From: Candidatus Nomurabacteria bacterium
Lineage (GTDB): Bacteria > Patescibacteriota > Minisyncoccia > Phycocordibacterales > UBA9973
DNA length: 64,000 nucleotides
Direction of reading: 5' to 3'
Assembly: GCA_023267215.1 (NCBI GenBank)
Contig: JAHFNS010000002.1
Location: forward strand, 192,892 to 256,891
In this document: positions 1-64,000 of the stretch, piece by piece
Layout: each line of letters begins with the position of its first letter
Numbering within the stretch: position 1 is the first letter of the stretch
The notes under the pieces: model-generated
Databases searched by the model: none
What the model was told of the DNA's origin: nothing
Seen by the model: only the letters and a program-made list of their open reading frames with translations
Program-made: the position numbers and the translations under genes

Positions 1-50
1 TTAATTATTAAAATGTTTTCTCGTCGTTTTTTCATAAACTAACTATATAT

Positions 51-1343
51 TTATTTCAAGAAATTCTTATTTCTCAATTTCTTATGATAAGCAATAGCAA
101 AACGATGTGCCTCACTATTTGCTAACAGAATTTCTTTTTTGTATTTTTTTCCAAACGCCAGGCTTTGGGCGCTCTTAAAGCCTGGCGTTGAAGAGGAGGA
201 AAGAATAGCCTTTGCTTTGTGCCGATCATCTTTTAAGACAGAAAGAACCTCTATTTTTAAGCCCATTTTAGCCAAAACAGCCTTAGCTGTATTAATTTGG
301 GCTATTCCCCCATCTACAACGATAAGCCTTGGATATGACCATTCAGGGTGTAATAGACGCCTTTCTAGGACTTCTTTTAAAGCACCAGTGTCATTTGCAT
401 CGGTTTGAGTTCTGATTTTAAATTTCTTATATTCACTTTTTATTACTTCTCCATTTTCTACAACTACCATTACTCCAACCATATTTTTACCAGACATGTG
501 GGCTATATCGTATGCCTCAATGCGTGTTTCTCCTCCTTGTTGAGGAGGAGTGCCCTTTAGGGCGAGATGGTGATTTTTAGAATTATCACCCGGAACCCCC
601 TCTTCCACGAGAAGGGGAGCAAAAGAAGAATCTTGTTTTATCAAAGCCACATCATTAATATGTTGCAATGCAAAAAGTTGTCTTTTTATTTCCCCAGCTT
701 TTTCAAATTCTTTAACTTTCGCATACTCTTTCATTTCTTTTTTCAAATTACTCAAAATCTTTTTCTTCTTACCCAGAAAAAGCAACCTAATATTTTTGAT
801 ATTGTTTTTATTCTCTACTAAATATTCTGGCACTAATTTTATTTGTTTATAAAATTCATCTCTACCTTTTGTGCCTTTTTTATCATCAAAATAAGGAAAA
901 ATTTTCCTTACAATTTTCAAAGCCTCACGTAATTGATTACCATTTGGAAAAGGACCAAAGAAAGAATCATATTTTTCTTTGTTAAGTATCTTTCCTCGCA
1001 CTATGGCAACCTTTTTATCTTTGGTGATGCAAACATAATTAAAACTTTTATCAGATTTTTCTTTAGTATTATATTTAGGCTGATATTTTTTAATCAAAGA
1101 TGCTTCTAAAATAAGTGCTTCAAGCACACTATCCGTAACAACCCATTTTATTTTTTCTGCTTTAAAAATTAAATCTACTAAAAGAGGACCTCTGGTCTCT
1201 ATGAGATCTTTTCCAAAATAACTTTTGACCCTATCTTTAAGAGAAGTTGCCTTACCAATATATAAAATTTCTTTTCCTTTCTTAAAAAAGTAAACTCCGG
1301 GTTTATTTGGTAATTTTATTTTTTTTAGATATGAAATTTTCAT
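51..1343 (-). CDS. uvrC: Excinuclease ABC subunit C (UvrC), short form with an in-frame inserted hairpin element
   Basis: N-terminal GIY-YIG motif (GVYFFKKGKEILYIGKA...SYF). Endonuclease-domain motif ...IEAYDIAHMSG...V.VVV.NG. Directly downstream of uvrA and uvrB on the same strand. 430 aa, shorter than canonical UvrC. Confidence 0.85.
   Translation of the reverse strand: MKISYLKKIKLPNKPGVYFFKKGKEILYIGKATSLKDRVKSYFGKDLIETRGPLLVDLIFKAEKIKWVVTDSVLEALILEASLIKKYQPKYNTKEKSDKSFNYVCITKDKKVAIVRGKILNKEKYDSFFGPFPNGNQLREALKIVRKIFPYFDDKKGTKGRDEFYKQIKLVPEYLVENKNNIKNIRLLFLGKKKKILSNLKKEMKEYAKVKEFEKAGEIKRQLFALQHINDVALIKQDSSFAPLLVEEGVPGDNSKNHHLALKGTPPQQGGETRIEAYDIAHMSGKNMVGVMVVVENGEVIKSEYKKFKIRTQTDANDTGALKEVLERRLLHPEWSYPRLIVVDGGIAQINTAKAVLAKMGLKIEVLSVLKDDRHKAKAILSSSSTPGFKSAQSLAFGKKYKKEILLANSEAHRFAIAYHKKLRNKNFLK
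529..621. repeat. ~95-nt two-hairpin composite element in-frame in uvrC; homologous copy at 60729-60820 in murI
   Basis: About 80 percent nucleotide identity between the two copies. Both encode PLLVEEG..G...KNHLALKGTPPQ.GGE in the gene's reading frame. Confidence 0.8.
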
Positions 1344-1348
1344 GAGAA

Positions 1349-3973
1349 TTATTTTCGTAAAGCCTTTTTAAGATATTTACCTGTATAACTCTTACTATTG
1401 TTGGCTATATCTTCAGGTGTACCTTTTGCAACAAGATTGCCACCATTTGCTCCTCCTTCGGGACCAATATCTATAACATAATCCGAATTTTTAATAACAT
1501 CAAGGTTGTGCTCAATTAAAACAACTGTGTTTCCTTTTGAAACAAGTTTATTTAATACTTCTAAAAGTTTCACCACATCATCATAATGAAGCCCTACTGT
1601 TGGTTCATCAAGAAGATAAATAGTTTTTTCTAAGTGTGGACGATAAAGTTCACTAGAAATTTTTACACGCTGTGCTTCTCCCCCAGAAAGAGTTGTGGCG
1701 GATTGACCAAGTTCTAGATATCCTAAACCTACTCCCATAAGTGTATACAAGCGATCATAAATTGCAGGAATATCTTTAAAAAAGATTAACCCTTCTTCAA
1801 CTGTCATATGAAGTACTTCATAAATATTTTTTTTCTTATATTTTATGGTTAGTGTTTCTTTGTCAAAACGTTTACCATTACAAACGTCACAAGTAACATA
1901 AACTGTAGGTAAAAAATGCATTTCCACCGCAATTTGACCATTTCCCTCACAAGCTTCACAGCGTCCACCTTTTACGTTGAAAGAAAAACGGTTTGATTTC
2001 CATCCACGCAAACGTGCTTCTTCTGTTGTAGCAAATAAATCACGAATATGTGTAAATGCACCAGTATAAGTAGCTAGGTTAGAACGTGGAGTTCTACCAA
2101 TTGGAGATTGATCAATGAGAATTGCACGAGACAAATATTCAGTACCAGAAAAAGAAGAACAATTAAAAACTTTAGCTGTGCGATATTTTCTTTCATAATG
2201 AGCTTGAAGATTTTTATACAAAATCTCATACATAAAAGAACTTTTACCAGAACCAGATACTCCTGTTATAGAAGTCATCACCCCAAGGGGAACTTCAACA
2301 TTTAAATTTTTTATATTAAAAACTTTTCCACCAGCTATACGTAATACGCCTTTACTTTCACGACGTTTTTCTGGAATAGTAATTTTTTCTTCTTCACGTA
2401 AATAAGCAAGAGTTCTGGAATTACTTACATTTTTCTTTGCAGTTAATAATTCTTCCAACCATCCTGAAACAACAACTTTACCACCATGCACTCCAGCCTT
2501 AGGTCCAATATCTACTATATAATCAGACGCATAAATAGTGTCTTCATCATGTTCTACTATTATGATGGTATTACCTAAATCCCGTAGATTTTCCAACGTT
2601 TTTATCAAACGATCATTATCACGTTGGTGTAATCCTATGGTTGGTTCATCTAGCACATAGAGTGCACCAACCAATCTAGAACCAAGTTGTGATGCTAATC
2701 TTATACGCTGAGCTTCCCCACCAGACAAAGTATTTGCTTTACGGGAAAGTTGTAAATAATCAAGTCCCACATCTAACATAAATTGAAGTCGGGCTTCTAT
2801 TTCACGAACTACTGGAAGAGAAATTTCTTTTTCTTGATCTGAAAGTTTTAGTGTTTTGAAAAATTCTGCAGCTTCTTCTATTGAAAAAGTTGAAAGTTCT
2901 AAAATATTTACCCTTCCAGAAGCCGGGCTTTGGTGTCCCTTAAAGCCCGGCTTCGGAGAAGACAAAAAAACATTCAACGCTTCAGGTCGAAGTCTTGCTC
3001 CATGACATGCATCACAAGGTTCTTCCCCAAGAAAATATTTTGAACCTAATCCATGACAAACTTCACAAGCTCCATATGGAGAGTTAAAAGAGAAAAGTCT
3101 TGGCTCTATTTCAGGAAAAGAAAAACCATCGTTCTTACATGCAAATTTTGATGACATTACAAATTCCTCCTCACCAATTTTTATAGTAACAAGTCCTGCT
3201 GATTCTAAAAGAGCTCGTTCTAGTGCTTCAGCTAGTCTTGTACGACTTTCATCTTTTTTACTGAAAAACTCATGAACAGCAAAATGATCAACTAAAATAT
3301 CAATATTATGTGCTTTATTTTTAGATAAAATTATTTGCTCACGTAATTTTTTCATATCTCCATCTAAACGTATTTCAGAAAATCCTTTACCAAGTAAATC
3401 ATAAAGTAGTTGATAATATTCTCCTTTACGTCCGCGAACAACTGGAGAAAAAATATTAATTTCAGTTTCATTCCATTCTACTCCCATCACAGACCTTTTA
3501 TTTTTTTTAGTTTTACTAATTGTTTGTATTTTACCCAAAACAAAATTTAGAATTTCTTCATTAGAAAGTTTTTTAATTTCTTCACCACAATTAGGACAAT
3601 GTGGATGACCAATACGTGCATACATTACTCTTAAGTAATCATATATTTCGGTAATAGTTGCAACTGTTGAACGTGGGTTATTAGAACGAGACTTTTGATC
3701 AATGGAAATAGCTGGAGAAAGACCTGTTATCTCATCGATGTCTGGTTTCGGCATTTGATTTAAAAATTGTCTTGCATAAGAAGAGAGTGATTCTACATAC
3801 CTTCTTTGTCCCTCAGCAAAAATGGTATCAAAAGCAAGTGATGATTTCCCAGAGCCAGAAACACCAGTAATGACAACCATGCTATTACGTGGCATTTCTA
3901 CACTTATATTCTTTAAATTATGGGTTCTCGCCCCTTTTATTGTTATTTTATCTATGTTTTTATCTATTTTCAT
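1349..3973 (-). CDS. uvrA: Excinuclease ABC subunit A (UvrA)
   Basis: Two ABC ATPase modules with Walker A (GVSGSGKSS twice), LSGGE signature motifs and zinc-finger Cys pairs. 874 aa. Confidence 0.95.
2915..2958. repeat. Family-1 hairpin element (GAAGCCGGGCTTT...AAAGCCCGGCTTC) in-frame in uvrA
   Basis: Inverted repeat read directly. Encodes [17 protein letters not shown] in UvrA. Other copies at 157-188 (uvrC), 5267-5330 and 5675-5710 (uvrB), 26002-26049 (jag), 56987-57030 (intergenic). Confidence 0.75.
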
Positions 3974-4080
3974 ATATCTATATTTAAGCTTATAACGAAA
4001 CTACACCCAACCTTGTTCTTAGGGGGTGTCTATCAATATTTAGTTACTTTTAATATACCAGAAAGAGAATATTTTACAAA

Positions 4081-6375
4081 CTATTTTTCTGACCTTTCTT
4101 TTAGAACAATTATTTCATCGCGTAAAATTGCAGCTGTTTCAAAATCTAATTCTTTCACTGCTTTATTCATTTCACGCTCTTTAATTTTAATTATTTTATC
4201 ATAAACAACTTTATTACGTTCTTCGTCTGAAAGCATTGTATTTTTTATTGAATCCGACTCATTTTTTCCTTTATTGCTTTTTTCTTTTTTAAATGCTTTT
4301 TTGAATAACTCAATATCAAGTGACAGTTCAGTATTCACAGCTTTCCCATGTTCACTTTCCATTTCTTGTGTGATGTCTTTAATATTTTTTATTATTGTTT
4401 TTGGAGTAATACCATTTTCTTTATTATAAGCAAGCTGAATATTTCTACGACGAGTTGTTTCTCCTATCGCTCTATCCATAGAACCAGTCATTGTGTCGGC
4501 ATAAAGAATAACCTTACCTTCACTATTACGAGCAGCACGGCCAATGGTCTGAATCAAAGCTGTTTCTGAACGCAAAAACCCTTCTTTATCGGCATCTAAT
4601 ATACCAATCAAGGCTACTTCTGGTAAATCTAATCCTTCCCTTAGTAAGTTTACTCCAACCAATACATCAAACTCTCCTCTTCTAAATTGAGTAAGAATTT
4701 TTATTCTATCTATTGTTTTAATATCACTATGAAGATATTCAGCTTTAATCTTTTTGTCTTTTAAATAAAGAGATAGATCCTCTGCCATTTTTTTTGTTAG
4801 TGTTGTCGCTAAAACACGGAAACCTTTCTTGATTGTTTTCTCTGCTTCTTTTATAAAATCCTGAATCTGCCCGGGATAGTACTCAGAGGAGTATTCGCTA
4901 CGACCAGATAAAACTTGCCCTTCCAAGATAGAGTGCGAACGACGGCGAGCACTATCCCGGGCAGATTCTTCCGAGACAGGCCTTACTGAAATTTCTGGAT
5001 CTACAAGACCAGTCGGGCGAATTATTTGTTCTACCATTTGTTCGCTTTGAGTACGTTCTTGTTCACTAGGCGTTGCGCTAGTATAAACAACAGGACCAAT
5101 CTTTTCACTAAATTCTTCATATTTTAAAGGCCTATTATCCTTTGCTGAAGGTAGACGAAAACCATATTCCACAAGGGTATTTTTACGAGAAGCATCGCCT
5201 GCATACATACCCTGCAATTGTGGTAAGGTTACATGTGATTCATCAATAATTGTTAAAAAGTCTGGTCCCCCCGAAGCTGGGCTTAAGGACTTCTGTTTTT
5301 TATTACCTGCCCCTAAGCCCAGCTTCGGGGAAACGGGAAAGTAAGAAAGCAATGTCTCTGGTGGTTCACCTTCTTTTTTATCTGATAAATGTCTAGAATA
5401 ATTTTCTATGCCATTACAATATCCAACTTCTTTTATCATCGCCAAATCATAGTTAGTTCTTCTCTTTATACGCTCTGCTTCCAATAATTTTCCTTCTTTT
5501 TCAAATTTCTTTAATTGTTTGTTTAATTCTTTTTTTATTTCTACTAATGCTTTTTTCTTTTTTACATCTTCGGTAATAAAATGTTTAGCTGGAAAAATAA
5601 AAATGTCTTTTTTTTCTTCAATTATTTGGGAAGAAATTGGATCAATTTTTTTTATTTCACTCAAAACCGAATTTAAAGCTGGGCTTTGGGGATTCTTAAA
5701 GCCCAGCTTTTGAATACCAAATTCTATTTGATACATCATTGTTTCAGAAACTGGCATAAATTCTACCCTAGAACCAATAGAACGAAAGGTCCCTGGGGTT
5801 AAATCAACATTCGTACGTTCAAAATGAATCGCAATTAACTTTTTCATTAAAGTCATCCTATCCATTTTCATTCCAACCTTTAACTTCAAATTAACCTTTT
5901 CATATTCTTCTGGTGAACCTAAACCATAAATACAAGAAACAGATGCAACAATTATCACATCACGTCTAGTAAGTAGGGCTTGTGTGGTAGCGTGACGCAA
6001 GCGGTCTATCTCTTTATTTATCTGTGCATCTTTTTCTATATAAGTATCTGATGCAGGCATATATGCTTCCGGCTGATAATAATCATAATAAGAAACAAAA
6101 TAATGCACAGCAGCTTCTGGAAAAAATTCTCGAAATTCTGAAGCAAGTTGTGCAGCTAGGGTTTTATTATGAGCTATTACAAGTGTTGGTTTATTATATT
6201 TTGCTATTACATTAGCAACAGTAAAAGTCTTACCCGTGCCTGTAGCGCCGATCAATGTCTGCTTATTCATTCCCTTCTTAAGTCCTTCTAAAAGCTTTAA
6301 AATAGCCTTCGGTTGGTCTCCTGCGGGCTTAAAAGGACTATGTAATTTAAAAATACTCCCTTGATTTTCTACCAT
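4081..6375 (-). CDS. uvrB: Excinuclease ABC subunit B (UvrB), enlarged by three in-frame hairpin insertions
   Basis: Helicase motif I GATGTGKTFT. YYDYYQPEAY beta-hairpin region. C-terminal UvrB/UvrC interaction motif. 764 aa versus ~660 typical. Confidence 0.95.
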   Translation of the reverse strand: MVENQGSIFKLHSPFKPAGDQPKAILKLLEGLKKGMNKQTLIGATGTGKTFTVANVIAKYNKPTLVIAHNKTLAAQLASEFREFFPEAAVHYFVSYYDYYQPEAYMPASDTYIEKDAQINKEIDRLRHATTQALLTRRDVIIVASVSCIYGLGSPEEYEKVNLKLKVGMKMDRMTLMKKLIAIHFERTNVDLTPGTFRSIGSRVEFMPVSETMMYQIEFGIQKLGFKNPQSPALNSVLSEIKKIDPISSQIIEEKKDIFIFPAKHFITEDVKKKKALVEIKKELNKQLKKFEKEGKLLEAERIKRRTNYDLAMIKEVGYCNGIENYSRHLSDKKEGEPPETLLSYFPVSPKLGLGAGNKKQKSLSPASGGPDFLTIIDESHVTLPQLQGMYAGDASRKNTLVEYGFRLPSAKDNRPLKYEEFSEKIGPVVYTSATPSEQERTQSEQMVEQIIRPTGLVDPEISVRPVSEESARDSARRRSHSILEGQVLSGRSEYSSEYYPGQIQDFIKEAEKTIKKGFRVLATTLTKKMAEDLSLYLKDKKIKAEYLHSDIKTIDRIKILTQFRRGEFDVLVGVNLLREGLDLPEVALIGILDADKEGFLRSETALIQTIGRAARNSEGKVILYADTMTGSMDRAIGETTRRRNIQLAYNKENGITPKTIIKNIKDITQEMESEHGKAVNTELSLDIELFKKAFKKEKSNKGKNESDSIKNTMLSDEERNKVVYDKIIKIKEREMNKAVKELDFETAAILRDEIIVLKERSEK
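4866..4966. repeat. ~100-nt MITE-like element with 19-bp terminal inverted repeats (TCTGCCCGGGATAGTACTC / GAGCACTATCCCGGGCAGA) inserted in-frame in uvrB
   Basis: Inverted repeat read directly. Encodes VRPVSEESARDSARRRSHSILEGQVLSGRSEYSSEYYPGQI. The CCCGGGATAG segment resembles the family-2 core. Confidence 0.7.
5267..5330. repeat. Family-1 hairpin element with 20-bp arms (CCCCGAAGCTGGGCTTAAGG / CCTAAGCCCAGCTTCGGGG) in-frame in uvrB
   Basis: Seen in sequence. Encodes PKLGLGAGNKKQKSLSPASGGP. Confidence 0.8.
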
Positions 6376-6398
6376 ATTTGCTATATTATCACATATAC

Positions 6399-6471
6399 GC
6401 GCCCGTAGCTCAGCTGGTAGAGCAGATCCCTTTTAAGGATAAGGTCCTCGGTTCGATCCCGAGCGGGCGCA
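6399..6471 (+). tRNA. tRNA-Lys (anticodon TTT)
   Basis: Cloverleaf: acceptor GCGCCCG/CGGGCGC, D-arm GCTCAGCTGGTAGAGC, anticodon loop CTTTTAA, T-arm GGTTCGATCC. Confidence 0.9.
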
Positions 6472-6565
6472 CAACGTTAAGAAAAATTTGCACTTCTGCA
6501 GATTTTTTAGTTGTGCGAGCCGCAGCCTTAATTTTTCAGTAGAAAAATGGGCGAGGCAGGGTCGT

Positions 6566-6596
6566 GAAAATTTTGTTTTGACGAAAACAAAATTAT
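6566..6596. terminator. Bidirectional intrinsic terminator hairpin (TTTTGTTTT / AAAACAAAA) flanked by A and T runs
   Basis: Perfect 9-bp stem with A-tract before and T-tract after. Sits between tRNA-Lys and the 3' end of the minus-strand holA-like gene. Confidence 0.5.
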
Positions 6597-6609
6597 TCCT
6601 GACCACATT

Positions 6610-7257
6610 TTAAAAAATTTCAAGTAAAAACTGCTCAAAGACAGCTTCGGCATCTTTTCCTTCCTTGCGGGCTTCGGGTAATAGGTATGAGAGTTTGGCT
6701 GTAAAATTTCTAAGTTCTTCTTCTTTAAATTTACTAAAATTTTTTTTAAGCATCATGTCTTTGGCCTTCCAAAAGAGAACACCGACTAGTTCTTCCATCC
6801 CGACACCGACATCTATCGCTTGTCTGTAGTGTATCCATAAATTTAATTTATCTTTTTTTTCAAAATCATAAGCTAGCAAAAAATTATCATATTTTTCCTT
6901 TTTTTCTTTTGATAGTTCAAAAACATTAAGTTCTGCTCTAGCTTTTTTAAATGCATCTAAAATCGGCTTGTTTAATCTACCTTCTATAAAAACGAAATCA
7001 TTCTCCGAATCTCCCATTAAACTCAATTTTTCTAAGACAAAAGAGAGCGTTTCTTCTTTCTCAAAAATATTTGTGAAGACGACAACACATTTAGTAAAAA
7101 ATAATCCTGCTCCAGAATAAAAACTCTCTACTTCCATTGGGTTAAAATCATTTTTGCCAATAAAAAAAGTCTCCGTACCGAGAGGTATGGATTTTATGAA
7201 TTTTTCATAAACTCTATGTTTGTTTTTAGTATCATCGCCACAAAAAAGATAAATCAT
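6610..7257 (-). CDS. holA: DNA polymerase III delta subunit-like protein (HolA-like)
   Basis: N-terminus MIYLFCGDD resembles the HolA start M.YLL.G.D. Size and context next to polA. Weak family-level call. Confidence 0.45.
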   Translation of the reverse strand: MIYLFCGDDTKNKHRVYEKFIKSIPLGTETFFIGKNDFNPMEVESFYSGAGLFFTKCVVVFTNIFEKEETLSFVLEKLSLMGDSENDFVFIEGRLNKPILDAFKKARAELNVFELSKEKKEKYDNFLLAYDFEKKDKLNLWIHYRQAIDVGVGMEELVGVLFWKAKDMMLKKNFSKFKEEELRNFTAKLSYLLPEARKEGKDAEAVFEQFLLEIF

Positions 7258-7258
7258 A

Positions 7259-7747
7259 TTAAAATTTGACTGATTCTTTGTATTCTAAATAAGGAGTGCC
7301 ATATTTTTCTGCGAGAATTTGCTCTTCTTTTTTTATAAATACAAATTTAGTAATGAAAAAAGAAAGTACTGAAAAAATAATTATAAACAAAGCGTTGGCC
7401 ATAATTCCAAAACCGAGCATCAAGAAGAAAAGTCCAAGATGTGTTGGACTTCTAGTATAACGATAAGGTCCACGCAAAAATGTCTCTTTAGTCATATTTT
7501 CTTTTTGTAATTTAAGAGAAGATTTCTGTGCCCAAACTATCAAGAATGTACCAAAAATTAAAAATATAATCCCAATCAAGGCCATAGTGACTCTTTCAAA
7601 AATTTCGATTGGAAACATAAAATCTAAAAAAAGTGCAATCAAAAAAGAAACAAAATAAAAAAGGTATGAGTATGCTAAAACCTTATGCACTCTGTTTTTA
7701 TGAAGATTTTTACTTCCGAATTGTTCTCCTCCTGGCTCCATTTGCAT
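7259..7747 (-). CDS. Membrane methyltransferase of the isoprenylcysteine carboxyl methyltransferase / phospholipid methyltransferase family
   Basis: Multi-TM protein. C-terminal motif RGPYRYTRSPTHLGLFFLMLGF typical of the ICMT/PEMT family. Confidence 0.6.
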   Translation of the reverse strand: MQMEPGGEQFGSKNLHKNRVHKVLAYSYLFYFVSFLIALFLDFMFPIEIFERVTMALIGIIFLIFGTFLIVWAQKSSLKLQKENMTKETFLRGPYRYTRSPTHLGLFFLMLGFGIMANALFIIIFSVLSFFITKFVFIKKEEQILAEKYGTPYLEYKESVKF

Positions 7748-7772
7748 TTTGTAATTATATCACAAAAATATA

Positions 7773-10238
7773 CTATTTAACCTCTCCAAAATTGTCCCCT
7801 GAACCAAAATGCACCAAGAGAGGAATATCTGTTTTGTATTTTAAATATGACCTTTCTAGGACCGTTTGCATGGCATTTTCTATTATTTTTTGAGCCTCTC
7901 CCAGCACTCCCTCCTCTACTTCATAAACTAACTCATCATGTATTTGTAAAACAAGATGTGCCTTATCCAATAATTTTGCTTTTTCTAAATCTTCTTCAGC
8001 ATACCTGATGGCAAGTTTTATTATATCCGCAGTAGCTGTGCCTTGGACGGGAGCATTTATAGCTGTACGTTCTGCCATATTTTTCAAAAATGGAATTCTA
8101 GAATTTATATTCGGAAAATACCTACGTCTACCAAAGAGAGTTTCGGTATAATTATTTTTCATTGCAAAAATTTTTACTCCTTCTAAATAATCCCGCAAGC
8201 CAGAAAATTGATTGAAATAATTGTCATAAAATTTTTGAGCTTCTTCTCTAGTACCTCCTAAACTTTTACGCAAAGCTGAAACCCCCATACCATAAATGAT
8301 ACCGAAATTTATAACTTTCGCTTTGCGACGCATTTCAGCATCTACTTTATCTATCGGTACACCAAAAACAAATGAGGCCACTCCCGCATGAATATCTTTG
8401 CCTTCGCGGAAAATTGCTGTCATCTTTTTATCTCCCGAAAGCATCGCTGCTACGCGAAGCTCTATCTGGCTATAATCAAAAGCCACGAGTTTGCATCCTT
8501 CCCCCGCGATAAAACCATTCCTTATTTTTTTACCTAGCTCTGTTTTGATTGGTAAATTTTGTAAATTTGGATCTTGAGAAGAAAATCTTCCTGTGGTCGT
8601 GCCATTTTGTAAAAATTTAGCATGTAAACGACCATCTTCTGCAATCATCTTTGGAATCACATCAATATAAGTAGAAAGCAATTTCTGTAATTCCCGATAA
8701 GAAAGAATTTCTTTTATAATTGGATTATCTTCTTCAAGTTCTTCTAAGACAGAAACTTTCGTGGAAAAAGAACCACTAGCATTTTTCTTTTTACTTGACT
8801 TCATTCCCATTTTCCCAAAAAGAACTTCTCCCATTTGTTTTGGAGAATTGATATTAAATTCTATCCCGGCTATTTTATATATTTTAGCTGTTAGTTTATC
8901 TAACTCTTGGTGATATTCTTTTGATATTTTTTCAAAATATTCCTTGTCTATAAGAATGCCCCACTCCTGCATCTCTTTGACTATTGGTATTATTGGCTTC
9001 TCTATCTCTTCATATACTTTTTCTAATCCTTTTTCTTTCAGCTTTTTAAAGATATATTCATAGGCTTTTTCAAAAGAATCGGCGTTGGCAAAATGCAAAA
9101 TATCATCCTGTGTAGGATTGGTTATATCTGAATTTATAAGCCAGAGGGCAATAGCTGCTTCTTGAAACTTTTCTTCAGAAATTTCTACAGAGGAAATCGG
9201 AGAAAGCAAAGTTTTGTCGGCCTCAAAAGACGAATCAAGAGAATTTTCTGATGGTCTGGCTGGGGGTCGGGGCCCCAGAGAACCGAGGACCTCAGAAAAT
9301 TCTGCTGGATTTGTCTTTTGACTATTGCTAAAAAAGTTTTTTAGACGCGCAAATAAACTTCTAAACTCAAATAAAGAAAAAGTTGTTTCAATTTTCTTCA
9401 AATCTGCATTTTCCCAAAAAGTTTTCTCTGGCAATTTGAAATCTACTGGGGCATCTGTCCTGATTTTTGCTAAAGTTTTGGAAAACAAAGCTTCTTCTTC
9501 ATTATTTTTTATTAATTCTAAAATTCTTGGAGAAATACCTTTTTTTATAAAAACACTCTCATCTTTTTTAATTTTTTTATATATTTCTTCTATCGTTCCA
9601 AAATTTACAATCAAATTAGTAGCCGTTTTTTCTCCAATACCTTTGATTCCAATAATATTATCAGACGGATCACCTCGTAAACCTTTATAATCTGGTAAAA
9701 GTTTCGGCTTAAATCCAAATCTATCCATAACTTTTTCTTCGTCATATAAAATCGTATCATTGATTCCCTTCTTCAGGGTGTACACTTGCACTTTTTTATC
9801 ATCTATTAATTGCATCGTATCCATATCGCCCGAGGCAATGACTATGTTTATGTTTTTATCTTTTTTTAATTTCTCAACTATCGTACCTAATACATCATCT
9901 GCCTCAAAGCCTGGAGCATCATAAATAGGCACGTTAAAGGCCTCAAAAATTTGCCTAGAATTTTTTAACTGCAAAACAAGAGCATCATCCGTCTTAGCCC
10001 TACCTGCTTTGTATTGGTCATAAGCTTCGTGTCTAAAGGTCTTTTGCGGTAAATCATAACAAGCCACGATATAATCAGGTTTTAAATCTGTAATTATCTT
10101 CATCAGCATTGTAGAAAGCCCATAAAGCGCCCCTGTCGGTTCGCCTTTAGAAGACAAAAATTCAGGCAACGCATGATAAGCCCGATGTATTATCGCATGA
10201 GAATCTAACAACACTAATGTCTTTTTGTCTTTAGTCAT
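7773..10238 (-). CDS. polA: DNA polymerase I (5'-3' exonuclease plus family A polymerase)
   Basis: N-terminal 5'-nuclease motifs (LVLLDSHAIIHRAYHAL). Polymerase motifs RRKAKVINFGIIYGMG and QIHDELVYEV. 821 aa. Confidence 0.95.
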   Translation of the reverse strand: MTKDKKTLVLLDSHAIIHRAYHALPEFLSSKGEPTGALYGLSTMLMKIITDLKPDYIVACYDLPQKTFRHEAYDQYKAGRAKTDDALVLQLKNSRQIFEAFNVPIYDAPGFEADDVLGTIVEKLKKDKNINIVIASGDMDTMQLIDDKKVQVYTLKKGINDTILYDEEKVMDRFGFKPKLLPDYKGLRGDPSDNIIGIKGIGEKTATNLIVNFGTIEEIYKKIKKDESVFIKKGISPRILELIKNNEEEALFSKTLAKIRTDAPVDFKLPEKTFWENADLKKIETTFSLFEFRSLFARLKNFFSNSQKTNPAEFSEVLGSLGPRPPARPSENSLDSSFEADKTLLSPISSVEISEEKFQEAAIALWLINSDITNPTQDDILHFANADSFEKAYEYIFKKLKEKGLEKVYEEIEKPIIPIVKEMQEWGILIDKEYFEKISKEYHQELDKLTAKIYKIAGIEFNINSPKQMGEVLFGKMGMKSSKKKNASGSFSTKVSVLEELEEDNPIIKEILSYRELQKLLSTYIDVIPKMIAEDGRLHAKFLQNGTTTGRFSSQDPNLQNLPIKTELGKKIRNGFIAGEGCKLVAFDYSQIELRVAAMLSGDKKMTAIFREGKDIHAGVASFVFGVPIDKVDAEMRRKAKVINFGIIYGMGVSALRKSLGGTREEAQKFYDNYFNQFSGLRDYLEGVKIFAMKNNYTETLFGRRRYFPNINSRIPFLKNMAERTAINAPVQGTATADIIKLAIRYAEEDLEKAKLLDKAHLVLQIHDELVYEVEEGVLGEAQKIIENAMQTVLERSYLKYKTDIPLLVHFGSGDNFGEVK

Positions 10239-10303
10239 TATCTAGATTATATCATTTTTATAGTTGGTTATTCATAAGAAAATGTTGTATTATTAAAAAG
10301 TAA

Positions 10304-12001
10304 ATGGCAACCTTTGATGAAGAAAAGCAAAATAAGCAACTAGATGAAATACACAAACAAGAAGAGGAGGAGTTGGTGGCAACGCTCGCAGAATCGAAAT
10401 ACAAACTTCCTTATGTTGACCTAGCTCGTTTGGGTATAGACAATGAAGCTCTCCGAGCAATCTCCGAAAAAGACGCTCGAGATTTAAAAGTTGCACCTTT
10501 TAAACTTTTTGGTAAAAATATTTTTATTGCTGTCCGCTCTCCGGAAGATGGTCTCCTTGCAAAACTTAAAGACCAAATGGAAAGAGAAAATTTGATTCCT
10601 ACCTTTTATATGGTTTCTATCGCTTCTTTAGAAAAAGTCTGGAGTAGATATGTAGAACTTTCACAAGCTGAAAACTCAAAGGTTGGTGGTTTAGATATAT
10701 CTTTAGAGGTTTTAAAAGAAACGGGAAAGGATATTAATGGAATAAAAGACATAGAGAAACTTATTTCAGAAGCACTTGAAGGAAATCAAATACATCGAAT
10801 TTCTCGAATGTTGGAAATAGTATTAGCTGGAGCTATCGTTATTAACGCTTCTGACATTCACATCGAACCAGAAGAAAATAGAAGTAGATTACGACTTCGT
10901 TTAGATGGAGTACTACACGATGTAATGTTTTTTGAAAATAATATTTATCATTTGTTAAATTCTAGAATAAAACTCCTTTCAGGAATGAAGCTCACTTCTC
11001 AAAATGCGCAAGATGGACGTTTTAGTATTATGGAAGAAAAAGAAGAAATAAATATTCGTACTTCTCTTATTCCTGGAGCTTATGGTGAATCTATTGTAAT
11101 GCGTATTCTTGATCCAAAGTCCATCCAAGTAAAATTAGAAGATATTGGTATAGAACCATATCTATTTTCTGTTATAGAAGAGGAAATAAAAAAACCTAAT
11201 GGTTTAATTTTGGTCACTGGCCCAACTGGTTCTGGAAAAACAACTACACTTTATGCATTTTTGAGAAGGATTTATTCTTCAGAAATAAAAATTATAACTA
11301 TTGAAGACCCGATCGAATATCATTTAAACGGCATCACCCAAACTCAAACAGACAATGAAAAAGGATATACTTTTCTTGAAGGACTAAGAAGTGCCTTGCG
11401 TCAAGATCCAGACGTAGTTATGATCGGAGAAATACGCGACGCAGAAACTGCCAAAACAGCTATAGAATCTGCTCTAACAGGACACATGGTATTCTCTACC
11501 CTTCACACCAACAACGCTGCCGGTGTCATTCCTCGTTTAATTGATCTTGGGGCAAATCCAAAAATAATGGTCTCTGCTCTTTCTCTTTCTATCGCTCAAC
11601 GTTTAACCCGTAAGCTTTGTTCGGTATGTAAAATTGAAAAGATACCAACTGAAAAAGAAACTGCAACATTAAAAATGGTGATGGATAGTATAAAAGAAGA
11701 AGGAAAAAGTCTTTCAAATTATAATATAAACCCTGATGCTCCAATTAAAATTTATTATCCTGTTGGTTGTGAAAAATGTAATATGATAGGTTATAGTGGC
11801 AGAATAGGAATTTTTGAAGCCATTAGAACAGATGAAATGATAGAAAAAATAATTCCATTGAATCCAAGCGAGCGTGAAATAAAAAAAGTTGCACGAGCGC
11901 AAGGAATACTTTCCATGCGTCAAGACGGTGTGGTAAAAATATTGAACGGTATCACCTCGCTCGAAGAAGTGCAAAGTGTCGTTGACTTAAACGAAGAATA
12001 A
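10304..12001 (+). CDS. pilB: Type IV pilus / type II secretion assembly ATPase (PilB/GspE family)
   Basis: Walker A LVTGPTGSGKTTTLYA. Asp and His boxes GEIRDAETAKTAIESALTGHMVFSTLHTNNA. C-terminal CxxC tetracysteine. Confidence 0.9.
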   Translation: MATFDEEKQNKQLDEIHKQEEEELVATLAESKYKLPYVDLARLGIDNEALRAISEKDARDLKVAPFKLFGKNIFIAVRSPEDGLLAKLKDQMERENLIPTFYMVSIASLEKVWSRYVELSQAENSKVGGLDISLEVLKETGKDINGIKDIEKLISEALEGNQIHRISRMLEIVLAGAIVINASDIHIEPEENRSRLRLRLDGVLHDVMFFENNIYHLLNSRIKLLSGMKLTSQNAQDGRFSIMEEKEEINIRTSLIPGAYGESIVMRILDPKSIQVKLEDIGIEPYLFSVIEEEIKKPNGLILVTGPTGSGKTTTLYAFLRRIYSSEIKIITIEDPIEYHLNGITQTQTDNEKGYTFLEGLRSALRQDPDVVMIGEIRDAETAKTAIESALTGHMVFSTLHTNNAAGVIPRLIDLGANPKIMVSALSLSIAQRLTRKLCSVCKIEKIPTEKETATLKMVMDSIKEEGKSLSNYNINPDAPIKIYYPVGCEKCNMIGYSGRIGIFEAIRTDEMIEKIIPLNPSEREIKKVARAQGILSMRQDGVVKILNGITSLEEVQSVVDLNEE

Positions 12002-12005
12002 AATT

Positions 12006-12866
12006 ATGAAAATGGAATCCATGCCCAATATTGGGAATACAAAAAATAAAATAGAAGACATTAATGTAACTAAGTTAAAAGATCGTATTATTTCTCTTGT
12101 TTCTGATATTAAAGAAAAATACCCTGCCTTTGAGAAAGTTGTTGAAACACCAGGGAAAATTGTTCGCCTTTTGACAGTACTTGTAGCCCTAGAAGGAGGA
12201 CAATTGTTTGCTCAGGATATTTCTAATAAGAATATACAAACAAAAAATGAATTAAATACTATTCCTTTAACTGAAATACAAACTCAATTAAATTCTTTTA
12301 AATTACCACTTCCAGAAGGAAAGATAAAATTTTCTGAAAACTACAATAGCAATGGTAAAAATTTAGAACAATCTTATGAGGGGATAGTACCCACTGATAC
12401 TGGAATGGTGGGAGATGTGGGTATATTTAAAACGACTCGTGTTATTAACAGATATGAACAAATCAAAAGTTCGAAAGAAGAAGATAATTCTCATTCCAGA
12501 GAAACCATCCTCGCAGAAGAAACAAAGGTGTTAGATGGTTTTAAAGATTCAAAAATAGAAAAATCAACTGATGATATAATAAAAATCTATGGACGTGGTC
12601 AAACAAAACAAGATGCCGTCATGGATGCGATGAGAGCACTTAATACACATGCTGGAGAATATGTCAGTAGTGGATCACAATTAGAGGAATCAGGGAATTT
12701 AAGAGAAACTATAGAAACAAAAATGACTGAGTATATTACAATGGATAGTATGAATATATTTAAAAATCTCCATATTGATAAAATAGAAGAAGTGAAAGAA
12801 GGAGATTTTATCACTTTTCATGTTTATGTTTCAGCGCAAAAAGGGCAACTAAAAACTGTTGAATAG
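12006..12866 (+). CDS. Hypothetical protein (co-directional with pilB)
   Basis: ORF only. No recognisable motif. Confidence 0.4.
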   Translation: MKMESMPNIGNTKNKIEDINVTKLKDRIISLVSDIKEKYPAFEKVVETPGKIVRLLTVLVALEGGQLFAQDISNKNIQTKNELNTIPLTEIQTQLNSFKLPLPEGKIKFSENYNSNGKNLEQSYEGIVPTDTGMVGDVGIFKTTRVINRYEQIKSSKEEDNSHSRETILAEETKVLDGFKDSKIEKSTDDIIKIYGRGQTKQDAVMDAMRALNTHAGEYVSSGSQLEESGNLRETIETKMTEYITMDSMNIFKNLHIDKIEEVKEGDFITFHVYVSAQKGQLKTVE

Positions 12867-12873
12867 AAAACAA

Positions 12874-13443
12874 TTAAAATACAAACTGCTGTAAATCAGC
12901 AGAACCAAAAACTCTTTGAATATCACACTCTCTTATTAAACCGAGTGAAGCATAGTTGGAAAATCCAACATATTCAACTTTTTTGCCTTTTGACTGTATG
13001 TATTTTATTGCTGGTATTAAATCCGTATCAGAGCTAACCACGATAGCTGTGTCATATTTATTTTCGATACCATCCATAACTATATCAATAGCAATCTTTA
13101 CATCTACACCTTTTTCTCTTATTTTGTGGTCATACACAATCTTGCCTCTTTCTATGGTAAATCCATCATTTTCAAGTTTCGAAAGAAATTTTTGTTGATC
13201 GATAACCATCTTTTTAGATTTTGGAGTGTGATCAAAATTCCTAACTATTCCTACATAATATCCTTTACCTAATAACATCCTCGGAGAAGCCAGAAATTCA
13301 GAAAAAGCCTTAAAGTCAAATTTTTTCCCATATGAAACGATGCTAGGAATAATAGAATTATCTATTTTATTTATAGAATCTTTAAATAAAGCTCTATATG
13401 TATTACCCCCATCTATGTATATTTTTACTCTCTCAGAATTCAT
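12874..13443 (-). CDS. NYN-domain (LabA-like / PIN-like) protein
   Basis: IYIDGGN...VVSSDTDLIPAI pattern of NYN/LabA-like nucleases. Confidence 0.6.
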   Translation of the reverse strand: MNSERVKIYIDGGNTYRALFKDSINKIDNSIIPSIVSYGKKFDFKAFSEFLASPRMLLGKGYYVGIVRNFDHTPKSKKMVIDQQKFLSKLENDGFTIERGKIVYDHKIREKGVDVKIAIDIVMDGIENKYDTAIVVSSDTDLIPAIKYIQSKGKKVEYVGFSNYASLGLIRECDIQRVFGSADLQQFVF

Positions 13444-13958
13444 ACCCTAAAATTATATCATGCAAACGAAAAACTGCCCTTGTCTTGCGACAGTGGCAGT
13501 GATCTTAGTACTAGAATTATATCATAGAGTTATCCACAAAGTCAACTTTATAATACAAAATACAAAGTAAGTCAACAATAAAAAATTAAAAGTAAAACAC
13601 ATCAGTAGAAACAAAAAAAACACTAATCTCTAAACAATCCTTTCCGAGCTAAACCCCGAAAGTAACAAATTCTTGAAGGATGGTTCCAGAAAACTTAAAA
13701 AGCACCAAAACGTCCTACGTAAACTTATATAACCGATGGCTGATTGCTTAGAGATTAGTGTCTTCTTAAAAAGAAAAACAAAACTCTCACAAAAATAATT
13801 ATACTATATTCAAATTTAGGTAAATGCTATAATGTGTATAGCTCTGTGGAAAGTGTGTTAATAAAGTACCATATTTAGAGTATAGCATACTATAAAATAA
13901 ATGTCAACCCCATAATTGATATTTTAGAAACACTACTTAGAATAAAAAGTAAAAAACC

Positions 13959-14969
13959 ATGAAAAATAAAGCTAAAAACGAAATAAAGGCAGATGAATCT
14001 ATTTTAGATACTACCCTTCGTCCTACTCGTTGGGATGAATATATTGGCCAAAAACACATAAAAGACAACGTTAAAATTCTTTTACGAGCTGCAGAAGAAA
14101 GAGGCCATATTCCAGAACATATTCTTTTTTATGGACCTCCAGGCTTAGGAAAAACTACTCTCGCCCACTTGATAGCAAAAGAAACTGGCAAACAAATGAA
14201 AATAACTTCCGGGCCCGCTATTGAAAAAGTTGGAGATCTTGCTTCTATTCTCACAAACCTTGCTTCAGGTGATATTCTTTTTATAGATGAGATACACAGA
14301 CTCAACAAAATGGTTGAAGAGATACTCTATCCTGCTATGGAGTCTGGGGTCCTCGACATAATCATTGGAAAAGGTCCTTCTGCTCGCACTATCCAACTCG
14401 ATCTTCCACCTTTCACATTAATCGCAGCCACGACACGCGTGGCACTCGTCTCCTCTCCTCTTCGCTCACGATTTTCTGGTGGAGTTTTTAGATTAGAATT
14501 TTATTCAAATGAAGAAATTGCGGAGATTGTAAAAAGATCTAGTAAATTATTAAAAACAGAACTAGATGAAGGTGCTTTAAAAGAAATTGCCAAGAGAAGC
14601 AGATTTACTCCCCGTACTGCAAACTATTTTTTAAAGAGAGCTCGAGATTTTGCACAAGTACACAAAAAAAATTTAGATGAGAAAACTGTAAAGGAGGCAC
14701 TGAACATGCTCGCTATAGATGACATCGGATTAAATTCATCTGATAGAAAGTTTTTAGAAATATTGATTGATAAATTTGATGGTGGGCCTGTAGGGCTCAA
14801 AACCATCGGGGCAGCAATGTCGGAAGAAGAAGCGACAGTTGAAGAAGTAATTGAGCCATATTTAATTCAATTGGGGCTCCTAGAACGCACTGCTCGTGGA
14901 CGTGTGGCAACAGAAAAAGCATATTTGCATTTAGATTTTGACCCTGTCGTTCGCGAACGACGGGGTTGA
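13959..14969 (+). CDS. ruvB: Holliday junction branch-migration helicase RuvB
   Basis: AAA+ Walker A ILFYGPPGLGKTTLAHLIA. Walker B ILFIDEIHRL. Conserved RuvB C-terminus. Confidence 0.95.
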   Translation: MKNKAKNEIKADESILDTTLRPTRWDEYIGQKHIKDNVKILLRAAEERGHIPEHILFYGPPGLGKTTLAHLIAKETGKQMKITSGPAIEKVGDLASILTNLASGDILFIDEIHRLNKMVEEILYPAMESGVLDIIIGKGPSARTIQLDLPPFTLIAATTRVALVSSPLRSRFSGGVFRLEFYSNEEIAEIVKRSSKLLKTELDEGALKEIAKRSRFTPRTANYFLKRARDFAQVHKKNLDEKTVKEALNMLAIDDIGLNSSDRKFLEILIDKFDGGPVGLKTIGAAMSEEEATVEEVIEPYLIQLGLLERTARGRVATEKAYLHLDFDPVVRERRG

Positions 14970-14993
14970 TTATAAAGAAGAAAAATAAATAAT

Positions 14994-15530
14994 ATGTCCG
15001 GACATAATAAATGGTCTCAAATTAAACATAAGAAAGATATCACTGATGCAAAAAAGAGTAAAATCTTTTCAAAGCTAGTACGTTTTATTTCTGTGGAAGC
15101 AAAATTATCTGGAGGAAAAGATTCACCTGGTTTAAGAGCAGCTGTAGAAAAAGCCAAGAAAGTAAATATGCCTTCGGAAAATATCGAAAGAGCTATCAAA
15201 AAAGCTTCTGAAGGAGGAGAACAGATGGAATCTATTACTTATGAAGCTTATGGCCCTGGAGGGGTAGGAATAATTATAGACACTCTCACAGACAGTAGAA
15301 ATAGGACAGTGCAAGATATAAAACACATCCTCACTAAAAATGGTTTTGTTTTGGGAGCTGTCGGGTCTGTTGTTTGGTCTTTTTCAAAAGAAAAAACTAA
15401 CGAGGGATTAATCTGGAAACCAAACATGTTTATCCCCGCTTCTGACACAGATATAGAATTATTAGATAAAATAGTAGATGAACTTGAAGAAAATGATGAT
15501 GTTCAAGACGTTTACACTAATGCAGAATGA
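14994..15530 (+). CDS. yebC: YebC/PmpR-family probable transcriptional regulator (short version)
   Basis: N-terminus MSGHNKWSQIKHKK matches the YebC family start. Acidic C-terminus DDVQDVYTNAE. 178 aa versus ~240 typical. Confidence 0.8.
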   Translation: MSGHNKWSQIKHKKDITDAKKSKIFSKLVRFISVEAKLSGGKDSPGLRAAVEKAKKVNMPSENIERAIKKASEGGEQMESITYEAYGPGGVGIIIDTLTDSRNRTVQDIKHILTKNGFVLGAVGSVVWSFSKEKTNEGLIWKPNMFIPASDTDIELLDKIVDELEENDDVQDVYTNAE

Positions 15531-16030
15531 TAATTTTAGGCATAGATCCTGGTTTTGAAAGACTAGGGGTCGCAATACTAGAAAAAAATAAAGGCGAGAA
15601 AAAACCCTTCGATAAAACTCAGGGTAAAGAAAAGGTATTATTTTCAGAATGTTTTCATACATCTGCTAAATTAGAATTTTCTGACAGACTCTCTTTGATA
15701 GGAAAAGAAATAAAAAAAATAATAAAAAAATTTAAGCCAGAAGTTTTGGCCATTGAGACTTTATTTTTAAATACGAACCAAAAAACTGTAATGCATGTTG
15801 CAGAAGTGCGAGGAATTATTATTTACGAAGCTTCACTGTCTGGTTTGAAAATATTTGAAGCTTCTCCCCCACAAATAAAAATAGCCACTACTGGATATGG
15901 AAAAGCAAACAAAGAACAAGTTATGAAAATGGTGAAAATATTAGTTGAAATAGATAATCGCAAGAAGTCAGATGATGAATTAGACGCTATTGCTATCGCT
16001 TTAACAGCCTTTGCTCATATGCGTTTTTAA
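15527..16030 (+). CDS. ruvC: Holliday junction resolvase RuvC
   Basis: N-terminal IILGIDPG catalytic Asp motif. Operon context ruvB-yebC-ruvC. Confidence 0.85.
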   Translation: MIILGIDPGFERLGVAILEKNKGEKKPFDKTQGKEKVLFSECFHTSAKLEFSDRLSLIGKEIKKIIKKFKPEVLAIETLFLNTNQKTVMHVAEVRGIIIYEASLSGLKIFEASPPQIKIATTGYGKANKEQVMKMVKILVEIDNRKKSDDELDAIAIALTAFAHMRF

Positions 16031-16146
16031 ACAATCATATTTCTGTATATAAGTTATCCACATATTCTATTGCCAAGAGTTTTAGATTTTGATACAAAGT
16101 AATAAATTAATAAGGGGTCGTTTAATAAACGTAAAATATTTTTAAT

Positions 16147-16287
16147 ATGAGTTACGATGAAGATGAAGATATAACAATGGGTATGGGGGATGATTTAGAA
16201 AACGAAGATACTCCATTAGACTTACCAGAAGATGTAGAACCAGTAGACACAGAAGACGATTATGATCCAGATAGCAGATATCACTAA
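16147..16287 (+). CDS. Small, very acidic 46-aa ORF (MSYDEDEDITMGMGDDLENEDTPLDLPEDVEPVDTEDDYDPDSRYH)
   Basis: ATG at 16147, stop TAA at 16285-16287, immediately followed by a strong terminator. Not in the ORF track (below its length cut-off). Confidence 0.3.
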   Translation: MSYDEDEDITMGMGDDLENEDTPLDLPEDVEPVDTEDDYDPDSRYH

Positions 16288-16316
16288 ATAAAAAACCGCC
16301 TATCAGGCGGTTTTTT
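16288..16316. terminator. Bidirectional rho-independent terminator AAAAAACCGCCTATCAGGCGGTTTTTT
   Basis: GC stem CCGCC/GGCGG with A-run before and T-run after. Sits between convergent genes (small ORF on plus, tyrS on minus). Confidence 0.8.
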
Positions 16317-16317
16317 A

Positions 16318-17505
16318 TTATATAATTTTTATAAATTTTCTTTTACCTATCTTAAATTTCATTCCACTTTGAGGAATAAAATTTACATCAGTTATTTTTT
16401 TATCTAAAGTAAGATCTGTTACAGCTCCTTCTTCTATAAGTCTTCTGAATTCACCCTTAGAAGCTAATATTTTATTCATTACTAAAATATCCATTAACAT
16501 TTTTCCACTCCCTAAGAGCTCAATCATTTCTTCTGGAATTTCTTTCTTTGAAAAAATATTTTCCCAATTCTTTTCTGCTTCTTCTGCTTTTCTCTCTCCA
16601 TTATAAAAAGAAACAATTTCTTTTGCCAAACGTTTCTTAAAAATCATTGGACTTTCACCATTTTCCATAGATTTTTTCATTTTTTCTATTTCACTCATTG
16701 ATACACGTGTTACTAATTCAAAATAATCCCAAATTACATCATCAATTATTGACATAACTTTTCCATACATATCATCTGGACTAGTAACTATTGGAATATA
16801 ATTTAAGAGACTCTTTCCCATTGGTTTTCCATCTGATCCAAGAAGTAATTTCATAGCAATAGCTGATTGAGCTTCTACGCCAAAAAGTGGCATCAATTTT
16901 CTTCCAGCAAGAAGATTAAAAGTTTGATCTGTACCACCAAGTTCTAAATCACATTCAAGAATCACTGAGTCATAACCTTGCATAATAGGATAAGACCATT
17001 CATCAAAACCAATAGTTTTCCCTTCATTAAAACGTTTTTTAAAAGTTTCTCTATCAAACATTTGTTGAACTGAGTAAGCCTTTGCCATACCTAAATATTT
17101 TTTTAGAGTAAGTTTATCAAGCCATTCTGAATTATGTTCTATTTTTGTTCCTTCTTTTAATACAGTTTTAAAAAATTGTTCTTTATATGTTTTTTCTTTT
17201 TCTTTAATTTCCTTCTCATTTGTTTCACCACGCATATCTACTTTATCTGAGTGATCACCAACAATAGTAGTAAAATCTCCAATAATTAAAGTAACCTGAT
17301 GCCCTAATTCTTGTAAGTCTCTTAATTTTCTATGTACTACACTATGACCCAAATGTAGATCTTTTCCAGTAACATCCGTACCGAGCTTAATATGAAGTTT
17401 TTTACCAGAAAGTAATTTCTTTTTTAATTCTTCTCGTCCAAAAATATCATGTACTCCACGAGTTAAAATCTCTTCTATTCTTTTTTCATCTGTAATAACC
17501 TTCAT
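16318..17505 (-). CDS. tyrS: Tyrosyl-tRNA synthetase
   Basis: Class I HIGH motif (DLHLGHSV) and KMSKS-like KPMGKS. C-terminal S4-like region. Confidence 0.9.
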   Translation of the reverse strand: MKVITDEKRIEEILTRGVHDIFGREELKKKLLSGKKLHIKLGTDVTGKDLHLGHSVVHRKLRDLQELGHQVTLIIGDFTTIVGDHSDKVDMRGETNEKEIKEKEKTYKEQFFKTVLKEGTKIEHNSEWLDKLTLKKYLGMAKAYSVQQMFDRETFKKRFNEGKTIGFDEWSYPIMQGYDSVILECDLELGGTDQTFNLLAGRKLMPLFGVEAQSAIAMKLLLGSDGKPMGKSLLNYIPIVTSPDDMYGKVMSIIDDVIWDYFELVTRVSMSEIEKMKKSMENGESPMIFKKRLAKEIVSFYNGERKAEEAEKNWENIFSKKEIPEEMIELLGSGKMLMDILVMNKILASKGEFRRLIEEGAVTDLTLDKKITDVNFIPQSGMKFKIGKRKFIKII

Positions 17506-17544
17506 AATTCGAATTATAACACATTTTCTGGTATAATTAAAAGA

Positions 17545-20064
17545 ATGAAAAAAGGATTCAGAAAAATAGGTATCCCAAAAAATTTGTTATGGTTTGTGAC
17601 TAGTTTTTTCATTTTGATAATTGGAATAGGAATTATTTGGGTTTCTTCTTTTAAAATACCTGATTTTCATTCCTTCGAAGATAGAAAAGTTATAAACTCT
17701 ACTAAAATATATGATCGCACTGGACAAATTTTACTTTATGATATACACCAAGACATAAAAAGAACAAATGTCCCTTTCGAAAAAATGAGTAGCAATATTA
17801 AAAATGCTACTGTCGCCATAGAAGATTCTGAATTTTATAATCATGGTGGAATAAGAATAACCTCTATAATAAGAGCTGTTTTGTCTAATTTATTTAATAC
17901 CGGAAACAAAACTCAGGGTGGTTCAACCATCACTCAACAGTTAGTCAAAAATACTCTTCTCACTCAAAAACAAACCATCACTAGAAAGATAAAAGAATGG
18001 GTCTTGGCAATAAAAATAGACAACTCTATGCCTAAAGAAAAAATTCTAGAATACTATTTAAACGAAAATCCTTATGGTGGAAACGTTTATGGCATAGAAG
18101 AAGCATCTAAAACTTATTTCAACAAAGATGCTATTGATCTCAATCTAGCAGAATCTGCTTATCTAGCGTCTATTCCACAATCTCCAACTACTCTTTCTCC
18201 TTATGGGAAAAATAGAGAAAAGCTAGATGCTAGAAAAAATTTAGTTCTCTCTAGAATGTTAGAACTTAAATTTATCACCCAAGCAGAATATGATATCGCA
18301 AAAAATCAAATCGTAAATTTTGCTCCTCAAGCTACTACTGGCATTAAAGCACCTCATTTTGTTTTTTTTATAAAAGACTATCTTGAACAAAAATATGGAA
18401 GTGAATTAGTTGAGAAAGGTGGATTAAAAGTCACAACCTCTCTTGATTATGACCTACAAGAAAAAGGAGAACAAATAGTAAAAGATGGAGCACTCGAAAA
18501 TGAAAAAAATTGGAATGGGAAAAATGCCGGCCTTGTAGCCATAGATCCAAAAACAGGACAAATCTTAACCATGGTTGGTTCAAGAAACTATTTTGATAAA
18601 CAGATAGATGGAAATTTTAATATTACAACAGCTTCTAGACAGCCAGGCTCTTCTTTTAAGCCTTTTATTTACGCTACAGCCTTCAATAAGGGGTTTACGC
18701 CGGATTCTGTACTCTTTGACCTACCAACAGAATTTCAAACCACATGTAACGCTTATGGCAAAGCTCTCCCAGGACATAGTCAGAGTGATTGCTATATGCC
18801 AAGTGATTATGATAATAAAACAGTTGGACCAATATCGCTTCGTGATGCATTGGCAGAATCAAGAAACATTCCAGCTGTAAAACTTTTTTATCTAGCAGGA
18901 CTTAAAGATTCACTTCAAACAGCACAATCTATGGGCATTAGTACTTTGACTGATATAAGTCGTTACGGACTTACTCTTGTTATCGGGGGTGGTGAAGTAT
19001 CTCTTTTAGATATGACTTCCGCTTATAGTGTCTTCGCAAATGATGGAGTTAGAAATCAATATACAGGAATCTTAAAAGTTGAAGACATGAATGGAAAAGT
19101 TTTAGAAGAATATGTTCCTAATCCAAAAGAAATTTTACCTAAAAATACCGCTCTCACTATTTCAGATATTTTGTCAGATAATACAGCTCGTATTCCAACT
19201 TTTGGTGCTTCTTCTCCCCTTTTTATCCCTGGCAAAGATGTAGCAGTAAAAACAGGAACTACAAATAGTAATAAGGATGCGTGGACGATAGGATACACTC
19301 CATCAATAGCTGTTGGTGTTTGGGCTGGAAATAACGACAACAAGCCAATGAAAAAAGGTGGTTCGGCTGTTGCAGGTCCTATTTGGAATAAATTTATTAT
19401 TGAAGCTTTAAAAATACTACCAAATGAAAAATTTGAAAAACCAAATTTAGATATCGATCCAAAAGTAGTAAAACCAATATTGCGTGGTTATTGGCAAGGA
19501 AATGAAAACTTTTTTATAGATAAAATCTCTGGAAAATTGGCAACCGAATTTACACCCAAAGAAACTTTACAAGAAAAAGTAATAACAAATGTGCATTCTA
19601 TTTTATATTGGGTAAATAAAAATGACATTTTAGGAGCACCGCCTACAGACCCAAATAGTGATTCTCAATTCAGTCATTGGGAAATACCAGTGCAAGATTG
19701 GTGGGCAAAAAACAGTGGAAAATATGCAAAAACAACTTGGGCAGAAAAACCAGGAGCCGTAGACGACATTCACTCAAACACATCCACTCCAATTGTCTCA
19801 ATAATAGAACCCGACACCACAACGATTTATCCTCGTGATCAAAAAATACAAGTTAAAATTTCAAGTTCTGGAAATTTTCCACTTCAAAAAATAGATGTTT
19901 TTATAAACAACACATTTATAGATACAATTAAAAGTCCTTTTGATTTTTCCTTCACTCCGGAAGAATTAGATAATCTAAAATCAGAAAATGAATTAAAAAT
20001 AATTTCCTACGACACAGCTTACAATCGTGGAGAAACTAGTGTGATTTTTAAGGTAAATCAATAA
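17545..20064 (+). CDS. Class A penicillin-binding protein (transglycosylase/transpeptidase) with C-terminal extension
   Basis: GT51 motif EDSEFYNHGGI. Transpeptidase SxxK (GSSFKPF), SRN and KTGT motifs. N-terminal TM anchor. Confidence 0.9.
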   Translation: MKKGFRKIGIPKNLLWFVTSFFILIIGIGIIWVSSFKIPDFHSFEDRKVINSTKIYDRTGQILLYDIHQDIKRTNVPFEKMSSNIKNATVAIEDSEFYNHGGIRITSIIRAVLSNLFNTGNKTQGGSTITQQLVKNTLLTQKQTITRKIKEWVLAIKIDNSMPKEKILEYYLNENPYGGNVYGIEEASKTYFNKDAIDLNLAESAYLASIPQSPTTLSPYGKNREKLDARKNLVLSRMLELKFITQAEYDIAKNQIVNFAPQATTGIKAPHFVFFIKDYLEQKYGSELVEKGGLKVTTSLDYDLQEKGEQIVKDGALENEKNWNGKNAGLVAIDPKTGQILTMVGSRNYFDKQIDGNFNITTASRQPGSSFKPFIYATAFNKGFTPDSVLFDLPTEFQTTCNAYGKALPGHSQSDCYMPSDYDNKTVGPISLRDALAESRNIPAVKLFYLAGLKDSLQTAQSMGISTLTDISRYGLTLVIGGGEVSLLDMTSAYSVFANDGVRNQYTGILKVEDMNGKVLEEYVPNPKEILPKNTALTISDILSDNTARIPTFGASSPLFIPGKDVAVKTGTTNSNKDAWTIGYTPSIAVGVWAGNNDNKPMKKGGSAVAGPIWNKFIIEALKILPNEKFEKPNLDIDPKVVKPILRGYWQGNENFFIDKISGKLATEFTPKETLQEKVITNVHSILYWVNKNDILGAPPTDPNSDSQFSHWEIPVQDWWAKNSGKYAKTTWAEKPGAVDDIHSNTSTPIVSIIEPDTTTIYPRDQKIQVKISSSGNFPLQKIDVFINNTFIDTIKSPFDFSFTPEELDNLKSENELKIISYDTAYNRGETSVIFKVNQ

Positions 20065-20067
20065 AAG

Positions 20068-20100
20068 AAAAGCGTACATATTTCGTACGCTTTTTGTTTT
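20068..20100. terminator. Intrinsic terminator AGCGTACATATTTCGTACGCTTTTT
   Basis: 7-bp stem plus T-run directly after the PBP stop. Also faces the convergent minus-strand gene. Confidence 0.7.
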
Positions 20101-20522
20101 TAAACATTTCGACAAACTAAGTCTCTATTATGATCTTGGGATATATAACCAGATTCCTCAAAATCATCGAGAAGAGATCTAAGGGCTTCAATATCTTTGT
20201 CAGACATACATTTATAGTGTTCTTTGGCAGAACTAAAGATTTTTTCTCTCCTTATCGCCTGCCCTACTTTAACACTATTCATTATTTTTTCAAACCATTC
20301 AGGAACGACCACTTTTCCTAATATCTTTTTTCTTTGTATGGCAAAATGGTCTGCATAACACACAATATTATTACCCCTAAATTCAGTGAAACCCACAAGT
20401 AAAATAGGCTCTACTCTATCATTTGAAAATATTGTTCTAACAGAAAGTTTCTTTCTGTTTAATAGTTTTTCCAAACGACGACTTTCTTTATCCCCTGTGT
20501 GAAAAAATACCATTTCTCCCAT
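20100..20522 (-). CDS. Hypothetical protein
   Basis: ORF only. Confidence 0.35.
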   Translation of the reverse strand: MGEMVFFHTGDKESRRLEKLLNRKKLSVRTIFSNDRVEPILLVGFTEFRGNNIVCYADHFAIQRKKILGKVVVPEWFEKIMNSVKVGQAIRREKIFSSAKEHYKCMSDKDIEALRSLLDDFEESGYISQDHNRDLVCRNV

Positions 20523-20578
20523 AAAGAACCTCTTTTTTTGATTTAAATAAATGATATCCTTAAAGTAGGAATTGTCAA

Positions 20579-21034
20579 CTACTGAATATTCAACTTAAAA
20601 ACTTTACAAATATCACTAGATTCGTCTTTCGTTTTTCGATACAACACCCATTTATTTTTTAAAAGAAATCTTTCAACTAATGGATTATCCGTACAAGTTA
20701 AAATAAATTTCTCTTTTTTATTTTTTATATATTCCAAACGTTTTTCATATAACGTATTATATATGCCTTGTTTACGGTATTCTGGTAACACAACAGCACA
20801 GCAAAACCAAGGCAAACCATTATCAATTTCATCAGGGCTTGCATTATAACTGACAGCCCCTAATCCAATAATATTATTTCCATCAAAACATCCAATAATA
20901 TATTCCGATTTTTTTAATTCTTCTAGTGGATCTACGGGATAATCAATACCCCAAGAATATTTTCGGATAATTTCAGCACACTCTTTTAAGAGTAGGCCTG
21001 TTTTGTATATTTTTTTACAAGTAAACATAAACAA
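20579..21034 (-). CDS. GNAT-family N-acetyltransferase
   Basis: Acetyl-CoA binding-like segment PEYRKQGIYNTLYEKRLEYI. ~150 aa. Confidence 0.55.
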   Translation of the reverse strand: MFMFTCKKIYKTGLLLKECAEIIRKYSWGIDYPVDPLEELKKSEYIIGCFDGNNIIGLGAVSYNASPDEIDNGLPWFCCAVVLPEYRKQGIYNTLYEKRLEYIKNKKEKFILTCTDNPLVERFLLKNKWVLYRKTKDESSDICKVFKLNIQ

Positions 21035-21036
21035 AA

Positions 21037-21294
21037 TTAAACTATTTTTTTAGGAGCTTTTTTACCTAAAGATTCTTCTAGTTTTGAATTAATTAAATCT
21101 TTTTTAATTAAAATTTCATTTTTGTAGATTGGTTTTATATTTAAATAAATAGTGTTGTTTTTTATTTTTATGTCTTCAGATTTAATTTCCAAACCTATAA
21201 TTTCTTTTAAAATATTTAAAGTAGCATTCTTTTTTATTTCTTCAGAAAGAAGTAAATTACTAAACTTCAATAATAAATCTTTTATTTCTATCAT
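21037..21294 (-). CDS. Small protein downstream of dnaN, DUF721-like
   Basis: 85 aa. Position immediately after dnaN. Hydrophobic periodicity resembling DUF721 proteins found in dnaN-recF neighbourhoods. Confidence 0.4.
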   Translation of the reverse strand: MIEIKDLLLKFSNLLLSEEIKKNATLNILKEIIGLEIKSEDIKIKNNTIYLNIKPIYKNEILIKKDLINSKLEESLGKKAPKKIV

Positions 21295-21337
21295 AATTTT
21301 TCCCCTCTCCTTTATAAGGAGAGGGCTAGGGTGAGGT

Positions 21338-22435
21338 CTATCTATTCATTGGCATAATAAGATAAGTAAAAGAATTATCAGAAGCACCTGAAATGACCAT
21401 GGGTTTTGAAGGTTGATTTAATTTAATAGAAATACTATCTGAATTCATAGACTGGAAGCAATCTAAAAAATATTTATAATTAAATCCTAAATTTATTTCT
21501 TCCCCTTTTATAGCAGCATCTAAATATGTTTTATTTTCTCCAACATCGTTATTTTCAGAGGAAAGCTCAAAAACCTTTTCTTTGGGTGAAATTTTTAGAT
21601 TTATTTGATTAAATTTATCTGAAAAAATGTTTGAAATTTTAAGAGCATTTAAAAGATCTTGTTTTAAAACAACAGCTTCTGTTTTAAATTCTTTAGGTAT
21701 GATTTGTTTATAATCTGGGAAAATTCCATCGATCACCCTAGATGTAAGATAAACCCCATCAGAAGAAAAAGAAATTTGGTTTTTGTTAAAACAAACCTTA
21801 ACCACATCTTGTATTTCTCCAAAGATTCTCAATATTTCCGGTATATTTTTAAAAGGAATAAGTATTCCCCCAATCTCTTCTATCCCCTTAATTTTTACTT
21901 TTTTTTCTGCCAATCTAAAAGAATCCGTTGAAACAAAAATCAAATTATCTTCGTTGGAATATATATAAACACTAGAGATCTCTGGTTTTATATCAGAAAC
22001 AGAAGAACTATAATAAACACTTTTTATCCCTTCTATTAATTTCTTAGATTCCATCTCAAAAGTATTTCCTAAAACTTTTGGTATTGTTGGAAAATCATCA
22101 TACATCTGACCTTTTAATTTTATTCTATTTTTTTTAGTTTTAATTAGTAAATTTCCATCTTCACCATCAAGATAAATATTCTCATTTTGAAAAATATTAG
22201 AAAATATACCAACTAATATTGTGCCTGAAATGGCTACAACACCCTCTTTTTCAATTTTGGCTGGAATTTCTATCTCCACACCTAAACTCAAATTAGTAGA
22301 ACGAAGTTTTAATGTTTTTCCAGAAGCAATAAGTAATATAGAATTCAGAATAGGCAGGGTTAAATTTTTACCTGTTATTTTTTCTACTTGAATAATTGCA
22401 CTTTTTATTTTTTCCACATTGCATTCTAGTTTCAT
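21338..22435 (-). CDS. dnaN: DNA polymerase III beta sliding clamp
   Basis: 365 aa, three-domain clamp pattern, N-terminus MKLECNVEKIKSAI. Directly downstream of dnaA. Confidence 0.9.
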   Translation of the reverse strand: MKLECNVEKIKSAIIQVEKITGKNLTLPILNSILLIASGKTLKLRSTNLSLGVEIEIPAKIEKEGVVAISGTILVGIFSNIFQNENIYLDGEDGNLLIKTKKNRIKLKGQMYDDFPTIPKVLGNTFEMESKKLIEGIKSVYYSSSVSDIKPEISSVYIYSNEDNLIFVSTDSFRLAEKKVKIKGIEEIGGILIPFKNIPEILRIFGEIQDVVKVCFNKNQISFSSDGVYLTSRVIDGIFPDYKQIIPKEFKTEAVVLKQDLLNALKISNIFSDKFNQINLKISPKEKVFELSSENNDVGENKTYLDAAIKGEEINLGFNYKYFLDCFQSMNSDSISIKLNQPSKPMVISGASDNSFTYLIMPMNR

Positions 22436-22683
22436 ATGTTTATATATTATATATTTAATTTATTAATACTATTAAGACTGTGAATAAGTGGATAAATGAA
22501 TTTTATATATATAATATATGACTACTTTGTAATTTATTTTTATATTATATATATATTATCTTTTCCTAAAAATATATTTATTTTTTTTAAACACACTTTT
22601 GTTAATTTTTATACTATTTTATCAACAAGCCTTACTTTGATTAATACTACTTTATAACTATCTTATGATTTGTTTATCAACAG
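22436..22683. promoter_or_regulatory. Probable oriC: AT-rich unwinding region (TATATATA runs) plus DnaA-box-like 9-mers between dnaA and dnaN
   Basis: One-mismatch DnaA boxes GTGGATAAA (~22487), TGTGAATAA (~22478), TTATCAACA (~22650 and ~22672). Extreme AT content with alternating TA tracts. Confidence 0.6.
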
Positions 22684-24054
22684 CTATTTAAACAGGATTC
22701 TTATTTGTTCCAATTCTTGTAATAATTGTGGGTCGTTTTTAATATCTTCTTTTATTTTTAAATATGAATGTATGACTGTCGTGTGGTCTTTTCCTCCCAA
22801 TTTTTGTCCTATTAATGGATAAGAGACATTAAAATCTTCTCGAAGTAAATACATTACTACTTGTCTTGCTTTGACTATTTCTTTTCTTCGAGTTTTCTCA
22901 TAAATAGATGCTTCTTCTAGAGAATAATAATCGCTAACTGTTTTTACAACATCTTTTATTGCGACATTTTTTTTAGGTTTAATGTTATTTTTTAATAAAG
23001 CTTTAACTTCAGACACTGAAAGAACCTTATTTTTTAAGCGATATTGGCAGATTATAGTATTTAAACTACCTTCAAGTTCACGAATATTTCCTTGAATTGC
23101 CCCAGCGACGTATTCCATTATTTCTTGATCTAATTCTATTCCCGCTTCTCTTAGTTTCATTTTTAAGATTGCTAGACGAGATTCATATTCTGGCTCAGAA
23201 ACGTCTACAATCATTCCAGCTGCAAACCTAGATTTAAGTCGATCAGCTAATTCGGGAATATAATTTGGATGTTTGTCGGAAGAAAAGATGATTTGTTTGT
23301 TGTTTTCGTAGAAAGTGTTAAATGTGTGAAAAAGTTCTTCTTGAATTTTTTCCATTTTACCAATGAATTGGATATCATCTATAATCAAAAGATCATATTT
23401 ACGATATTTTTCCTTAAAAGAATTTGCTTTATTGTTTTGTAGAGAATTTATAAAATCAGTAGCAAATTTTTCTAAAGTTAAATAATGCACTTTTTTATTT
23501 GCATACTTGTCTTTTATAGAATTTCCGACAGCCTGGAGTAGGTGTGTTTTACCTAAGCCTGTTCCTCCGTAAACAAAAAATGGATTATATTTAGTACCAG
23601 GGTTTTCTATGATTGCCTGAGAAGCTGCATAAGCTAGCTCATTAAATGTTCCAACAATAAATGAATCAAAACGATAACGCGGATTTAAATTATCTTCTGG
23701 ATTGATATATAAGTCTCTTAAAGGTAATTCTTTATTTACATAAACTTCGTTAACCTTATTAACAGTCGGTTCTTGTTTTATAGCTTCTATTTTGGTAATA
23801 ACATACTCCACAGCTCTCATATTTTCATAGACATCAGCCATGGTTTTGGTTATTAATTTATGATATTTGTTTTTTAGCCAATCACGCACAAACTCGTTTG
23901 GCACTCCGACAAATATTATTCCCTCTTCTTCTTTTAGAATGCATGTATTTTTAAACCAAGTGCTAAAATTTGCCTTAGAAATACCTCCTTCTATTTCAAC
24001 TAAACAATTTTTCCACAGTTGCTTCGTATCCATGGGTAGGATTATACTACACAA
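22684..24054 (-). CDS. dnaA: Chromosomal replication initiator DnaA
   Basis: AAA+ Walker A GGTGLGKTHLLQAVGN. Walker B LLIIDDIQF. C-terminal DnaA-box binding HTH (GGKDHTTVIHS). Confidence 0.95.
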   Translation of the reverse strand: MCSIILPMDTKQLWKNCLVEIEGGISKANFSTWFKNTCILKEEEGIIFVGVPNEFVRDWLKNKYHKLITKTMADVYENMRAVEYVITKIEAIKQEPTVNKVNEVYVNKELPLRDLYINPEDNLNPRYRFDSFIVGTFNELAYAASQAIIENPGTKYNPFFVYGGTGLGKTHLLQAVGNSIKDKYANKKVHYLTLEKFATDFINSLQNNKANSFKEKYRKYDLLIIDDIQFIGKMEKIQEELFHTFNTFYENNKQIIFSSDKHPNYIPELADRLKSRFAAGMIVDVSEPEYESRLAILKMKLREAGIELDQEIMEYVAGAIQGNIRELEGSLNTIICQYRLKNKVLSVSEVKALLKNNIKPKKNVAIKDVVKTVSDYYSLEEASIYEKTRRKEIVKARQVVMYLLREDFNVSYPLIGQKLGGKDHTTVIHSYLKIKEDIKNDPQLLQELEQIRILFK

Positions 24055-24189
24055 TTTTTTTATGCAATTTTTAAAAACTTATTAACTATGTTGATAAACT
24101 GTTGATAATTAAAAACGTTTAAATTTTCCTTTGTTGGGTGTATGGGTTTTGGGGTTGTATTATTTTCTATGTTGTTATAGAATGGTGGT

Positions 24190-24324
24190 ATGTCACAAAC
24201 ATATCAACCTAAAAAAAGAAAAAGAGCTAAAGCTCATGGATTTTTAGTCAGATCAAAGAGTAAAACAGGGCAAAAAGTGCTTTTAAGGAGAAGAAGAAAA
24301 GGACGAGCCAAGCTTTCAGTTTAA
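24190..24324 (+). CDS. rpmH: 50S ribosomal protein L34
   Basis: Translation [44 protein letters not shown]. Not in the ORF track (too short). Located upstream of rnpA as usual. Confidence 0.9.
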
Positions 24325-24329
24325 TAAAG

Positions 24330-24656
24330 ATGCTTCCTAAAAAAAATAGAGTTGATAAGAAAGGAATAGACCTTGTCTTTAAAGAAGGAAGGTTTATTAA
24401 TTCCCCTCTTTTTACATTTAAATTTATTTTAAATAATAAATTTCTCGAATCTCGTATTTCTTTTATCGTCCCTAAAAGTATAGCTAAACTGGCAGTCGAG
24501 AGAAATTCATTAAGAAGAAAAGGATATTTAGCGTTAGAAAAACATATAAAAGAATTTTCGTCTCATATTTTAGCCACTTTTATTTTTAAAAAGAAAGAAG
24601 AAGATATTTCAAAAATTGAAAATGAAATTAAAAATATTCTCAACAAAATTAATTAG
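24330..24656 (+). CDS. rnpA: RNase P protein component
   Basis: 108 aa basic protein directly after rpmH. Conserved order rpmH-rnpA-yidD-yidC. Confidence 0.8.
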   Translation: MLPKKNRVDKKGIDLVFKEGRFINSPLFTFKFILNNKFLESRISFIVPKSIAKLAVERNSLRRKGYLALEKHIKEFSSHILATFIFKKKEEDISKIENEIKNILNKIN

Positions 24657-24870
24657 CTTTTATCAAAAAATTATAGCCCCTCTTTTAAAAAAATTTTTAG
24701 AGAGTTTTGGGTTATTAAGAAACAATTCTTGCACTTTTTATCCTACTTGTTCAGAATATACCAGAGAAGCTATAAAAAAATATGGTATTTTAAAAGGTTC
24801 TTTTCTTGGTTTTTGGCGAATCCTTCGTTGTCATCCTTGGCAAAAGAATCACATTGACCCACTAAAGTAA
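24616..24870 (+). CDS. yidD: Membrane protein insertion efficiency factor YidD (true start probably an internal Met)
   Basis: Motif CTFYPTCSEYTREAI...RILRCHPW. Confidence 0.85.
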   Translation: MKMKLKIFSTKLISFYQKIIAPLLKKFLESFGLLRNNSCTFYPTCSEYTREAIKKYGILKGSFLGFWRILRCHPWQKNHIDPLK

Positions 24871-24972
24871 AAAACTAGAGTAGTGCTTTTTCACGGCTCG
24901 CACTCGAACCTGACAATGGTTTACAAAACTAATATTGCGTATGCCGAAAAAAGCACTACTCTAGTTTTTTTA
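24868..24972. repeat. Conserved-core hairpin element, copy 1
   Basis: Stem arms AAAAACTAGAGTAGTGCTTTTT / AAAAAGCACTACTCTAGTTTTT enclose the conserved ~55-nt core (tcACGGCTCGCACTCGAACCTGAcAATGGTTTACaAAacTAATATTGCGTATGccg). Sits directly after the yidD stop. Confidence 0.7.
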
Positions 24973-24996
24973 TCTGTTTTCGTATAGAATGAAAGA

Positions 24997-25755
24997 ATGC
25001 TGTCAAACATTTGGAATACTATCTTATATGCTCCACTTTTAAACGCTTTGGCGTTTTTAGTTTCTATTGTACCCAATGGGGATATTGGTATTGCCGTCAT
25101 TTTACTCACTATTTTTGTAAAAGTGATACTATTTCCTCTTTCTCAGCGTTCAATCGAAAGCCAAATAAAGATGAATTTACTTGCCCCGGAACTTAAAAAG
25201 ATAAAAGATAGTGGTACCTCAAAAGAAGAACAAGCCAAACAAACATTCGAACTTTATAAACACCACAAGACTAATCCTTTTTCTGGTTGTTTGTTGATTT
25301 TAATTCAAATCCCAATTATTTTTGCTCTATATTATGTTTTCTTAAAAGGAATAAATTTAGACGGAGGGATGCTTTATTCTTTTATTCATGTTCCAGAACA
25401 TATAAATATGAATTTTTTAGGAATTTTAGACATCAGCCAGAAAAATTTATTGATTTTAGCAGTACTTGCTGGATTGTCTCAATATTTCCAAGCGCTTCTT
25501 ATGCCTAAACCTATTGTTTCTGAAAACAAAGATGGTTCTTTTCAAGAAAATTTTACCAAGAGCATGCATACTCAAACAAAATACGTTTTTCCTTTTTTAA
25601 TTGGCTTTATTGCTTATAACGTTTCTGGAGCCGTTGCCTTGTATTGGATTACGAGTAATATATTTGCTATAGGTCAGCAAATTTATGCTAATAAAAAGAA
25701 AAAATTAGCCCTAGAAAACGCCAAGGATGTTTCTTGGAAAAATTCTCTTAAGTAA
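24997..25755 (+). CDS. yidC: Membrane protein insertase YidC (short Gram-positive-like form)
   Basis: Multi-TM protein with conserved YidC/Oxa1 core. Follows yidD. Confidence 0.85.
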   Translation: MLSNIWNTILYAPLLNALAFLVSIVPNGDIGIAVILLTIFVKVILFPLSQRSIESQIKMNLLAPELKKIKDSGTSKEEQAKQTFELYKHHKTNPFSGCLLILIQIPIIFALYYVFLKGINLDGGMLYSFIHVPEHINMNFLGILDISQKNLLILAVLAGLSQYFQALLMPKPIVSENKDGSFQENFTKSMHTQTKYVFPFLIGFIAYNVSGAVALYWITSNIFAIGQQIYANKKKKLALENAKDVSWKNSLK

Positions 25756-25769
25756 CATCTTTTAAATTT

Positions 25770-26300
25770 ATGAATAAAACAGAGATACAAAATTTAATAA
25801 AAGAACTTATAGATAAAACTACCATATCAGTAAATAAAATCTCTATTGATGAAGATAGGCCAACAACCTTAAGTGGAGATGAAAATAATACCATTTGGTT
25901 TGGAGTTGAAGTGAGTCAGCCACATTTCTTTTGGGATCGTGGTGGTGAAGCGCTTTTTGCCTTAAATCACATTGCTCGTAAAATAATTGAAAACAAAACT
26001 TCCCCTAAGCTGGGCTTAGGAGAGGGTTCTATTAAGCCTAGCTTGGGGGCACAAGGGTTAGGAATTTTAATAGACATAAATGGCTTTCAAAAAAAACGCA
26101 TTGAAAACATTCACGCGATAGCCCATATGATGGCTGAACGGGCTAGGTATTTTAAGTCAAATATAGAAATAGATCCAATGCCCGCTTTTGAACGTAGAGT
26201 AGTGCATGAATTTTTATCTAATGCTACTGATCTAAAAACTGAATCAGAGGGTGAAGGATACGCTCGTCGAGTAGTTATCAAATACACAGGGACAATTTAG
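25770..26300 (+). CDS. jag: Jag/KhpB R3H-domain RNA-binding protein
   Basis: C-terminal R3H-like ERRVVHEFLS. Conserved position after yidC. Carries an in-frame family-1 hairpin insertion (SPKLGLGEGSIKPSLGAQ). Confidence 0.75.
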   Translation: MNKTEIQNLIKELIDKTTISVNKISIDEDRPTTLSGDENNTIWFGVEVSQPHFFWDRGGEALFALNHIARKIIENKTSPKLGLGEGSIKPSLGAQGLGILIDINGFQKKRIENIHAIAHMMAERARYFKSNIEIDPMPAFERRVVHEFLSNATDLKTESEGEGYARRVVIKYTGTI

Positions 26301-26304
26301 AATT

Positions 26305-26384
26305 CACCTCATCCCCCGCCTTCTCTTTGTAAAGTAGAAGGAGCAAAAACCCTCTCCTTTATAAGGAGAGGGTAGGGTGAGGTT
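26305..26384. repeat. Composite structured element: outer stem ACCTCATCCC/GGGTGAGGT enclosing hairpin CCTTCT...AGAAGG and family-3 hairpin CCCTCTCCTTTATAAGGAGAGGG
   Basis: Seen directly in the sequence, between convergent jag and the first gene of the island. Near-identical family-3 unit at 21302-21337 and 44484-44521. Confidence 0.6.
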
Positions 26385-26386
26385 CT

Positions 26387-27697
26387 TTATTTTAATTTTA
26401 ACCCCCAAAGGTAAGAATCTTTTTTGTTTATAAAAAATAGAAAGTTTTGCCCTTCATCTAGATTGAGTCTCGTTCCATCTACTTCTTCTCCGCTTATTTG
26501 AGTTGGGTCTCCTATCAATGTCGTATTACCACTTGTGATATCAATTTTCCATATTTGATCAGAAAAAGAAACTTCCCCTTGGTACCAAGAGTCCGGATAT
26601 ATTTCATTATCTATATATTTAGGGACAGCGCAATATAGGACATCACTTAATGCACCCCAGACACATTTTTCCGACAGAGTTTTAACTCCAAGTGCAATTG
26701 GTTCTCTTGTTTCAGTGTCAAAAATATTTAAAGATAAATTATTATCACTATATAGAACTAATTTACCGTCTGGGCTTGTAAGTGTTGTTAATCCATTTAT
26801 TTCACCTAAAACTTTATTGAGATCTTTTTTATTTGGATTGATAGCATACATAAATCCTCTGACATTTCCAGAAGGTTTGGTAGTGACTGTAATTAAATTC
26901 TTATTAGTCCAAGAAGATAGCCATTCAGTAAATGGAGAATCAAAAATTTGAATTTTTGTACTGCTTTGTAAATCAAAAGTTACTCCAACCCCATTGTCCC
27001 CTATATTAAATAAATAAAATATTTTTGAAGAATCAGAAGAGACACTCATGTCAGAAATATTTTCTGGCAAAAAAGAGCCTTTTACTTCATTGTTTCCTAT
27101 AGAATCTGCCCCCAAGTATTCTTTTTGTAGCATACCTACATAAGTTTCTATTGTTTTATTATCATCTTTCAAGTAACGCATGATAACAGAATCACCCTTA
27201 TTTCCAAAATATGCTTCATGTACTTTTGGCACTACGGTATTTGAAAATTTTCTCTCGTCTATTTTATCAGCAAAGGTTTGATAGATATTTCCATTTGATT
27301 TGTTTACATACCTCAAAGCAGGAGCGAATTCTGTGGGAGGGATAGCAGAGGAGGCCTTACTTTCTCCTGCTGGAGAAGGCAAGGCCTCTTCTGCTTTAAA
27401 TCTCTCTTTCATAAATACTCCATATCCTGCCACAGGGAAACTAGAAATCTTTTTAAATTTACCATATGAAGCACTATTATCTCCTGCCCCTACATATCCA
27501 GAGACATCTGAAGGAGGTGTCGGATTTGGTGTTGTGGTTTTACTTTTTCCGAATGGTAAGAAGTTTGCAAAAAAGTTTGTGCCAGTTACTGTGCCCCCAT
27601 TTTGATCTTTAGGTTGGAAAAAATAGAGAAAACCAAAAACACCAACTATGATGACTACAAGGATTATTATAAATAAAATGATGTTTCTTTTTGACAT
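26387..27697 (-). CDS. Secreted/membrane-anchored hypothetical protein (beta-rich; last gene of the T4SS-like operon)
   Basis: N-terminal TM/signal anchor (IILFIIILVVIIVGVFGFLYFF). Contains an in-frame GC-rich hairpin insertion (ALLSPAGEGKASSA...). Confidence 0.45.
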   Translation of the reverse strand: MSKRNIILFIIILVVIIVGVFGFLYFFQPKDQNGGTVTGTNFFANFLPFGKSKTTTPNPTPPSDVSGYVGAGDNSASYGKFKKISSFPVAGYGVFMKERFKAEEALPSPAGESKASSAIPPTEFAPALRYVNKSNGNIYQTFADKIDERKFSNTVVPKVHEAYFGNKGDSVIMRYLKDDNKTIETYVGMLQKEYLGADSIGNNEVKGSFLPENISDMSVSSDSSKIFYLFNIGDNGVGVTFDLQSSTKIQIFDSPFTEWLSSWTNKNLITVTTKPSGNVRGFMYAINPNKKDLNKVLGEINGLTTLTSPDGKLVLYSDNNLSLNIFDTETREPIALGVKTLSEKCVWGALSDVLYCAVPKYIDNEIYPDSWYQGEVSFSDQIWKIDITSGNTTLIGDPTQISGEEVDGTRLNLDEGQNFLFFINKKDSYLWGLKLK

Positions 27698-27704
27698 AAA
27701 ATTT

Positions 27705-29036
27705 TTAAGGATATCTATAATATTTTATTCTAGATTTAAGTTTATCTGTTAATGGTCTTATTTGTGTAGGACTATTTGTATTTTGAGTGTCTAATACTTG
27801 TCCATCTTTTACATAAATCATTGTGTGCCCATCTGGTTCGCCATTTTCATTCGCTTTCCATCCCAACAAATCACCTGTATTTATTTTTGAATAATCAAAA
27901 GTTTTTCCATCTATTTTTGTAGTATTACCAGTTGAAAATATTTCAGCACTATTATTCCCCGGGCTTCCCAACCCAGCACATACATATACTTGAGAGACAA
28001 ATGAAGAACAATCAACATAAATAGTTTTACTATCTGTAGTGTTTCTTTTTTCTTTACTATATTCTGTTTGTGGTATGAATAGTTTTCCAATTGGCAAGAT
28101 AGCTTCTTTTCCACCTGTTGCATCGCAAGTGATGCCAAAATCATTTTTTAATATTGTTTTATCTATTGGTTTAAAAGGCAAAGATGATTCACCCCCGAGA
28201 CTTGTGATGGTTATATTAGCCGTTGGCATTTTTAAACATACATTGAGTAATGCCGGATTTAGAGTATTTAAAATGGCATAGGTGCCTAAGGTTATTACAA
28301 GACCCAATATAGCATGTGTAATTCTTTCCTTTCCCGCTTCTTTTGAGGAAATGAGCTCACTGGTCATATATTCCAATCCACCTATTACTATCATCACCAT
28401 AGCGAGGACTGCTGATATACCAATGATTAACTTAACCATTATGTTTAAATAATTTCCGAAAGGACAAGGATTGGTAGTCTCATTATATTGAGTATCGATT
28501 GATTCTAGCCCTGGTAAAGGAGCGAGTGGGGTGTATACAGTCTCTGTGGGGGTTATACAGGTTGTTTTATCAGCACTTGGTATTTCTGGTGATGTACACT
28601 TAAGTTGGGTTATTGGAGCTGGTGTTTGTGATGTAGGTGTTGGTGTGGAGGGAGTTGTTGGAGTAGCTGTATTAGTAGCACCCCATTTATTCACTGTGAC
28701 ATCTACCCATTTTTTTATTGAGTGATCTTTAAAATCCGTACAAGACATTGAGAAGTTTGTTGTTTCATAAAGAGAAGGAGTACTACTTCCCGAACTAGTA
28801 TAATTTCCAAAATCAGCATTTCCTGTATTTGATGTGGTTGTTATATTACAAAAAGTATAACCAGATATTGTCCATGTTATGTTTGTTTTATCACCAGATT
28901 TTATAGTTGAAGGTTCAGCTGTAATAGATGCAGAGAAAGTATTGTCTGCGAAGGTTTGCTGAAACGGAATAAAAAAGCTAAATAAAAATATTGTTAGATA
29001 TGAGAGGGCTATTATTTTTTTAAAAATATTTTTCAT
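27705..29036 (-). CDS. Membrane-anchored cell-wall hydrolase with C-terminal NlpC/P60 domain (functional analogue of VirB1/PrgK in Gram-positive T4SS)
   Basis: Signal peptide, secreted N-domain, Pro/Thr-rich linker (TPTTPSTPTPTSQTPAPI), internal TM segment. C-terminal NlpC/P60 catalytic pattern (CSSFVSQVY...GDLLGW...H.MIYV). Confidence 0.6.
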   Translation of the reverse strand: MKNIFKKIIALSYLTIFLFSFFIPFQQTFADNTFSASITAEPSTIKSGDKTNITWTISGYTFCNITTTSNTGNADFGNYTSSGSSTPSLYETTNFSMSCTDFKDHSIKKWVDVTVNKWGATNTATPTTPSTPTPTSQTPAPITQLKCTSPEIPSADKTTCITPTETVYTPLAPLPGLESIDTQYNETTNPCPFGNYLNIMVKLIIGISAVLAMVMIVIGGLEYMTSELISSKEAGKERITHAILGLVITLGTYAILNTLNPALLNVCLKMPTANITITSLGGESSLPFKPIDKTILKNDFGITCDATGGKEAILPIGKLFIPQTEYSKEKRNTTDSKTIYVDCSSFVSQVYVCAGLGSPGNNSAEIFSTGNTTKIDGKTFDYSKINTGDLLGWKANENGEPDGHTMIYVKDGQVLDTQNTNSPTQIRPLTDKLKSRIKYYRYP

Positions 29037-29037
29037 A

Positions 29038-30027
29038 TTAAAAATTTACTTGTATTTGTTTTGTTATACTTTGAAAAAGTGTATCAGTGTTTTCAACCAT
29101 AAGTTTAATTATAGAACTTCCAGATTGCCCCGCTTCTGGCTTGATAGCTAATATATTTTTAATATCTGGTGTTTGTATTTTGTTTCCATTCAAAAACCAA
29201 CTAAAAACAAGGCTACTTGAATTTATTTCTTGTGGTGAAAAGAAATATGGTTCGGCGACAAGAATTTTTCCATCTCTACTTATAGTGTATCCATCATTCA
29301 AACTATTTTCCCATTTTACCCCAAGTTTTGGATCATCCTCATAAAAAAGTATTTTTGGTTCTGACGTTTTTAAAATTATTCTTTTAGAAGTGTTGGTGCC
29401 TCCTCCAATGTCTGATACTGCTACCTCGACAGTGTTATCTTTATCTAAATAACTATTTTGAAAAATGAAATAATTTTTTCCCCAACCAGAAGAATCAAGT
29501 TGACTGTTGCCATCTTTTTTCCAAACATAAGATAGATTGTTTGTATTTACTTTATTGCCTTGATTGACTAGGTTTGGAATGGCCACTACTTTGAATTTTC
29601 CTTGACTAGGAGCCAGAGCTTTTCCTTTATAAAAAGGCGGGGTATAAGAATCATAAGCTTCCCACAGCAGATCCATATCCGCTATTGTTAGGGTCATTTT
29701 TTTTGAAATACTTTGTCCATCGACAGTATCTATTGTGGCAGATAAATCAGTAGTTGACCCCAAGCCTTCTGTTCTGAAAGAGAAAGATTTTTTACCGATT
29801 GCCTCAATCATTTTTTGACCATTAATAAACCAAGAAATATTAGCCTTATCGAGGTTGACCACATGACTACTTAATACTGCGTTTGTGTTTTGATTTGGTC
29901 CAGGGTATTCTGGTGAGATATTTAAAATAACGTCAGTATTACGTATTTGTGCATTAACAAAAAATCCAAAAAAAGTGGCTAGTACTATAAACAGAATTAT
30001 TAAACTTTTAAAATATTTCTTCTGCAT
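29038..30027 (-). CDS. Secreted hypothetical protein
   Basis: Signal peptide (LIILFIVLATFFGFFVNAQ). Beta-rich. Confidence 0.4.
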   Translation of the reverse strand: MQKKYFKSLIILFIVLATFFGFFVNAQIRNTDVILNISPEYPGPNQNTNAVLSSHVVNLDKANISWFINGQKMIEAIGKKSFSFRTEGLGSTTDLSATIDTVDGQSISKKMTLTIADMDLLWEAYDSYTPPFYKGKALAPSQGKFKVVAIPNLVNQGNKVNTNNLSYVWKKDGNSQLDSSGWGKNYFIFQNSYLDKDNTVEVAVSDIGGGTNTSKRIILKTSEPKILFYEDDPKLGVKWENSLNDGYTISRDGKILVAEPYFFSPQEINSSSLVFSWFLNGNKIQTPDIKNILAIKPEAGQSGSSIIKLMVENTDTLFQSITKQIQVNF

Positions 30028-30067
30028 CTTATCTATTATATATCAGCTAGAACCTAGAAACTAGAAC

Positions 30068-31918
30068 CTAACTTTTTTCTTCTTCTTTCGATTTTTCCAA
30101 ATCCTCCTTGGCTTTTTTGATAGATAAAATTTGAGACGGATCGGAAGTTATGATTTGATCTTCAGTGTAAGAAGAGATGACCTTGATTGCAACGTGTTTT
30201 AGTCCAGCAAAGAATATTCCTTCACCTACTCCGGATTCTAAAAGTAAATATTTTTCTTCATCAGTCAAATTAAATGTTTTTTGTAAAATATCTATGGTGG
30301 TTGGAGATTGCTTTAAGAGTAGTTGAATAGAAGAGTTGGTGATGATAGGGATACCATAGGGAGATTTCATAAAATCAGCTGCGTCTTGGGTGATAGTGGA
30401 AAGTCCTAAATAATATTTTCTTCCTCGCTTGGCGATAGAATAAAGGAATGAAGCAGTATCTTCAGATTTCATCATCCACCAAGCTTCATCAACAACCAGA
30501 AGACGTTTCTTTAAATTTTTTCGGATAGTTATCCAAATATAATGCATTACAATATACATTGCCACGGGTTTTAATTCATCTTCCATGTCACGAACCGAAA
30601 ACACTACAAACTTTTTATTTATATCTACATTGGAAGGCCTGTTAAGAAAAGTAGACCAAGAGCCCTTGGTATATTTGACCAATCTCTGAATGACGGAGTC
30701 ACTTCCCTCCATTCCACCTAACACCATTTCGAAATCTGAAAGAAGAGGCGGTTCTATGTTTGAAAAATCTGAATCAGGAGTAATATCTTTCATTGCATAG
30801 GTTTCAGATATTGCACGATCCACCATAGAATCTTCTTCTGGAGTTAGTCCACCCAACATCAATCTGAAAAGTCCAACTAGATTTATAATATTTGAACGAA
30901 GGACATCTTCAGCAGATTCATCTTCACGTGGGATAGGTAGATCAAAGGGGTTGATGTGATGATCGGAAGAAAGTGAAATATTGAAATATCTTCCTCCCAC
31001 AGCTTCAGCTAAATATTCATATTCCCTTTCTGGGTCTATGACAATAATATCTATATCAAACATTAAAGACCGAATAATTTCCAGTTTGGTGGCATAACTT
31101 TTTCCTGAACCAGATTTTGCGAATGTCACAGAATTATAATTTTCCAAAGAAAATCTATCAAAGATAACCAAAGAAGAATTGTGTCTATTTACTCCATAAA
31201 GTATTCCCATTTCAGAAGTAAGATCAAAAGAAATAAATGGGAAAATACTTGAAAGGGGCTCCGAATTTAATTTTTGGTGAATACTTAAAAGGTCGTTGCC
31301 GATAGGCATTACGCTTTTAAAACCTTCTTCTTGCTGAAAAAGAGCTGGTTTAATATAGATTAATTTTGATTCGAGAATTGATTTTATTTCATTTTCAACT
31401 TTATAAAGTTCCATCTCATTGTCAGCATAGATGGTAATATAAATGCTTACATCAAACATTTTTTGTTGCGCTTGAATCAAACTGTCACGAAGTCCTTCCA
31501 AATCTTGATAAGCAGTATCGAGCATTGGATCACGCACCATTCCCTTTCTTTCTCGCACATTTATCTGGCTTTGTACTTCGGCGACTTTTTTTTGAAATTG
31601 TCTTAAGGCAAGAGATGTATCTACTGGATGAATAAAAATTGAAACATCAAAAACTTTATCCAAATTGATTACAGGAGAAAACCAATTATCGGAAAGAAAT
31701 CTAGGATAGGAAATAATGAAAAAAGTACGAGCAATTTTATCACCCAAATTTATAGATTTTGATTCGATCTTTAAGGCAGATGGAGCAATAATATCTTGAA
31801 GTTCTAGTTTAGCCGATTCATATATTTCTTCAGGTAATACTGGAAGAACCGAAGCATTTACTCCTTGTATTTTTTCTTCTTTTTTGTTTTTTCCAAGTAA
31901 TTTATCAAAAATTGACAT
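30068..31918 (-). CDS. VirB4/TrbE/CagE-family type IV secretion ATPase (ATPase domain)
   Basis: Walker A FAKSGSGKSYATK. Walker B-like LLVVDEAWWMM (the DEAW of VirB4s). C-terminal conserved region. Confidence 0.8.
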   Translation of the reverse strand: MSIFDKLLGKNKKEEKIQGVNASVLPVLPEEIYESAKLELQDIIAPSALKIESKSINLGDKIARTFFIISYPRFLSDNWFSPVINLDKVFDVSIFIHPVDTSLALRQFQKKVAEVQSQINVRERKGMVRDPMLDTAYQDLEGLRDSLIQAQQKMFDVSIYITIYADNEMELYKVENEIKSILESKLIYIKPALFQQEEGFKSVMPIGNDLLSIHQKLNSEPLSSIFPFISFDLTSEMGILYGVNRHNSSLVIFDRFSLENYNSVTFAKSGSGKSYATKLEIIRSLMFDIDIIVIDPEREYEYLAEAVGGRYFNISLSSDHHINPFDLPIPREDESAEDVLRSNIINLVGLFRLMLGGLTPEEDSMVDRAISETYAMKDITPDSDFSNIEPPLLSDFEMVLGGMEGSDSVIQRLVKYTKGSWSTFLNRPSNVDINKKFVVFSVRDMEDELKPVAMYIVMHYIWITIRKNLKKRLLVVDEAWWMMKSEDTASFLYSIAKRGRKYYLGLSTITQDAADFMKSPYGIPIITNSSIQLLLKQSPTTIDILQKTFNLTDEEKYLLLESGVGEGIFFAGLKHVAIKVISSYTEDQIITSDPSQILSIKKAKEDLEKSKEEEKS

Positions 31919-31932
31919 ATATTTTTTAGAAT

Positions 31933-32574
31933 TTAATTTTCCAATTCTATTTTCCCCTCCAATTCTCCTGGATTAAATACTTTATAAAATACTTCCACCA
32001 CTTCTTCTGTTCCTAGTTGGACTGATTTTATTCCACAACGTGAAAGCCCTTGTTCTATAACATTTACTCTTTCTTCCAATTGGGATCTTTTTTCTTCGAA
32101 ATCTAGTTGATCTTTAAGTTGCTCATCTTTTTTACTTTTCTTTGAAAATAAATTTGAAAATATTCCAGAATTTGGTTTTAAATTTATATGCGTGTAAGGC
32201 ACAATCACAAAAAAGTTTTTGGTCATAATACTTACAGATTCAGTAAAATTTTTAATAAATTCTATGTATTCTTTTGTTTGTAATTTAAGCAATGGTTCGT
32301 TTTGTACTTTCATTCTATTTTCTAATAACAAAAGATAGGGTCTGATGTCGAGTTTTCTTGATTGAATTGATATTTGAACTGAAAAATCAAGAGTATTTAG
32401 AAAATTTTGAAACTGCATAATAGTAGCCTTTTGTTCGTCATCAGATTTTAGAGAAAGATTAATGGAATTAGCTAATATAATAGCCCGAAGGTCTCCATCT
32501 TTTAAAACAACAATACCATCACGGATTTCCTTGATTGGTACGAATTCTTGAGTTGCTTTTGCATTTAATGCCAT
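31933..32574 (-). CDS. VirB4 N-terminal domain encoded as a separate ORF (split VirB4)
   Basis: PIKEIRDGIVVLKDGDLRAII pattern typical of the VirB4/TrbE N-terminus. Lies 15 nt upstream of the ATPase ORF in a different frame. 213+616 aa is about canonical VirB4 length. Confidence 0.55.
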   Translation of the reverse strand: MALNAKATQEFVPIKEIRDGIVVLKDGDLRAIILANSINLSLKSDDEQKATIMQFQNFLNTLDFSVQISIQSRKLDIRPYLLLLENRMKVQNEPLLKLQTKEYIEFIKNFTESVSIMTKNFFVIVPYTHINLKPNSGIFSNLFSKKSKKDEQLKDQLDFEEKRSQLEERVNVIEQGLSRCGIKSVQLGTEEVVEVFYKVFNPGELEGKIELEN

Positions 32575-32576
32575 AA

Positions 32577-32999
32577 TTATTTTTTCAAATCTAGAACGTC
32601 TAGGCTCCAGGCTAAATCTCGTAATTTATTTCCACTTAATCTTTGCCCTCTTACTTCTCCTAAACCCTCCCTAAAAGAGAGGACGTTCCCTCCCTTGGGG
32701 GAAGCGGGAGCTCCGATTTTCATATGTTTTTTCCAGATATAAAGTTTATTTTGAAAAGAAAATTTTACTCCTGCTTCTATCATATTAATAAATGGCTTAC
32801 CATTTGGATGATAGAAAGTTAAGGCTATAGATAATCCAGCTATGGCTAAAATAGGTATTGCTCCTAGCCAAAGACCCAATAATTTATATAAGGTGTAACA
32901 CAATCCTGCTCCTCCCACTAAGTAGACGAATTCCTTAAAAGTGAAAGGACCAAAAATTTTGTCTTCTATCTCCAAAAATTGTGGAACTTTAAACTGCAT
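32577..32999 (-). CDS. VirB3-like small membrane protein
   Basis: 140 aa with two TM helices, immediately upstream of VirB4 as in VirB3/PrgI. Contains an in-frame G-rich hairpin insertion. Confidence 0.5.
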   Translation of the reverse strand: MQFKVPQFLEIEDKIFGPFTFKEFVYLVGGAGLCYTLYKLLGLWLGAIPILAIAGLSIALTFYHPNGKPFINMIEAGVKFSFQNKLYIWKKHMKIGAPASPKGGNVLSFREGLGEVRGQRLSGNKLRDLAWSLDVLDLKK

Positions 33000-33038
33000 A
33001 ATTTAATTATAAATCAGAAACAATCAATTACCTAGTAC

Positions 33039-33653
33039 TTACTCTGGTGTTTCTCTATATGGATCTACTTTTGGTACTCCAATCTTTTTAATTGATGAAT
33101 TGTTTTCTTTCGATAGGTTACCAATAGAATGATTTGTCTCAATTGTTGGAGACTGGACAGCTCCTCTCAATTTTTGTTCTAAAATTGAGGCTGTATCAAA
33201 AGGAACCCTTGGGGAATTAAACCCCTCCTGTTGTCTCTCCTTGTCAGGGGAGGTTCTCATTATTTCTCCCCCTGACAAGGGGGATACAGGGGGTTTCTCT
33301 TCTTTTGGTTCCGATCCCTTTTTTCTTTCTATAATTTTTACTAATTCCTCGCGAATTCTGTTAAAAACCTTTTCATTCATTTCGTTGACCAACACGTCTA
33401 TTTGAGCTTTTGGTAAAAGCATTCTTTTTTCTAACTCCTTCGGATAGTCTTCTGTGTCCAAAAGTCCACAGAGCAAGAGTTCTGTCTCTATTTCTAAATC
33501 TTCTAATTGCTCATAACTGTATCCTTTTTCTGCTCGCATATCTAAAATTATCTTTTTCCAATCAATAGCATCAATAGCTTGTCTACTTTCTTCTGAAAGT
33601 GAAGTTCTTGCTTTATCTATTTTTATTTTTAATAAATCTACGGTGTTTTCCAT
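33039..33653 (-). CDS. Acidic hypothetical protein, paralogue of the adjacent ORF
   Basis: DWKKIILDMRAEKGYSYEQLEDLEIETELLL aligns with DWIKITEEIAEKYSLDEDELNDFQLETLLLL of 33662-34177. Contains GC-rich hairpin insertions. Confidence 0.45.
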   Translation of the reverse strand: MENTVDLLKIKIDKARTSLSEESRQAIDAIDWKKIILDMRAEKGYSYEQLEDLEIETELLLCGLLDTEDYPKELEKRMLLPKAQIDVLVNEMNEKVFNRIREELVKIIERKKGSEPKEEKPPVSPLSGGEIMRTSPDKERQQEGFNSPRVPFDTASILEQKLRGAVQSPTIETNHSIGNLSKENNSSIKKIGVPKVDPYRETPE

Positions 33654-33661
33654 ATATTTTT

Positions 33662-34177
33662 TTAAAACCCTCTTCCGACCTCTCCCTTATCAAGGTGAGG
33701 AGATGTGGTGTCCCCCCTGACAAGGGGGTTATAGGGGGTTGTATTAATCATATCACTTTCTTTTTCATTTCTTTTTTCCATAAAAACAGAATAATCTCCA
33801 CCGGAAACAATAAAATCAAGGGTTTGTTTCCAATCTAATTTTTTATTTTGGATATTTTTTTTAACATTTTCTGTTATAAGTTTATTTAGAGGGTTAAATA
33901 TTTTTTGGAAAGATTCTTTTGCAATGTTTTCTGCTTCCTCTTTAGTAGTTTCAACTTGATTTTCGATATTAATTGCATAAAATTCTGGATCTGTGGACCC
34001 TATTAGAAGCAATAAAGTTTCTAACTGAAAATCATTTAGTTCGTCCTCATCTAAGGAATATTTTTCTGCTATTTCTTCTGTTATTTTGATCCAATCAAAA
34101 GAATTAATGACTTCCTGCATTTCTTTTGGTAATTCCACCATCTCTTCTTTAATTGTTTGTTGTAATTTTTCTGTCAT
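33662..34177 (-). CDS. Acidic hypothetical protein, paralogue of 33039-33653
   Basis: See paralogue alignment. Contains hairpin insertion (GDTTSPHLDKGEVGRGF). Confidence 0.45.
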   Translation of the reverse strand: MTEKLQQTIKEEMVELPKEMQEVINSFDWIKITEEIAEKYSLDEDELNDFQLETLLLLIGSTDPEFYAINIENQVETTKEEAENIAKESFQKIFNPLNKLITENVKKNIQNKKLDWKQTLDFIVSGGDYSVFMEKRNEKESDMINTTPYNPLVRGDTTSPHLDKGEVGRGF

Positions 34178-34188
34178 AAATTTATTAA

Positions 34189-37100
34189 TTAATGTTTCGC
34201 ATGAGAATCTCCTCCACCATGAGCATCTTTACCTCCGCTATCATGTTTTTCTGCAGCAGGAGCATGGCTACTACTATGATCTTTGCCACCGCCAACAAAT
34301 TTTTCTGCCAAACTTGCTGCTACTGTTTCTGTGACAAGATGACTTCCCTTACTACTACCATGGCTTTCTGCTTTGACCCCCATTCTTATTTCATGGGCAG
34401 ATTTTCTGCGAGCTGCTTCATTCCAAGGCCATGCGAATTGGTTTTCTATATTATTAGCATAACCATGAGTGCGTCTATCATTTACATGCTTAACTTCATG
34501 TTCAGCTTCTGGGAGTATTTTGTCTTCATATTCATTTTGTGAATTTCCAAATCCTTTATGGGTATCAGCATATGCTTTTGCTATATTTGCTTTTTCTGCT
34601 ATAGATATTTTTTCTTTCGCTTTTTCTAATTTTTTATTTGAATTTTCTAGTGTTTTTAAGGTTGTATCAACATTGTTTGTGGCTACTGACATTCTATTTT
34701 TTGCATTTTCTTCTGCCTTCTTTGCATCTTCTAATGTCTTGGCAACAACTGCTGGGTCTCCAATTGTAAGTTTTGAATTTGCTTTTGCTTCTGCGTCAAT
34801 CCTAGCAGCAGTTGCTGCATTAAGTTCATCTATTGCTGCAACTTTTTCAGTTACTGCGGCAGCGTTAGCTTTTTCAGCTTCTGATTTAACCATTCCTGTT
34901 TCCACTAAGATTTTTCCAGCTTCTTCAGCTTCCTTGTTTGCATCTTCCCATGCTTTCTTGGTTATATTACCGTTATGTGTTCTAAATTCTCCAGTACCAT
35001 CATTCCCATTTTCATCAAGCATTCCTCCACTTTTTATAGCACTTCTTTTATCTTTTAGTTCTTTTACTTTTTGACCAGCAGCTAAGTATGCATCATTATT
35101 TGCTTCTCCTTCGGGTGTTCCTTTTGAAGCAATAGCTATGTCTTTAAGGTATTTTACTTTTCCTTCTGCTGCTGTAATCTCCTTTTCTATTTCATGGATT
35201 TCTTTTTCATTTTCTAGAGAAACTTTTTGATGTTCTTCTTGTACTTGATTTAGGTGTTGTTTTTCTGGTTCTCCTTCTTTTATCTTTAATCCTTCAGCAC
35301 GCTTCTTTCTCTTCTCATCTCTTCTCTTTAGGTCAGCTTCATATCCACCACTTTCTTTCATTAAGAATTTAGATTGTGCCCCTAAGTTTAATCCAGTCAA
35401 ACCAGAGGCAGCTTTTAATGCCACTCCACCGACACCTTTTCTTAAGTCAAAGCTACTGGTAGAAGCTGCACCACTAGCAGTTCTTAAGTTTTTACCAACA
35501 AATCTTTTACCCCAAGCACCTAGGCCTTTGTCTGTATTTGTTTCCCAATCTGCAAGCTTTTTACTTTCAAAAATACCCTTACCTAAATGCCCAAGAGTTC
35601 CTTGACCAATTGCTGCTGTGGTGCCTATTGCTGCTCCAGCAGCAATGCCACCTATTGTTTTAACTCCTGATACTATTGTTTTTCCCATCTCACCAGCGTA
35701 TTCTATTGTTAATTTTTTAGCTTTATTTAAGAGTGCCATAAGTATAATGAATGGAATTATTATACTCATTAGATGTTGCATTATGTTTGCTGAACCAGAT
35801 AAATTTTGATTATCCGCATATCTTGCAATATCAGTAAGAAAACCAGCAAATAAAATTATTATATAAAGCAAAAAGGCAAAAATAGGAGCCATAACTGCAT
35901 TTTTAGAAAGATCATCCCACCATTCTTCGTGACCGAATCCGGGAATTTTAAAAGGTACAGTAAAAGAAGCAAAAGCAAATGGTGAGAATATCATAGAGAT
36001 CCATAACGAAACGACTCTTGCCACAAAAAGTAGAGCTATTGAAAAGAAAACATAGGCCATATAGAGAGTAATGGCTATAAGTAAAATGGCTACGAAAATA
36101 GCATATCCTATACCGAGAGTTGCATCACTATAAGTTGCCATTATCACGCCTTGAGGATTAAATTTATCAACCAATCCAACTGAGATAGATTTTTGTCCAC
36201 CAACATTATTTTTTTCTGTATTGACTCCTTTTTCATCTACTGAACTGATATTATTGTAAAAAACTTTTGCCAGAATGTTTGAACCATCGATGACGAGTTT
36301 GGTTGTGAATAAACTGAAATTTATAAATAGAGCAACGACGACGACTGCTCCGATTAATTTTTTATTATCTGTCACATTCAGACCAAGTACTGTCTTGATT
36401 GCGATGAAAAGAAGAGCGAGAATAAAAAATATATTAGCAATATCTCGCACCCCCGCCCAAGCTTGCTCCACGAAAGTGTTGGTATAAGAAGAACTATTGG
36501 TTGCATAATAGACAAAGAAATCAAGAAATTCTCCAGCCAACCTGGCAACCCAAGCAGAAGCTTGCCAGAGAATAAAAAATAGCTGTAAAACACAACCACC
36601 GAGTTTCATTGGTATTAGACTACAACCAAAATCATTATCAGTGGCCTGGTTATAATTTTTTACATCTCCAGTAGTAGTGCCAGAGGTATTGTTAGTCTTA
36701 TCTCCAGTTCTAAATGTCCAATAATACACCACAGAAGGGTCATTTTTAGTTTCTGTAATGATCTTATTAAAGATGACGGAATAACCGGTCTCAGGGTAAT
36801 AATTATCAAATGTAATTTTTAATTTATAGTCGTTGTTTTCTTTTAATGTATTAGATTCATAAGAGTCACAAGGTTTACCGTCTGGTGTTGTATTTCCTCC
36901 ATAACATATTCGTATCGTTTTTTCACTAGAGCTACTTACTGTGTCTTTTCCAAAAGATTTTCCTTCTGAATAAGAACCTCCACCATCTTTTTCTCCTGCC
37001 GTTATATCAATAATATTTGTATTTACTTTATAACCGGAAGTTTCGCCATCATACACTAATTTTAAATTAGTAGCTTTTATATCAAATATTGCAGAAGCAT

Positions 37101-37287
37101 AACCTATTCCTTTTTCTGGAGTAGACAATTCCAGTTTTTCTCCAGTTTTTAATTTTAAATCCAAATTATTTGGATCTGAGGTTATTTGTGCTCTAACTTT
37201 ATTTACTTTCAAACCAGAAGAAAAAGGTGCTATTAAAATAGCTAGCATTATTATTCCCACTATTCCTTTTTTCCAATATTGTTTCAT
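34189..37287 (-). CDS. Large polytopic membrane protein with long coiled-coil and His-rich C-terminus (candidate VirB6/TrbL-like channel component)
   Basis: Signal peptide and ~230-aa exposed domain, then about 8 TM helices, then ~450 aa of charged alpha-helical sequence ending HGGGDSHAKH. Architecture and position match VirB6-like proteins of Gram-positive conjugation systems. No motif-level proof. Confidence 0.45.
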   Translation of the reverse strand: MKQYWKKGIVGIIMLAILIAPFSSGLKVNKVRAQITSDPNNLDLKLKTGEKLELSTPEKGIGYASAIFDIKATNLKLVYDGETSGYKVNTNIIDITAGEKDGGGSYSEGKSFGKDTVSSSSEKTIRICYGGNTTPDGKPCDSYESNTLKENNDYKLKITFDNYYPETGYSVIFNKIITETKNDPSVVYYWTFRTGDKTNNTSGTTTGDVKNYNQATDNDFGCSLIPMKLGGCVLQLFFILWQASAWVARLAGEFLDFFVYYATNSSSYTNTFVEQAWAGVRDIANIFFILALLFIAIKTVLGLNVTDNKKLIGAVVVVALFINFSLFTTKLVIDGSNILAKVFYNNISSVDEKGVNTEKNNVGGQKSISVGLVDKFNPQGVIMATYSDATLGIGYAIFVAILLIAITLYMAYVFFSIALLFVARVVSLWISMIFSPFAFASFTVPFKIPGFGHEEWWDDLSKNAVMAPIFAFLLYIIILFAGFLTDIARYADNQNLSGSANIMQHLMSIIIPFIILMALLNKAKKLTIEYAGEMGKTIVSGVKTIGGIAAGAAIGTTAAIGQGTLGHLGKGIFESKKLADWETNTDKGLGAWGKRFVGKNLRTASGAASTSSFDLRKGVGGVALKAASGLTGLNLGAQSKFLMKESGGYEADLKRRDEKRKKRAEGLKIKEGEPEKQHLNQVQEEHQKVSLENEKEIHEIEKEITAAEGKVKYLKDIAIASKGTPEGEANNDAYLAAGQKVKELKDKRSAIKSGGMLDENGNDGTGEFRTHNGNITKKAWEDANKEAEEAGKILVETGMVKSEAEKANAAAVTEKVAAIDELNAATAARIDAEAKANSKLTIGDPAVVAKTLEDAKKAEENAKNRMSVATNNVDTTLKTLENSNKKLEKAKEKISIAEKANIAKAYADTHKGFGNSQNEYEDKILPEAEHEVKHVNDRRTHGYANNIENQFAWPWNEAARRKSAHEIRMGVKAESHGSSKGSHLVTETVAASLAEKFVGGGKDHSSSHAPAAEKHDSGGKDAHGGGDSHAKH

Positions 37288-37312
37288 CTTTATTTCGTAA
37301 TTTATTTCTCAA

Positions 37313-37924
37313 TTAAAACCCAATTTTTTTCTTTGGTTTATTATCTTGCATAATTAGTTGTTTTAATACATCGAATACTCTTCTAAATTTAATATCATAT
37401 TTTTTCTCCATTTCTTCTATTTTTTGTCTCAATTTTATATTTGTGGCTAGTAATTCTCTTATTTTTGTGAAAGTTCTTATTATCTGAATATTTACTAGGA
37501 TTGCTCGTTCACTATTTAAAACACTAGACAGCATAGCTACTCCTTGTTCTGTAAATACATAAGGTAAATATTTTATATGTTGTCCACGTCCATTTTTTAA
37601 GGTGCCAGATTGGTACCTTAGACTTGAGGTTTCAAATTGTGACCTCAAATTATTGTTCAAGATCATAGATTGTGATTTTAGGAATTTTAATTCTTCTTTA
37701 TTAAGTTGAAACATAAAGTCCGTGGGGAATCTTTTGAGATTTCTTTTTACGGCTCGGTTTAAAGATTTTGTTTCAACACCATAAAGTTCTGCTAAATCTC
37801 GATCTAACATAACTTTTTTCTTTCTTATTAAAAGTATTTTACTAACAACTTTTTCCATTGGAAGAAGAACTAACTCAGTTGTTTTAATAGAATTTTTATT
37901 TAATTTTATATTTTTCTTTTGCAT
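37313..37924 (-). CDS. ORF6N-domain (KilA-N-like / phage antirepressor-like) protein
   Basis: VMLDRDLAELYGVETKSLNRAVKRNLKRFPTDFMFQL is the signature of the ORF6N domain. Confidence 0.65.
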   Translation of the reverse strand: MQKKNIKLNKNSIKTTELVLLPMEKVVSKILLIRKKKVMLDRDLAELYGVETKSLNRAVKRNLKRFPTDFMFQLNKEELKFLKSQSMILNNNLRSQFETSSLRYQSGTLKNGRGQHIKYLPYVFTEQGVAMLSSVLNSERAILVNIQIIRTFTKIRELLATNIKLRQKIEEMEKKYDIKFRRVFDVLKQLIMQDNKPKKKIGF

Positions 37925-37973
37925 TTTATTTTTTGTATTTTTTTTCTAGAACCTAGAAACTAACACCTAGCCC

Positions 37974-40283
37974 CTAATTCTTTTTGAAATAATACTCATA
38001 ATCCGAAGCTTCTTTGAACGTTGTTGTCACATTTCTGACGTCAACTATGGTGTTGTCGTAATACTCATACACTTTTAACGTATTCCCCGAAAGTTGAAGT
38101 TGATAAGCAGCAATGTCTGGTTTGCTTACGCGTATTTCTCTGCCGTTTTCATTTACATAACCAAACATTCTAGCGAGTTGGTCTGACAAATACCAAGCGA
38201 AAGATTGCAGATCAGAACCATCTGTATAACCATATTTTTTAGCAAATTCTACATCAGCGACAATTTGTCTAGCAAAAACTGTTTCGATGCCTTCTTGATA
38301 GCGAACAATGGCATCACTTGGTGGAGTAGCTGTCTGTCCTAATTTAAGAGGTGTTGTATCTATTATTTTTTTATTATTGTTATTTCCATTACTTCCGGTT
38401 CCATTGTTATAGTTGCCATTGTTGTAATTCCCATTGTTATAACTATTATTACTTCTCCAATTTGAACTATTCCAAGTGCCAGTATTTGTTCCACCTCCTA
38501 TTCCATTTGTTCCTTTATTACTAGTCCATGTTCCAGAACCTGTCGCGCTCGTCCAAACACCTCCTCCATTTCCTGTTCCAGTCCAAGTAGCGCTTCCTGT
38601 TCCACCTACACCTGAAGTACTTATCCATGTTCCAGAATCTGTTCCACTATTCCAAGTGCCAGTAGTTCCTGTGTTTGTACCAGTATTTGTACCGTCATTA
38701 TTATAATTTGTGTTTTTTATACAAGTAGGTGGATTATTTGCTCCATTCATACAAATCTTTATATTTGTATCACATTTTGGATAATTAGTTGCTCCATTTA
38801 CACAAATGTTATCAGGAATATTATCACAAGCAGGATAATTAGTTGATTTATTTATACAAGTATTGTTGTTATTATTATCACAAGTAGGTGGATTATTTGC
38901 TCCATTCATACAAATCTTTATATTTGTATCACATTTTGGATAATTAGTTGCTCCATTTACACAAATGTTATCAGGAATATTATCACAAGCAGGATAATTA
39001 GTTGCATTATTTTCACAAGTTGTTGTCGGAGGGGTATAAATACAAGTATTAGTAGAAGAATTTAAAACATAGGGAAGTTTACAAACAGGATTTTTTATTT
39101 CGTTGCCTGTTTCACCACTTCCGCTATTAGTACCGCTACTACTAGCGCTTGTTGTAAAATAAAAAATGTCGCCAGTATAAGTTGCTTCGTTTGCTGTACC
39201 CGCATTATTTTTTACCACTGCTCTAAATTGATATGTTGTGTTGGGTGTTAATCCTGTCAAATTGAAATTTATGTTTCCAAAGAGGTTGGCATAATTTCCG
39301 AGAGAGTTTTTTTGTTCACTACTCTTATTGCCATTCTTAGCCACGATCCATGGCGAGGCGAACTCGCTTTTTTTGTAGACAAAATAAGTTGTTACATCTG
39401 TATTAGTGATTGTTTTAGCTAGATTATTTTTTGGAGAACAATATGTTCCATTTAATATGGCAGAAGTTGATTTTATATTTGCTTCCTTTTTTGTTTCCAC
39501 TGTTGTGTTGTAACAATTAGTATGAAAACTTTTAACAATACTACTTCCACCGTAAGCGATATTATCTTTATTTGAAATTATGGCGCAATAATAATAAGTC
39601 GTGTTTGGAGCTAGGCCAGTTATCTCTTGGGAAAAAGATTGTGAAGCTGTCGGACCTAAAAATTTATCTCCTGTTGAAATCATATTTGAACCATAAACAT
39701 CATTACAGAAAATTGGAGGATTATTTTTGTTTGCTTTTGTGTATCTGAAATATGCAGTAATTGGAAGAGTGGGCTTTGAAACTAAATCTCCTCCTGTACC
39801 GTTGAGTGTGGCAGTATTTTGAGTGACATTGAGAGCCTCTCCTGTGTAAACAAAAAGACTTGATTTTGTTGTATTGGCGTTGGCGCTACTACTAGCACTA
39901 TCTTTTATATAACAAGCCTTAGCTACATTTGCATACGGATCTCTAAAAGTATTATTGTTGCAATTTATGCTGTCTGTGATATTGGTTCTATAATAAAATT
40001 TACCATAAACACCATAAGCCACATCTTTTATTCCAGTAAAATTACAAACCTGATTTTCATTTACACAAAATGTATACCCATTTGGCCCACTACTTGTAGT
40101 ATTTCCAGTTCCTCCCCCACCTCCACCAGAACCGGTGTCAGTACAACTTTGTCCGGTTTCAGTACTATATAAACTACCTTGATCACAACCAGCTGGAGCT
40201 AAATTCGCTCGTGAAATAAATGGCAAAATAAAAATTGCTGAAAATAGTGTTAAAATTATTATTTTTGTGATATTTTTTTGCAT
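37974..40283 (-). CDS. Large secreted Cys-patterned surface protein with Asn/Gly/Thr-rich low-complexity region and an internal perfect tandem duplication
   Basis: Signal peptide. Repeated CDNIPDNICVNGATNYPKCDTNIKICMNGANNPPTC module. G/T/N/S-rich tract. 769 aa. Confidence 0.6.
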   Translation of the reverse strand: MQKNITKIIILTLFSAIFILPFISRANLAPAGCDQGSLYSTETGQSCTDTGSGGGGGGTGNTTSSGPNGYTFCVNENQVCNFTGIKDVAYGVYGKFYYRTNITDSINCNNNTFRDPYANVAKACYIKDSASSSANANTTKSSLFVYTGEALNVTQNTATLNGTGGDLVSKPTLPITAYFRYTKANKNNPPIFCNDVYGSNMISTGDKFLGPTASQSFSQEITGLAPNTTYYYCAIISNKDNIAYGGSSIVKSFHTNCYNTTVETKKEANIKSTSAILNGTYCSPKNNLAKTITNTDVTTYFVYKKSEFASPWIVAKNGNKSSEQKNSLGNYANLFGNINFNLTGLTPNTTYQFRAVVKNNAGTANEATYTGDIFYFTTSASSSGTNSGSGETGNEIKNPVCKLPYVLNSSTNTCIYTPPTTTCENNATNYPACDNIPDNICVNGATNYPKCDTNIKICMNGANNPPTCDNNNNNTCINKSTNYPACDNIPDNICVNGATNYPKCDTNIKICMNGANNPPTCIKNTNYNNDGTNTGTNTGTTGTWNSGTDSGTWISTSGVGGTGSATWTGTGNGGGVWTSATGSGTWTSNKGTNGIGGGTNTGTWNSSNWRSNNSYNNGNYNNGNYNNGTGSNGNNNNKKIIDTTPLKLGQTATPPSDAIVRYQEGIETVFARQIVADVEFAKKYGYTDGSDLQSFAWYLSDQLARMFGYVNENGREIRVSKPDIAAYQLQLSGNTLKVYEYYDNTIVDVRNVTTTFKEASDYEYYFKKN
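38721..39004 (-). repeat. Perfect in-frame tandem duplication (two identical 125-bp blocks with a 159-bp period) within the surface-protein gene
   Basis: 38721-38845 is identical to 38880-39004. Encodes the repeated CDNIPDNICVNGATNYPKCDTNIKICMNGANNPPTC. Confidence 0.85.
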
Positions 40284-40321
40284 TTAATTTTTCTTTTATC
40301 TAGTACCTAGCAGCTAATTAC

Positions 40322-43285
40322 TTAATATATTCCAATCGTTTTTTCAAATAGCCCACCATAGTCTTTTGAATTTCCAAGTGGCATATGGGCTGAAGTACTA
40401 GGGGCACTTTGGTCATCGGGTTGATAATTGTAAATCAAACCATCTAGAGGCAATCTTTCAGCTCCGTCATAAATATTGTCAGGACCTGGTGGGTAAACTG
40501 CAGTGTAATGAACAAAACTCAAAAATCCTGGACCATATTTGTCGTACTGATTTTCGGCAGGCATTTTATAGCAACCAGTAGTGTCTTTTTCAGTACATTT
40601 TTTATTATAACCCCATGGATCTGGTAAGGGAGCTCCTTTATCGAAATTATTATAATCATAAAGAATTGGAAAAGGATAAGTCATTCTTGCAACAGAATTA
40701 ACATTGTAATTATTCCAATCTTCTGTTGGTTGTTTTACGCCACTACCAGCTGATGGGAAGTTTTTTTCACTAGTTGAGACATTATCTAAATTTTGTAAAA
40801 ATGCTTCACAGCCATATGGTCCCTTTAAAAGATTATTGTAGATACGATTTTTCTTAGCAATAATTTGTTCTACTAAATCACTAGCACTGGCTATGTCATC
40901 TCCATTCACCATACTTGCAGACAATCTTCCAAATGCATAAATTTGAGTTTTTAACTCATTTTCATAATCATCGTTACTAATCTGATTGGTATCAAGCTGA
41001 TTATTCAAATTATCGACAGCATCTTTTATATCTCCCAAAGTACCTACAATACTTTTCATTGAAATGATTTTATCATTATTGTCTTTAATCATCTGATTGT
41101 AACCAGGTAACTGATCGAAATCATTAGCAGCTTCTTTGGTAATCGAAGGTAGTCTGTCTGGGCTAGAAAAATATGTTTTGTTCATAATGGCAACATATCT
41201 ATTTAATACACTATTCAAAACATAAGATACTCCTTCACTGGTTGTCATATTCACATGTACAGGATCAGTTGATGCATATGCATCATATGGAGCTTGTGGT
41301 CTAAAACCAGTAAATTCATAAAATCTGTCAGTGTAATAACCTCTAATACTTCTAGAAATATCTTTTGCACTAACGTCACCTGTTAATGCTCCAAAGAGAG
41401 AACTTAAGGCTGGTCCAACATAAGGAACAAAATTGAGACCCACACCAACGACACCGTTCACAACTCCAGTTGCTTCATTTGATGAAGTTTTTGCTTGTCC
41501 TATTGAAATGGAATTCAATGTATCCCTAGAATCATTTTCCCAACCTGGGTGTGGTCCTGGTATACAATAATCCAATTGATAAATGGCGGGTATAAGTCCA
41601 TATGCATTAGAGATTTCTTTTCCAGTTCCTGGACCTATACAGTCTGGATATTTTCCACTCCAACCAGTTGGGCAAACAGCTTTTGGATTAAGAGTAGCAT
41701 CAAAAGAAATGCCACGAGTACTTATTTTTATTACTGGCTCACTACCCTTACAATTAGGATATTTTCCACTCCAACCAGTTGGGCAAACTTTAAGGTTGTA
41801 GTCTTTTCCATCTGTCGTAGAGTAGAGTTCTTTATTTTGCAAAGCGAGTTTGTCTGAATATGTTCTCTGTTCATCTATCAATGCTTGAGTAAGGTCGGTG
41901 CGAATATTGAAATCAGGATTAGCTTGTAACCATGAACTTGTAAGTTGTGATGGTGTATAATCTTTTTCTGTTTGAGTTTTGTATGGATCAGTCGTAGCTC
42001 CACTAAAGACCAAAGCGCCATCAATCCCTTGATTTCCGATATTAGCAAAACCTTTTTCAAATATATTAGTAGAGAATTGATTTAGTGTGGCATCTAGCAT
42101 AGCCGCAACAGCATCGTTTAAATCTTCTACGTTTAGAAGAGAATTATTTTGATATTTGGTCACCTCTGTCGCATAGTCAGCTATCATCTTTCCCGGGGTG
42201 ACATATTCCCAGCTTCCTCCTTCTGCTATACAAGGGTCGCCTTGGCTGTTAGTAGCTTCTAGGGCTTTTGTCTTTTGTGTTTGAGTCATACTAGAATCAA
42301 CACTGCAACGATAATCTCCCAAAAATCCATTTGCTGCTTGAATAGCATCTCGAGTATCTTTAGCTGTAGATTGTGATGTTTCATCTAATCTTTTTTGTAT
42401 TTCATTATCAAACATTATTTTAGCGCCAATAGGATTGTTGGCAGGTATTTGAGTCAATGCTGTCCAAGCATCCCAACCACCCATACTAAAATTACTTTGA
42501 AATTTATCAGCAGAAGCTTCTGGATTTGTTTCTTGAATAAGTTTATTTAAAGAATATTGTGCATTTTGCGAGAATTTAGTTTTATAAGCTAAAGCTTGAT
42601 TCCTCAACCAATCTTTGCCAAATGGACTATCTTGTATTTCTATACCAAATTGTAAAATTTCATTTTTCGCTATGTCGTTAAAAAATTTTCCTGGATTTTG
42701 TAAAAAAGAAGGTGAACCATCAAAACCACTATTGATCCATTTAACGGTACTTACCGTTAATTTTTGCAAGAACATTTTTGCGATTAGTCGCCCGACACTT
42801 GCAATGCAACTAGAATCCTCATTTATTTTTTGTGTCGTCTTGTTAAGTTTTTGTTGACCTGAGTCTATTTTTTGAAGCAGTCTATTTGTTTCTGCGGTAC
42901 CTGGATTTGAGACAGATTTGATTGTTCCAGAAGTTACTTTTAAATCTAAATTTGTTGTAGCAGCATCAGCATGGTCTTGTTCAGAATCACTGAGAGATGA
43001 TGTAGCGCTCGTAGAATCCATCCAGTCATTCAAACTACCTTCATCAATTGCACCCCCTGTTTCACCGCTAAATAAACCCGTGATTCCATTAAATAAATTT
43101 TTTATTACACCACCATTATTTTTACATTGTGGTAATCTAGCTATAGCAGGAATGAGTCCGGTTGCATATCCTGAAATATTATATTGCGCCTCAGCTTTTT
43201 TGGAAACGAAAGAAAGAGGCATCAATATTGTGCTTACTATTAGTACGAATGAAATTATTGATTTTTGGATTTGTTTTTTTTGCAT
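40322..43285 (-). CDS. Large secreted surface protein with repeated CPTGWSGKYP(N/D)C modules
   Basis: Signal peptide (LIVSTILMPLSFVSKKAEA). 987 aa. Two copies of the CPTGWSGKYP.C motif. Confidence 0.55.
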   Translation of the reverse strand: MQKKQIQKSIISFVLIVSTILMPLSFVSKKAEAQYNISGYATGLIPAIARLPQCKNNGGVIKNLFNGITGLFSGETGGAIDEGSLNDWMDSTSATSSLSDSEQDHADAATTNLDLKVTSGTIKSVSNPGTAETNRLLQKIDSGQQKLNKTTQKINEDSSCIASVGRLIAKMFLQKLTVSTVKWINSGFDGSPSFLQNPGKFFNDIAKNEILQFGIEIQDSPFGKDWLRNQALAYKTKFSQNAQYSLNKLIQETNPEASADKFQSNFSMGGWDAWTALTQIPANNPIGAKIMFDNEIQKRLDETSQSTAKDTRDAIQAANGFLGDYRCSVDSSMTQTQKTKALEATNSQGDPCIAEGGSWEYVTPGKMIADYATEVTKYQNNSLLNVEDLNDAVAAMLDATLNQFSTNIFEKGFANIGNQGIDGALVFSGATTDPYKTQTEKDYTPSQLTSSWLQANPDFNIRTDLTQALIDEQRTYSDKLALQNKELYSTTDGKDYNLKVCPTGWSGKYPNCKGSEPVIKISTRGISFDATLNPKAVCPTGWSGKYPDCIGPGTGKEISNAYGLIPAIYQLDYCIPGPHPGWENDSRDTLNSISIGQAKTSSNEATGVVNGVVGVGLNFVPYVGPALSSLFGALTGDVSAKDISRSIRGYYTDRFYEFTGFRPQAPYDAYASTDPVHVNMTTSEGVSYVLNSVLNRYVAIMNKTYFSSPDRLPSITKEAANDFDQLPGYNQMIKDNNDKIISMKSIVGTLGDIKDAVDNLNNQLDTNQISNDDYENELKTQIYAFGRLSASMVNGDDIASASDLVEQIIAKKNRIYNNLLKGPYGCEAFLQNLDNVSTSEKNFPSAGSGVKQPTEDWNNYNVNSVARMTYPFPILYDYNNFDKGAPLPDPWGYNKKCTEKDTTGCYKMPAENQYDKYGPGFLSFVHYTAVYPPGPDNIYDGAERLPLDGLIYNYQPDDQSAPSTSAHMPLGNSKDYGGLFEKTIGIY

Positions 43286-43332
43286 TTTGCTAATGCCTAG
43301 CGCCTAAAGCCCAACAACTACCTTAAATTATA

Positions 43333-44277
43333 TCATTGTTTTAACAAAAAAGTCTCTAAATCTGCCACTGCTTTTATCAAATCATCGCTATATTTTTGAT
43401 ATTGAGAAAGTCCAGATAATCCGATAATCGGATCGCTTACAATTTTACCCATATTGAGAATGCTTATGCCAGTGTTGTTGGCACCATTAGCTATTTTCAA
43501 ATGATATAGAGTAAGACTTGGAGGAACATAGAGTTCCATTACTTTTTGAGCGAAAAGTTGATAAGCATTAGCTATTTTTGATAATTTATTAAATTGATCA
43601 ATCCCACTTATCCCCCCATCTTGAGAATTTGTTGCTACTCCATCACTGACAATGCTTAATTCATCTCCTATACCTAAAGATTGATAGCTTTTAAATAAAT
43701 TTTTCATTTCCACATAATATTTTTGTTTTAAGACAAGATTGTCAACACTATTTATTTTTACATCTGTCTCTGTATAGCGATCTACTAAATCAGGAGTTAC
43801 TATTTTTTGCCCCAAGGCATTAGAAAAATTATTGATAGTATTTTTATCAATTTGCCCAGATGATTTCATGGCTGTGTAATTGCTGAAAAACTCGCGAGCA
43901 AACTTTTCTGTTTCTGTTAATTTTGTTTCATTTACACTTCCCTCTATTTTTAACTCTTTTTTCTTATTTTCTATATAAGTTGCATCTGGAGTGTTATTAA
44001 AAGTTACTTTTTTGTGAGGATCTGTACCCCAGAGAGCTTCTTCCCAATCAGGGACGCCGTCACCATCTGTGTCATTTTGTAGTAAATCAGTAAAAGTGGA
44101 ATTTCCTACCACTAGAGCCTTATTATTTTTGTTGCCGTTAATAGAAAAATTTTCTCCTGAAGAAGACATGAAGAAAATTACAAAAATTATTATCACCAAA
44201 ATGATAATGGTACTCGTGATCAATGCAAATTTTTTACTAGGTAAGTATTTTTTATATTTTTCTCTATTAAAATTCAT
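43333..44277 (-). CDS. Membrane-anchored hypothetical protein with thrombospondin-type-3-like calcium-binding motif
   Basis: N-terminal TM. DTDGDGVPDWEE matches the DxDxDGxxDxxE TSP3 Ca-binding loop. Confidence 0.4.
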   Translation of the reverse strand: MNFNREKYKKYLPSKKFALITSTIIILVIIIFVIFFMSSSGENFSINGNKNNKALVVGNSTFTDLLQNDTDGDGVPDWEEALWGTDPHKKVTFNNTPDATYIENKKKELKIEGSVNETKLTETEKFAREFFSNYTAMKSSGQIDKNTINNFSNALGQKIVTPDLVDRYTETDVKINSVDNLVLKQKYYVEMKNLFKSYQSLGIGDELSIVSDGVATNSQDGGISGIDQFNKLSKIANAYQLFAQKVMELYVPPSLTLYHLKIANGANNTGISILNMGKIVSDPIIGLSGLSQYQKYSDDLIKAVADLETFLLKQ

Positions 44278-45178
44278 TTTTATACTTATATTGTATCATT
44301 TTAACAAGCTCAATCCAATCTTTTAGTGTTAATTCCTCCGCTCTTTTGTTTCCTAACCCTGCGGAGGCAATTCCTCCGCCAAAGAGCAGGTCGTATTTTT
44401 TAAGATTTGAAGATAATTTCTTTCTTTTGTGGGCAAAACCAGCATGAATTATTTCCCAAAATAGTTTTTCATCTAGTATTTTACCCTCTCCTTTATAAGG
44501 AGAGGGATTTAAGGGTGAGGTGAAATTCTTTCTAGAAATATTTTTTATTGTAATTATAGCTGAATCTACTTTTGGGGCTGGAGAAAAATATCGAGCAGGT
44601 ACTTTTAGAATCATTTTTGGCTCACCGTATGCTTTCACGGAAATAGAAAGGATACTTTCCTTCGCCCTGCGAAGCTTTAGCGAAGCAGGGTTATTGTTTA
44701 CACAAATTCTCTTCGCCACTTCATTTTGCACCATCAATACCATCGAGATTGGTTGATTTATATCTCCCAAAAATTTTTTCAAAATTGCACCAGTGATATT
44801 GTAAGGAATATTTGCAATTATTTTGTATTTTTCTCCCCCCTCGAAGGGGGAGATTAAGAGGGGGTCTAAATCTAAAATATCACCATGTACTAGTACAAGA
44901 TTGCCCAACTTAATTTGATTAGCAAATTTTTCTTGAAGTAGCTCGTAAAGCGCTCTATCTTTTTCTATAGCTATAACACACCCGGTTTTTTCCCTGTCCG
45001 ACTCTTTGTGCGAAGCACTAATGGCGAATAAAAGTTTTTCTGTCAGCACCCCTTTTCCCGGACCTATTTCTAAAATAATATCATCTTTAGAAATTTCTCC
45101 AGCTTCAACTATTTTATTGAGGGCTGGTATAGATTTTAGAAAATTTTGTCCTAATGATTTTTTTGCTTTGTGTATCAT
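44267..45178 (-). CDS. rsmA: 16S rRNA adenine dimethyltransferase RsmA/KsgA, with two in-frame hairpin insertions
   Basis: SLGQNFL start. SAM motif LEIGPGKGVLTEKL. Catalytic NIPYNI. Insertions encode SPLNPSPYKGEGKIL and DLDPLLISPFEGGEKYKI. Confidence 0.9.
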   Translation of the reverse strand: MIHKAKKSLGQNFLKSIPALNKIVEAGEISKDDIILEIGPGKGVLTEKLLFAISASHKESDREKTGCVIAIEKDRALYELLQEKFANQIKLGNLVLVHGDILDLDPLLISPFEGGEKYKIIANIPYNITGAILKKFLGDINQPISMVLMVQNEVAKRICVNNNPASLKLRRAKESILSISVKAYGEPKMILKVPARYFSPAPKVDSAIITIKNISRKNFTSPLNPSPYKGEGKILDEKLFWEIIHAGFAHKRKKLSSNLKKYDLLFGGGIASAGLGNKRAEELTLKDWIELVKMIQYKYKNEF

Positions 45179-45181
45179 ATA

Positions 45182-47323
45182 TTATAAATAAATAGTTTTT
45201 ATTCCATTTTTCTCTTCTTCTTTTTCTAATAAATCATTCGGAATATCTCCAAGAAATTCTGACGGTGCATTTATTTGTTTTGAACCAAAGATGGTGCGGA
45301 AATTAGCAAATGATAAAAATAATTTTTCACGAGCTCGTGTGAGTGCAACATAAAAAAGTCTGCGTTCTTCTTCTTGGTCTTCAGCACTTTTTCTTTCACC
45401 ATCTTTTCGATGAGGGAAAAGTCCATCTTCAAGTCCAGTAATGAAAACATATTTAAATTCAAGTCCCTTGGATGCATGCACTGTCATAAGTTTCACTCCC
45501 CTTTTTTCTTCTTTTTTATCTACATTATTTATCAGACTATCTTGGTCTGAAGCTAAAGAAGCATCTTCTAAAAGTTTCTCAATTCCCATTCCACCCTTTA
45601 AATTATCATATTTTAGAGCTAAAGTTGCCAATTCTTTTATATTTTCTAGTCTTTCCATTTCTTCTTCTCCTCCAGCTAAAAGTTCTGTTTCTATACCTGA
45701 TTTTTTGATTGTAAATTTAATTACGTCTGATGCTTTTTCTATTTCTATTTTTTCTTTTATATCTTTTAAAATTTTGTAAAAATTATCAATTTTTATTTTT
45801 ACTTTTATCGGCAGACTTTCTTCTTCTCCGGCTTGCCCCGCCATGGCGGTGGCGAAAATTTTTGCAAGCGTCACCTTTCCTATTCCCCTAGCTGGAAAAT
45901 TTATAATTCTTTTAATATCAGAAAGACTTTGAGGATTGAGTGCTGCACGAAGATATGCAAGAGTATCTTTGATTTCTTTTCTTTCGAAAAATTTTACACC
46001 TAAAACTTGATATGGGATGTTGTATCTTAGCATTGCTTCTTCTAGCGCTCGTGATTGAAAATTTGCACGATATAAAATTGCTATTTTAGACAAAGTTGCG
46101 GATACTACTTTTGTAGGGTCGCTGTCTCCGCTTACTAGCGGAGCGCTGCCTCTCGGCTCGTCAGCCTGCGAGACACCCTCCAAAAGCACATTCGCAACTT
46201 TGTCTTGCAACTCTATAATTTTTGTCGCGACAAAATCTGCTTCATCGTTCTCATCGAGTGCTTCATAAAAACCTATTTTTTCTCCTATTTTATTTTTGGT
46301 AAATAAATTTTTATCAGGCCTATATTTATTTTTCTTTATTATTTCATTAGCTGCTTCCAGAATATTTTGAGTAGATCGATAATTTTCTTCTAATAAAATT
46401 ATTTTTGTATCTTTACCATAATCTTTCTCAAAGCTCAAAATATTTTTTAAATTTGCTCCACGCCAAGAATAAATATTTTGATCTGCGTCTCCGACTACAC
46501 AAATATTTTTATTATTTTCAGAAAGTAGTTTTGACATCAAATATTGCACTTCGTTCGTGTCTTGATACTCGTCTATATGAATATAATCCCATTTTTCTTG
46601 ATAAATTTTTCTTATTTCTTTATTATCTTGCAGTAATTTTGTCGCTTTCAAAAGTAAATCATCAAAATCTAATGAATTTTCTTTCATTTTTTTCTTTTCA
46701 TACAGACTCCAAACTTGAGAAACTATTTTTGTTAAAAAATTCGCCCCAGGTTCGTTAGATATTTCTTCATAATCAGCGAGATGAGTAAATTTCCCTTTTT
46801 CTCTACTAATAATGTTCCCTATTTTTCGTGGTTCATATTGTTTTGGGTCTAGATTCAATTCTTTTAATGATTCTTTAATAAGAGAAGTAGAATCTGCTTC
46901 ATCTAAAATAGTGAAATGCCTTGTTAGTCCTAAAATTCTAGCGTTTTCTTTTATTATATATACTCCCAAAGAGTGAAAAGTGGAAACAAAGGGCCTGCTA
47001 ATAATTTCGCCGGTAATGCTTTTTGTCATGGTCTGGCCGGGATAGGGACCCGGAGATCCGAGGACCTGAGAAAAAGCATTACCGGCGAAATTTATTTTTA
47101 TTGCTGAAGTGATCCTTTCCTGCATTTCTTTGGCTGCTTTGTTTGTAAAAGTCACAGCTAAAATTTTCTCTGGAGCTACTCCATTTTTTATTAAATTTAG
47201 TATTCTATGGGTTATGGTCTTGGTTTTTCCTGCTCCAGCCCCTGCCACGATCAAAAGCGGTCCATTCATGTGAATAGCCGCCTCTCGTTGTTTAGGGTTT
47301 AATTCTTTTAAATGTTCGTCCAT
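45182..47323 (-). CDS. UvrD/PcrA/Rep-family ATP-dependent DNA helicase with in-frame insertions
   Basis: Motif I LLIVAGAGAGKTKTITHRI, motif Ia AVTFTNKAAKEM, TFHS, DEYQDTN. Confidence 0.9.
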   Translation of the reverse strand: MDEHLKELNPKQREAAIHMNGPLLIVAGAGAGKTKTITHRILNLIKNGVAPEKILAVTFTNKAAKEMQERITSAIKINFAGNAFSQVLGSPGPYPGQTMTKSITGEIISRPFVSTFHSLGVYIIKENARILGLTRHFTILDEADSTSLIKESLKELNLDPKQYEPRKIGNIISREKGKFTHLADYEEISNEPGANFLTKIVSQVWSLYEKKKMKENSLDFDDLLLKATKLLQDNKEIRKIYQEKWDYIHIDEYQDTNEVQYLMSKLLSENNKNICVVGDADQNIYSWRGANLKNILSFEKDYGKDTKIILLEENYRSTQNILEAANEIIKKNKYRPDKNLFTKNKIGEKIGFYEALDENDEADFVATKIIELQDKVANVLLEGVSQADEPRGSAPLVSGDSDPTKVVSATLSKIAILYRANFQSRALEEAMLRYNIPYQVLGVKFFERKEIKDTLAYLRAALNPQSLSDIKRIINFPARGIGKVTLAKIFATAMAGQAGEEESLPIKVKIKIDNFYKILKDIKEKIEIEKASDVIKFTIKKSGIETELLAGGEEEMERLENIKELATLALKYDNLKGGMGIEKLLEDASLASDQDSLINNVDKKEEKRGVKLMTVHASKGLEFKYVFITGLEDGLFPHRKDGERKSAEDQEEERRLFYVALTRAREKLFLSFANFRTIFGSKQINAPSEFLGDIPNDLLEKEEEKNGIKTIYL
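47004..47092. repeat. Family-2 element: core TGGTCTGGCCGGGATAGGGACCCGGAGATCCGAGGACC flanked by 26-bp copy-specific inverted repeat, in-frame in uvrD
   Basis: Core shared with 55886-55923 (cca, 37/38 identical) and a diverged copy at 9252-9291 (polA). Arms AATTTCGCCGGTAATGCTTTTTGTCA / TGAGAAAAAGCATTACCGGCGAAATT. Confidence 0.8.
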
Positions 47324-47462
47324 AGCCTTTATCTTAACACATTAAGCTAAATAAGCCTTAATTTATAACCCTTAAAATACCTTTATTTTTAGGTTTTTGT
47401 TATTTTGCCCTTATTTTATAAGGTTTTTTAATAGAAAATACATTATTTCTTGATACAATCAC

Positions 47463-47491
47463 TTGACTTTCAAGTCAAGCTATGCTATACT
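47463..47491 (+). promoter_or_regulatory. Sigma70-like promoter TTGACT-17-TATACT, with the -35 inside the palindrome CTTGACtttcaaGTCAAG
   Basis: Spacing of 17 nt read directly. About 100 nt upstream of the 47593 ORF. Palindrome is operator-like. Confidence 0.55.
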
Positions 47492-47592
47492 ATTCTCAGA
47501 GTAACTTGAAAATCAAAAGGTCTAGGAAAATACGCACACCTAGGCTCCATAAAAAATCCAGAAGTGCACTGGGAAAATAAGGAGATTTATTT

Positions 47593-47916
47593 ATGAAGAA
47601 GTTAATTGTATTTTTGAAGAGAAATCTTGTTACAGTACTGGTTGTTATTATTACCATGGTAATGTTTTACTTTGTTATCGCAACAATGCGTGCAACAAAT
47701 GCTAATACAAATACTATTGTAGTTTTGGAAAAAAAGGTTAACGTTCTTCAAGACTCAGTTGAAGTCTTAAAGAAAAAATTAACAACTGTTCAAGTAGTTG
47801 TTACACCGCCACCGGCAATGGTGACACCCACAATACCAGTTACACCACCAGTGGTAGCACCAATTGTACCTCCGTCTTCTACTCTCAACAATGATGGTAT
47901 AGATTTCTTAAAGTAA
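47593..47916 (+). CDS. Small membrane-anchored protein with Pro/Val/Thr-rich tail
   Basis: N-terminal TM (LVTVLVVIITMVMFYFVIA). C-terminal VVTPPPAMVTPTIPVTPPVVAPIVPP. Confidence 0.45.
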   Translation: MKKLIVFLKRNLVTVLVVIITMVMFYFVIATMRATNANTNTIVVLEKKVNVLQDSVEVLKKKLTTVQVVVTPPPAMVTPTIPVTPPVVAPIVPPSSTLNNDGIDFLK

Positions 47917-47957
47917 GTAAAAAAACCAACAAAACAAAAAAATTAAAAAGGAAAAAA

Positions 47958-48413
47958 ATGAAAAAGTTAGGAATGTTCGTTATTATCGTGATAATAACAA
48001 TCGTATCGTCAACATCAGCGCAGAAAAAAACTGAAAAAAATGCTGAAAAATATTTTTTTCTAACGCAGGCACAATATGATTCAATTGGGGCAGTTATGAA
48101 TAAAATGTCCCAAAAAGAAAAAATGTATTTTGCTTTTCTGCACGATAGAACAGTAAAGGATATGATGTCTTGGTCAAAAAAGAATGTTGTTGAGTTGAAT
48201 GGAAAAACTGTAAAGTTACTAAAAGGCTCAATTGAAGATTTACAATCTTCTTCTGAAGGATATAACAAAGAAGTGGCTGATCTACAAATCGCAGTTTCGG
48301 GAGATGAAACTCCCGTAAAAATAGTTGTTTCGGAAGAAAAAACAGTTCCTGCTTATGAAGCTGCAAGGCAGAGAATTCAACAGGCGATAGCAGCAAAAAA
48401 TAAAAATAAGTAA
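47958..48413 (+). CDS. Small secreted helical protein
   Basis: Signal peptide MKKLGMFVIIVIITIVSSTSAQ. Followed by a terminator. Confidence 0.45.
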   Translation: MKKLGMFVIIVIITIVSSTSAQKKTEKNAEKYFFLTQAQYDSIGAVMNKMSQKEKMYFAFLHDRTVKDMMSWSKKNVVELNGKTVKLLKGSIEDLQSSSEGYNKEVADLQIAVSGDETPVKIVVSEEKTVPAYEAARQRIQQAIAAKNKNK

Positions 48414-48426
48414 AAAAGTTTTAAAC

Positions 48427-48465
48427 AAAAAGCCACGTATCAAACAATGATCGTGGCTTTTCTGC
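48427..48465. terminator. Intrinsic terminator AAGCCACG...CGTGGCTTTTCT
   Basis: 8-bp GC-containing stem plus T-run after the 47958-48413 ORF. Convergent with the minus-strand 849-aa gene. Confidence 0.6.
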
Positions 48466-48479
48466 TTCCAATTTTTATT

Positions 48480-51029
48480 TTAATTCTGTGAGTTAGTTAT
48501 TGTATCCAACGCATTTTTAAATGCTTGGGTATCAGGAGTAAGTTTTGGTTGGAGCTCAAGTATCTTGCTTAAAAGATTTATTTGTTCTGGATTTAGTTTG
48601 GATATATTACCAACAATATCTTTTGTATTTTCAAGATCTAGTAAAGCACTATGCACTTTGTCGGTAGTGGTGCCTAAGACAGTGGCATAATCTGGAATGT
48701 TTCCACTTAATTCAGTTAAATTTTCATGCACGAGTCCATGTAAACTTTGATTCATGTTTTCTTGTGCTAAAGATAAAGTGTTCTCACTCATATCAGGTGT
48801 GTTATCTAAAGCAGAGATGTATCTTTGTGATGTTGGGCTTGCATGTTCATACTCGTAAGGACTGTTTAAGCCTCCAGTGCCAGATGGTTTGCCATCAAAA
48901 TATTCGTGTATAGTTATTTTTCCATTTGCATCTATATCAATTGGATATGCAGGATTCCCTTTTAGTCCAGGTTCACCCATATCTTTTACCCATGTTTCAG
49001 TTCCTCCACCTTTATAATTATTGTCTATAGCAATTAAATCAGCTTTTGTGCCAGACCATTTATGAATTGCCAACTTGTCATTAATGTCTCCATTAAATCC
49101 AAATTTAGCGGGATGTGCTTCGAGTTGGTCTCGGACCACACCTTCAATCCCACGTTTTCCTACCGTTGCCATTTTTAAAGTTTCTTCATCAAACATAGAA
49201 CCACCTGTCTTCGGAGTGACTATAACTTCAGGCAAAACATGTTCTCCTTTTAAGTCTGGAGATTCTCCTGGTGTAACATTTCCTTTTGGATGATTATCTG
49301 GTATAGTTTCTTTTATTGCCCCTCCACCATGATGTGGTAAGATACCAAGCACTTGAGGTCCTGCAACCCAATCTGTTAGTACAGAAGCTCCCATTCCACC
49401 AAGAACACCAGGGATAAGAGTACCAATAATAAAATTATTTCTTTTAAATAATTTTTTATTTTTATCTATTCTATCTTTGTATTTGTCGCATAGTTTAATA
49501 TTTTCTTCAAAAATTTTCTCAAGGGTTTCTGCTCTTTTTTCAGAGTTTTCTTTATCTTTGGCAAGTTGTTCAAGGTTTGACATTTCTGCTGACTTAACTG
49601 CTTCTCCTTGTTGATCTTGTGTCGTAAGTTTTTCATCATGACCATAAGAGCCTCTAACCATAGGTTGAAAAATCTTTTTTGATAAACCAAAACCAAATGT
49701 TCCCCCGACTAGGCCTTTAACTGTCTTATAGGCTAAAAACGAGGTAACTCCGAGACCTGCTGCTATTGCAGAAGGCCACAAAATTGCTGTGCCTCCCCCT
49801 ACTATTGCAGCATTTAGTGCTGTTCTTGTGAATCTTCCCATTTTCGCATAACCTTGAAATGCTTTGCTTTCTACTCCTCTTTTGAAAAAATTCTTTATTT
49901 TATCCCAAGCTTTAGGATTTATTGCACTATTTGTGGCAACTTGTGCATCTTGATATCTTAATTTTTCTGTTTGCAATATAGAAAGATTGAATAATCTAGC
50001 ATTTTGTACTTTTTTGTTATAGTCCGCATCATTTTCATATTTTTCTAAATTTTTTAATTGATTATCTATATTTGAAACTCCAAGTTCCTTAAGCAATGGA
50101 TTGTAATCATTATCTATAAGTAATATTTTATCTTTTATATCTTGAATTTGTTGTTTGTATTTTGCTGAAACAATGGAGGAGTCTGCATATGGATCATTTT
50201 CAGCAGTTTTATGTTCTTTTTCAATTCTTTTTAGTTCATCTTTTAAGTTGGATAGTTGATTTCTTTTTCCAGATACTTTTACAGCAGCCTCTATTTCCCT
50301 TTCAGAATGTTCAGCTTTTAGTTTTTTTAGAGCTTCTTCTTCAGCCACTTTTGCCCCTTCAGGATTTTTGTAATATCCAGCGCGATTAAATTTACAGAAA
50401 ATTTCTGCTGCATTTAAAAGCTCTTCACGAGAATATTTTTCTTTACCTTCTTTGTTTTCGTTTTTACCAGCAATATTCTGTTCTATGGGAGTAGTAGGTT
50501 CTGTTTCGTTTTTTCTTTTGGCCAGAAGATTTTTTATATTTTCTATTTGATCTTTATCATATCCTCCTTTTTCCAGTTCTTTTTTTAATTTTTCATCTTC
50601 TTCATCAAGTTCGGCTAGTCTTTTATTTCTCTTTTCAATTTCATCTTTGATTTTATTAATTTCGGCTTCGGTAGATTCTTTTGTTTCTTTCTTTTCTGTT
50701 TTATTTCCTTTATCCCATGCTATTTTCCCTTCCATTGCAAGCTCACTCGCTGTTTTTAGTTTAGTATTTGGTGAATTTTTTAATTCACTTTCAAGTCTGA
50801 TAATTTCTTTCTCAATAGATTCTTTGTCCCCGACGTAATTAGTGCTTTTTAAAGATTTTTTTAGTTCAGATATTTCTTGGCGGATTTCTTCTGCTGTTTT
50901 TCTTGGTACATATCCTCCTTCCTCTTCGCCAAGAGGTTTTTTGCCATACATATCTATTCCTTCTTTCTTGTCGCTTTCTTTTACATCAGTATGACTTGAA
51001 ATAATTTCTATTTCTTTTGGTTTTTCCAT
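48480..51029 (-). CDS. Large hypothetical protein: N-terminal K/E-rich coiled coils, central Gly-rich hydrophobic segments, C-terminal globular domain
   Basis: ORF only. Composition and hydrophobicity. Confidence 0.4.
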   Translation of the reverse strand: MEKPKEIEIISSHTDVKESDKKEGIDMYGKKPLGEEEGGYVPRKTAEEIRQEISELKKSLKSTNYVGDKESIEKEIIRLESELKNSPNTKLKTASELAMEGKIAWDKGNKTEKKETKESTEAEINKIKDEIEKRNKRLAELDEEDEKLKKELEKGGYDKDQIENIKNLLAKRKNETEPTTPIEQNIAGKNENKEGKEKYSREELLNAAEIFCKFNRAGYYKNPEGAKVAEEEALKKLKAEHSEREIEAAVKVSGKRNQLSNLKDELKRIEKEHKTAENDPYADSSIVSAKYKQQIQDIKDKILLIDNDYNPLLKELGVSNIDNQLKNLEKYENDADYNKKVQNARLFNLSILQTEKLRYQDAQVATNSAINPKAWDKIKNFFKRGVESKAFQGYAKMGRFTRTALNAAIVGGGTAILWPSAIAAGLGVTSFLAYKTVKGLVGGTFGFGLSKKIFQPMVRGSYGHDEKLTTQDQQGEAVKSAEMSNLEQLAKDKENSEKRAETLEKIFEENIKLCDKYKDRIDKNKKLFKRNNFIIGTLIPGVLGGMGASVLTDWVAGPQVLGILPHHGGGAIKETIPDNHPKGNVTPGESPDLKGEHVLPEVIVTPKTGGSMFDEETLKMATVGKRGIEGVVRDQLEAHPAKFGFNGDINDKLAIHKWSGTKADLIAIDNNYKGGGTETWVKDMGEPGLKGNPAYPIDIDANGKITIHEYFDGKPSGTGGLNSPYEYEHASPTSQRYISALDNTPDMSENTLSLAQENMNQSLHGLVHENLTELSGNIPDYATVLGTTTDKVHSALLDLENTKDIVGNISKLNPEQINLLSKILELQPKLTPDTQAFKNALDTITNSQN

Positions 51030-51040
51030 AAAATTTAAAA

Positions 51041-51355
51041 TTATTTAACTTGGGCTAATAGAAGAGATTTATAATTTGCCACTTCTTCTTTTGCGAGGTC
51101 TTCATAATTAGGTATCTCTTTTTTAATAAAATTAGTGAATGCTTCTACGTTTTCAGGATCATTTTCTAACATTTTTGAAAGTTCTATCTGTTTTTCTTCA
51201 CTCAAACCTTCCATCATCTTAATCCAAATACCTCGGGTGACCACATATCCTGCATCATCCAAAATGCTTTGTTTGATTTCTGGTTCAATGTCTTCTAAAT
51301 TAAGTTCCTTAAATAAATCCATCCCCAAAATTTTCTCTATTTCATCTTTATTCAT
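51041..51355 (-). CDS. Small acidic hypothetical protein
   Basis: ORF only. Co-directional with and upstream of the 849-aa gene. Confidence 0.35.
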   Translation of the reverse strand: MNKDEIEKILGMDLFKELNLEDIEPEIKQSILDDAGYVVTRGIWIKMMEGLSEEKQIELSKMLENDPENVEAFTNFIKKEIPNYEDLAKEEVANYKSLLLAQVK

Positions 51356-51655
51356 AATAGTTTATATTAATTTTAATAATTCAATTATGATGTTTTTATA
51401 CAAAAATGCAAGTATGCGAGTTATCCACAGCCAGGTTGACTTGACCCTCGGATTGGTCTACCCTTATAGAAGTACCGAACAGAAGTTGTGAAGCAAGTTG
51501 GCAGATATATCAGAAACGACAGTAACCATCGTGAGAACCTTATTTTGCAGTACAATTCAGGTCGTCCTGTAGTTCTACCCTAATTTTAAAGGATAGAATA
51601 GGGAATCTTGCGATAATTTGTTTGTCTTATAAAACCTCAATTTAAAATACTCAGC

Positions 51656-52750
51656 TTGATTCTGGCCTTTTCCTTGTTGTCTGGGACGCTTTTTGCTCCT
51701 TTCTTGGCTAGAGCCGACTTTATTTCTTTTATTTTAGGAAGTGAAGTTTCAGCAGATGTCACAGATTCTTTAACTTCTGGAACAACAGATAAAAACTCGC
51801 AAAATATGGCACTTTTGCAAGCAAATACGTCTTCCATTCCTGTTTTGCAAGATAAAAATGACAAAAAAGACGATATTAAAACAGAGGATAGTGTTAATAT
51901 TATGTCTGAAAACGCTCTTCTCCCTGCTACTAGCCATGTGAGTATTCCAGGAGAGACAGATATTGGAAACTCCTATTCTGATCAGATAAGTGTTTATGTG
52001 GTAAGAAAAGGCGATTCCCTCTCTCAAATAGCAGATATGTTTGGCGTTTCTGTAAAGACTATTTTAGCCTCTAACAGTATGAAGAAAAATGACAAGATAA
52101 AAGAAGGTGATGTCCTTTTCATTCTTCCTGTTTCAGGGCTTGAACATGCTGTGACCAAAGGACAAACCCTAAAAAGTATTGCTAAAATTTATAAGGTAGA
52201 TGTTTCAGATATTGCTGAATTTAATGGTATTACTGAAGACACAAAACTTGCTGTTGGAGATAAACTTTTAATTCCTGGTGGTGAAATGATGGATGAAGGA
52301 GGAGACAAACCAGCTTCAAACTTAGGTTCATCTGTAGCTCGAGATAAAAACTATTATGATGCTCATCCGATAAGAAGTCTTAGTGGATATTTTATAAATC
52401 CTGTACCGACTGGGCATAAAACTCAAGGTCTCCATGGTCCGGGCAATCGCGGAATAGATATCGGCGCACCAAAAGGCACTCCGATTTATGCCGCCGCTTC
52501 TGGAACAGTTTTCTTCGCTCGTATGGGATGGAACGGAGGTTATGGAAACTTAGTGATGATAGACCATCCAAATGGCACGAGGACTCTTTATGCTCACCAA
52601 ACAAAAATTGCAACTCATATTGGAGATACAGTTAAACAAGGAGAAATCATCGGCTACGTCGGTTCGACAGGACACTCAACTGGACCTCACGTTCACTTTG
52701 AAGTTTTCAATGCTAAAAACCCAGGTTCCGATTGGAGCTGGGCAAACTAA
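51656..52750 (+). CDS. LysM-domain M23 family peptidase (peptidoglycan endopeptidase)
   Basis: Two LysM repeats (YVVRKGDSLSQIADMFGV and HAVTKGQTLKSIAKIYKV). M23 motifs H.G.D.. and GYVGSTGHSTGPHVHFEV. Confidence 0.9.
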   Translation: MILAFSLLSGTLFAPFLARADFISFILGSEVSADVTDSLTSGTTDKNSQNMALLQANTSSIPVLQDKNDKKDDIKTEDSVNIMSENALLPATSHVSIPGETDIGNSYSDQISVYVVRKGDSLSQIADMFGVSVKTILASNSMKKNDKIKEGDVLFILPVSGLEHAVTKGQTLKSIAKIYKVDVSDIAEFNGITEDTKLAVGDKLLIPGGEMMDEGGDKPASNLGSSVARDKNYYDAHPIRSLSGYFINPVPTGHKTQGLHGPGNRGIDIGAPKGTPIYAAASGTVFFARMGWNGGYGNLVMIDHPNGTRTLYAHQTKIATHIGDTVKQGEIIGYVGSTGHSTGPHVHFEVFNAKNPGSDWSWAN

Positions 52751-52856
52751 AAAAAACCAAGCTAATATTTTTTCATGACTCGCACTCGAACCTGACAATG
52801 GTTTACGAATGTAATATTGCGTATGTCAAAAAAAGTATTAACTTGGCTTTTTTGTT
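52749..52856. repeat. Conserved-core hairpin element, copy 2
   Basis: Arms CCAAGCTAATATTTTTT / AAAAAAGTATTAACTTGG enclose core tcATGACTCGCACTCGAACCTGACAATGGTTTACGAATGTAATATTGCGTATGTCa. Sits directly after the M23 peptidase stop, between convergent genes. Confidence 0.7.
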
Positions 52857-53582
52857 TTATATTCCTGCTAATTTTATTGCACCATAGAGAACAGCGACAC
52901 CGAGTATTGTAGATGCCGTGGTCCACTTTGTCGGATGGTCGTGATGACTTTCTGGCAACAAGTCAGAGGCGCCAATATAGAGGAAAAAGCCTGTAAATAT
53001 AGCAAGAATCACGCCTAGGGTCGATTCAGAGACAGAGAAAAATAAAGTTGAAAGTATCCCCAAAACCGGAGCAACGGCATCAACTAGAAGCCATTTGAAA
53101 GCTTGAGCACGAGTGCCAGAATTTTTCAAAACCATATTCACAGTATTTATGCCATCAGAAAAATCATGTACCAAGACAGCGACAGCGACTATTCCTCCGA
53201 TAATTGCAGAAACTTGAAAAGCGAGACCTATGGCCATGCCGTCTATGAAACTATGTATAGATAAACTTCCTGCACCGAGCACTCCCCTTTTGTTTAAATT
53301 AATTTCTTCGTCATCATGCGCACTGTGTGAATGAAAAAAAACAAATCTATCTAAAACCATATAAATAATAAAACCGAGAGCTGCGATGGAAGTTATAAAA
53401 TTAATATCATAAATTCCGTTTCCAAGTTCTAATGCTTCAGGCAACAAATCAAAAAAAGCCACACCGATCACAGCCCCGGCTGAAAATCCTAAAATCAAAT
53501 GTAGTTTATCTTTAAAACGCAAAGCGAACATTCCTCCTAGAAAGGTAGAAATTAATGTCGCTATGCTTATTAAAATTATCAT
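52857..53582 (-). CDS. ZIP-family metal cation transporter (ZupT-like)
   Basis: Conserved His-containing TM motifs HSFIDGMAIGLAF and HDFSDGINTV. 8 predicted TM helices. Confidence 0.8.
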   Translation of the reverse strand: MIILISIATLISTFLGGMFALRFKDKLHLILGFSAGAVIGVAFFDLLPEALELGNGIYDINFITSIAALGFIIYMVLDRFVFFHSHSAHDDEEINLNKRGVLGAGSLSIHSFIDGMAIGLAFQVSAIIGGIVAVAVLVHDFSDGINTVNMVLKNSGTRAQAFKWLLVDAVAPVLGILSTLFFSVSESTLGVILAIFTGFFLYIGASDLLPESHHDHPTKWTTASTILGVAVLYGAIKLAGI

Positions 53583-53586
53583 ACTG

Positions 53587-53657
53587 TGCGGGATGGGAGA
53601 ATCGAACTCCCAACCTCAGTTTGGAAAACTGACGTTTTACCATTAAACTAATCCCGC
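53587..53657 (-). tRNA. tRNA-Trp (anticodon CCA)
   Basis: Reverse complement GCGGGATTAGTTTAATGGTAAAACGTCAGTTTTCCAAACTGAGGTTGGGAGTTCGATTCTCCCATCCCGCA. Anticodon loop TTCCAAA. Confidence 0.9.
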
Positions 53658-53670
53658 TTATTCTCTTTTG

Positions 53671-53741
53671 TCGGGCTGCTGGGAATCGAACCCAGTCTAA
53701 ACGCTCCCAAAGCGCTTGTACTACCGGTATACTACAGCCCG
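53671..53741 (-). tRNA. tRNA-Pro (anticodon TGG)
   Basis: Reverse complement CGGGCTGTAGTATACCGGTAGTACAAGCGCTTTGGGAGCGTTTAGACTGGGTTCGATTCCCAGCAGCCCGA. Anticodon loop TTTGGGA. Confidence 0.9.
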
Positions 53742-53779
53742 AAAATTTATTAGATTGTAAAAATATCTTTACCGACTAT

Positions 53780-53833
53780 AGTCTAAACGCTCTCATCACG
53801 AAAGCGCTTGTACTACCGGTATACTACAGCCCG
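53780..53833 (-). pseudogene. Truncated duplicate of the 5' half of tRNA-Pro (acceptor-5', D-arm, anticodon stem with disrupted loop; no T-arm or 3' end)
   Basis: 53803-53833 matches 53711-53741 of the intact gene and 53780-53793 matches 53694-53706. Anticodon loop replaced by TCATCACGAA. Confidence 0.7.
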
Positions 53834-53839
53834 AAGACT

Positions 53840-53920
53840 AAAAACTAGAATATAAAAGTTTTCGCCTGCGGGCACTGGCTTCGTTTTGTCCGCCAGAAAA
53901 TTTTTGATATTCTAGTTTTT
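53840..53920. terminator. Long hairpin AAAAACTAGAATAT...ATATTCTAGTTTTT (14-bp arms, 53-nt loop containing an inner hairpin CTGGC/GCCAG); bidirectional terminator-like
   Basis: Perfect inverted repeat with A-run before and T-run after. Sits at the 3' end of the yraN-like gene next to the tRNA fragment. Confidence 0.5.
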
Positions 53921-53927
53921 AACTATA

Positions 53928-54356
53928 TCATAAAATAATATCACTTACCACTTTTACCCTCGCTTTTCTCTCTTTTAAGCATAAATATACAACCAATAAA
54001 TCAACTTGCCATTCAACATTTTCTGGAACATTTTTATGTAAAAGATAAGTTTGTATTGTCCTTGAGAGTCTTTTAAGTTTCCATGGATGCATATTGTCTT
54101 CTGGTCTATGCTCATATCTTTCGTCGGAATCATTATAAGATTTTGGTATAAAAGTACTTAAAGTTTCTCGTGAAACACTCTTTACTTCAATAAAATAGAG
54201 TTTATGGTCCTTTTCAGTCACAATATCTATTTCTCCCCATTTCTTAGTATAATTACGGTCTAATATAGAAAAATCATGTTTCATGAGAAACTTTGTTGCT
54301 ATATTCTCACCCAACTCTCCTATTTTTTGTTTTTCTGAAGTAAAAACTTTTGGCAT
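53928..54356 (-). CDS. YraN-family (UPF0102) PD-(D/E)xK endonuclease-like protein
   Basis: GELGENIATKFL...ILDRNY...GEIDIVTEK...YFIEVKS is the YraN pattern. Confidence 0.65.
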   Translation of the reverse strand: MPKVFTSEKQKIGELGENIATKFLMKHDFSILDRNYTKKWGEIDIVTEKDHKLYFIEVKSVSRETLSTFIPKSYNDSDERYEHRPEDNMHPWKLKRLSRTIQTYLLHKNVPENVEWQVDLLVVYLCLKERKARVKVVSDIIL

Positions 54357-54605
54357 AATCTTTAAGTTTCATAAGAAACACTCAAAATCCTACCACGTGA
54401 AACATTTTTCATTAATTTGATGTCTTTTATTAAAATATCCTTATTTTTCAACATATTTTTAATAAAAAGGACCTAAAAGACAAATTTTTTTGATGTCCTT
54501 TATAAACATTATTAACATAGTTATCCACAGTTTTCCACAAAATCCTTATAAATTAAGTTATAAATAAAGGACAGTGTGTGAACAAACCTTTCTGGCTTTC
54601 TCTTG

Positions 54606-54677
54606 TGCACCCGGAGGGATTCGAACCCCCAACAACTGCTTCGAAGGCAGGTATGATATCCATTTCACTACGGGTGC
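54606..54677 (-). tRNA. tRNA-Arg (anticodon TCG)
   Basis: Reverse complement GCACCCGTAGTGAAATGGATATCATACCTGCCTTCGAAGCAGTTGTTGGGGGTTCGAATCCCTCCGGGTGCA. Anticodon loop CTTCGAA. Confidence 0.85.
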
Positions 54678-54822
54678 AATCTTATTAATTATACATCATT
54701 TTAAAAAATATCAAAATATGCTTATTTTATAAGGTTAGAATAAAAAATTGCAATATGTTAAATAACATAATATAATTAGATTAATAAGATAGTTTAAAGG
54801 TCTTATTATTAAATATAACTTA

Positions 54823-54893
54823 GCGGTTATGGTTTAGTGGTAGAACACGTCCTTGCCAAGGATGAGACGGGAGTTCGATTCTCCCTAGCCGCA
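54823..54893 (+). tRNA. tRNA-Gly (anticodon GCC)
   Basis: GCGGTTATGGTTTAGTGGTAGAACACGTCCTTGCCAAGGATGAGACGGGAGTTCGATTCTCCCTAGCCGCA. Anticodon loop TTGCCAA. Confidence 0.9.
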
Positions 54894-54904
54894 CAGAATT
54901 ATAG

Positions 54905-56575
54905 ATGGCCTCTATAGAAACAAAAAACTTAATATCTAAAATTCCCAAGGAAGTTTCACATGTAACAGAGACCTTAGAAAAGGCCGGTTTTGAGGCATAT
55001 TTAGTCGGTGGTTGTGTACGAGACCTAGTGATAGGTAGGGAACCAAAAGATTGGGATGTGACAACTAACGCCAGACCAGATCAAATAATCAGTTTATTTG
55101 AGAAAACTGTATATGAAAACAATTTTGGGACGGTTATAGTGGTTCTCCCCCTGCTAAGGGGGAGTGGTTCGGTAAACCGAACCGAGGGGGTGGTTTCACG
55201 AGAAACAGACTCCTCCTCAATTCTCCCCTTTGCAGGGGAGGAAAATATACTAATAGAAGTTACACCATATAGAACAGAGGCAAAATATACTGATTTTAGG
55301 CATCCAGACGAGGTTTTGTTTAGCGATAATTTAGAAGATGATCTTAAAAGACGTGATTTTACAGTAAATGCAATGGCCTATAGAAATGGAAGCATAACGG
55401 ACATGTTTGATGGTCTAAAGGACATCAAAGAAAAAGTGTTAAAGACAGTAGGGGAAGCAGATCATAGATTTACAGAAGATGCTCTTAGAATGCTTAGAGC
55501 TATAAGAATAGCTTTACAACTTGATTTTTCTGTTTCTCATGAAACAACTGAAAGCATCATAAAGAATGCAGATTTAATAAAAAAAATATCACCAGAAAGA
55601 ATTCGAGATGAATTTGTAAAAATAATTTTATCCCCAAATCCATCTGTCGGAATAGTGATGTTGGAAAAATTTGGTTTATTAAAAAATATTGTTCCTGAAT
55701 TGGAAGAGGGAATAAATTGCGAACAAGGAGGGGAGCATATTTATGATGTTTGGAATCATTTACTTCATGCATTACAGCATGCTGCAGACAAAAACTGGCC
55801 TTTGGAAATAAGGCTTGCTGCGCTTTTTCATGATATTGGGAAACCCCGAGCTCGTAGGTTGGCAGAGTTGACGAATAATTTAGCATGGTCTGGCCGGGAT
55901 AGGGACCCGGGGATCCGAGGACCTGATAAATTATTTGGCAACCCTGCCAACAAGAAGAAATATACTTTTTATGGTCATGAAGTTGTGAGTGCAAAAATGA
56001 CAAAAAAAATAATGGAGAAGTTAAAATTTTCAAGAAAAGAAATTGATTTGACCGAAAAACTTGTTCGTAACCATATGTTTTTTTCCGACACAGAACAGAT
56101 TACACTTTCTGCTGTCAGGAGAATAATTACGAAAGTTGGTGCTGAAGATGTGTGGTCTCTAATGAATGTGCGTGAATGTGACAGAGTCGGGATGAAGAAA
56201 AAAGAAGCACCATATCGTTTACGAAAATATTTTGCCATGATAGAAGAAGCATTGCATGATCCTATCTCTGTTGGACAACTCAAAATAGATGGGGAATTTA
56301 TGATAAAAGAGCTCTGTATTGCACCAGGTCCTCGTATGGGATGGATATTGAATGCACTTCTTGAAGAAGTGTTAGATGACCCAGCAAAAAATACAGAAAA
56401 ACATTTGAGTGAACTCGTTAAATCTTTAAATATGCTCGGTGACGCAGAATTAAAAACATTGGGGGATAGGGGAAAAGAAAAAAAAGAAGAACTTGAAGAA
56501 AAGGAAGTAGAAAAACTGCATTCTAAGCATGCTGTGTCCTTCGAAGTGAAGCGAAGTAGGAGGGTGAAAAAATAA
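54905..56575 (+). CDS. cca: CCA-adding enzyme / tRNA nucleotidyltransferase with HD domain, carrying in-frame hairpin insertions and a K/E-rich C-terminal extension
   Basis: Pol-beta nucleotidyltransferase motif GGCVRDLVIGREPKDWDVTT. HD motif HDIGK. Insertions encode LPLLRGSGSVNRTEGVVSRETDSSSILPFAGEE and AWSGRDRDPGIRGPDKL. Confidence 0.85.
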   Translation: MASIETKNLISKIPKEVSHVTETLEKAGFEAYLVGGCVRDLVIGREPKDWDVTTNARPDQIISLFEKTVYENNFGTVIVVLPLLRGSGSVNRTEGVVSRETDSSSILPFAGEENILIEVTPYRTEAKYTDFRHPDEVLFSDNLEDDLKRRDFTVNAMAYRNGSITDMFDGLKDIKEKVLKTVGEADHRFTEDALRMLRAIRIALQLDFSVSHETTESIIKNADLIKKISPERIRDEFVKIILSPNPSVGIVMLEKFGLLKNIVPELEEGINCEQGGEHIYDVWNHLLHALQHAADKNWPLEIRLAALFHDIGKPRARRLAELTNNLAWSGRDRDPGIRGPDKLFGNPANKKKYTFYGHEVVSAKMTKKIMEKLKFSRKEIDLTEKLVRNHMFFSDTEQITLSAVRRIITKVGAEDVWSLMNVRECDRVGMKKKEAPYRLRKYFAMIEEALHDPISVGQLKIDGEFMIKELCIAPGPRMGWILNALLEEVLDDPAKNTEKHLSELVKSLNMLGDAELKTLGDRGKEKKEELEEKEVEKLHSKHAVSFEVKRSRRVKK

Positions 56576-56678
56576 AAATACAAAAATAGATACTTTTTCA
56601 CGGCTCGCACTCGAACCTGAAAATGGTTTACGAAACTAATATTGCGTATGCCAAAAAAAGTATCTATTTTTGTATTTT
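56573..56678. repeat. Conserved-core hairpin element, copy 3
   Basis: ~25-bp arms AAAAATACAAAAATAGATACTTTTT / AAAAAGTATCTATTTTTGTATTTTT enclose core tcACGGCTCGCACTCGAACCTGAAAATGGTTTACGAAACTAATATTGCGTATGCCa. Sits directly after the cca stop. Confidence 0.7.
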
Positions 56679-56679
56679 T

Positions 56680-56976
56680 CTACTCACCACTTTCACTGAT
56701 AGAAAAATCGTCAAAATCATTTTTGGCTTCGTGCCAAGAAACAGAAAAATTTTCTATCGGAGATAATAGAAAAAATCTTTTTTTCCCAGTTTGTAATTTT
56801 CTCATAAAAAAAAGAAGATTTTGTTCTTCTCCTTCTGCTACAACTTTTATACTGCCATCATTTTTAACAAAAGCGACACCTTTTAATTCTAGGTTAATAG
56901 CATGATTATAAATCCATAATAGATAATCATAATTTAAATTTCTTCCCCACATTAAACATTCTATACATTTTTGCAT
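56680..56976 (-). CDS. Acylphosphatase-like protein (true start probably an internal Met)
   Basis: LKGVAFVKNDGSIKVVAEGEE resembles the acylphosphatase beta-alpha-beta fold signature. ~90 aa. Confidence 0.5.
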   Translation of the reverse strand: MQKCIECLMWGRNLNYDYLLWIYNHAINLELKGVAFVKNDGSIKVVAEGEEQNLLFFMRKLQTGKKRFFLLSPIENFSVSWHEAKNDFDDFSISESGE

Positions 56977-57032
56977 AAGATTTTTTTAAGCTGGGCTTAA
57001 GGAAACTCTCTCCTAAGCCCAGCTTAGGGGCA

Positions 57033-58712
57033 TTAATATATCTCTTGATTATAACATTTTTCGCAATAAATTGTTTCAGGACGATCGGGGGAATATGAAG
57101 TTTCGAATTCATTTACGCAGCCTTCCTTCATACATTTTCTATGCCAGAGCTTACGAGGATTTCTCTTAGACATTCTTTCTTTGTGCCTACATTCGAAATC
57201 TTTATGAGGCAAGGGAAGATTCATCCTTTTATAAAAACTTAATTCTGCTTGAGTGATTCTAAAATTTTTATTACATTCTTCACAGACTAAAATTTCATTT
57301 AATATTTTTTCATCAACCTCTTCTATGGTATTAGGGATTTCCCCATCTTTTATTGTTTCCTTTCCATATGTGCCTGTCATTTTCTCTTGCCAAGTGAAGC
57401 CTCTTTTTATTGCTTCGTCTTTAGTGAGTGGAAAAAAGTCGTGAGCTAAAGTTTCATTGTAACAATATGGAGCAAGGCTAGTAGGGAAATATTGTCCGAA
57501 GGTTCCATCTTTTTTTAATTCATTTTCAATATGTTCTTTTGTTTTAAAGTATTCATCTTTGGTGTAAGTTTTATTTAAAATCATATATTCTCCTTTACGA
57601 ATTGCAGTACAACCTATGCCACTAGTTAAGTTCCAACAACTTTCGCAATATTCTAATTCGTTCGAAGAAAAAACGAAGGAACAATTTTTACATTTACTGA
57701 TTTGCATTGCGCCCATTATATTGTAATTGAATTCACACTTGTAATAATAATTGTTGCAATCCCAGCTATCCGTCGGATTCTCTGTATCGGTCACATAAGA
57801 GCAATTCTTCGCATCGTAAGTGTCATAAAGCATTAAGCCTTGATGGCAGTTGTGTAAATAATCGCCAATAACATTATTGCATTTAGTTTGGCAGGCGTAT
57901 TTTACAATAGTTTTTTTCTTTAAATCGGCAAATTCCTTTTTAGCCTCTTGAATACTTTCGTAGCTTGCAAGGATTTCCGCTTTTTTCTTTTCATATTCTT
58001 CCTTGGTGTACTTAACATTTAAAATTGCGTTAGATAGGTGTCTACCATTTGTACAGAAAATACAATTGCTCGAGTCACGCATGTTGTAACAAAATAATAA
58101 ATCAGTAGAAGACTGACATTGTTCGACGAACATGCACTTAAAACAATTTCGACAATCTATACATTCATAACAAAGTTCTGATTCGTGGAGGAATGCACAG
58201 TCAACACAGAATTTGTCTCGCTGGAGGAGTCTGCTATACATACAGTCTTCATTGTAGTCAGCCGCAAAAATAAGATAGCAATCTTTATTCTCGGCGGAGC
58301 CATTGGTATAATCGCTTCTCACATTATTTACGACCATAATGCCGAGTCTTGGAACTTTTTCTAATAGTTCTTTTAGTTGAGTGAAAAAAGGTTTGTTGAA
58401 ATCGTAATCCATCGCATAACTTTTCGGATCCCATTCGTCGCTCCACCAACAATTGTGACAATATACTTTATAATTTGAATCGTTTCTATAAAGAGAAATA
58501 AAATCTTTTTTGCATAAATCACATTGTCTTTTATAAAAAGTTCTTTCATTACGAAAAATCAATCGTCTAGCCATACGACAATCTGGACAATCGAGGGGAG
58601 GGACGATCTTCATCTGCTCATAAAAAGTAAGATCTTCTTTTCTTATTTCAAAATCCTTATTACATGTTTTGCAAACCGCAGGTACTGAGCCTGTCGAATG
58701 TATTTTATTCAT
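57033..58712 (-). CDS. Cys-rich hypothetical protein with internally repeated CxxC zinc-ribbon-like modules at both termini
   Basis: More than 40 Cys, mostly as CxxC pairs. N-terminal CKTCNKDFEIRKEDLTFYEQMKIVPPLDCPDC is mirrored by C-terminal CEECNKNFRITQAELSFYKRMNLPLPHKDFEC. Confidence 0.5.
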   Translation of the reverse strand: MNKIHSTGSVPAVCKTCNKDFEIRKEDLTFYEQMKIVPPLDCPDCRMARRLIFRNERTFYKRQCDLCKKDFISLYRNDSNYKVYCHNCWWSDEWDPKSYAMDYDFNKPFFTQLKELLEKVPRLGIMVVNNVRSDYTNGSAENKDCYLIFAADYNEDCMYSRLLQRDKFCVDCAFLHESELCYECIDCRNCFKCMFVEQCQSSTDLLFCYNMRDSSNCIFCTNGRHLSNAILNVKYTKEEYEKKKAEILASYESIQEAKKEFADLKKKTIVKYACQTKCNNVIGDYLHNCHQGLMLYDTYDAKNCSYVTDTENPTDSWDCNNYYYKCEFNYNIMGAMQISKCKNCSFVFSSNELEYCESCWNLTSGIGCTAIRKGEYMILNKTYTKDEYFKTKEHIENELKKDGTFGQYFPTSLAPYCYNETLAHDFFPLTKDEAIKRGFTWQEKMTGTYGKETIKDGEIPNTIEEVDEKILNEILVCEECNKNFRITQAELSFYKRMNLPLPHKDFECRHKERMSKRNPRKLWHRKCMKEGCVNEFETSYSPDRPETIYCEKCYNQEIY

Positions 58713-58833
58713 AATTTATTTATATATTAATAATAATCCTTTTTTCCTGTCCCGTACTAAGTTTTACTTTAGTACCGGGATTAACTTTATAAAGCCGAGA
58801 AAGAATTTTGTGATTCTTTCTCGATTCTAAAAA

Positions 58834-59274
58834 TTAACTTCTCGATGAAAATAAAGAACCTATTTCTTCTTCATTTACTGAATAACTTACGTCCTTTTTG
58901 GGATTTGGATTTGGAATTGGTATTGCCCAGAGCTCGAATACCTTTTCCCCGGAGTTGAGAGCTTCTTGTTTTTTTTCTTCTATATATTGTAAATCTCCGC
59001 GAGATTTAACAGTATTAAGGGGGTCTTTATAATGAAGTTCTTTACCATCAAACCATCCACAACGTTCTTGAATAACATAATGAGCGCAAATAGGAAATTT
59101 TAGATGTAAATCTAGTAAAACATAATCAAAAGTATTAAAAACATCGATAGATATTTTTTTTACTTGTTCTGTAGTGAGAACAACAACTTCCCGGTCTTTT
59201 GATTTTAGTAATAAGTTTCCGATACTTTCTTTTGTCTCTTTGTCTGAAATTACTAAAATTTTTAAAGCTTTCAT
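58834..59274 (-). CDS. Hypothetical protein
   Basis: ORF preceded by strong SD AAGGAG (revcomp at 59281-59286) and consensus promoter. Confidence 0.5.
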   Translation of the reverse strand: MKALKILVISDKETKESIGNLLLKSKDREVVVLTTEQVKKISIDVFNTFDYVLLDLHLKFPICAHYVIQERCGWFDGKELHYKDPLNTVKSRGDLQYIEEKKQEALNSGEKVFELWAIPIPNPNPKKDVSYSVNEEEIGSLFSSRS

Positions 59275-59321
59275 TTTAGGCTCCTTTTTAAGTTATAAAT
59301 AACATTTATTGTTCTGAGGGT

Positions 59322-59350
59322 AGTATAGCATATTGAGATACGCTTGTCAA
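59322..59350 (-). promoter_or_regulatory. Consensus sigma70 promoter TTGACA-17-TATACT on the minus strand for the 58834-59274 gene
   Basis: Minus-strand TTGACA at 59345-59350 and TATACT at 59322-59327 with a 17-nt spacer. SD and ATG follow. Confidence 0.65.
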
Positions 59351-59416
59351 GTATAATGAGCAAAGAAATTCTAAAATATACTATAATTATAAGGTTAAAA
59401 ATTACTAATGTAAATT

Positions 59417-60268
59417 TTGTTCGCATGGGTTGACAAAATATTAGGCTTGGAATATAATGGATTTATGGAAAATGAGAATTTGAGCTTAAAGAAAACCTTG
59501 GAATATATTGGCTTTTCTGAAAAAGAAGTTTTGGTGTATTTAGCACTGTTAGAATTAGGGAAAGGGACAGTAACACAGATTTCTCGTAAAGCCGGGATAA
59601 ATCGTCCGACCGGATATCATGTTTTGGCTTCACTTGAGTCGAAAGAACTAGTAAAAGTGTCAGGAAAAGAGCCAAAACAAGAGTACGTGGCAGAATCGCC
59701 AGACCAAATTGAAAAAATACTTTTGAAGAAAATTGAAAATGATCAATCTTATATTAACGAAGCTCGAAAAATTATTCCTGAATTAAAGTCAATACATAAT
59801 ATTGCAGATAGACCAAAAGTATTATTTTACGAAGGAAAAGAAGGACTTCAAAAGGTTTACGAAGATACTTTGACTTCTCGTGAAGAGATTCTTGCTTATG
59901 CCAGCGTAGAAGATGTCGAATCGACCTTACCAAATTATTTTCCAGAATATTATAAAAGACGAGCAAAAAAGGGTATAAAGATAAGAGCTATTTTCCCAGA
60001 ATCAAAAGAAGCTAGAAATCGTGCAGATTTAGATGAAGAAGAAATTCGCGAATCACTTTTAATCTCAAGCGAAAAATTTGGTTTTCATCCAGAAATAAAT
60101 ATTTACAACAATAAGATTATGATCGCTTCTTGGCGAGAAAAACTTGGAATCATAATAGAAAGTGCTGAGATTGCGGATGCTATGAAAAAGATATATGAGC
60201 TTGCTTGGGCTGAAGCCAAGAGGCTGGATAAACAAATAGAAGATGATAGTAATAATGTGTTAGAATAA
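59417..60268 (+). CDS. TrmB-family HTH transcriptional regulator (probable true start ATG 59465, MENENLSLKK...)
   Basis: N-terminal winged-helix segment EVLVYLALLELGKGTVTQISRKAGINRPTGYHVLASLESKELV typical of TrmB-like regulators. Confidence 0.6.
   Translation: MFAWVDKILGLEYNGFMENENLSLKKTLEYIGFSEKEVLVYLALLELGKGTVTQISRKAGINRPTGYHVLASLESKELVKVSGKEPKQEYVAESPDQIEKILLKKIENDQSYINEARKIIPELKSIHNIADRPKVLFYEGKEGLQKVYEDTLTSREEILAYASVEDVESTLPNYFPEYYKRRAKKGIKIRAIFPESKEARNRADLDEEEIRESLLISSEKFGFHPEINIYNNKIMIASWREKLGIIIESAEIADAMKKIYELAWAEAKRLDKQIEDDSNNVLE
59430..59458 (+). promoter_or_regulatory. Perfect consensus sigma70 promoter TTGACA-17-TATAAT on the plus strand, inside the 5' end of the ORF-track model of the TrmB-like gene
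   Basis: TTGACA 59430-59435, 17-nt spacer, TATAAT 59453-59458. In-frame ATG at 59465 lies 7 nt downstream, implying a leaderless transcript. Confidence 0.65.
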
Positions 60269-60275
60269 AAAAAAT

Positions 60276-61217
60276 ATGAAGATTGGAATTTTTGATTCGG
60301 GGTTAGGTGGACTTATCATTGCAAAAGCGATACAGAAAGCAATGCCACAATATGACTATGTATATTTAGGAGACACAAAAAGAGTGCCTTATGGGAACAG
60401 ATCTCATGAAGCTGTGTTTGAGTTTACAAAAGAAGGAATAGATTTTTTATTTAAAAAAGAAAATTGTGCCATCGTCATTGTAGCCTGCAACACTGCTTCA
60501 GCTAGAGCTCTTCGTAGAATTCAACAAGAATATTTAGTGGAATACAATGCGACACGGAAAGTGATGGGTGAGTCCGAGAGAAAAATATTAGGTGTTTTAA
60601 TTCCTACTGCCGAAGAGGCAGCTAAATATAAAAGAGTTGGTATATTGGCGACGACAGGCACCGTGAACTCAAATACTTTCCTGACGGAAATTAAGAAAAT
60701 TAATTTAAAAAGAAAAAAGGACTTGCAAAACCCCCTCCTTGTGGAGGAGGGGGCAGGGGGTGGTGATTTAAAAAAGAACCACCTCGCCCTAAAAGGCACT
60801 CCTCCTCAGAAAGGAGGAGAAAATCATTTTACTACTCGAGTCTTTCAAAACTCTGCACCGATGCTTGTGCCTCTCATTGAAGAAGGGGAGAAGGAGCTTG
60901 CTTTTCAATTTATAAAAAAATATTTGAAACCATTTACTACCAAGAAGCTCGATGCATTAGTTCTCGGCTGTACACACTATCCGTTTTACAAAAATGAAAT
61001 TAAAAAAGTTTTGGGTCCAAAAGTGAAAATAATTTCTCAAGACGAAATAATTCCAAAAAAGTTGAAAGAATATTTTGCAAAGCATACAGAAGTTTCAAAA
61101 AAATTGTCACAAAAAAAGACAGCTAAAATTCTCGTCACAGACATAACTCCAAGAGTAAAAGAATTGTCTCAAAAATGGTTTGGTAAAAATACAAAAGTAG
61201 AATTGATAAGATTATAA
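60276..61217 (+). CDS. murI: Glutamate racemase MurI with a ~95-nt in-frame inserted element
   Basis: IGIFDSGLGGL start. Catalytic VIVACNTAS and LGCTHYP motifs. Insertion encodes NPLLVEEGAGGGDLKKNHLALKGTPPQKGGENH. Confidence 0.9.
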   Translation: MKIGIFDSGLGGLIIAKAIQKAMPQYDYVYLGDTKRVPYGNRSHEAVFEFTKEGIDFLFKKENCAIVIVACNTASARALRRIQQEYLVEYNATRKVMGESERKILGVLIPTAEEAAKYKRVGILATTGTVNSNTFLTEIKKINLKRKKDLQNPLLVEEGAGGGDLKKNHLALKGTPPQKGGENHFTTRVFQNSAPMLVPLIEEGEKELAFQFIKKYLKPFTTKKLDALVLGCTHYPFYKNEIKKVLGPKVKIISQDEIIPKKLKEYFAKHTEVSKKLSQKKTAKILVTDITPRVKELSQKWFGKNTKVELIRL

Positions 61218-61392
61218 TAATCTTGACAAAGTTGTGTTTCGTAGTATCATTATTATGAAATAATTGTGGAGGTTTTATATGCATCATATGCATATTCACA
61301 TCGAGACAAAGAAATTGTATATATTGTATTTTATCTTTCTAGCCATCCTAATGCTGGCCATAGTTTTTTCAGAAAAAGGATAAAATACTTAT

Positions 61393-62220
61393 CTAAATTT
61401 CTAAAGATATTGGACAATGATCAGAGCCGAGAACTTCTTTCAAGATCTCGGCTTTTTTTATTTTCTTTTCTAGTTTTTTACTGACGAAAAAATAATCTAT
61501 TCTCCAGCCGATGTTTCTCGCACGAGCATTTGCAAAATGACTCCACCAAGTATAATGTCCGTTGCCTTTGGTAAAAATTCTAAAAGTGTCCACGAATCCT
61601 TTGTTAATCATATTGTCGATACCTTCACGTTCTTCATCTGTGAAACCTTTATTCCCCACATTTTCTTTTGGTCGAGCTAGGTCATCCGGAGTATGTGCCA
61701 CATTCAGATCGCCACAAAATATTACAGGCTTCTTTTTGTTTAACGTTTCTACATAAGCCAGAAATGCAGGGTCCCACACCTTGTGACGTAGGGGAATGCG
61801 AGATAAGTCATCTTTTGCATTTGGAGTGTAGACGTTAATCAAGAAAAAATCTTTATACTCTATCGCTATCACGCGGCCTTCGTTATTCGGATTTCCATAA
61901 CTGTCTTCCGCAAGTTTGTGTTTCTTTGCTATATCTTTAGGAATATCACATATGACAGAGAGAGGTTTCTCTTTTGTGAAAATAGCTGTGCCACTATAAC
62001 CTTTGCGCGTGGCAGAATTCCAATATTCTTCATATCCTTTTATCACCACTTCACTTTGATGTTGCTGTGCCTTTGTTTCTTGTAGGCAAATAATATCGGG
62101 TTTGTACTTCTCGACGAACGGAACAAAAAGATTTTTTTTGTGTACTGCTCGTATTCCATTTACGTTCCATGAAATTATTTTCATAAATTTATTTTTTACT
62201 ATGAAACTTTTTATGTACAT
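61393..62220 (-). CDS. xth: Exodeoxyribonuclease III (AP endonuclease, Xth family)
   Basis: MKIISWNVNGIRA...DIICLQETK. C-terminal SDHCPI catalytic His. Confidence 0.9.
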   Translation of the reverse strand: MYIKSFIVKNKFMKIISWNVNGIRAVHKKNLFVPFVEKYKPDIICLQETKAQQHQSEVVIKGYEEYWNSATRKGYSGTAIFTKEKPLSVICDIPKDIAKKHKLAEDSYGNPNNEGRVIAIEYKDFFLINVYTPNAKDDLSRIPLRHKVWDPAFLAYVETLNKKKPVIFCGDLNVAHTPDDLARPKENVGNKGFTDEEREGIDNMINKGFVDTFRIFTKGNGHYTWWSHFANARARNIGWRIDYFFVSKKLEKKIKKAEILKEVLGSDHCPISLEI

Positions 62221-63157
62221 CTAATAAATGCTTGTCTGTGACGTGAGTGTATATCTGAGTAGTGGCAATGTTCGAGTGTCCAAGCATAATTTGTACCGAG
62301 CGAATGTCTGCACCGTTTGAAAGCAAGTCTGTAGCGAAACAATGCCTGATGACGTGGGGGGTGACCTTCTTTGAGATGCCGGCTTTTATGGCGTATTGTT
62401 TTACAATTCTTTCTATTGATCTTTTTGTCAGCGCACTAGCCATAATCTGATCTTTTGATTTTTGTTTTTTTAGATTTTTATCTAGGTCTGATTTTTTAGA
62501 AACGATTTCTTTTCCGACTTGCACAAATAGAGCTTCTTCCATATCTTTTCGCAAAGCTAAATATTTTTTAATAGCGTTCTTTGCTTCTTCTGATATAAAG
62601 ACGACGCGCACTTTGCCTCCTTTTCCGCGGATAGAAAATTGATCAACCCTTAAGTCTAAGTCATTCGTCAGACTACAAAGCTCGGATACACGAAGTCCTG
62701 TAGAAAAAAGTAATTCCAATATTGCTTTATCACGAAGTGATTTTATATCATCTCCTTTCGGAGCGTCGAGTAGGCGAGAAAGCTCTGTTTGAGAAATGAG
62801 GTCGAGAGATCTCTCTGTGACTTTCGCTAGCTCTATCTGATCTCTCGGCATAGACTTTATGCCTCTTTTGGTCAGATATTTCAAAAATACTCGGAGAGCT
62901 ATCAGGTAATAATTTTGAGTTTTTTTTGATAATGTTGCCCCCGTGGCTCTGTTGTTGCCGGTCGACTGTCTGTTTAGCCAAAGTCTGAATTCTCGCACAG
63001 ATGAGTCTGTGATGTCTTCTCCATCTTTTGCTTTTGAAAAATTTAAATAACGCGTGAGATATCTATCATAGTTTTCGACAGTTTTTAGGCTCGAACCTTT
63101 TTCGATTTCTAGATATTCTAGAAACTCCCTTTTTAATTTTTCTAAGTCAGATGCCAT
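62189..63157 (-). CDS. xerD: Tyrosine site-specific recombinase XerC/XerD family
   Basis: C-terminal catalytic region HVIRHCFATDLLSNGADIRSVQIMLGHSNIATTQIYTHV (R..H..R..Y). N-terminal core-binding domain. Confidence 0.85.
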   Translation of the reverse strand: MASDLEKLKREFLEYLEIEKGSSLKTVENYDRYLTRYLNFSKAKDGEDITDSSVREFRLWLNRQSTGNNRATGATLSKKTQNYYLIALRVFLKYLTKRGIKSMPRDQIELAKVTERSLDLISQTELSRLLDAPKGDDIKSLRDKAILELLFSTGLRVSELCSLTNDLDLRVDQFSIRGKGGKVRVVFISEEAKNAIKKYLALRKDMEEALFVQVGKEIVSKKSDLDKNLKKQKSKDQIMASALTKRSIERIVKQYAIKAGISKKVTPHVIRHCFATDLLSNGADIRSVQIMLGHSNIATTQIYTHVTDKHLLDVHKKFHSKK

Positions 63158-63204
63158 ACAATAATTATATCATGTCGCACAATATATTTCGTTTTTGAGA
63201 AAAT

Positions 63205-63293
63205 ACAAATAGTGTTTTTTACAACTCGCATATCAACCTGGAAACAATATACGAACTTTTAAGTAGCGTATGTTGCAAAAAACACTATTTGCA
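63205..63293. repeat. Conserved-core hairpin element, copy 4 (diverged core) in the xerD/rpsO divergent intergenic region
   Basis: Perfect 15-bp arms CAAATAGTGTTTTTT / AAAAAACACTATTTG enclose core acAACTCGCATATCAACCTGGAAACAATATACGAACTTTTAAGTAGCGTATGTTGc. Confidence 0.6.
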
Positions 63294-63588
63294 TTTTCTT
63301 GAACTTTATGCTAAGATAAATGACATGTTAACTACAAAGAAAAAGCAAACAATTATAAAGAAAAACCAAGCTCATGAGAAAGACACAGGATCTTCTGCTG
63401 TTCAGGTGGCTATTTTGTCTACACAAATAGAGGAATTAGCAAAACACTTAAAGAAACACAAAAAAGATAATAGTTCTCGTCGTGGACTTATAAAGATGGT
63501 TGCTGATAGACGCACTCATTTAAAATATTTAGAAAGAAAAGACAAGACACAATACAACGCAGTAATGAAGAAGATGAATCTTGCATAG
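63289..63588 (+). CDS. rpsO: 30S ribosomal protein S15 (true start probably ATG ~63313)
   Basis: Conserved S15 sequence ...DTGSSAVQVAILSTQIEELAKHLKKHKKDNSSRRGLIKMVADRRTHLKYL. Confidence 0.85.
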   Translation: MHFLELYAKINDMLTTKKKQTIIKKNQAHEKDTGSSAVQVAILSTQIEELAKHLKKHKKDNSSRRGLIKMVADRRTHLKYLERKDKTQYNAVMKKMNLA

Positions 63589-63723
63589 TCAAAATAATAA
63601 GAAATTACTTTTATAAAACACGACATAATTTTCTGCTGAAAATTTGCTATGCTCGGCTCGTCAGCCTGTGCAATGTTTTCTAAAAGCATTTTCTTATTAT
63701 TTTATTCGTGGTATTATAAAATC

Positions 63724-64000
63724 ATGACAGTAATAAAAAATAAAGAACAAAGAGTGGGAGTTTTTATCGATACACAAAACTTGTATCACTCTGCTCGCAA
63801 CTTATACAAAGCACGAGTAAACTTCGGTGCAGTTTTAAAAGAAGCAGTGGCTGGGAGAAAGCTTGTCCGTGCCGTGGCCTATGTTATCACTTCTGAAGCA
63901 GGCGACGAGAAACTTTTTTTCGAAGCATTGAGTAAGCTTGGTATTGAAACGAAAACAAAAGATCTTCAGGTATTTTATGGTGGTTCAAAGAAAGGTGACT
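63724..64000 (+). CDS. NYN-domain (LabA-like) protein, 5' partial at window end
   Basis: Translation MTVIKNKEQRVGVFIDTQNLYHSARNLYK...RAVAYVITSEAGDEK resembles the NYN protein at 12874-13443. Runs off the window. Confidence 0.5.
   Translation, partial: MTVIKNKEQRVGVFIDTQNLYHSARNLYKARVNFGAVLKEAVAGRKLVRAVAYVITSEAGDEKLFFEALSKLGIETKTKDLQVFYGGSKKGD

Follow-up and report, generated by a model that had tools for sequence, protein, structure and literature searches.

The REP/BIME and REPIN-RAYT systems of Enterobacteria and Pseudomonas consist of short intergenic palindromic repeats that lie at the 3' ends of genes and form hairpins; they can terminate or stabilise mRNA, and they persist vertically over long periods. 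The Correia elements of Neisseria, the RUP, BOX and SPRITE elements of the pneumococcus, and ERIC are non-autonomous inverted-repeat elements of about 100 bp that reside in spacers, fold as RNA and can act as terminators or be processed. The Rickettsia palindromic elements (RPE; Ogata et al. 2000) reportedly comprise several palindromic families of about 100-150 bp in a reduced genome, found both in spacers and in frame within essential genes; the mechanism of their transposition is unknown. The genomes of CPR bacteria, or Patescibacteria, are tiny and are commonly called streamlined and repeat-poor and, because these organisms are uncultured, their non-coding features are almost unexplored. 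A survey of the literature returned no description of elements like those reported below in CPR bacteria.

Analysis of a 64-kb stretch of a Candidatus Nomurabacteria genome, referred to below as the window, revealed exactly four copies of a hairpin repeat, all on the + strand:

24866-24973, + strand: hairpin of copy 1 (type A), with its core at 24897-24943; model score 127.6 bits
52749-52856, + strand: hairpin of copy 2 (type A), with its core at 52779-52825; model score 120.9 bits
56572-56681, + strand: hairpin of copy 3 (type A), with its core at 56604-56650; model score 119 bits
63198-63299, + strand: hairpin of copy 4 (type B subfamily), with its core at 63225-63272; model score 90.8 bits

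The repeat unit is about 105 bp long and is built of an arm, T4-5, a conserved apex, A4-5 and the complementary arm. Each window copy has an A-run, a near-perfect stem of 20-29 bp enclosing an apex of 46-56 nt, and a T-run; for copy 1, the order is A-run, 26-bp stem, 56-nt apex and T-run. The type B core of copy 4 is about 60% identical to that of type A. A 31-nt core pattern allowing up to three mismatches gave three matches in the window and a gapped core pattern gave four, with zero matches to either in shuffled sequences. Scanning all 64 kb with a covariance model built from 23 copies, with its filters off, yielded no fifth copy. The original prediction had placed four copies in this DNA, with an A-run upstream and a T-run downstream of each stem; the gapped pattern and the covariance model recover just these four, and the runs are present in all of them.

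The genes of the window include dnaA, rnpA, yidD, a short yidC, jag and a type IV secretion-like cluster, a set that agrees with the database matches in assigning it to a Paceibacteria/Nomurabacteria-like member of the CPR. The four copies share one orientation to the right of dnaA/oriC. Three of them start at stop codons, as had also been foreseen, namely those of yidD (24870), an M23 peptidase gene (52750) and cca (56575). Copy 1 begins within the yidD stop codon itself (24868-24870), and the promoter and start (24997) of yidC follow downstream of it. Copy 2 occupies the entire spacer between the M23 peptidase gene and a convergent gene for a ZIP transporter, and copy 3 occupies the spacer between cca and a convergent acylphosphatase gene; these two copies additionally end at the stop codon of the convergent gene (52857 and 56680, respectively). 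Copy 4 is located between rpsO and a divergent xerC-like gene (start 63157). As read from the sequence, its right arm overlaps the likely -35 element of the rpsO promoter, a + strand site that does not appear in the promoter listing. We considered and rejected an S15 autoregulatory leader for copy 4, as the hairpin lies upstream of the rpsO -10 element and type B is also found at pyrG, tyrS and dedA sites. Each of the window copies folds to one long hairpin with a calculated energy of -27 to -44 kcal/mol, and the folding z-scores relative to shuffled sequences are about -4.5 to -10 on either strand.

Among 185,579 species-level genomes, the core pattern is present in five, all of them MAGs of Paceibacterota or Nomurabacteria. 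It also occurs in 21 metagenome contigs, mostly from groundwater, with zero matches among viral contigs; plasmid and phage collections likewise gave zero matches to the element, and a phage or plasmid origin was rejected on these grounds. Using the model, we collected 27 distinct A and B copies from related Paceibacteria/Nomurabacteria genomes. Their density is uneven: there are four copies in the 64 kb of the window and two in 20 kb of locus L034, a single pattern match in one 598-kb contig, and none in 62 kb of three syntenic relatives or in L036.

All 27 copies are intergenic, and A-runs and T-runs flank nearly all of them. The copies lie directly after stop codons and, in one case, after a tRNA gene, with copies 1-3 and most of those in relatives sitting where a transcription unit ends. 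Divergent genes surround copy 4 and its L007 ortholog, and the L013 and L006 copies are upstream of a gene. Where the neighbours are tandem genes, the core almost always reads in their sense direction; the copy in L011 is antisense to both neighbours. The genes flanking the copies have no common functional theme. We take types A and B to be one family within a set of interspersed palindromic hairpin elements that is specific to a Paceibacteria/Nomurabacteria clade of the CPR.

The pairing of the arms was evaluated over 21 modelled pairs in the 27 copies. Standard pairs make up 95.4% of the cells, compared with 83.9% after shuffling; none of 500 shuffles reached the observed pairing, and sliding the partners out of register lowers the value to 42-55%. 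Changes on both sides are seen in 15 of the 21 pairs, so that the covariation originally proposed for the innermost pairs holds in the larger set. The pair variants adjacent to the apex are CGGC/GCCG, TGAC/GTCA, CAAC/GTTG, CGAC/GTCG and TGGC/GCCA. At the yidD site, the arms read CTAGAGTAGTGC in the window, CTAGAGCAGTAC in L025 and TCAGAGCAGTAC in L034, with the matching complement in each. In L034, moreover, the inner CGCA/TGCG helix that adjoins the apex has one C-G pair replaced by T-A. An AACC/GGTT helix within the apex is unsupported, being missing in type B and having a neighbouring position that varies uncompensated. Four blocks, CTCGCA, AACCTG, TAC and GCGTATG, keep their spacing in types A and B, with different sequence intervening. 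The search pattern required these blocks and only the copies found by the model therefore test their conservation; in these copies, the blocks are mostly retained. In about ten copies, a single base bulges from the 5' arm, always at one position.

The cells of the 21 modelled pairs that are not Watson-Crick comprise seven G.T, ten A.C, nine T.T and six A.A. As G.T is not in excess over A.C, pairing is maintained at the level of both strands, and an assignment of the strand from G.U pairs (7 versus 10 on the 21 modelled pairs) was abandoned, neither strand being favoured. Across the copies, both strands fold with energies between -27 and -50 kcal/mol, the complementary strand doing slightly better in 22 of 26. 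This asymmetry comes mostly from the common core and vanishes in the stems, and it is thus not independent evidence for a strand.

The stems had been described as completely different from copy to copy. This is correct for the arms in the window, which are 29-57% identical where 33% is expected, but it does not extend to the wider set, in which more copies disclose a family consensus and orthologous arms are related. The inner 10-12 bp of the arms follow the consensus AAAAyAryTrC-TTTTT, also at non-orthologous sites. Between copies, type A arms are only 55-61% alike.

Orthologous copies were identified for all four elements of the window: copy 1 has orthologs in L025 and L034, with compensatory stem changes; copy 2 in L010 and L019; copy 3 in L008 and at L010:4783-4897; and copy 4 in L007. 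Constraint was measured on orthologous pairs at three sites. In these pairs, identity is 57-84% for the flanking proteins and 24-53% for the four-fold degenerate sites, which are saturated or nearly so. For the 60-nt apex region of the orthologous copies it is 83-95%, and of the 22 nt of the left arm, 14-20 agree. These values indicate constraint on the apex and, less markedly, on the arms or, alternatively, repeated renewal. Certain apex variants are common to paralogs of one genome: TGACAATGG is found in the window and in L025, CTCCAACC in both L010 copies and in L026, and the 3' half of the apex is common to both L018 copies. Such variants hint at exchange between copies, the informative positions being few.

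A scan of the collected DNA for hairpins with long stems and large loops defined at least five further core families, C-G, of the same architecture and with copy-specific arms. In every core family, the core is directly preceded by T4-5 and directly followed by A4-5. Family E occurs in frame, leaving the ORF unbroken, in the window cca, uvrD-like and polA-like genes. The window and L008 carry it at an identical codon position within cca. In the cca gene of L010, the family-E hairpin is wholly inverted and still in frame; inversion of the whole hairpin is the expected product of recombination between its inverted arms.

The spacer between yidD and yidC is a hot spot that is common to several of these families or is empty. 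Family A is present in the window, L025 and L034, a family-C hairpin in L029 (its core is that of window positions 53839-53921, reversed) and a family-D hairpin in L035. L033 has a family-F hairpin nested inside the same family-C arms as L029. L028 has unrelated AT-rich sequence, and in L027 and L032 the spacer is only 39-41 nt, with neither hairpin nor arm sequence. The ZIP/M23 site is empty in L036, where the stop codons are 3 nt apart (TAAAAATTA) and there is no arm or hairpin; the cca/acylphosphatase spacer measures 4 nt in another relative, as judged from gene coordinates only. Occupants also differ elsewhere, the hppA 3' end having family A in L021 and family D in L002, and the pyrG 3' end type A in L016 and type B in L018. 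L026 retains an arm orthologous to that of L016 with the core gone, next to a RAYT-like gene cassette. Comparison of filled with empty sites at yidD-yidC and ZIP/M23 revealed no target-site duplication; the insert sits between a pre-existing A-run and T-run. Because the empty sites lack arms and hairpin, the entire hairpin is the unit of presence and absence. The empty sites could in principle be clean deletions.

Our preferred reading, on which our confidence is evenly divided, is that the repeat is a palindromic element that does not move autonomously, is kept under constraint because it resembles a bidirectional terminator hairpin, and has in its apex a recognition module for a trans-acting factor. 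The element would be, or would once have been, mobile, the hairpin being copied whole into the dyads of A/T tracts where genes end, and the conserved apex would be read by a mobilising or converting enzyme or by a host protein. Once in place, the succession of A-tract, hairpin and U-tract on both strands is predicted to form a strong bidirectional intrinsic terminator or insulator, and a two-way role of this kind would select pairing equally on both strands. The element persists across species whose synonymous sites are saturated, its arms drifting but staying complementary and its apex hardly changing. Points in favour of the reading are the gain or loss of the entire hairpin at three orthologous sites, the yidD-yidC hot spot and the varying occupants at hppA and pyrG, the sister families of like build, the inverted family-E hairpin in L010, the patchy distribution, the arm consensus at unrelated sites, the covariation, the strand symmetry of mismatches and the constraint on orthologous cores.

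Several observations fit this picture less comfortably. No transposase or autonomous parent of the element was found, and neither the collected DNA nor viral contigs, plasmids and phages yielded a longer element with its ends. Persistence at a given site over long times together with a conserved apex is expected of a host-selected element and is unusual for selfish DNA, and window copies with common core variants differ in their arms, which is awkward if the arms always accompany the core. The original prediction of a bidirectional intrinsic terminator carrying a giant loop agrees with the hairpin, the A- and T-runs and the gene-end position of copies 1-3; copy 4, like its ortholog, lies between divergent genes, where the need for a terminator is not obvious. 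Moreover, ordinary short bidirectional terminators are present in the window at 16290-16316, 20068-20094 and 48427-48461, with GC-rich cores of 5-6 bp (10-12 bp counting flanking A.U pairs) and loops of 5-17 nt. The occurrence of such short terminators elsewhere in the genome indicates that a large apex is unnecessary for termination.

The same conservation can be read in favour of a cis-acting RNA module under selection by the host. It would be a hairpin of a terminator or 3' UTR that was duplicated anciently and has been lost at some sites since, with an apex to which a conserved protein or RNA binds; its role might be, for example, in 3'-end processing, stability, RNase III entry or localisation. 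A protein-binding or RNA-stability module had also been among the original suggestions. We consider this the strongest rival, possible if somewhat unlikely. An apex that holds its sequence while the four-fold sites around it are saturated is what such a module would be expected to show, as are the compensatory changes at orthologous loci, among them the inner-helix substitution in L034, the fixed spacing of the blocks in types A and B, and the almost invariable sense orientation of the core among tandem genes. However, one spacer holds four core families or nothing in equally related genomes, and the same architecture is found inside ORFs, where it is able to flip. G.U pairs are no commoner than A.C mismatches, unlike in typical single-strand RNA helices. 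The L011 copy is in antisense to both of its neighbours and copy 4 is outside any obvious transcript, the flanked genes are functionally disparate, and the invariance of the blocks is partly imposed by the search pattern. The mobile and host-module readings are not exclusive, since a mobile element can be domesticated.

The mobile-element reading can be taken further. The sister families may together represent an undescribed type of mobile DNA, in which an AT-rich palindromic chassis carries interchangeable conserved apex modules of at least six families and a candidate single-strand DNA enzyme reads the apex; we regard this broader proposal as doubtful. On such a model, insertion without target duplication would take place at palindrome dyads, among them A/T tracts after stop codons, hairpin centres and in-frame positions in essential genes; flipping would proceed via arm-arm recombination, and arm complementarity would be maintained via a hairpin-dependent process. 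The apex reader might be sought among nearby RAYT-like Y1 HUH proteins. Five of the approximately 20 loci with A copies, an unexpectedly high proportion, encode Y1 (IS200/RAYT-like) transposases of 211-223 amino acids, which match Pfam Y1_Tnp and give a match to NCBIfam REP_Tyr_transpos that is below the cutoff. These genes are 1.7-9 kb from the A/B copies and are flanked on both sides by their own genome-specific short GC-rich hairpins, such as CGGAGGAATTGCCTCCG and GGGTGTCCAACACCC, much as REPs flank RAYT genes; these hairpins have no relation to the apex of A/B. A RAYT-like gene is missing from the window. With other hairpins flanking the genes, none of the genes in the window and too small a comparison set, we did not adopt RAYT as the mobilising enzyme and treat it as a lead only. 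The RAYT-like genes attest to no more than the existence of hairpin-handling HUH enzymes among these bacteria, and not to any movement of the element by them.

It had also been suggested that the core alone is mobile, the approximately 55-nt segment entering the loops or dyad centres of pre-existing terminators whose stems are host sequence. Some of the data lend themselves to this explanation: the family-F hairpin of L033 lies within arms that enclose a family-C core in L029, L026 keeps an arm without its core, paralogs have core variants in common and not arms, and the T4-5 and A4-5 borders are such that arms deprived of the core would make a perfect palindrome. The comparison with orthologous sites lacking the core nevertheless goes against it. 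The empty sites in L027, L032 and L036 have no arm or terminator hairpin awaiting insertion (a fourth empty site is known from its 4-nt spacer only), the arms have a family-specific consensus at unrelated sites, and the short GC-rich stems of ordinary terminators are unlike these arms. Hairpins of this build are found within ORFs too, at places that had no earlier terminator. A scan for small-loop palindromes in some of the loci outside the window found no convincing chassis hairpin without a core. We conclude that core-only insertion is improbable as a general explanation. Loops may still serve as secondary targets, as the one nested case in L033 (F inside C) would allow.

We attach very little probability to the element being a DNA-level site with a chromosomal function, at which a cruciform or hairpin apex would be bound or cut by a recombinase, HUH nuclease or nucleoid protein. 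The symmetry of pairing on both strands, the blocks at fixed spacing, the recurrent one-base bulge in about ten copies and the common orientation of the four window copies to the right of dnaA/oriC could all be accommodated by such a site. No partner gene was found, however, the number of copies varies from 0 to 4 per approximately 60 kb among close relatives, and the tight abutment to stop codons and the A- and T-runs are better explained by transcription. A parS- or dif-like site near oriC was rejected, there being no sequence match and relatives having no copies in the same region. Finally, the earlier suggestion of an independently transcribed small RNA gene family, for which conserved structure, a lack of coding potential and the slightly better folding of the opposite strand in 22 of 26 copies might be cited, is hardly credible, given that there is no conserved promoter at a fixed distance, that the elements fill spacers from stop codon to stop codon and that the folding asymmetry is mostly a property of the core and is gone in the stems.

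The core had not been recognised as any known RNA family, and the Rfam scans agree. Scanning the window and five loci against Rfam 15 with cmscan at gathering thresholds returned only tRNAs or nothing, and a permissive scan of copy 1 gave only hairpin look-alikes below threshold (Vault, which scored 18.7 bits where 34 are required, and plant miRNA precursors). Three further identities were considered and rejected. A tRNA or T-arm relic was suggested by CAGGTTCGAGT on the opposite strand, but it has no closing stem and is missing in type B, and ARAGORN and Rfam are silent. For a hammerhead-like core (CUGA...GAAA), the catalytic positions misfit and vary between copies. A promoter within the core is contradicted by the alignment, in which no conserved -35/-10 pair can be read on either strand.

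The element and its sister families take up a noticeable share of the few spacers in a tiny genome, and they explain breaks in metagenome assemblies at their sites. If the element is mobile, it would represent a novel design among the repeats of bacteria, one in which the loop is conserved while the arms are free, and would imply a further mobilising activity. If the copies are host RNA modules, they would constitute a new multi-copy cis-element with strong covariation and an apex that implies an RNA-binding factor, which would be relevant to CPR bacteria with their minimal regulatory repertoires. On either reading, the element offers concrete, testable access to how transcription terminates and how genomes change in CPR bacteria.

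Comparison with the described systems places the element close to several of them. The bidirectional intrinsic terminators have the same form, an A-tract, hairpin and T-tract following stop codons between convergent genes; ordinary examples are short and GC-rich, whereas the element has AT-rich stems of 20-29 bp and a conserved 56-nt apex. In MITEs that form terminators, the terminal inverted repeats are conserved, the target site is duplicated, and the copies decay after insertion. The element, in contrast, lacks a duplication, has copy-specific arms, and has long maintained both its pairing and its apex; of the features of MITEs, it displays presence/absence polymorphism at orthologous sites but neither shared terminal inverted repeats nor a target-site duplication. 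IS1397 and ISKpn1 exploit the hairpin loop of REPs as a safe landing site, to which the nesting of F inside C offers one likeness, but these are full insertion sequences with a transposase that targets existing palindromes, and the empty sites described here have no palindrome. The hairpin elements of mitochondria (sponge, algal and the GC clusters of yeast) are mobile hairpin repeats that invade spacers and coding regions in compact AT-rich genomes. They are organellar and unrelated in sequence, and we know of none with a design of conserved apex and variable arms.

The RPE provide a parallel for family E, which behaves alike in being inserted in frame in ORFs; none of the 27 A/B copies is in an ORF. 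RPE copies are alike over their whole sequence, including the arms, they have no sequence kinship to the element, and they belong to another phylum. In REPs and REPINs, a palindromic stem of 20-40 nt is conserved and the loop varies; the element has it the other way round, with variable arms and a conserved apex. The arm position equivalent to the GTAG/CGTC tag of those repeats is often RTAG in the element but varies (ATAA, ACAA, GCAG, TTAG). The repeats of REPIN-RAYT systems flank the RAYT gene and A/B copies do not. Integron attC sites have conserved R''/R' at the base of the stem, a variable centre and an adjacent integron integrase; the pattern of conservation is reversed in the element, and there is no integrase-cassette array around the copies. 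The element appears to be an undescribed interspersed palindromic repeat, in which a conserved apex and free, paired arms are the reverse of the arrangement in REPs and attC sites.

Hairpins built like the ~105-base repeat under study (family A/B), a conserved core between copy-specific complementary arms, recur with different cores in the window and at loci from related genomes. Those of families C, F and D are as follows.

Window 53839-53921: family C, core GCCTGCGGGCACTGGCTTCGTTTTGTCCGCCA, between tRNA-Pro and a UPF0102/YraN gene
L029:9893-9976: family C, the window's core reversed, occupying the yidD-yidC spacer
Window 63591-63703: family F, intergenic, after rpsO
Window 46088-46205: family F, coding region, inside the uvrD-like ORF
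L011:4773-4864: family F
L023:9379-9482 and 11771-11886: family F
L033:9830-9975: family F
L002:671-788, L024:5816-5939, L026:8623-8744, L035:9845-9950: family D

The family F hairpins have in common CTCGGCTCGTCAGCCTG and an AATTTTCTGCTGAAAATT hairpin, and the two-hairpin build of the family D core is similar. At L033, the family C arms are retained, with the family F hairpin nested within them. Irrespective of what occupies the yidD-yidC spacer, the yidC promoter block GTTTTCGTATAGAAT is conserved, with small variations, in almost every relative. Genes here seem to rely on an extended -10 box (TATAGAAT, TGCTAAGAT), found at window 24975-24996 and 63300-63325 and around 9975-10000 in L027, L032, L033 and L035; because it lies only ~7 nt upstream of the ATG, the sequence suggests that the mRNAs are leaderless. 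Two short-read Logan contigs of the same organism carrying this YidC (L030 and L031) begin where the hairpin element stands, ~70-100 nt upstream of the gene, which suggests that the hairpin repeats break assemblies.

All four window copies of family A/B lie, in one common orientation, to the right of AT-only inverted and tandem repeats (TATATATTATATAT...) between dnaN and dnaA (window 22440-22563), probably the unwinding region of oriC. Ordinary bidirectional terminators, comprising an A-run, a GC-rich stem core of 5-6 bp, a loop of 5-17 nt and a T-run, stand at other convergent gene ends (window 16290-16316, 20068-20094 and 48427-48461); a generic terminator scan of window 44-64 kb returned sites not above the chance number. 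The strongly folding hairpin at window 26306-26383 (-43 kcal/mol, z = -5.9), with jag on one side and the convergent downstream gene on the other, is GC-rich and differs from the AT-rich elements.

RAYT-like Y1 (IS200-type) transposase genes are absent from the window and occur at five loci from related genomes.

L002:5663-6304
L004:678-1349
L006:899-1558
L026:2286-2921
L034:1-432

Each gene has short, genome-specific hairpins of its own on either side, such as CGGAGGAATTGCCTCCG, GGGTGTCCAACACCC, TGTGCAAAGTCGAACTTTGCACA and CACTTGGACATCCGATGTCCAAGTG, and all five lie within 10 kb of a family A copy. Comparison of L026:2200-2290 with L016:1195-1335 reveals that, downstream of the 207-aa gene orthologous between the two, L026 retains the family A arm AAAAAACACAAAGTAATACTTTTT without the core, followed by a shortened counter-arm and then the RAYT-like cassette. 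This core-less arm may be the footprint of an excision or deletion, or may mark the hairpin as the breakpoint of a rearrangement.

Other hairpins lie within coding sequence, among them those of family E, whose conserved, GC-rich core TGGTCTGGCCGGGATAGGGACCCGGAGATCCGAGGACC is enclosed by long copy-specific stems.

Window 4863-4968 and 5265-5334: GC-rich long hairpins, in frame, uvrB-like ORF 4081-6375, minus strand
Window 55124-55273: GC-rich long hairpin, in frame, cca
Window 55867-55942: family E, cca ORF 54905-56575
Window 47000-47095: family E, uvrD/pcrA-like ORF 45182-47323, minus strand
Window 9223-9321: family E, polA-like ORF 7773-10238, minus strand
L008:7681-7760: family E
L010: family E, within cca

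The cca stretch at window 55124-55273 has a folding energy of -65 kcal/mol, and the L008 and L010 cca orthologs lack the corresponding stretch. Hairpin insertions seem to accumulate in variable protein loops of this lineage's genes. The reading frame stays open through the ORF-internal family E copies and is kept even in the L010 cca, where the entire hairpin is inverted at the equivalent codon position. In these in-frame hairpins within ORFs, one of them inverted, family E resembles the Rickettsia palindromic elements.

Follow-up and report, generated by a model that had tools for sequence, protein, structure and literature searches.

Patescibacteria, which are ultra-small and host-dependent, possess a type IV secretion system (T4SS) with TrsD, PrgI, VirB6 and VirB2-like pilins, lacking a relaxase and located near dnaA, rnpA and ksgA (Wang et al. 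2023, PMC10633639; Quinonero-Coronel et al. 2025, PMC12102498; 2025 review, PMC12857230). The preprint of this work mentions Nomurabacteria by name. A saccharibacterium cannot grow as an epibiont without the homologous cluster, SEML1_0006-0019 (PMC10633639; PMC12857230); the essentiality data are from Southlakia epibionticum, which belongs to a different class (Saccharimonadia) from the present lineage. In a cultivated relative, tubular structures that may be T4SS pili extend into the host (bioRxiv 10.64898/2026.06.21.733656). Outside this group the closest systems are the MPF-FATA machineries of the Firmicutes plasmids pCF10 and pGO1 and a trio of proteins from a Mycoplasma ICE (Mbov_0395 pilin-like, Mbov_0396 TM and Mbov_0397 VirB4). 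The mycoplasma proteins are encoded on a mobile ICE that moves by means of a DDE transposase.

The cluster described here lies in a window of 64,000 nt, the whole stretch of DNA that was analysed, and is of an already known kind, the system having been published in 2023-2025. It was originally predicted to have an undescribed architecture; this cannot be upheld, as the Patescibacteria T4SS is already present in all three papers cited above. With a probability of roughly 85% the cluster is a chromosomal Patescibacteria T4SS that is kept by the replication origin and is related to monoderm MPF-FATA conjugation machinery. The window contains a VirB4 of MPF-FATA ancestry with an adjacent TrsD, PrgI/VirB3, a VirB6-like polytopic protein near virB4, a VirB2-like pilin domain (PF18895) and a wall hydrolase downstream of virB4, with no relaxase or T4CP, at an oriC location beside dnaA, rnpA and ksgA on the chromosome, all of which it shares with the T4SS of S. 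epibionticum and other Patescibacteria. Two differences are apparent. Where Saccharibacteria encode some six small pilins in an array, the window has a single pilin domain, flanked in one 443-aa protein by an Ig-like ectodomain and a hydrolase. For five conserved accessory genes (314, 987, 329, 436 and 204 aa) no counterpart has been described.

Thirteen minus-strand ORFs lie between jag and ksgA (Table 1), according to ORF coordinates with which independent gene calls on the source contig concur. The original prediction was right that the genes are co-directional on this strand but counted only twelve. They are tightly packed, with intergenic gaps of -11 to 49 nt, the start of the block overlapping the ksgA stop by 11 nt. 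On one side are ksgA and pcrA; on the other, dnaA is four genes away, with jag, yidC and rnpA between. The terminator scan places one strong terminator after the last gene, a hairpin that repeat analysis also identifies as a copy of a dispersed palindromic element.

Table 1. Features of the window by position; the cluster ORFs run from the jag side.
Feature	Position	Strand	Length (aa)	Remarks
dnaA	22684-24054			Same side as rnpA, yidC and jag
jag	25770-26300	+		Cluster flank
Terminator-like hairpin	26349-26373	-		11-bp stem, 6 GC, T-run; directly 3' of the 436-aa gene
Cluster	26387-44277	-		Between jag and ksgA
Bitopic membrane protein	26387-27697	-	436	Last gene; TM 6-24; conserved ~310-aa beta-rich ectodomain
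Decorated pilin-like protein	27705-29036	-	443	Signal peptide, Ig-like ectodomain, Thr/Pro linker, pilin, NlpC/P60
Bitopic or secreted protein	29038-30027	-	329	Beta-rich, Ig-like repeats; conserved component
VirB4 ATPase	30068-31918	-	616	Walker A GSGKS at 270, Walker B DEAW at 477
TrsD-like protein	31933-32574	-	213	Detached N-terminal ~185 residues of canonical VirB4
PrgI/VirB3-like small membrane protein	32577-32999	-	140	Pfam PF12666 (PrgI) 37 bits, cut-off 27
Acidic cytoplasmic protein	33039-33653	-	204	pI 5.1
Acidic cytoplasmic protein	33662-34177	-	171	pI 4.5; paralogue of 204-aa protein
"Extended" VirB6-like polytopic membrane protein	34189-37287	-	1032	
ORF6N-domain protein	37313-37924	-	203	pI 10.3; Pfam ORF6N 115 bits
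Secreted modular protein	37974-40283	-	769	fn3-like beta-sandwiches, Cys-rich repeat, low-complexity region, C-terminal domain
Secreted protein	40322-43285	-	987	Signal peptide, 12 Cys, mostly helical
Bitopic membrane protein	43333-44277	-	314	First gene of conserved block; TM 19-37
ksgA	44267-45178	-		Cluster flank

At the core of the system is a VirB4 ATPase that is split in two, its N-terminal ~185 residues being encoded separately as a TrsD-like polypeptide. The 616-aa protein matches Pfam P-loop_TraG at 83 bits (AAA_10 and DUF87 also match), the VirB4 C-terminal domain in PDB 4ag5 at E 2.9e-38 and TrwK at E 2.3e-7. It is 26% identical to pCF10 PrgJ (E 1e-40), residues 228-772 of which align with its residues ~44-572, and it lacks the first ~185 residues of full-length VirB4. 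The 213-aa protein encoded 14 nt upstream corresponds to this missing part: it covers positions 102-256 of 894 in NCBIfam VirB4_plasma (E 6e-11), 14-199 of 201 in NF041427 TrsD (E 8e-7), 2-119 of 752 in CD1110 and 4-184 of 792 in TIGR00929, with scores under the curated whole-protein cut-offs, and carries a precomputed PF26593 TraC-like annotation. The prgI-like gene precedes it by 2 nt. The split VirB4, the VirB3-like protein and the Gram-positive style of the T4SS were all read correctly in the original prediction. Among the 120 best-scoring cluster representatives of VirB4, identity is 88-96% and length 583-622 aa. The named close homologues among the matches listed come nearly all from Nomurabacteria, Paceibacteria or Patescibacteria MAGs, with a few labelled otherwise, e.g., Bacteroidales and Burkholderiales. 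That the ATPase is instead of the FtsK/HerA type, surrounded by unrelated membrane proteins and no T4SS at all, has a negligible probability; a DUF87/HerA domain match of 27.6 bits speaks for it, against the VirB4-specific matches just given and the canonical order of PrgI, TrsD, VirB6 fold and T4SS_pilin. An ATPase of FtsK/HerA type only is excluded by these VirB4-specific matches.

The gene order is collinear with the core of pCF10 and pGO1. PrgH(VirB6)-PrgI(VirB3)-PrgJ(VirB4)-PrgK(hydrolase)-PrgL corresponds to VirB6-like-[2 acidic]-PrgI-TrsD/VirB4-329 aa-pilin/hydrolase-436 aa, and TrsD followed by a shortened VirB4 is the layout of the pGO1 subclass. In contrast to pCF10, the cluster has no PcfC-type T4CP, PcfG-type relaxase, PrgB-type LPXTG adhesin or recognisable VirB8-like PrgL/PrgD, and unlike both plasmid systems it is chromosomal and immobile. 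A further difference is its pilin domain of VirB2 type, normally missing from Gram-positive systems (PMC12857230). The Mycoplasma ICE trio gives the best NCBIfam matches of three components, although all fall far under the curated cut-offs (pilin-like E 1e-3, TM protein E 0.07, VirB4 N-terminal part E 6e-11), and in the present case the module has a fixed place on the chromosome.

The 1032-aa protein is an extended VirB6 with a TrwI fold. It starts with a signal/TM segment and a beta-sandwich ectodomain (~43-212), continues through a conserved helical membrane core (~222-560) and ends in a long, variable coiled-coil tail (~560-970). Sequence identity to R388 TrwI/VirB6 is 8%, and the N-terminal beta-sandwich and the ~400-residue C-terminal coiled coil are additions relative to TrwI. 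No VirB5 partner for it was recognised. The two acidic proteins encoded between it and PrgI are paralogues, as had been proposed, with 29% identity over 109 aa (BLASTP, E 4e-10), and neither has a Pfam, NCBIfam or PDB match. The alignment consensus of the 204-aa protein shows two conserved parts, a domain of ~110 aa at the N-terminus and a DPYR motif at the C-terminus, besides a disordered tail; that the 171-aa protein is a chaperone or adaptor is only a guess.

The only pilin-type domain in the 64 kb is found inside the 443-aa protein, where the original prediction had recognised a hydrolase and no pilin. The VirB2-type two-helix T4SS_pilin domain spans residues ~190-262 (PF18895, residues 198-249, 28.9 bits against a cut-off of 26.6), and the protein also matches the Mbov_0395 pilin-like family of NCBIfam. 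The NlpC/P60 domain that had been predicted is present: a C-terminal peptidoglycan endopeptidase domain of the CD419 (VirB1-analogue) type occupies residues 340-432 (PF00877, 33.4 bits, cut-off 23) and keeps the catalytic Cys343 (DCSS from 342) and His404 (GHTM from 403). It follows the second pilin helix and is therefore predicted to be extracellular. PF18895 matches are present in 39/41 and 89/95 relatives, some of which match TrbC too. The pilin module is kept in all 52 orthologues while the attached enzyme is swapped, the alternatives being NlpC/P60, VanY, YkuD, SLT and amidases; endopeptidase, carboxypeptidase, L,D-transpeptidase fold, transglycosylase and amidase all occur at this slot among close relatives. 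The fusion of a pilin-like module to swappable peptidoglycan enzymes appears to be an undescribed detail of the system.

The remaining proteins are mostly secreted or bitopic. The 314-aa protein carries the bacterial TSP3 calcium-binding motif DTDGDG at residue 69, in line with the expected TSP3-motif protein, at 23.6 bits just below the Pfam TSP3_bac cut-off of 25. The two giant Cys-patterned secreted proteins are also as foreseen, the 769-aa one having 24 Cys. The AF2 model of the 987-aa protein has a pLDDT of 66.8 with a confident C-terminal half; the model has no fold match in the PDB and the sequence no match in PDB, Pfam or NCBIfam. It is a candidate lineage-specific extracellular or surface component. 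The 769-aa protein is adhesin-like in its predicted architecture, with a low-complexity region of Gly, Asn and Thr and a conserved C-terminal domain at ~650-769; its variable Cys-rich repeat corresponds to a tandem duplication in the DNA (38702-39019, 159 bp x1.9, 96% matching). Fn3-like domains occur in 30 of 40 orthologues, besides variable CARDB, He_PIG, TSP_3 and CBM_14. The 329-aa protein has only weak PKD/Ig matches in Pfam and no PDB sequence match, and the 436-aa protein no family or PDB match apart from a weak PD40 match in one orthologue; neither of these two proteins has a sequence or profile match to a VirB8-like (NTF2-like) component. Five lineage-specific envelope proteins, strictly co-conserved with the core, appear to be undescribed, and among the cluster proteins only the lineage-specific accessory ones remain so.

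Conservation was assessed in 31 related species-level genomes with full syntenic loci. The order pcrA-ksgA-[cluster]-jag-yidC-rnpA-dnaA is identical in all of them. Median identity is 88% for VirB4 and, in 31/31 loci each, 80% for the TrsD-like protein and 61% for PrgI, against 83% for DnaA (only 2 loci), 72% for PcrA, 67% for YidC and 57% for KsgA. Thus VirB4 is at least as strongly conserved as DnaA and the flanking housekeeping genes. The exposed cluster proteins have median identities of 37-54%; those of 314 aa (49%), 987 aa (37%), 329 aa (46%) and 436 aa (54%) are found in 31/31 loci, as is the 204-aa protein, and those of 769 and 171 aa in 25/31 and 23/31. The block is vertically inherited, with invariant order and housekeeping-level constraint.

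These data bear on the reading of the cluster as an island, in which it would be what is left of an integrated conjugative element after loss of relaxase, coupling protein and integrase. VirB4 and its partners do descend from conjugation machinery, two exact 24-nt repeats (26349 and 44483) bracket the cluster, and a gene of mobile-element type, ORF6N, lies inside it. Such a remnant is nevertheless very improbable. The cluster is not an island because its order is identical across the 31 species; its GC and composition match the flanks, no tRNA adjoins it and the 64-kb window has no integrase. The bracketing repeat is the dispersed palindromic hairpin, a third copy of which follows dnaN. The ORF6N gene is present as originally described, but it occurs in only 3/31 syntenic loci, at differing positions, and is a sporadic passenger inserted in the cluster and no conserved component of the system.

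Among the ORFs of 90 aa or more in the window none encodes a VirD4, relaxase or integrase, and no PcfC-like (T4CP) or PcfG-like (relaxase) sequence was found in it or within 10 kb either side of 80 related loci. With relaxase and coupling protein absent nearby, the cluster is therefore no conventional conjugative element, as the original prediction held; att repeats and a compositional difference are likewise not seen in the window, nor is variable presence among the 31 relatives. Outside the 64 kb examined, the genome may still have a gene for a coupling protein. ComB-type uptake systems, too, lack a T4CP and a relaxase. A machine for DNA uptake or release (ComB/Ced-like or gonococcal-type), importing or exporting DNA without relaxase or coupling protein, would fit these absences and the nearby DNA-metabolism genes pcrA and dnaA, and in the class ABY1 the T4SS loci sit with comF, recG and radA (PMC12102498). 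This function is unlikely: the DNA-metabolism flanks are simply the oriC neighbourhood, the conserved set has no recognisable DNA-binding component, and in the one relative tested, a saccharibacterium, the T4SS is essential while comEC and comEC-dependent transformation are dispensable (PMC12857230). In the published survey many VirD4 homologues are located far from virB4 (PMC12102498).

The contact-dependent interaction with a host cell raised by the original prediction is the leading published hypothesis for the Patescibacteria T4SS. For seven of the 12 conserved genes here, roles are inferred only from topology and conservation. TrsD and VirB4 would dock onto PrgI and VirB6 at the cytoplasmic membrane, driving a channel and/or a pilus-like structure. 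The pilin hairpin would anchor the wall enzyme and leave the two ectodomains extracellular; the enzyme may open peptidoglycan, the cell's own and/or that of the host. The secreted and bitopic proteins of 314, 987, 769, 329 and 436 aa, which evolve fast, may build or decorate an extracellular part that contacts the host. A possible but distinctly less probable alternative is protein export without import, the machine being an effector or surface-protein translocator, its hydrolase acting on the own wall only in a VirB1/PrgK role and the 987- and 769-aa proteins being adhesins or effectors and not structural parts. MPF-FATA systems, such as pCF10 with its order PrgJ-PrgK, routinely have a peptidoglycan hydrolase close to VirB4, the 769-aa family has adhesin-type modules, and protein export is one option suggested by Wang et al. 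(PMC10633639). However, the secreted proteins carry Sec-type signal peptides and therefore need no T4SS to leave the cytoplasm, and a change of enzyme chemistry between close relatives is unexpected for an enzyme that acts on a conserved self wall. Under the preferred reading, a Patescibacteria T4SS kept at the origin, the machine would transport macromolecules across the parasite-host interface rather than mobilise DNA by conjugation, and the high sequence constraint lends indirect support to a possible need for it in host-dependent growth.

The 616-aa protein of the cluster between jag and ksgA matches P-loop_TraG of Pfam (83 bits), the VirB4 C-terminal domain structure 4ag5 (E 2.9e-38, against 2.3e-7 for TrwK) and pCF10 PrgJ (26% identity, E 1e-40). 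It carries the Walker A motif GSGKS at residue 270 and DEAW at residue 477 and, by these matches, is VirB4. It lacks the first ~185 residues of canonical VirB4, because residues 228-772 of PrgJ align with its residues ~44-572. Judged by its own matches, the 213-aa protein encoded just upstream provides exactly the N-terminal part that is missing. It aligns with N-terminal regions of the VirB4 models NF045975 (102-256 of 894, E 6e-11), TIGR00929 (4-184 of 792) and CD1110 (2-119 of 752), it matches TrsD over its full length (14-199 of 201, E 8e-7), and it bears a precomputed PF26593 TraC-like tag; a TrsD profile search of the PDB did not match a VirB4 N-terminal part. VirB4 is therefore split, as the original prediction held, and the split is the known TrsD plus VirB4 arrangement. 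A frameshift does not account for it, since the 120 listed VirB4 relatives with the best scores have lengths of ~583-622 aa and the split is thus lineage-wide. The 140-aa protein is PrgI/VirB3 according to Pfam (37 bits, cut-off 27), and the core gene order is collinear with PrgH-PrgI-PrgJ-PrgK-PrgL of pCF10.

The cluster is compact. ORF calling finds 13 co-directional minus-strand ORFs, where 12 genes had been counted before, encoding in transcription order 314, 987, 769, 203, 1032, 171, 204, 140, 213, 616, 329, 443 and 436 aa, and this set matches independent gene calls for the source contig. Intergenic distances lie between -11 and 49 nt, with an 11-nt overlap between the first ORF and the ksgA stop. 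The last gene is directly followed by a terminator-like hairpin, the sole strong one on the minus strand in a terminator scan; a promoter scan gave 85 against a shuffled background of 76.6, which is not above background. For the 987-aa gene the public call begins 21 codons downstream (966 aa) and cuts away the greater part of the signal peptide; the longer version, in which that peptide is complete, looks correct.

Coordinates of the cluster, its flanks and other features of the window
Feature	Position	Strand
PilB/GspE-type ATPase gene and following 286-aa gene	10304-12866	
Palindrome copy after dnaN	21302-21325	
jag	25770-26300	+
Palindrome copy after last T4SS gene	26349-26372	
Terminator-like hairpin	26373-26349	-
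T4SS cluster	26387-44277	-
443-aa pilin/hydrolase gene	27705-29036	-
Second hairpin, in the two acidic paralogues	33268-33295 and 33713-33740	
ORF6N gene	37313-37924	-
Tandem 159-bp units in 769-aa gene	38702-39019	
987-aa gene	40322-43285	-
ksgA	44267-45178	-
Palindrome copy within ksgA	44483-44506	
Region of the large 849-aa ORF and the DUF5663 gene	48480-51355	
DUF5663 gene	51041-51355	
LysM + M23 peptidase gene	51656-52750	
Large ORF, 559 aa	57033-58712	

A system of this kind is already known, and the cluster is a rediscovery of it rather than a new secretion architecture. In a saccharibacterium an essential T4SS (SEML1_0006-0019) lies at the chromosome start; it resembles Gram-positive conjugative systems and has pilins, but neither a coupling protein nor a relaxase can be recognised in it (Wang et al. 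2023, PMC10633639). A survey of Patescibacteria, whose preprint version names Nomurabacteria, describes a VirB4 clade that is monophyletic and akin to MPF-FATA, with TrsD adjoining VirB4, PrgI/VirB3, VirB6 and PF18895 pilins as its parts (Quinonero-Coronel et al. 2025, PMC12102498). Relaxases occur in a small minority of the genomes surveyed, T4CP homologues are mostly distant from virB4, and dnaA, dnaN, rnpA, ksgA and rpmH are enriched around virB4, notably in Paceibacteria (PMC12102498). A 2025 review portrays these T4SSs as non-canonical, required for epibiotic growth and perhaps able to form pili (PMC12857230). Every feature once thought unusual here has been published (PMC10633639, PMC12102498, PMC12857230). 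The original prediction rested on a real observation and was largely accurate, its interpretation sound in outline; what fails is the island, the lack of a pilin and the undescribed architecture.

The place of the cluster in related genomes was followed through 80 species-level loci, taken from GTDB genomes by alignment of homologues of the 1032-aa VirB6-like protein and labelled mostly as Nomurabacteria, Paceibacteria or Patescibacteria or, in many cases, as uncultured Saccharibacteria. Synteny was counted in the 31 loci having full 10-kb flanks. All 31 show the order pcrA-ksgA-314-987-(769)-VirB6-(171)-204-PrgI-TrsD-VirB4-329-pilin/hydrolase-436 / jag-yidC-rnpA-dnaA, the 769-aa gene being present in 25 and the 171-aa paralogue in 23. 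This constancy, the lack of an integrase or adjacent tRNA gene and a GC content (0.31-0.36) equal to that of the remainder of the window rule out an integrative conjugative element, and with it the island first proposed. Two exact 24-nt repeats do bracket the cluster, at 26349 and 44483, as att sites might; they are two of the three copies of a dispersed, hairpin-forming palindrome, the other of which follows dnaN, and are therefore not att sites. The DNA-processing genes are absent nearby: the 64-kb window holds no relaxase, coupling protein or integrase, and none of the 80 loci has a PcfC- or PcfG-like sequence. Housekeeping genes fill the remainder of the window (uvrABC, polA, ruvABC, tyrS, a class A PBP, dnaN, dnaA, rnpA, yidC, pcrA, tRNA genes and others). 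The cluster is a compact co-directional string, ending in a terminator and inherited vertically at oriC.

Constraint within it is uneven. Median amino acid identity across the 31 species stands at 88% in VirB4, 80% in TrsD and 61% in PrgI; among the flanking genes DnaA has 83% (2 loci only), PcrA 72%, YidC 67% and KsgA 57%. VirB4 and TrsD match or exceed DnaA (n = 2) in conservation and surpass PcrA, YidC and KsgA. The exposed proteins reach 37-54%; the neighbouring VirB6-like and 987-aa proteins have ~37-40%. The cytoplasmic motor is strongly constrained and the exposed parts evolve fast.

The 443-aa NlpC/P60 protein was taken at first as a hydrolase in a system with no pilin; it bears a VirB2-type T4SS_pilin domain (PF18895) at residues 198-249, above the cut-off (28.9 against 26.6 bits), and a Mbov_0395 pilin-like match (E 1e-3). 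The predicted layout runs from a signal peptide through an Ig-like ectodomain and a Thr/Pro linker to a two-helix hairpin, whose basic loop is cytoplasmic, and ends in an NlpC/P60 domain that has the catalytic Cys and His, so that both ectodomains are predicted to lie outside the cell. A lineage-specific HMM found no further pilin gene in the 64-kb window, and the module shows no similarity to PrgF of pCF10. The hairpin is kept in all 52 syntenic orthologues (43-79% identity), which range from 188 to 690 aa; some of them, at 188-243 aa, consist of little besides this module. In 39 of 41 orthologues Pfam recognises T4SS_pilin. The C-terminal enzymes among these 41 are NlpC/P60 (9), VanY (6), Amidase_5 (5), YkuD (4), SLT_2 (2) and Peptidase_M15_4, Amidase_2 and SLT_4 (1 each). 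The enzyme domain is exchanged even between close relatives among the related loci compared (L001-L077), and the N-terminal Ig-like domains vary too. Searched exhaustively with HMMER, the pilin module by itself matched 13,543 representatives of clusters at E <= 1e-3. Nearly all of the best 150 combine a length of 300-700 aa with an internal module, and Pfam on 95 of the 150 gives the same picture (pilin 89, NlpC/P60 13, VanY 9, YkuD 6, M15_4 4, SLT_2 4, SLT_3 3, and others). Neither the papers examined nor a full-text search yielded any mention of such fusions. The fusions and the conserved accessory set may be new, as incremental additions to the published system.

Co-conservation with the core is strict for five accessory envelope proteins (314, 987, 329, 436 and 204 aa), for which Pfam, NCBIfam and PDB yield no detectable relatives. 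For the 987-aa protein an AF2 model is confident in its C-terminal half, and searches of Pfam, NCBIfam, PDB profiles and, with the model, Foldseek/PDB were all empty. The 436- and 329-aa proteins found no support as VirB8/PrgL analogues, and the acidic paralogues (171 and 204 aa) matched neither DUF5663 nor any solved fold. The 769-aa protein appears adhesin-like: it is modular and combines fn3-like domains, a Cys-rich repeat that has recently been duplicated and a C-terminal domain that is conserved. A tandemly duplicated 159-bp unit, 92-96% identical, repeats its Cys-rich C-x-NGA-x-NYP-x-CD module, and this part is probably a hypervariable surface region. The ORF6N gene, between the 769-aa and VirB6-like genes, occurs in only 3 of 31 syntenic loci, which rules it out as a T4SS component; because its position also varies, it behaves like a small mobile passenger.

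Other features of the window deserve mention. The GC-rich palindrome of ~45 nt (core CCCTCTCCTTTATAAGGAGAGGG) occurs in three copies of the same orientation. Two are terminator-like hairpins, and the third lies in frame within ksgA and encodes SPLNPSPYKGEG; in orthologues of ksgA this insert is missing, or different GC-rich inserts occupy its site. Both acidic paralogues contain, in frame, a second hairpin (CCCCCTGACAAGGGGG...). These elements are reminiscent of Rickettsia palindromic elements. The PilB/GspE-type ATPase (T2SSE, E 7e-111) and the following 286-aa protein, which has no Pfam match, probably belong to the type IV pilus machinery, also needed by Patescibacteria to attach to the host. 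The 849- and 559-aa ORFs, likewise without Pfam match, are further uncharacterised envelope candidates; a DUF5663 gene lies upstream of the 849-aa ORF on the same strand, and the LysM + M23 peptidase gene is nearby.

In the mechanism these parts suggest, TrsD and VirB4 together would reconstitute the VirB4 motor, for which PrgI and VirB6 would be the docking site. The pilin-type hairpin protein would bring a wall enzyme to the extracellular part or polymerise into that part, the secreted and bitopic proteins would form or decorate a host-contact structure, and cargo would cross the parasite-host interface. Frequent change of enzyme chemistry would be easier to explain by a varying host wall than by the cell's own wall as target. 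According to a 2026 preprint, tubular structures that may be T4SS pili penetrate the host of a cultivated relative whose food is host RNA (bioRxiv 10.64898/2026.06.21.733656). A bolder reading, to which a probability of roughly 15% is given, makes the VirB2-type hairpin protein a pilus or channel subunit showing interchangeable peptidoglycan enzymes outside, an 'armed' T4SS filament or tip. The enzyme would be exchanged to suit the host wall, and the parasite would drill the host envelope so that a relaxase-less T4SS could import host macromolecules such as RNA. The sequence data do not separate protein export, host-macromolecule import and DNA uptake; Saccharibacteria genetics speak against transformation as the essential role of the T4SS (PMC12857230).

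The cluster offers a clean minimal parts list, 12 co-inherited genes, for one large lineage. Patescibacteria account for a large part of bacterial diversity. The motor is constrained at housekeeping level while the exposed parts turn over rapidly, and the pilin-type membrane module joined to swappable wall enzymes is a concrete, testable lead.

Follow-up and report, generated by a model that had tools for sequence, protein, structure and literature searches.

In-frame hairpin repeats with a conserved GC-rich core and site-specific arms in Patescibacteria

Introduction

Ogata and co-workers reportedly described RPE, the Rickettsia palindromic elements, in 2000. RPEs are also mentioned in PMC1779305. 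They are short palindromic repeats of a reduced, AT-rich genome, lie in-frame in conserved protein genes, where they add extra peptide loops, fall into several families and encode no transposase. These features recur in family 2, a hairpin repeat found in a 64-kb stretch of DNA (the window; 33% GC) from a Patescibacteria (Nomurabacteria/Paceibacterota-like) genome and in related MAGs. Family 2 is likewise a multi-copy palindrome that is in-frame and read through, in 82 of 120 copies overall and in all three copies of the window. However, RPEs measure 100–150 bp and are conserved over their whole length, whereas family 2 is conserved in its central ~60 nt only; furthermore, its outer stem is site-specific, and flank-copied at some sites, its host phylum differs and it has no sequence similarity to RPEs.

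Fungal mitochondria harbor mobile GC clusters and double-hairpin elements, which are mostly intergenic and organellar. The GC clusters, too, are GC-rich hairpin modules spreading in a very AT-rich genome, occasionally in coding sequence, and some Neurospora PstI palindromes combine a conserved core with variable extensions; we know of no demonstration of flank-derived stems in fungal mitochondrial GC clusters.

Template-switch mutations and quasi-palindrome correction, the latter known from Ripley and Lovett, are also close to family 2. Published work documents that template switching generates reverse-complement copies and preserves hairpins (PMC8794818; PMC5453318). Family 2 shares with these processes one-step reverse-complement copies of adjacent sequence, multi-base compensatory changes and inversion of loop or hairpin. 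In contrast, the published events (PMC8794818; PMC5453318) were described as sporadic mutations, concern rRNA and other genomes, lack any link to a multi-copy conserved core seeding the hairpin and were not reported to add 15–25-nt arms beside a mobile insert.

MITEs resemble family 2 in being small, non-autonomous, multi-copy, hairpin-forming and sometimes intragenic. In MITEs the terminal inverted repeats are conserved and the interior varies, and there are a direct target-site duplication of fixed length and a related IS; family 2 is built the other way round, a target-site duplication is not clearly recognizable, and no IS turned up in the window. REP/REPIN-RAYT and IS200/IS605-derived repeats are GC-rich imperfect hairpins of strand-specific single-stranded DNA with conserved mismatches and concerted evolution within genomes (PMC3116915; PMC2817692), and family 2 shares these traits, the strand-specific single-stranded hairpin among them. 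REPs, however, are extragenic, ~20–40 nt long, carry a conserved stem with 5' GTAG and are accompanied by a RAYT gene (PMC3116915; PMC2817692), whereas 68% of the family-2 copies are intragenic, their stems are variable and no Y1 gene lies within the 64-kb window. No description of family-2 elements was found in the searchable literature.

Results

Exactly three family-2 hairpins are present in the window, in uvrD/pcrA (47003–47092), cca (55858–55951) and polA (9223–9321), and intact ORFs read through each of them. A scan with a covariance model built from 117 family-2 copies gave 82.5 (uvrD), 80.6 and 74.1 bits, all on the + strand, the runner-up match reaching 13 bits. GC-core hairpins inside conserved genes, the starting observation of a first-pass annotation of the window, were thus confirmed. 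The host genes are uvrD/pcrA (45182–47323, − strand, 713 aa), cca, encoding the CCA-adding enzyme (54905–56575, + strand, 556 aa), and polA (7773–10238, − strand, 821 aa). The annotated 38-nt core TGGTCTGGCCGGGATAGGGACCCGGAGATCCGAGGACC was recovered exactly at 47029–47066 and with one mismatch at 55886–55923, with none expected (100 shuffles); the polA core (9252–9291) is diverged and 40 nt long.

The uvrD element (+ strand, 90 nt) is translated from the − strand as NFAGNAFSQVLGSPGPYPGQTMTKSITGEI, and its DNA fold reaches −35.7 kcal/mol (z = −10.5). Its GC-rich core (47029–47066, + strand) comprises a 5-bp apical stem CCGGG/CCCGG, capped by the 7-nt loop ATAGGGA, and below it a stem GGTC/GACC that includes an invariant T·G pair. 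The 26-nt arms reported earlier stood as described (47003–47028 and 47067–47092, 96% complementary). The distal left arm (47003–47017, + strand) consists of native uvrD codons, its reverse complement encoding ITGEI; the distal right arm (47078–47092, + strand) is an inserted inverted duplicate of 47003–47017, which the gene reads as NFAGN. The proximal left arm (47018–47028, + strand; GCTTTTTGTCA) carries a T-run, the family consensus being CTTTTT-N-GAA, and the proximal right arm (47067–47077, + strand; TGAGAAAAAGC) carries an A-run and also fits the family consensus. Judging from ACAAAAG at this place in the orthologue L120, the proximal left arm may be partly native. UvrD residues 75–102 have no counterpart in PcrA 1qhh/1pjr; for uvrD, the insert is a loop absent from solved homologues. 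An example of a peptide predicted from read-through of the family-2 elements is QVLGSPGPYPGQT. A second hairpin insertion in uvrD/pcrA, unrelated to family 2, lies at 46086–46213.

The cca element (+ strand, core at 55886–55923) is translated as (RLAE)LTNNLAWSGRDRDPGIRGPDKLFGNPAN. Its outermost left arm (55858–55867, + strand; GTTGGCAGAG) holds native RLAE codons kept in all orthologues, and the complement CCCTGCCAAC lies at 55942–55951. The cca arms had been given as 18 nt, which is a minimum; they extend to 28 nt with 86% complementarity (55858–55885 and 55924–55951). For polA an arm length of 11 nt had to be corrected: the hairpin (9223–9321, + strand, core at 9252–9291), which lies in the inter-domain linker, has arms of ~29 nt with a 1-nt bulge.

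Throughout the family, the core spans 38–41 nt with another ~4–12 nt conserved per side, and the full hairpin usually measures ~94 nt. The conserved unit is wider than 38 nt and consists of T-run-N-GAA, core and TGA-N-A-run, with a conserved tandem G·A mismatch. Variability of the arms had been claimed in general; it applies to the site-specific outer arm but not to the innermost 9–12 nt, which read TTTTT-N-GAA before and TGA-N-AAAAA after the core (116 copies). Past ~12 nt the arms are site-specific yet complementary, out to ~27 nt. Arm positions 10–27 hold ~0.05–0.5 bits and differ among sites; the element ends are the least conserved part and the centre is kept, in line with the reversal of classical MITE logic noted before. 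The modal arm length is 27–29 nt versus 12 in a control with swapped distal arms, and at least 58 distinct arm clusters exist among 118 copies. The automatic RNAalifold consensus mis-paired the apex and was discarded; a hand-built structure was substituted and then tested, with 90.1% of cells paired as compared to 76% in shuffles. At the core pair of columns 24 and 44, 65 of 117 copies have CG, 51 have UA and one has UG.

A scan of species-representative genomes yielded ~116 further copies in related MAGs with at least 58 distinct arm types. Nearly all of the 116 loci lie in Patescibacteria MAGs, all sequences being MAG-derived, and 2.9 M viral contigs contained no family-2 copy. ORFs of ≥150 aa harbor 82 of 120 copies (68%), in both orientations. 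In all 82 genic copies the host frame is open and stop-free, the frame carrying a TGA stop is never used, and 58 copies show the orientation that holds fewer stops and 24 the other. Filled and empty alleles differ in length by multiples of 3 (57–90 nt). Insert lengths in threes and the exclusive use of stop-free frames are a signature of selection on the translated sequence. The hosts include UvrA, UvrB, UvrD, PolA, the CCA-adding enzyme and KsgA; further hosts, which we take from their motifs to be IscS-like, MnmA-like and RecJ-like (DHH-motif protein), were also found.

A replication-orientation bias was considered and rejected, since local GC skew tracks gene orientation in this genome; the counts of 68:42 merely restate an antisense preference, which exists because stop codons are avoided. 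In the window, dnaA lies at 22.7–24.1 kb and the GC skew does not switch there. A search of Rfam 15 at gathering and permissive thresholds returned no family match; the window gave tRNAs only, with sub-threshold noise in the element region.

Filled and empty orthologues were compared with respect to the origin of the arms. The uvrD orthologue L120, sister of the window's clade, is empty. As the first-pass annotation had proposed, the uvrD arm that encodes ITGEI is native: L120 has it (ATA ACT GGA GAA ATT) without the core or the other arm, and it aligns to PcrA from residue 79 onward. The other arm is its inserted reverse complement and is absent from both L120 and PcrA. The net insertion in the filled alleles (window and L119) is +75 nt versus L120. 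In cca it is +78 nt versus the empty orthologue L121, and one arm is native for the outer 10–16 nt. At site B of the IscS-like gene, L018 exceeds L010 by 63 nt, namely TGAA, the core and 21 nt that repeat the native K-rich flank in inverted orientation; L050 is organized as L018 but with opposite core orientation. At site A, L010 exceeds L050 by 66 nt, namely TTCTCA, the core and a 19-nt inverted copy. The net insertion is about one arm shorter than the hairpin at both IscS-like sites, uvrD and MnmA.

The proposal that insertion duplicates the target flank in inverted orientation was thus upheld in part. A native arm with a new reverse complement, the pattern expected from template switching, is clear at uvrD and IscS-like site B, weaker at IscS-like site A, MnmA and the outer part of cca, and missing at UvrA, KsgA (L035) and UvrB. 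At the UvrA site, KsgA of L035, cca of L071 and L083, and UvrB, the net insertion corresponds to about the full hairpin and neither arm is native; the net insertions with both arms new measure 84–90 nt at UvrA, KsgA (L035) and cca (L071, L083). The empty alleles of uvrD (L120), cca (L121) and the IscS-like gene (L010) contain no palindrome at the site. In general, 'empty' alleles could be secondary losses. For polA, no empty allele is available among the orthologues in hand, because every orthologue compared bears a linker element. No insertion event was caught at high flank identity.

A fixed polarity of native versus duplicated arm relative to the core was rejected (5 versus 5 sites in a hand tally of one-sided cases); hence, flips or two-way events are needed. 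Apparent one-arm-native cases in KsgA were dropped because the 'empty' comparator bears a small hairpin of its own. Such coreless hairpins of 9–11 bp were found in 'empty' KsgA alleles of L085 (99–125) and L117 (12438–12461), exactly at the hot spot.

The arms had been said to differ in every copy, which does not hold for polA: its arm type, with the same TGCT bulge, recurs with full-length similarity at two unrelated intergenic loci (L009, L055) of one other MAG. Hence, arms can travel with the core and whole hairpins can be copied. L009/L055 is the one pair sharing arms among 38 within-genome pairs; a few chance pairs are expected at the 70% similarity threshold (hand estimate), and therefore the polA/L009/L055 case alone was accepted. 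Orthologous arms change by clustered multi-base compensatory swaps, as predicted by the template switching that the first-pass annotation had suggested. In uvrD orthologues the codon pairs are GCC/GGC, GTT/AAC, GTC/GAC and GGT/ACC to GGG/CCC, and L009 and L055 differ by A/T versus T/A. The cca hairpin of L117 is inverted as a whole unit relative to the window.

Orthologous uvrD copies have an identity of 0.96 in the core, as compared to 0.53 (third codon positions) and 0.88 (positions 1+2) in the flanking gene. Cores are more alike within genomes (0.883) than between genomes (0.855; permutation p = 0.012), and genome-specific core variants are common to paralogues. On a rough NJ tree, presence and absence at uvrD site 1 switched at least 21 times; L109 and L030 contain decayed cores.

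Arm mismatches on the (+) strand are G·T in 69 and A·C in 13 cases (p = 2e-10), whatever the sense of the gene; after collapse to 58 arm clusters the ratios are 20:0 (proximal) and 18:6 (distal). In all three window copies the (+) strand folds 3–5.5 kcal/mol better than the (−) strand, and the covariance model scores 82 bits (+) versus 13 (−). A hairpin function at the mRNA level was rejected because G·U tolerance tracks the strand of the element and not the sense strand.

A Pfam search of every ORF of ≥100 aa in the 64-kb window found no HUH/Y1, DDE or RT domains. The sole recombinase was an Xer-like tyrosine recombinase, presumably the housekeeping one. The longest direct repeat at the flanks is 2.3 nt on average versus 1.5 in the control, with no fixed length of ≥4 nt, and conserved terminal repeats at the base of the hairpin are missing from the family alignment. 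The unusual mobilisation mechanism postulated earlier can only be inferred, the window being devoid of Y1/HUH, DDE and RT genes.

Discussion

We see an even chance that family 2 is a non-autonomous, selfish, RPE-like hairpin repeat that is translated through, with stems built and maintained by template switching and cores homogenized among copies. Genic copies would survive only in frame, stop-free and in a tolerant loop; such survival means that the insert is translated and not removed. At several sites the outer stem would be made locally, from native flank ending in a T-run and a reverse-complement copy added with the core. The simplest account is that, while DNA is being synthesized, the nascent strand folds back or changes template at the hairpin; such events would afterwards also maintain complementarity via multi-base compensatory swaps and could turn the hairpin round in place. 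Complete hairpins with their arms can also be copied to new loci. The near-identity of the cores may stem from overwriting or conversion by other copies, or from direct selection at the nucleotide level. The active hairpin would form on the (+) strand (TGGTCTGG...) as single-stranded nucleic acid, irrespective of transcription of the host gene. Replication template switching, a known mutational process, can account for the stems, and a dedicated enzyme is probably absent.

If this reading is true, the most conserved enzymes of the smallest bacterial genomes known carry many translated selfish hairpins. Much of the length variation among Patescibacteria orthologues would then be explained, and gene calling, the alignment of orthologues, phylogenomics and structure prediction would be affected in this group. 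Family 2 would also provide a natural example of stems that arise visibly from adjacent sequence and stay paired through multi-base swaps, as the template-switch theory of hairpin origin predicts, and dozens of independent sites would be available for testing this theory. Core conservation well above that of the surrounding essential codons, together with single-strand-specific structure, would imply a conversion or drive process or a hairpin-binding factor.

A more specific mechanism seems unlikely to us. The GC core would be a mobile module entering DNA just 3' of a T-run, and snap-back synthesis on its own (+) strand would produce an inverted, not direct, duplication of 15–25 nt of flank, so that the stem is built from the host gene. 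Classical transposase, terminal repeats and target-site duplication would be dispensable, and a dedicated hairpin-recognising enzyme or conversion would keep the cores near-identical.

It is also rather doubtful that complete ~94-nt hairpins transpose in a MITE-like or RPE-like manner, the arms belonging to an element with many sub-lineages and 'native' arms reflecting coincidence or later rearrangement. The 84–90-nt insertions with two new arms and the polA arm type with its TGCT bulge at two intergenic loci of one MAG argue for such transposition, and the sharp mode of arm length at 27–29 nt is equally compatible with a defined mobile unit and with local growth. However, one arm is unmistakably native coding sequence at uvrD (TKDITGEIISKPF in L120) and IscS-like site B (RKQKEKQKGF in L010), and there the net insertion is one arm short. 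Moreover, the 118 copies form at least 58 arm clusters, L009/L055 is the sole arm-sharing pair among 38, and neither a clear target-site duplication nor conserved terminal repeats at the hairpin base were seen.

Somewhat less probable again is that the arms pre-date the core, palindromes having arisen in tolerant loops by template-switch mutation or from older elements and mobile cores having landed in, or replaced, the hairpin loop. The coreless hairpins at the KsgA hot spot (L085, L117) would suit this order of events, as would the nesting of family 2 inside another hairpin family's loop in the cca genes of L117 and relatives, the presence of different core subtypes or other families between identical uvrD arms in different genomes, and the repeated hits in a few loops. 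It is contradicted by the palindrome-free empty alleles of uvrD, cca and the IscS-like gene, and by itself it does not explain the conserved T-run and A-run beside the core.

Extreme core conservation could reflect host function rather than selfish spread. The core would then be a host-selected cis-element on single-stranded DNA or RNA, e.g. bound by a protein of replication, repair, uptake or the nucleoid, with the stem for presentation only; we rank this as low as the preceding possibility. A core identity of 0.96 next to synonymous sites near saturation (0.53) points in this direction, and so do the conserved non-Watson-Crick tandem G·A, the invariant T·G pair, a strand-specific G·T tolerance independent of host transcription and the many genome-maintenance hosts (uvrA, uvrB, uvrD, polA and a putative RecJ with a DHH motif). 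It is at odds with how often elements are lost, internally deleted or replaced at the same positions (at least 21 changes at uvrD site 1 on the rough NJ tree) and with the decayed cores of L109 and L030; several unrelated core families share the architecture and the hot spots, and no position is required in any given gene.

Removal or skipping at the RNA level (mini-intron, RNase III-type excision with religation, or translational bypass), by which the hairpin would never enter the protein, is brought to mind by a long perfect stem around a structured core inside essential genes but is hardly credible: no Rfam family matched, the structural asymmetry tracks the element and not the mRNA, and the intron and bypass readings were rejected on frame and stop statistics, as all 82 genic copies keep the frame stop-free, the TGA frame is unused, the orientation with fewer stops prevails by 58 to 24 and insert sizes of 57–90 nt come in multiples of 3.

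Family-2 copies in the window and in other genomes

Family 2 is a hairpin element with a GC-rich core flanked by two outer arms. In the window (33% GC), its core lies in uvrD at 47029-47066 (0 expected by chance), in cca at 55886-55923 with one mismatch to the uvrD core, and as a 40-nt variant in polA at 9252-9291. The host ORFs uvrD/pcrA (45182-47323, - strand), cca (54905-56575, + strand) and polA (7773-10238, - strand) are intact. Arms are 26 nt long and 96% complementary in uvrD, 28 nt and 86% complementary in cca, and about 29 nt with one bulge in polA; the arms described in the first-pass annotation are real and at least as long as noted there. Complete hairpins of all three copies folded far above shuffles (z -5.8 to -10.5). 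The (+) strand, defined by core orientation, folded better than the (-) strand in each of them and corresponds to the + strand of the window throughout. A covariance model trained on 117 family-2 copies picked out these three and no others across the 64 kb (82.5, 80.6, and 74.1 bits; next match 13). The nearest relatives of the UvrD and CCA proteins of the window were found in Nomurabacteria/Paceibacterota MAGs (70-83% identity).

When one genome per species was scanned with an exact pattern, at least 116 loci emerged; among the matches listed, all belonged to Patescibacteria MAGs except four GC-rich chance matches. No copies were found in viral contigs, an Rfam search gave no matching family, and literature searches gave no account of elements like these from Patescibacteria. 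The aligned copies share the unit ...TTTTT-N-GAA-core-TGA-N-AAAAA..., with an A-T pair at arm position 1, a non-complementary yet conserved tandem A.G/G.A at positions 2-3, and a T-run facing an A-run at positions 5-9. Beyond about position 10, the arms carry almost zero sequence information, yet they are 55-90% complementary; complementarity reaches background at about position 28-30. The mode of arm length was 27-29 nt as compared to 12 nt with distal arms swapped between copies (small bulges allowed). The earlier description of a conserved centre between variable arms holds, except that more than the 38 nt assigned to this unit are conserved and the arms vary only from about position 10 outward. 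The specified structure was 90.1% paired versus 76.3% in shuffles, and the one core pair that the search pattern did not constrain covaried cleanly (CG in 65, UA in 51, and UG in 1 copies).

Origin of the arms

Filled and empty alleles, with and without the element, were compared. The empty uvrD orthologue L120 (P0063), sister of the filled clade of the window in a rough NJ tree and equal in length to other empty alleles, reads ...ERIDLA TKDITGEIISKPFVSTFHS, the window protein ...ERITSA IKINFAGNAFSQVLGSPGPYPGQTM TKSITGEIISRPFVSTFHS. The window gene is a net 75 nt longer, for a hairpin of at least 90 nt; the ITGEI codons (47003-47017, reverse strand) are native, and the reverse complement of these codons, encoding NFAGN (47078-47092), was inserted. 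At site B of an IscS-like protein, the empty allele L010 reads RKQKEKQKGF/PFFHTD, and L018 has gained 63 nt consisting of TGAA, the core and an inverted copy, 21 nt long, of the K-rich flank; L050 is similar with opposite core orientation, and in L048 the insertion point is displaced by 5-6 nt. At site A, comparison of L010 with L050 gave +66 nt (TTCTCA, core, and a 19-nt inverted copy). MnmA (L040 vs. L069) showed the same pattern of native flank and inverted copy with a weaker native match. The window cca has gained 78 nt over L121 with a hairpin of 94 nt; its outermost left arm GTTGGCAGAG represents the universally conserved RLAE codons and the complement lies at the far right. In the clear cases, the native flank is T-rich at the junction (...aaaggttt^, ...tcttttgta^, ...atttttgttt^), by which the "conserved" T-run may partly reflect target preference and the A-run its copy.

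Both arms are new in the UvrA loop of L013, L023, L053, and L097 as compared to the empty window allele (net gain 87-90 nt), and likewise in KsgA of L035, cca of L071 and L083, and UvrB. The polA arm type of the window and L037 recurs at L009 and L055, both intergenic loci in a single further MAG, with a common TGCT bulge and similarity over the full ~28 nt between unrelated flanks. This recurrence and the sites with two new arms show that whole hairpins can also be copied; there are two routes, a flank-derived arm and whole-hairpin copying. The proposal that insertion duplicates the target flank in inverted orientation was supported for uvrD, IscS-like site B, the outermost cca arm and, more weakly, IscS-like site A and MnmA, and was not supported for UvrA, KsgA of L035, cca of L071 and L083, and UvrB. 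Ancestry of both arms, which would have spoken against it, was seen neither in uvrD, where ITGEI but not NFAGN is native, nor at the UvrA loop, where both arms are new. Arms do not differ in every copy as had been claimed, the polA type being common to L009 and L055.

Strand of the relevant hairpin

Non-Watson-Crick arm positions on the (+) strand comprised 69 G.T and 13 A.C (p = 2e-10); after collapse to 58 arm clusters, the ratio was 20:0 for proximal and 18:6 for distal positions. Furthermore, one (+)-strand pair of the core, T.G, is invariant. When the same mismatches were assigned to host mRNA sense, no bias was seen (24 vs. 38), and the host transcript was rejected as the relevant form. 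The G.T bias and the invariant pair argue that the hairpin made or selected is that of the element (+) strand, as single-stranded DNA or an element-specific RNA.

Evolution of arms and cores

Orthologous uvrD arms differ by compensatory codon pairs (GCC/GGC, GTT/AAC, GTC/GAC, and GGT/ACC to GGG/CCC), and the arms of L009 and L055 by an A/T versus T/A swap. Such clustered paired changes are the expected one-step outcome of templated (strand-switch) correction. The cca hairpins of the window and L117 are mutual reverse complements including arm-asymmetric positions, a pattern indicating an in-place flip or re-insertion.

Core identity among orthologous uvrD copies was 0.96, whereas the two arms were 0.83 and 0.72 identical and the flanking helicase motifs 0.53 at third and 0.88 at first and second codon positions. 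Core likeness was slightly but significantly higher within than between genomes (0.883 vs. 0.855; p = 0.012), and paralogues share genome-specific variants, e.g., GATCC in the uvrD and cca copies of the window. The PFRK01 MAG has an unusual TTCGG(A/G)GAC core type in both uvrD copies, whereas other genomes have other core subtypes between the same arms at the orthologous site. Core hyper-identity and within-genome likeness suggest that cores are overwritten or converted, that they are under direct selection, or both.

Copies are often lost or replaced, with at least 21 presence/absence changes among 120 orthologues at uvrD site 1 (rough NJ tree). Decay by internal deletion was found in L109, L030, and protein P0028. 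In L030 (ksgA) and L109 (uvrD site 1), arms and core edges are intact and the apex is now AAAAAA and AGGCAAAG, respectively; cores are therefore lost via internal deletion while arms persist.

Family-2 copies in genes and recurrent insertion sites

Read-through ORFs of at least 150 aa contain 82 of 120 copies, 58 antisense and 24 sense to the core (+) strand. Five of six frames are used, the unused one having the left TGA as a stop. Net inserts relative to empty orthologues are always a multiple of three (57-90 nt), and PcrA structures lack an equivalent of UvrD residues 75-102. Frame use, read-through ORFs, and insert lengths argue that the elements are in all likelihood translated; they are kept only where frame and fold tolerate insertion. 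Reading as introns or by bypass is unneeded and disfavoured by the read-through frames and multiple-of-three inserts.

Family 2, in either orientation, and other hairpin families have repeatedly struck a few loops: UvrD sites 1 and 2, cca between RRLAE and KKKYTFYGHE, the polA linker, one loop each in UvrA and KsgA, two in an IscS-like protein, and loops in MnmA, RecJ, and UvrB (named by conserved motifs). Adjoining the family-2 copy in the polA linker, 9180-9222 (GGAGAAAGCAAAGTTTTGTCGGCCTC, encoding …EADKTLLSPIS…) looks like the single leftover arm of another element type, complete in L102, L049, and L065 (…EKTLLSPIS); at this place the window has 48 nt that are missing from L037. This putative leftover suggests element turnover at the polA-linker hot spot. 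In ksgA/rsmA (ORF 44267-45178, - strand), a small GC-rich palindromic island at 44835-44864 (CCCCCCTCGAAGGGGGAGATTAAGAGGGGG, peptide PLLISPFEGG) lies exactly at the loop with family-2 copies in L021, L035, L046, L082, and L100. The "empty" KsgA alleles L085 (99-125), L117 (12438-12461), and L118 (9331-9354) have, at this hot spot, a hairpin of 9-11 bp and a 5-nt loop but no core (TGCGTTAGG-CAAGA-CCTAACGCA), either a precursor palindrome or arms remaining once the core was lost.

Proposed mechanism and comparison with known systems

RPEs of Rickettsia, defined by conservation along their whole length, are nearest in behaviour and likewise kept only where frame and fold allow, but family 2 lacks such conservation. 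In contrast to MITEs, it has no conserved terminal repeats, and no clear target-site duplication was found at its copies. REP/RAYT elements are extragenic with conserved stems, family 2 differing in both respects, and have a Y1 gene, none being seen within the 64-kb window; no transposase-like gene was found among the genes of the window.

The best-supported account is a selfish, non-autonomous GC-core hairpin repeat tolerated in protein loops. Its outer stems would be created, at several sites at least, and also maintained by fold-back/template switching at the hairpin during DNA synthesis, and its cores would be homogenised among copies. Template switching has been documented both to yield reverse-complement copies and to maintain hairpins (PMC8794818, PMC5453318). 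The feature that looked most exotic at first is explicable by a mutational process already known. Conjecturally, the junctions would suit copy-choice, driven by microhomology, between a nascent T-run and a donor A-run. The phenomenon is robust and widespread, and unusual in its flank-derived stems, hyper-conserved cores, and strand-specific structure.

Other hairpin families and neighbouring features

Family 1 has two intergenic copies (24869-24970 and 56574-56679) with a common 56-nt core CACGGCTCGCACTCGAACCTGA.AATGGTTTAC.AAACTAATATTGCGTATGCC.A (3 differences) and perfect 23-25-nt arms entirely different from each other, each copy having an A-run and a T-run on its outside in the manner of a bidirectional terminator; 63198-63299 holds a related core. 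Another GC-core hairpin within uvrD (46086-46213, peptide VANVLLEGVSQADEPRGSAPLVSGDSDPTKVVSATLS), unrelated to family 2, has a 68-nt core and perfect 12-nt outer arms GACAAAGTTGCG/CGCAACTTTGTC; in other orthologues its family (…GVSQADGPRGSAPRARGDSDP…) occupies uvrD site 1 instead. Family 2 is nested within the loop of another family in cca of L117 (1-1262), P0125, P0146, P0159, P0160, and P0162 (peptide …SGDALRRSNIIL[AGLSNNLSGPRISGSLSQPDYAKLF]ASPAS…); in L117, a 9-nt direct repeat TTGGCGGAG…TTGGCTGGA surrounds a remnant of the outer element. As compared to L117, the N-terminal part of the window cca (~55150-55290) has two extra segments around VSRET, LPLLRGSGSVNRTEG and DSSSILPFAGEEN, which may be further element-derived inserts. 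Many more GC-rich islands, several of them bordered by inverted repeats, lie in or beside uvrC, uvrA, uvrB, and other ORFs (587-620, 2922-2951, 4863-4968 with GC-rich 22-nt arms GAATCTGCCCGGGATAGTACTC, 5269-5330, 32677-32718, 33699-33728, 45819-45859, and 60725-60767). It seems that this genome harbours an entire assortment of such hairpin families.

The arrangement of dnaN (21338-22435, -), dnaA (22684-24054, -), rnpA (24330-24656, +), and yidC (24997-25755, +) makes 24.1-24.3 kb the probable vicinity of the replication origin; no switch in GC skew occurs there despite the presence of dnaA and dnaN, the skew instead following gene orientation. Nearly all genes from 26 to 51 kb are on the - strand. 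Several large ORFs had no Pfam match (34189-37287, 37974-43285, and 48480-51029), and 27705-33000 contains a type IV secretion/pilus-like cluster with T4SS pilin and NlpC/P60, a TraG/VirB4-like ATPase, and a PrgI-like protein.
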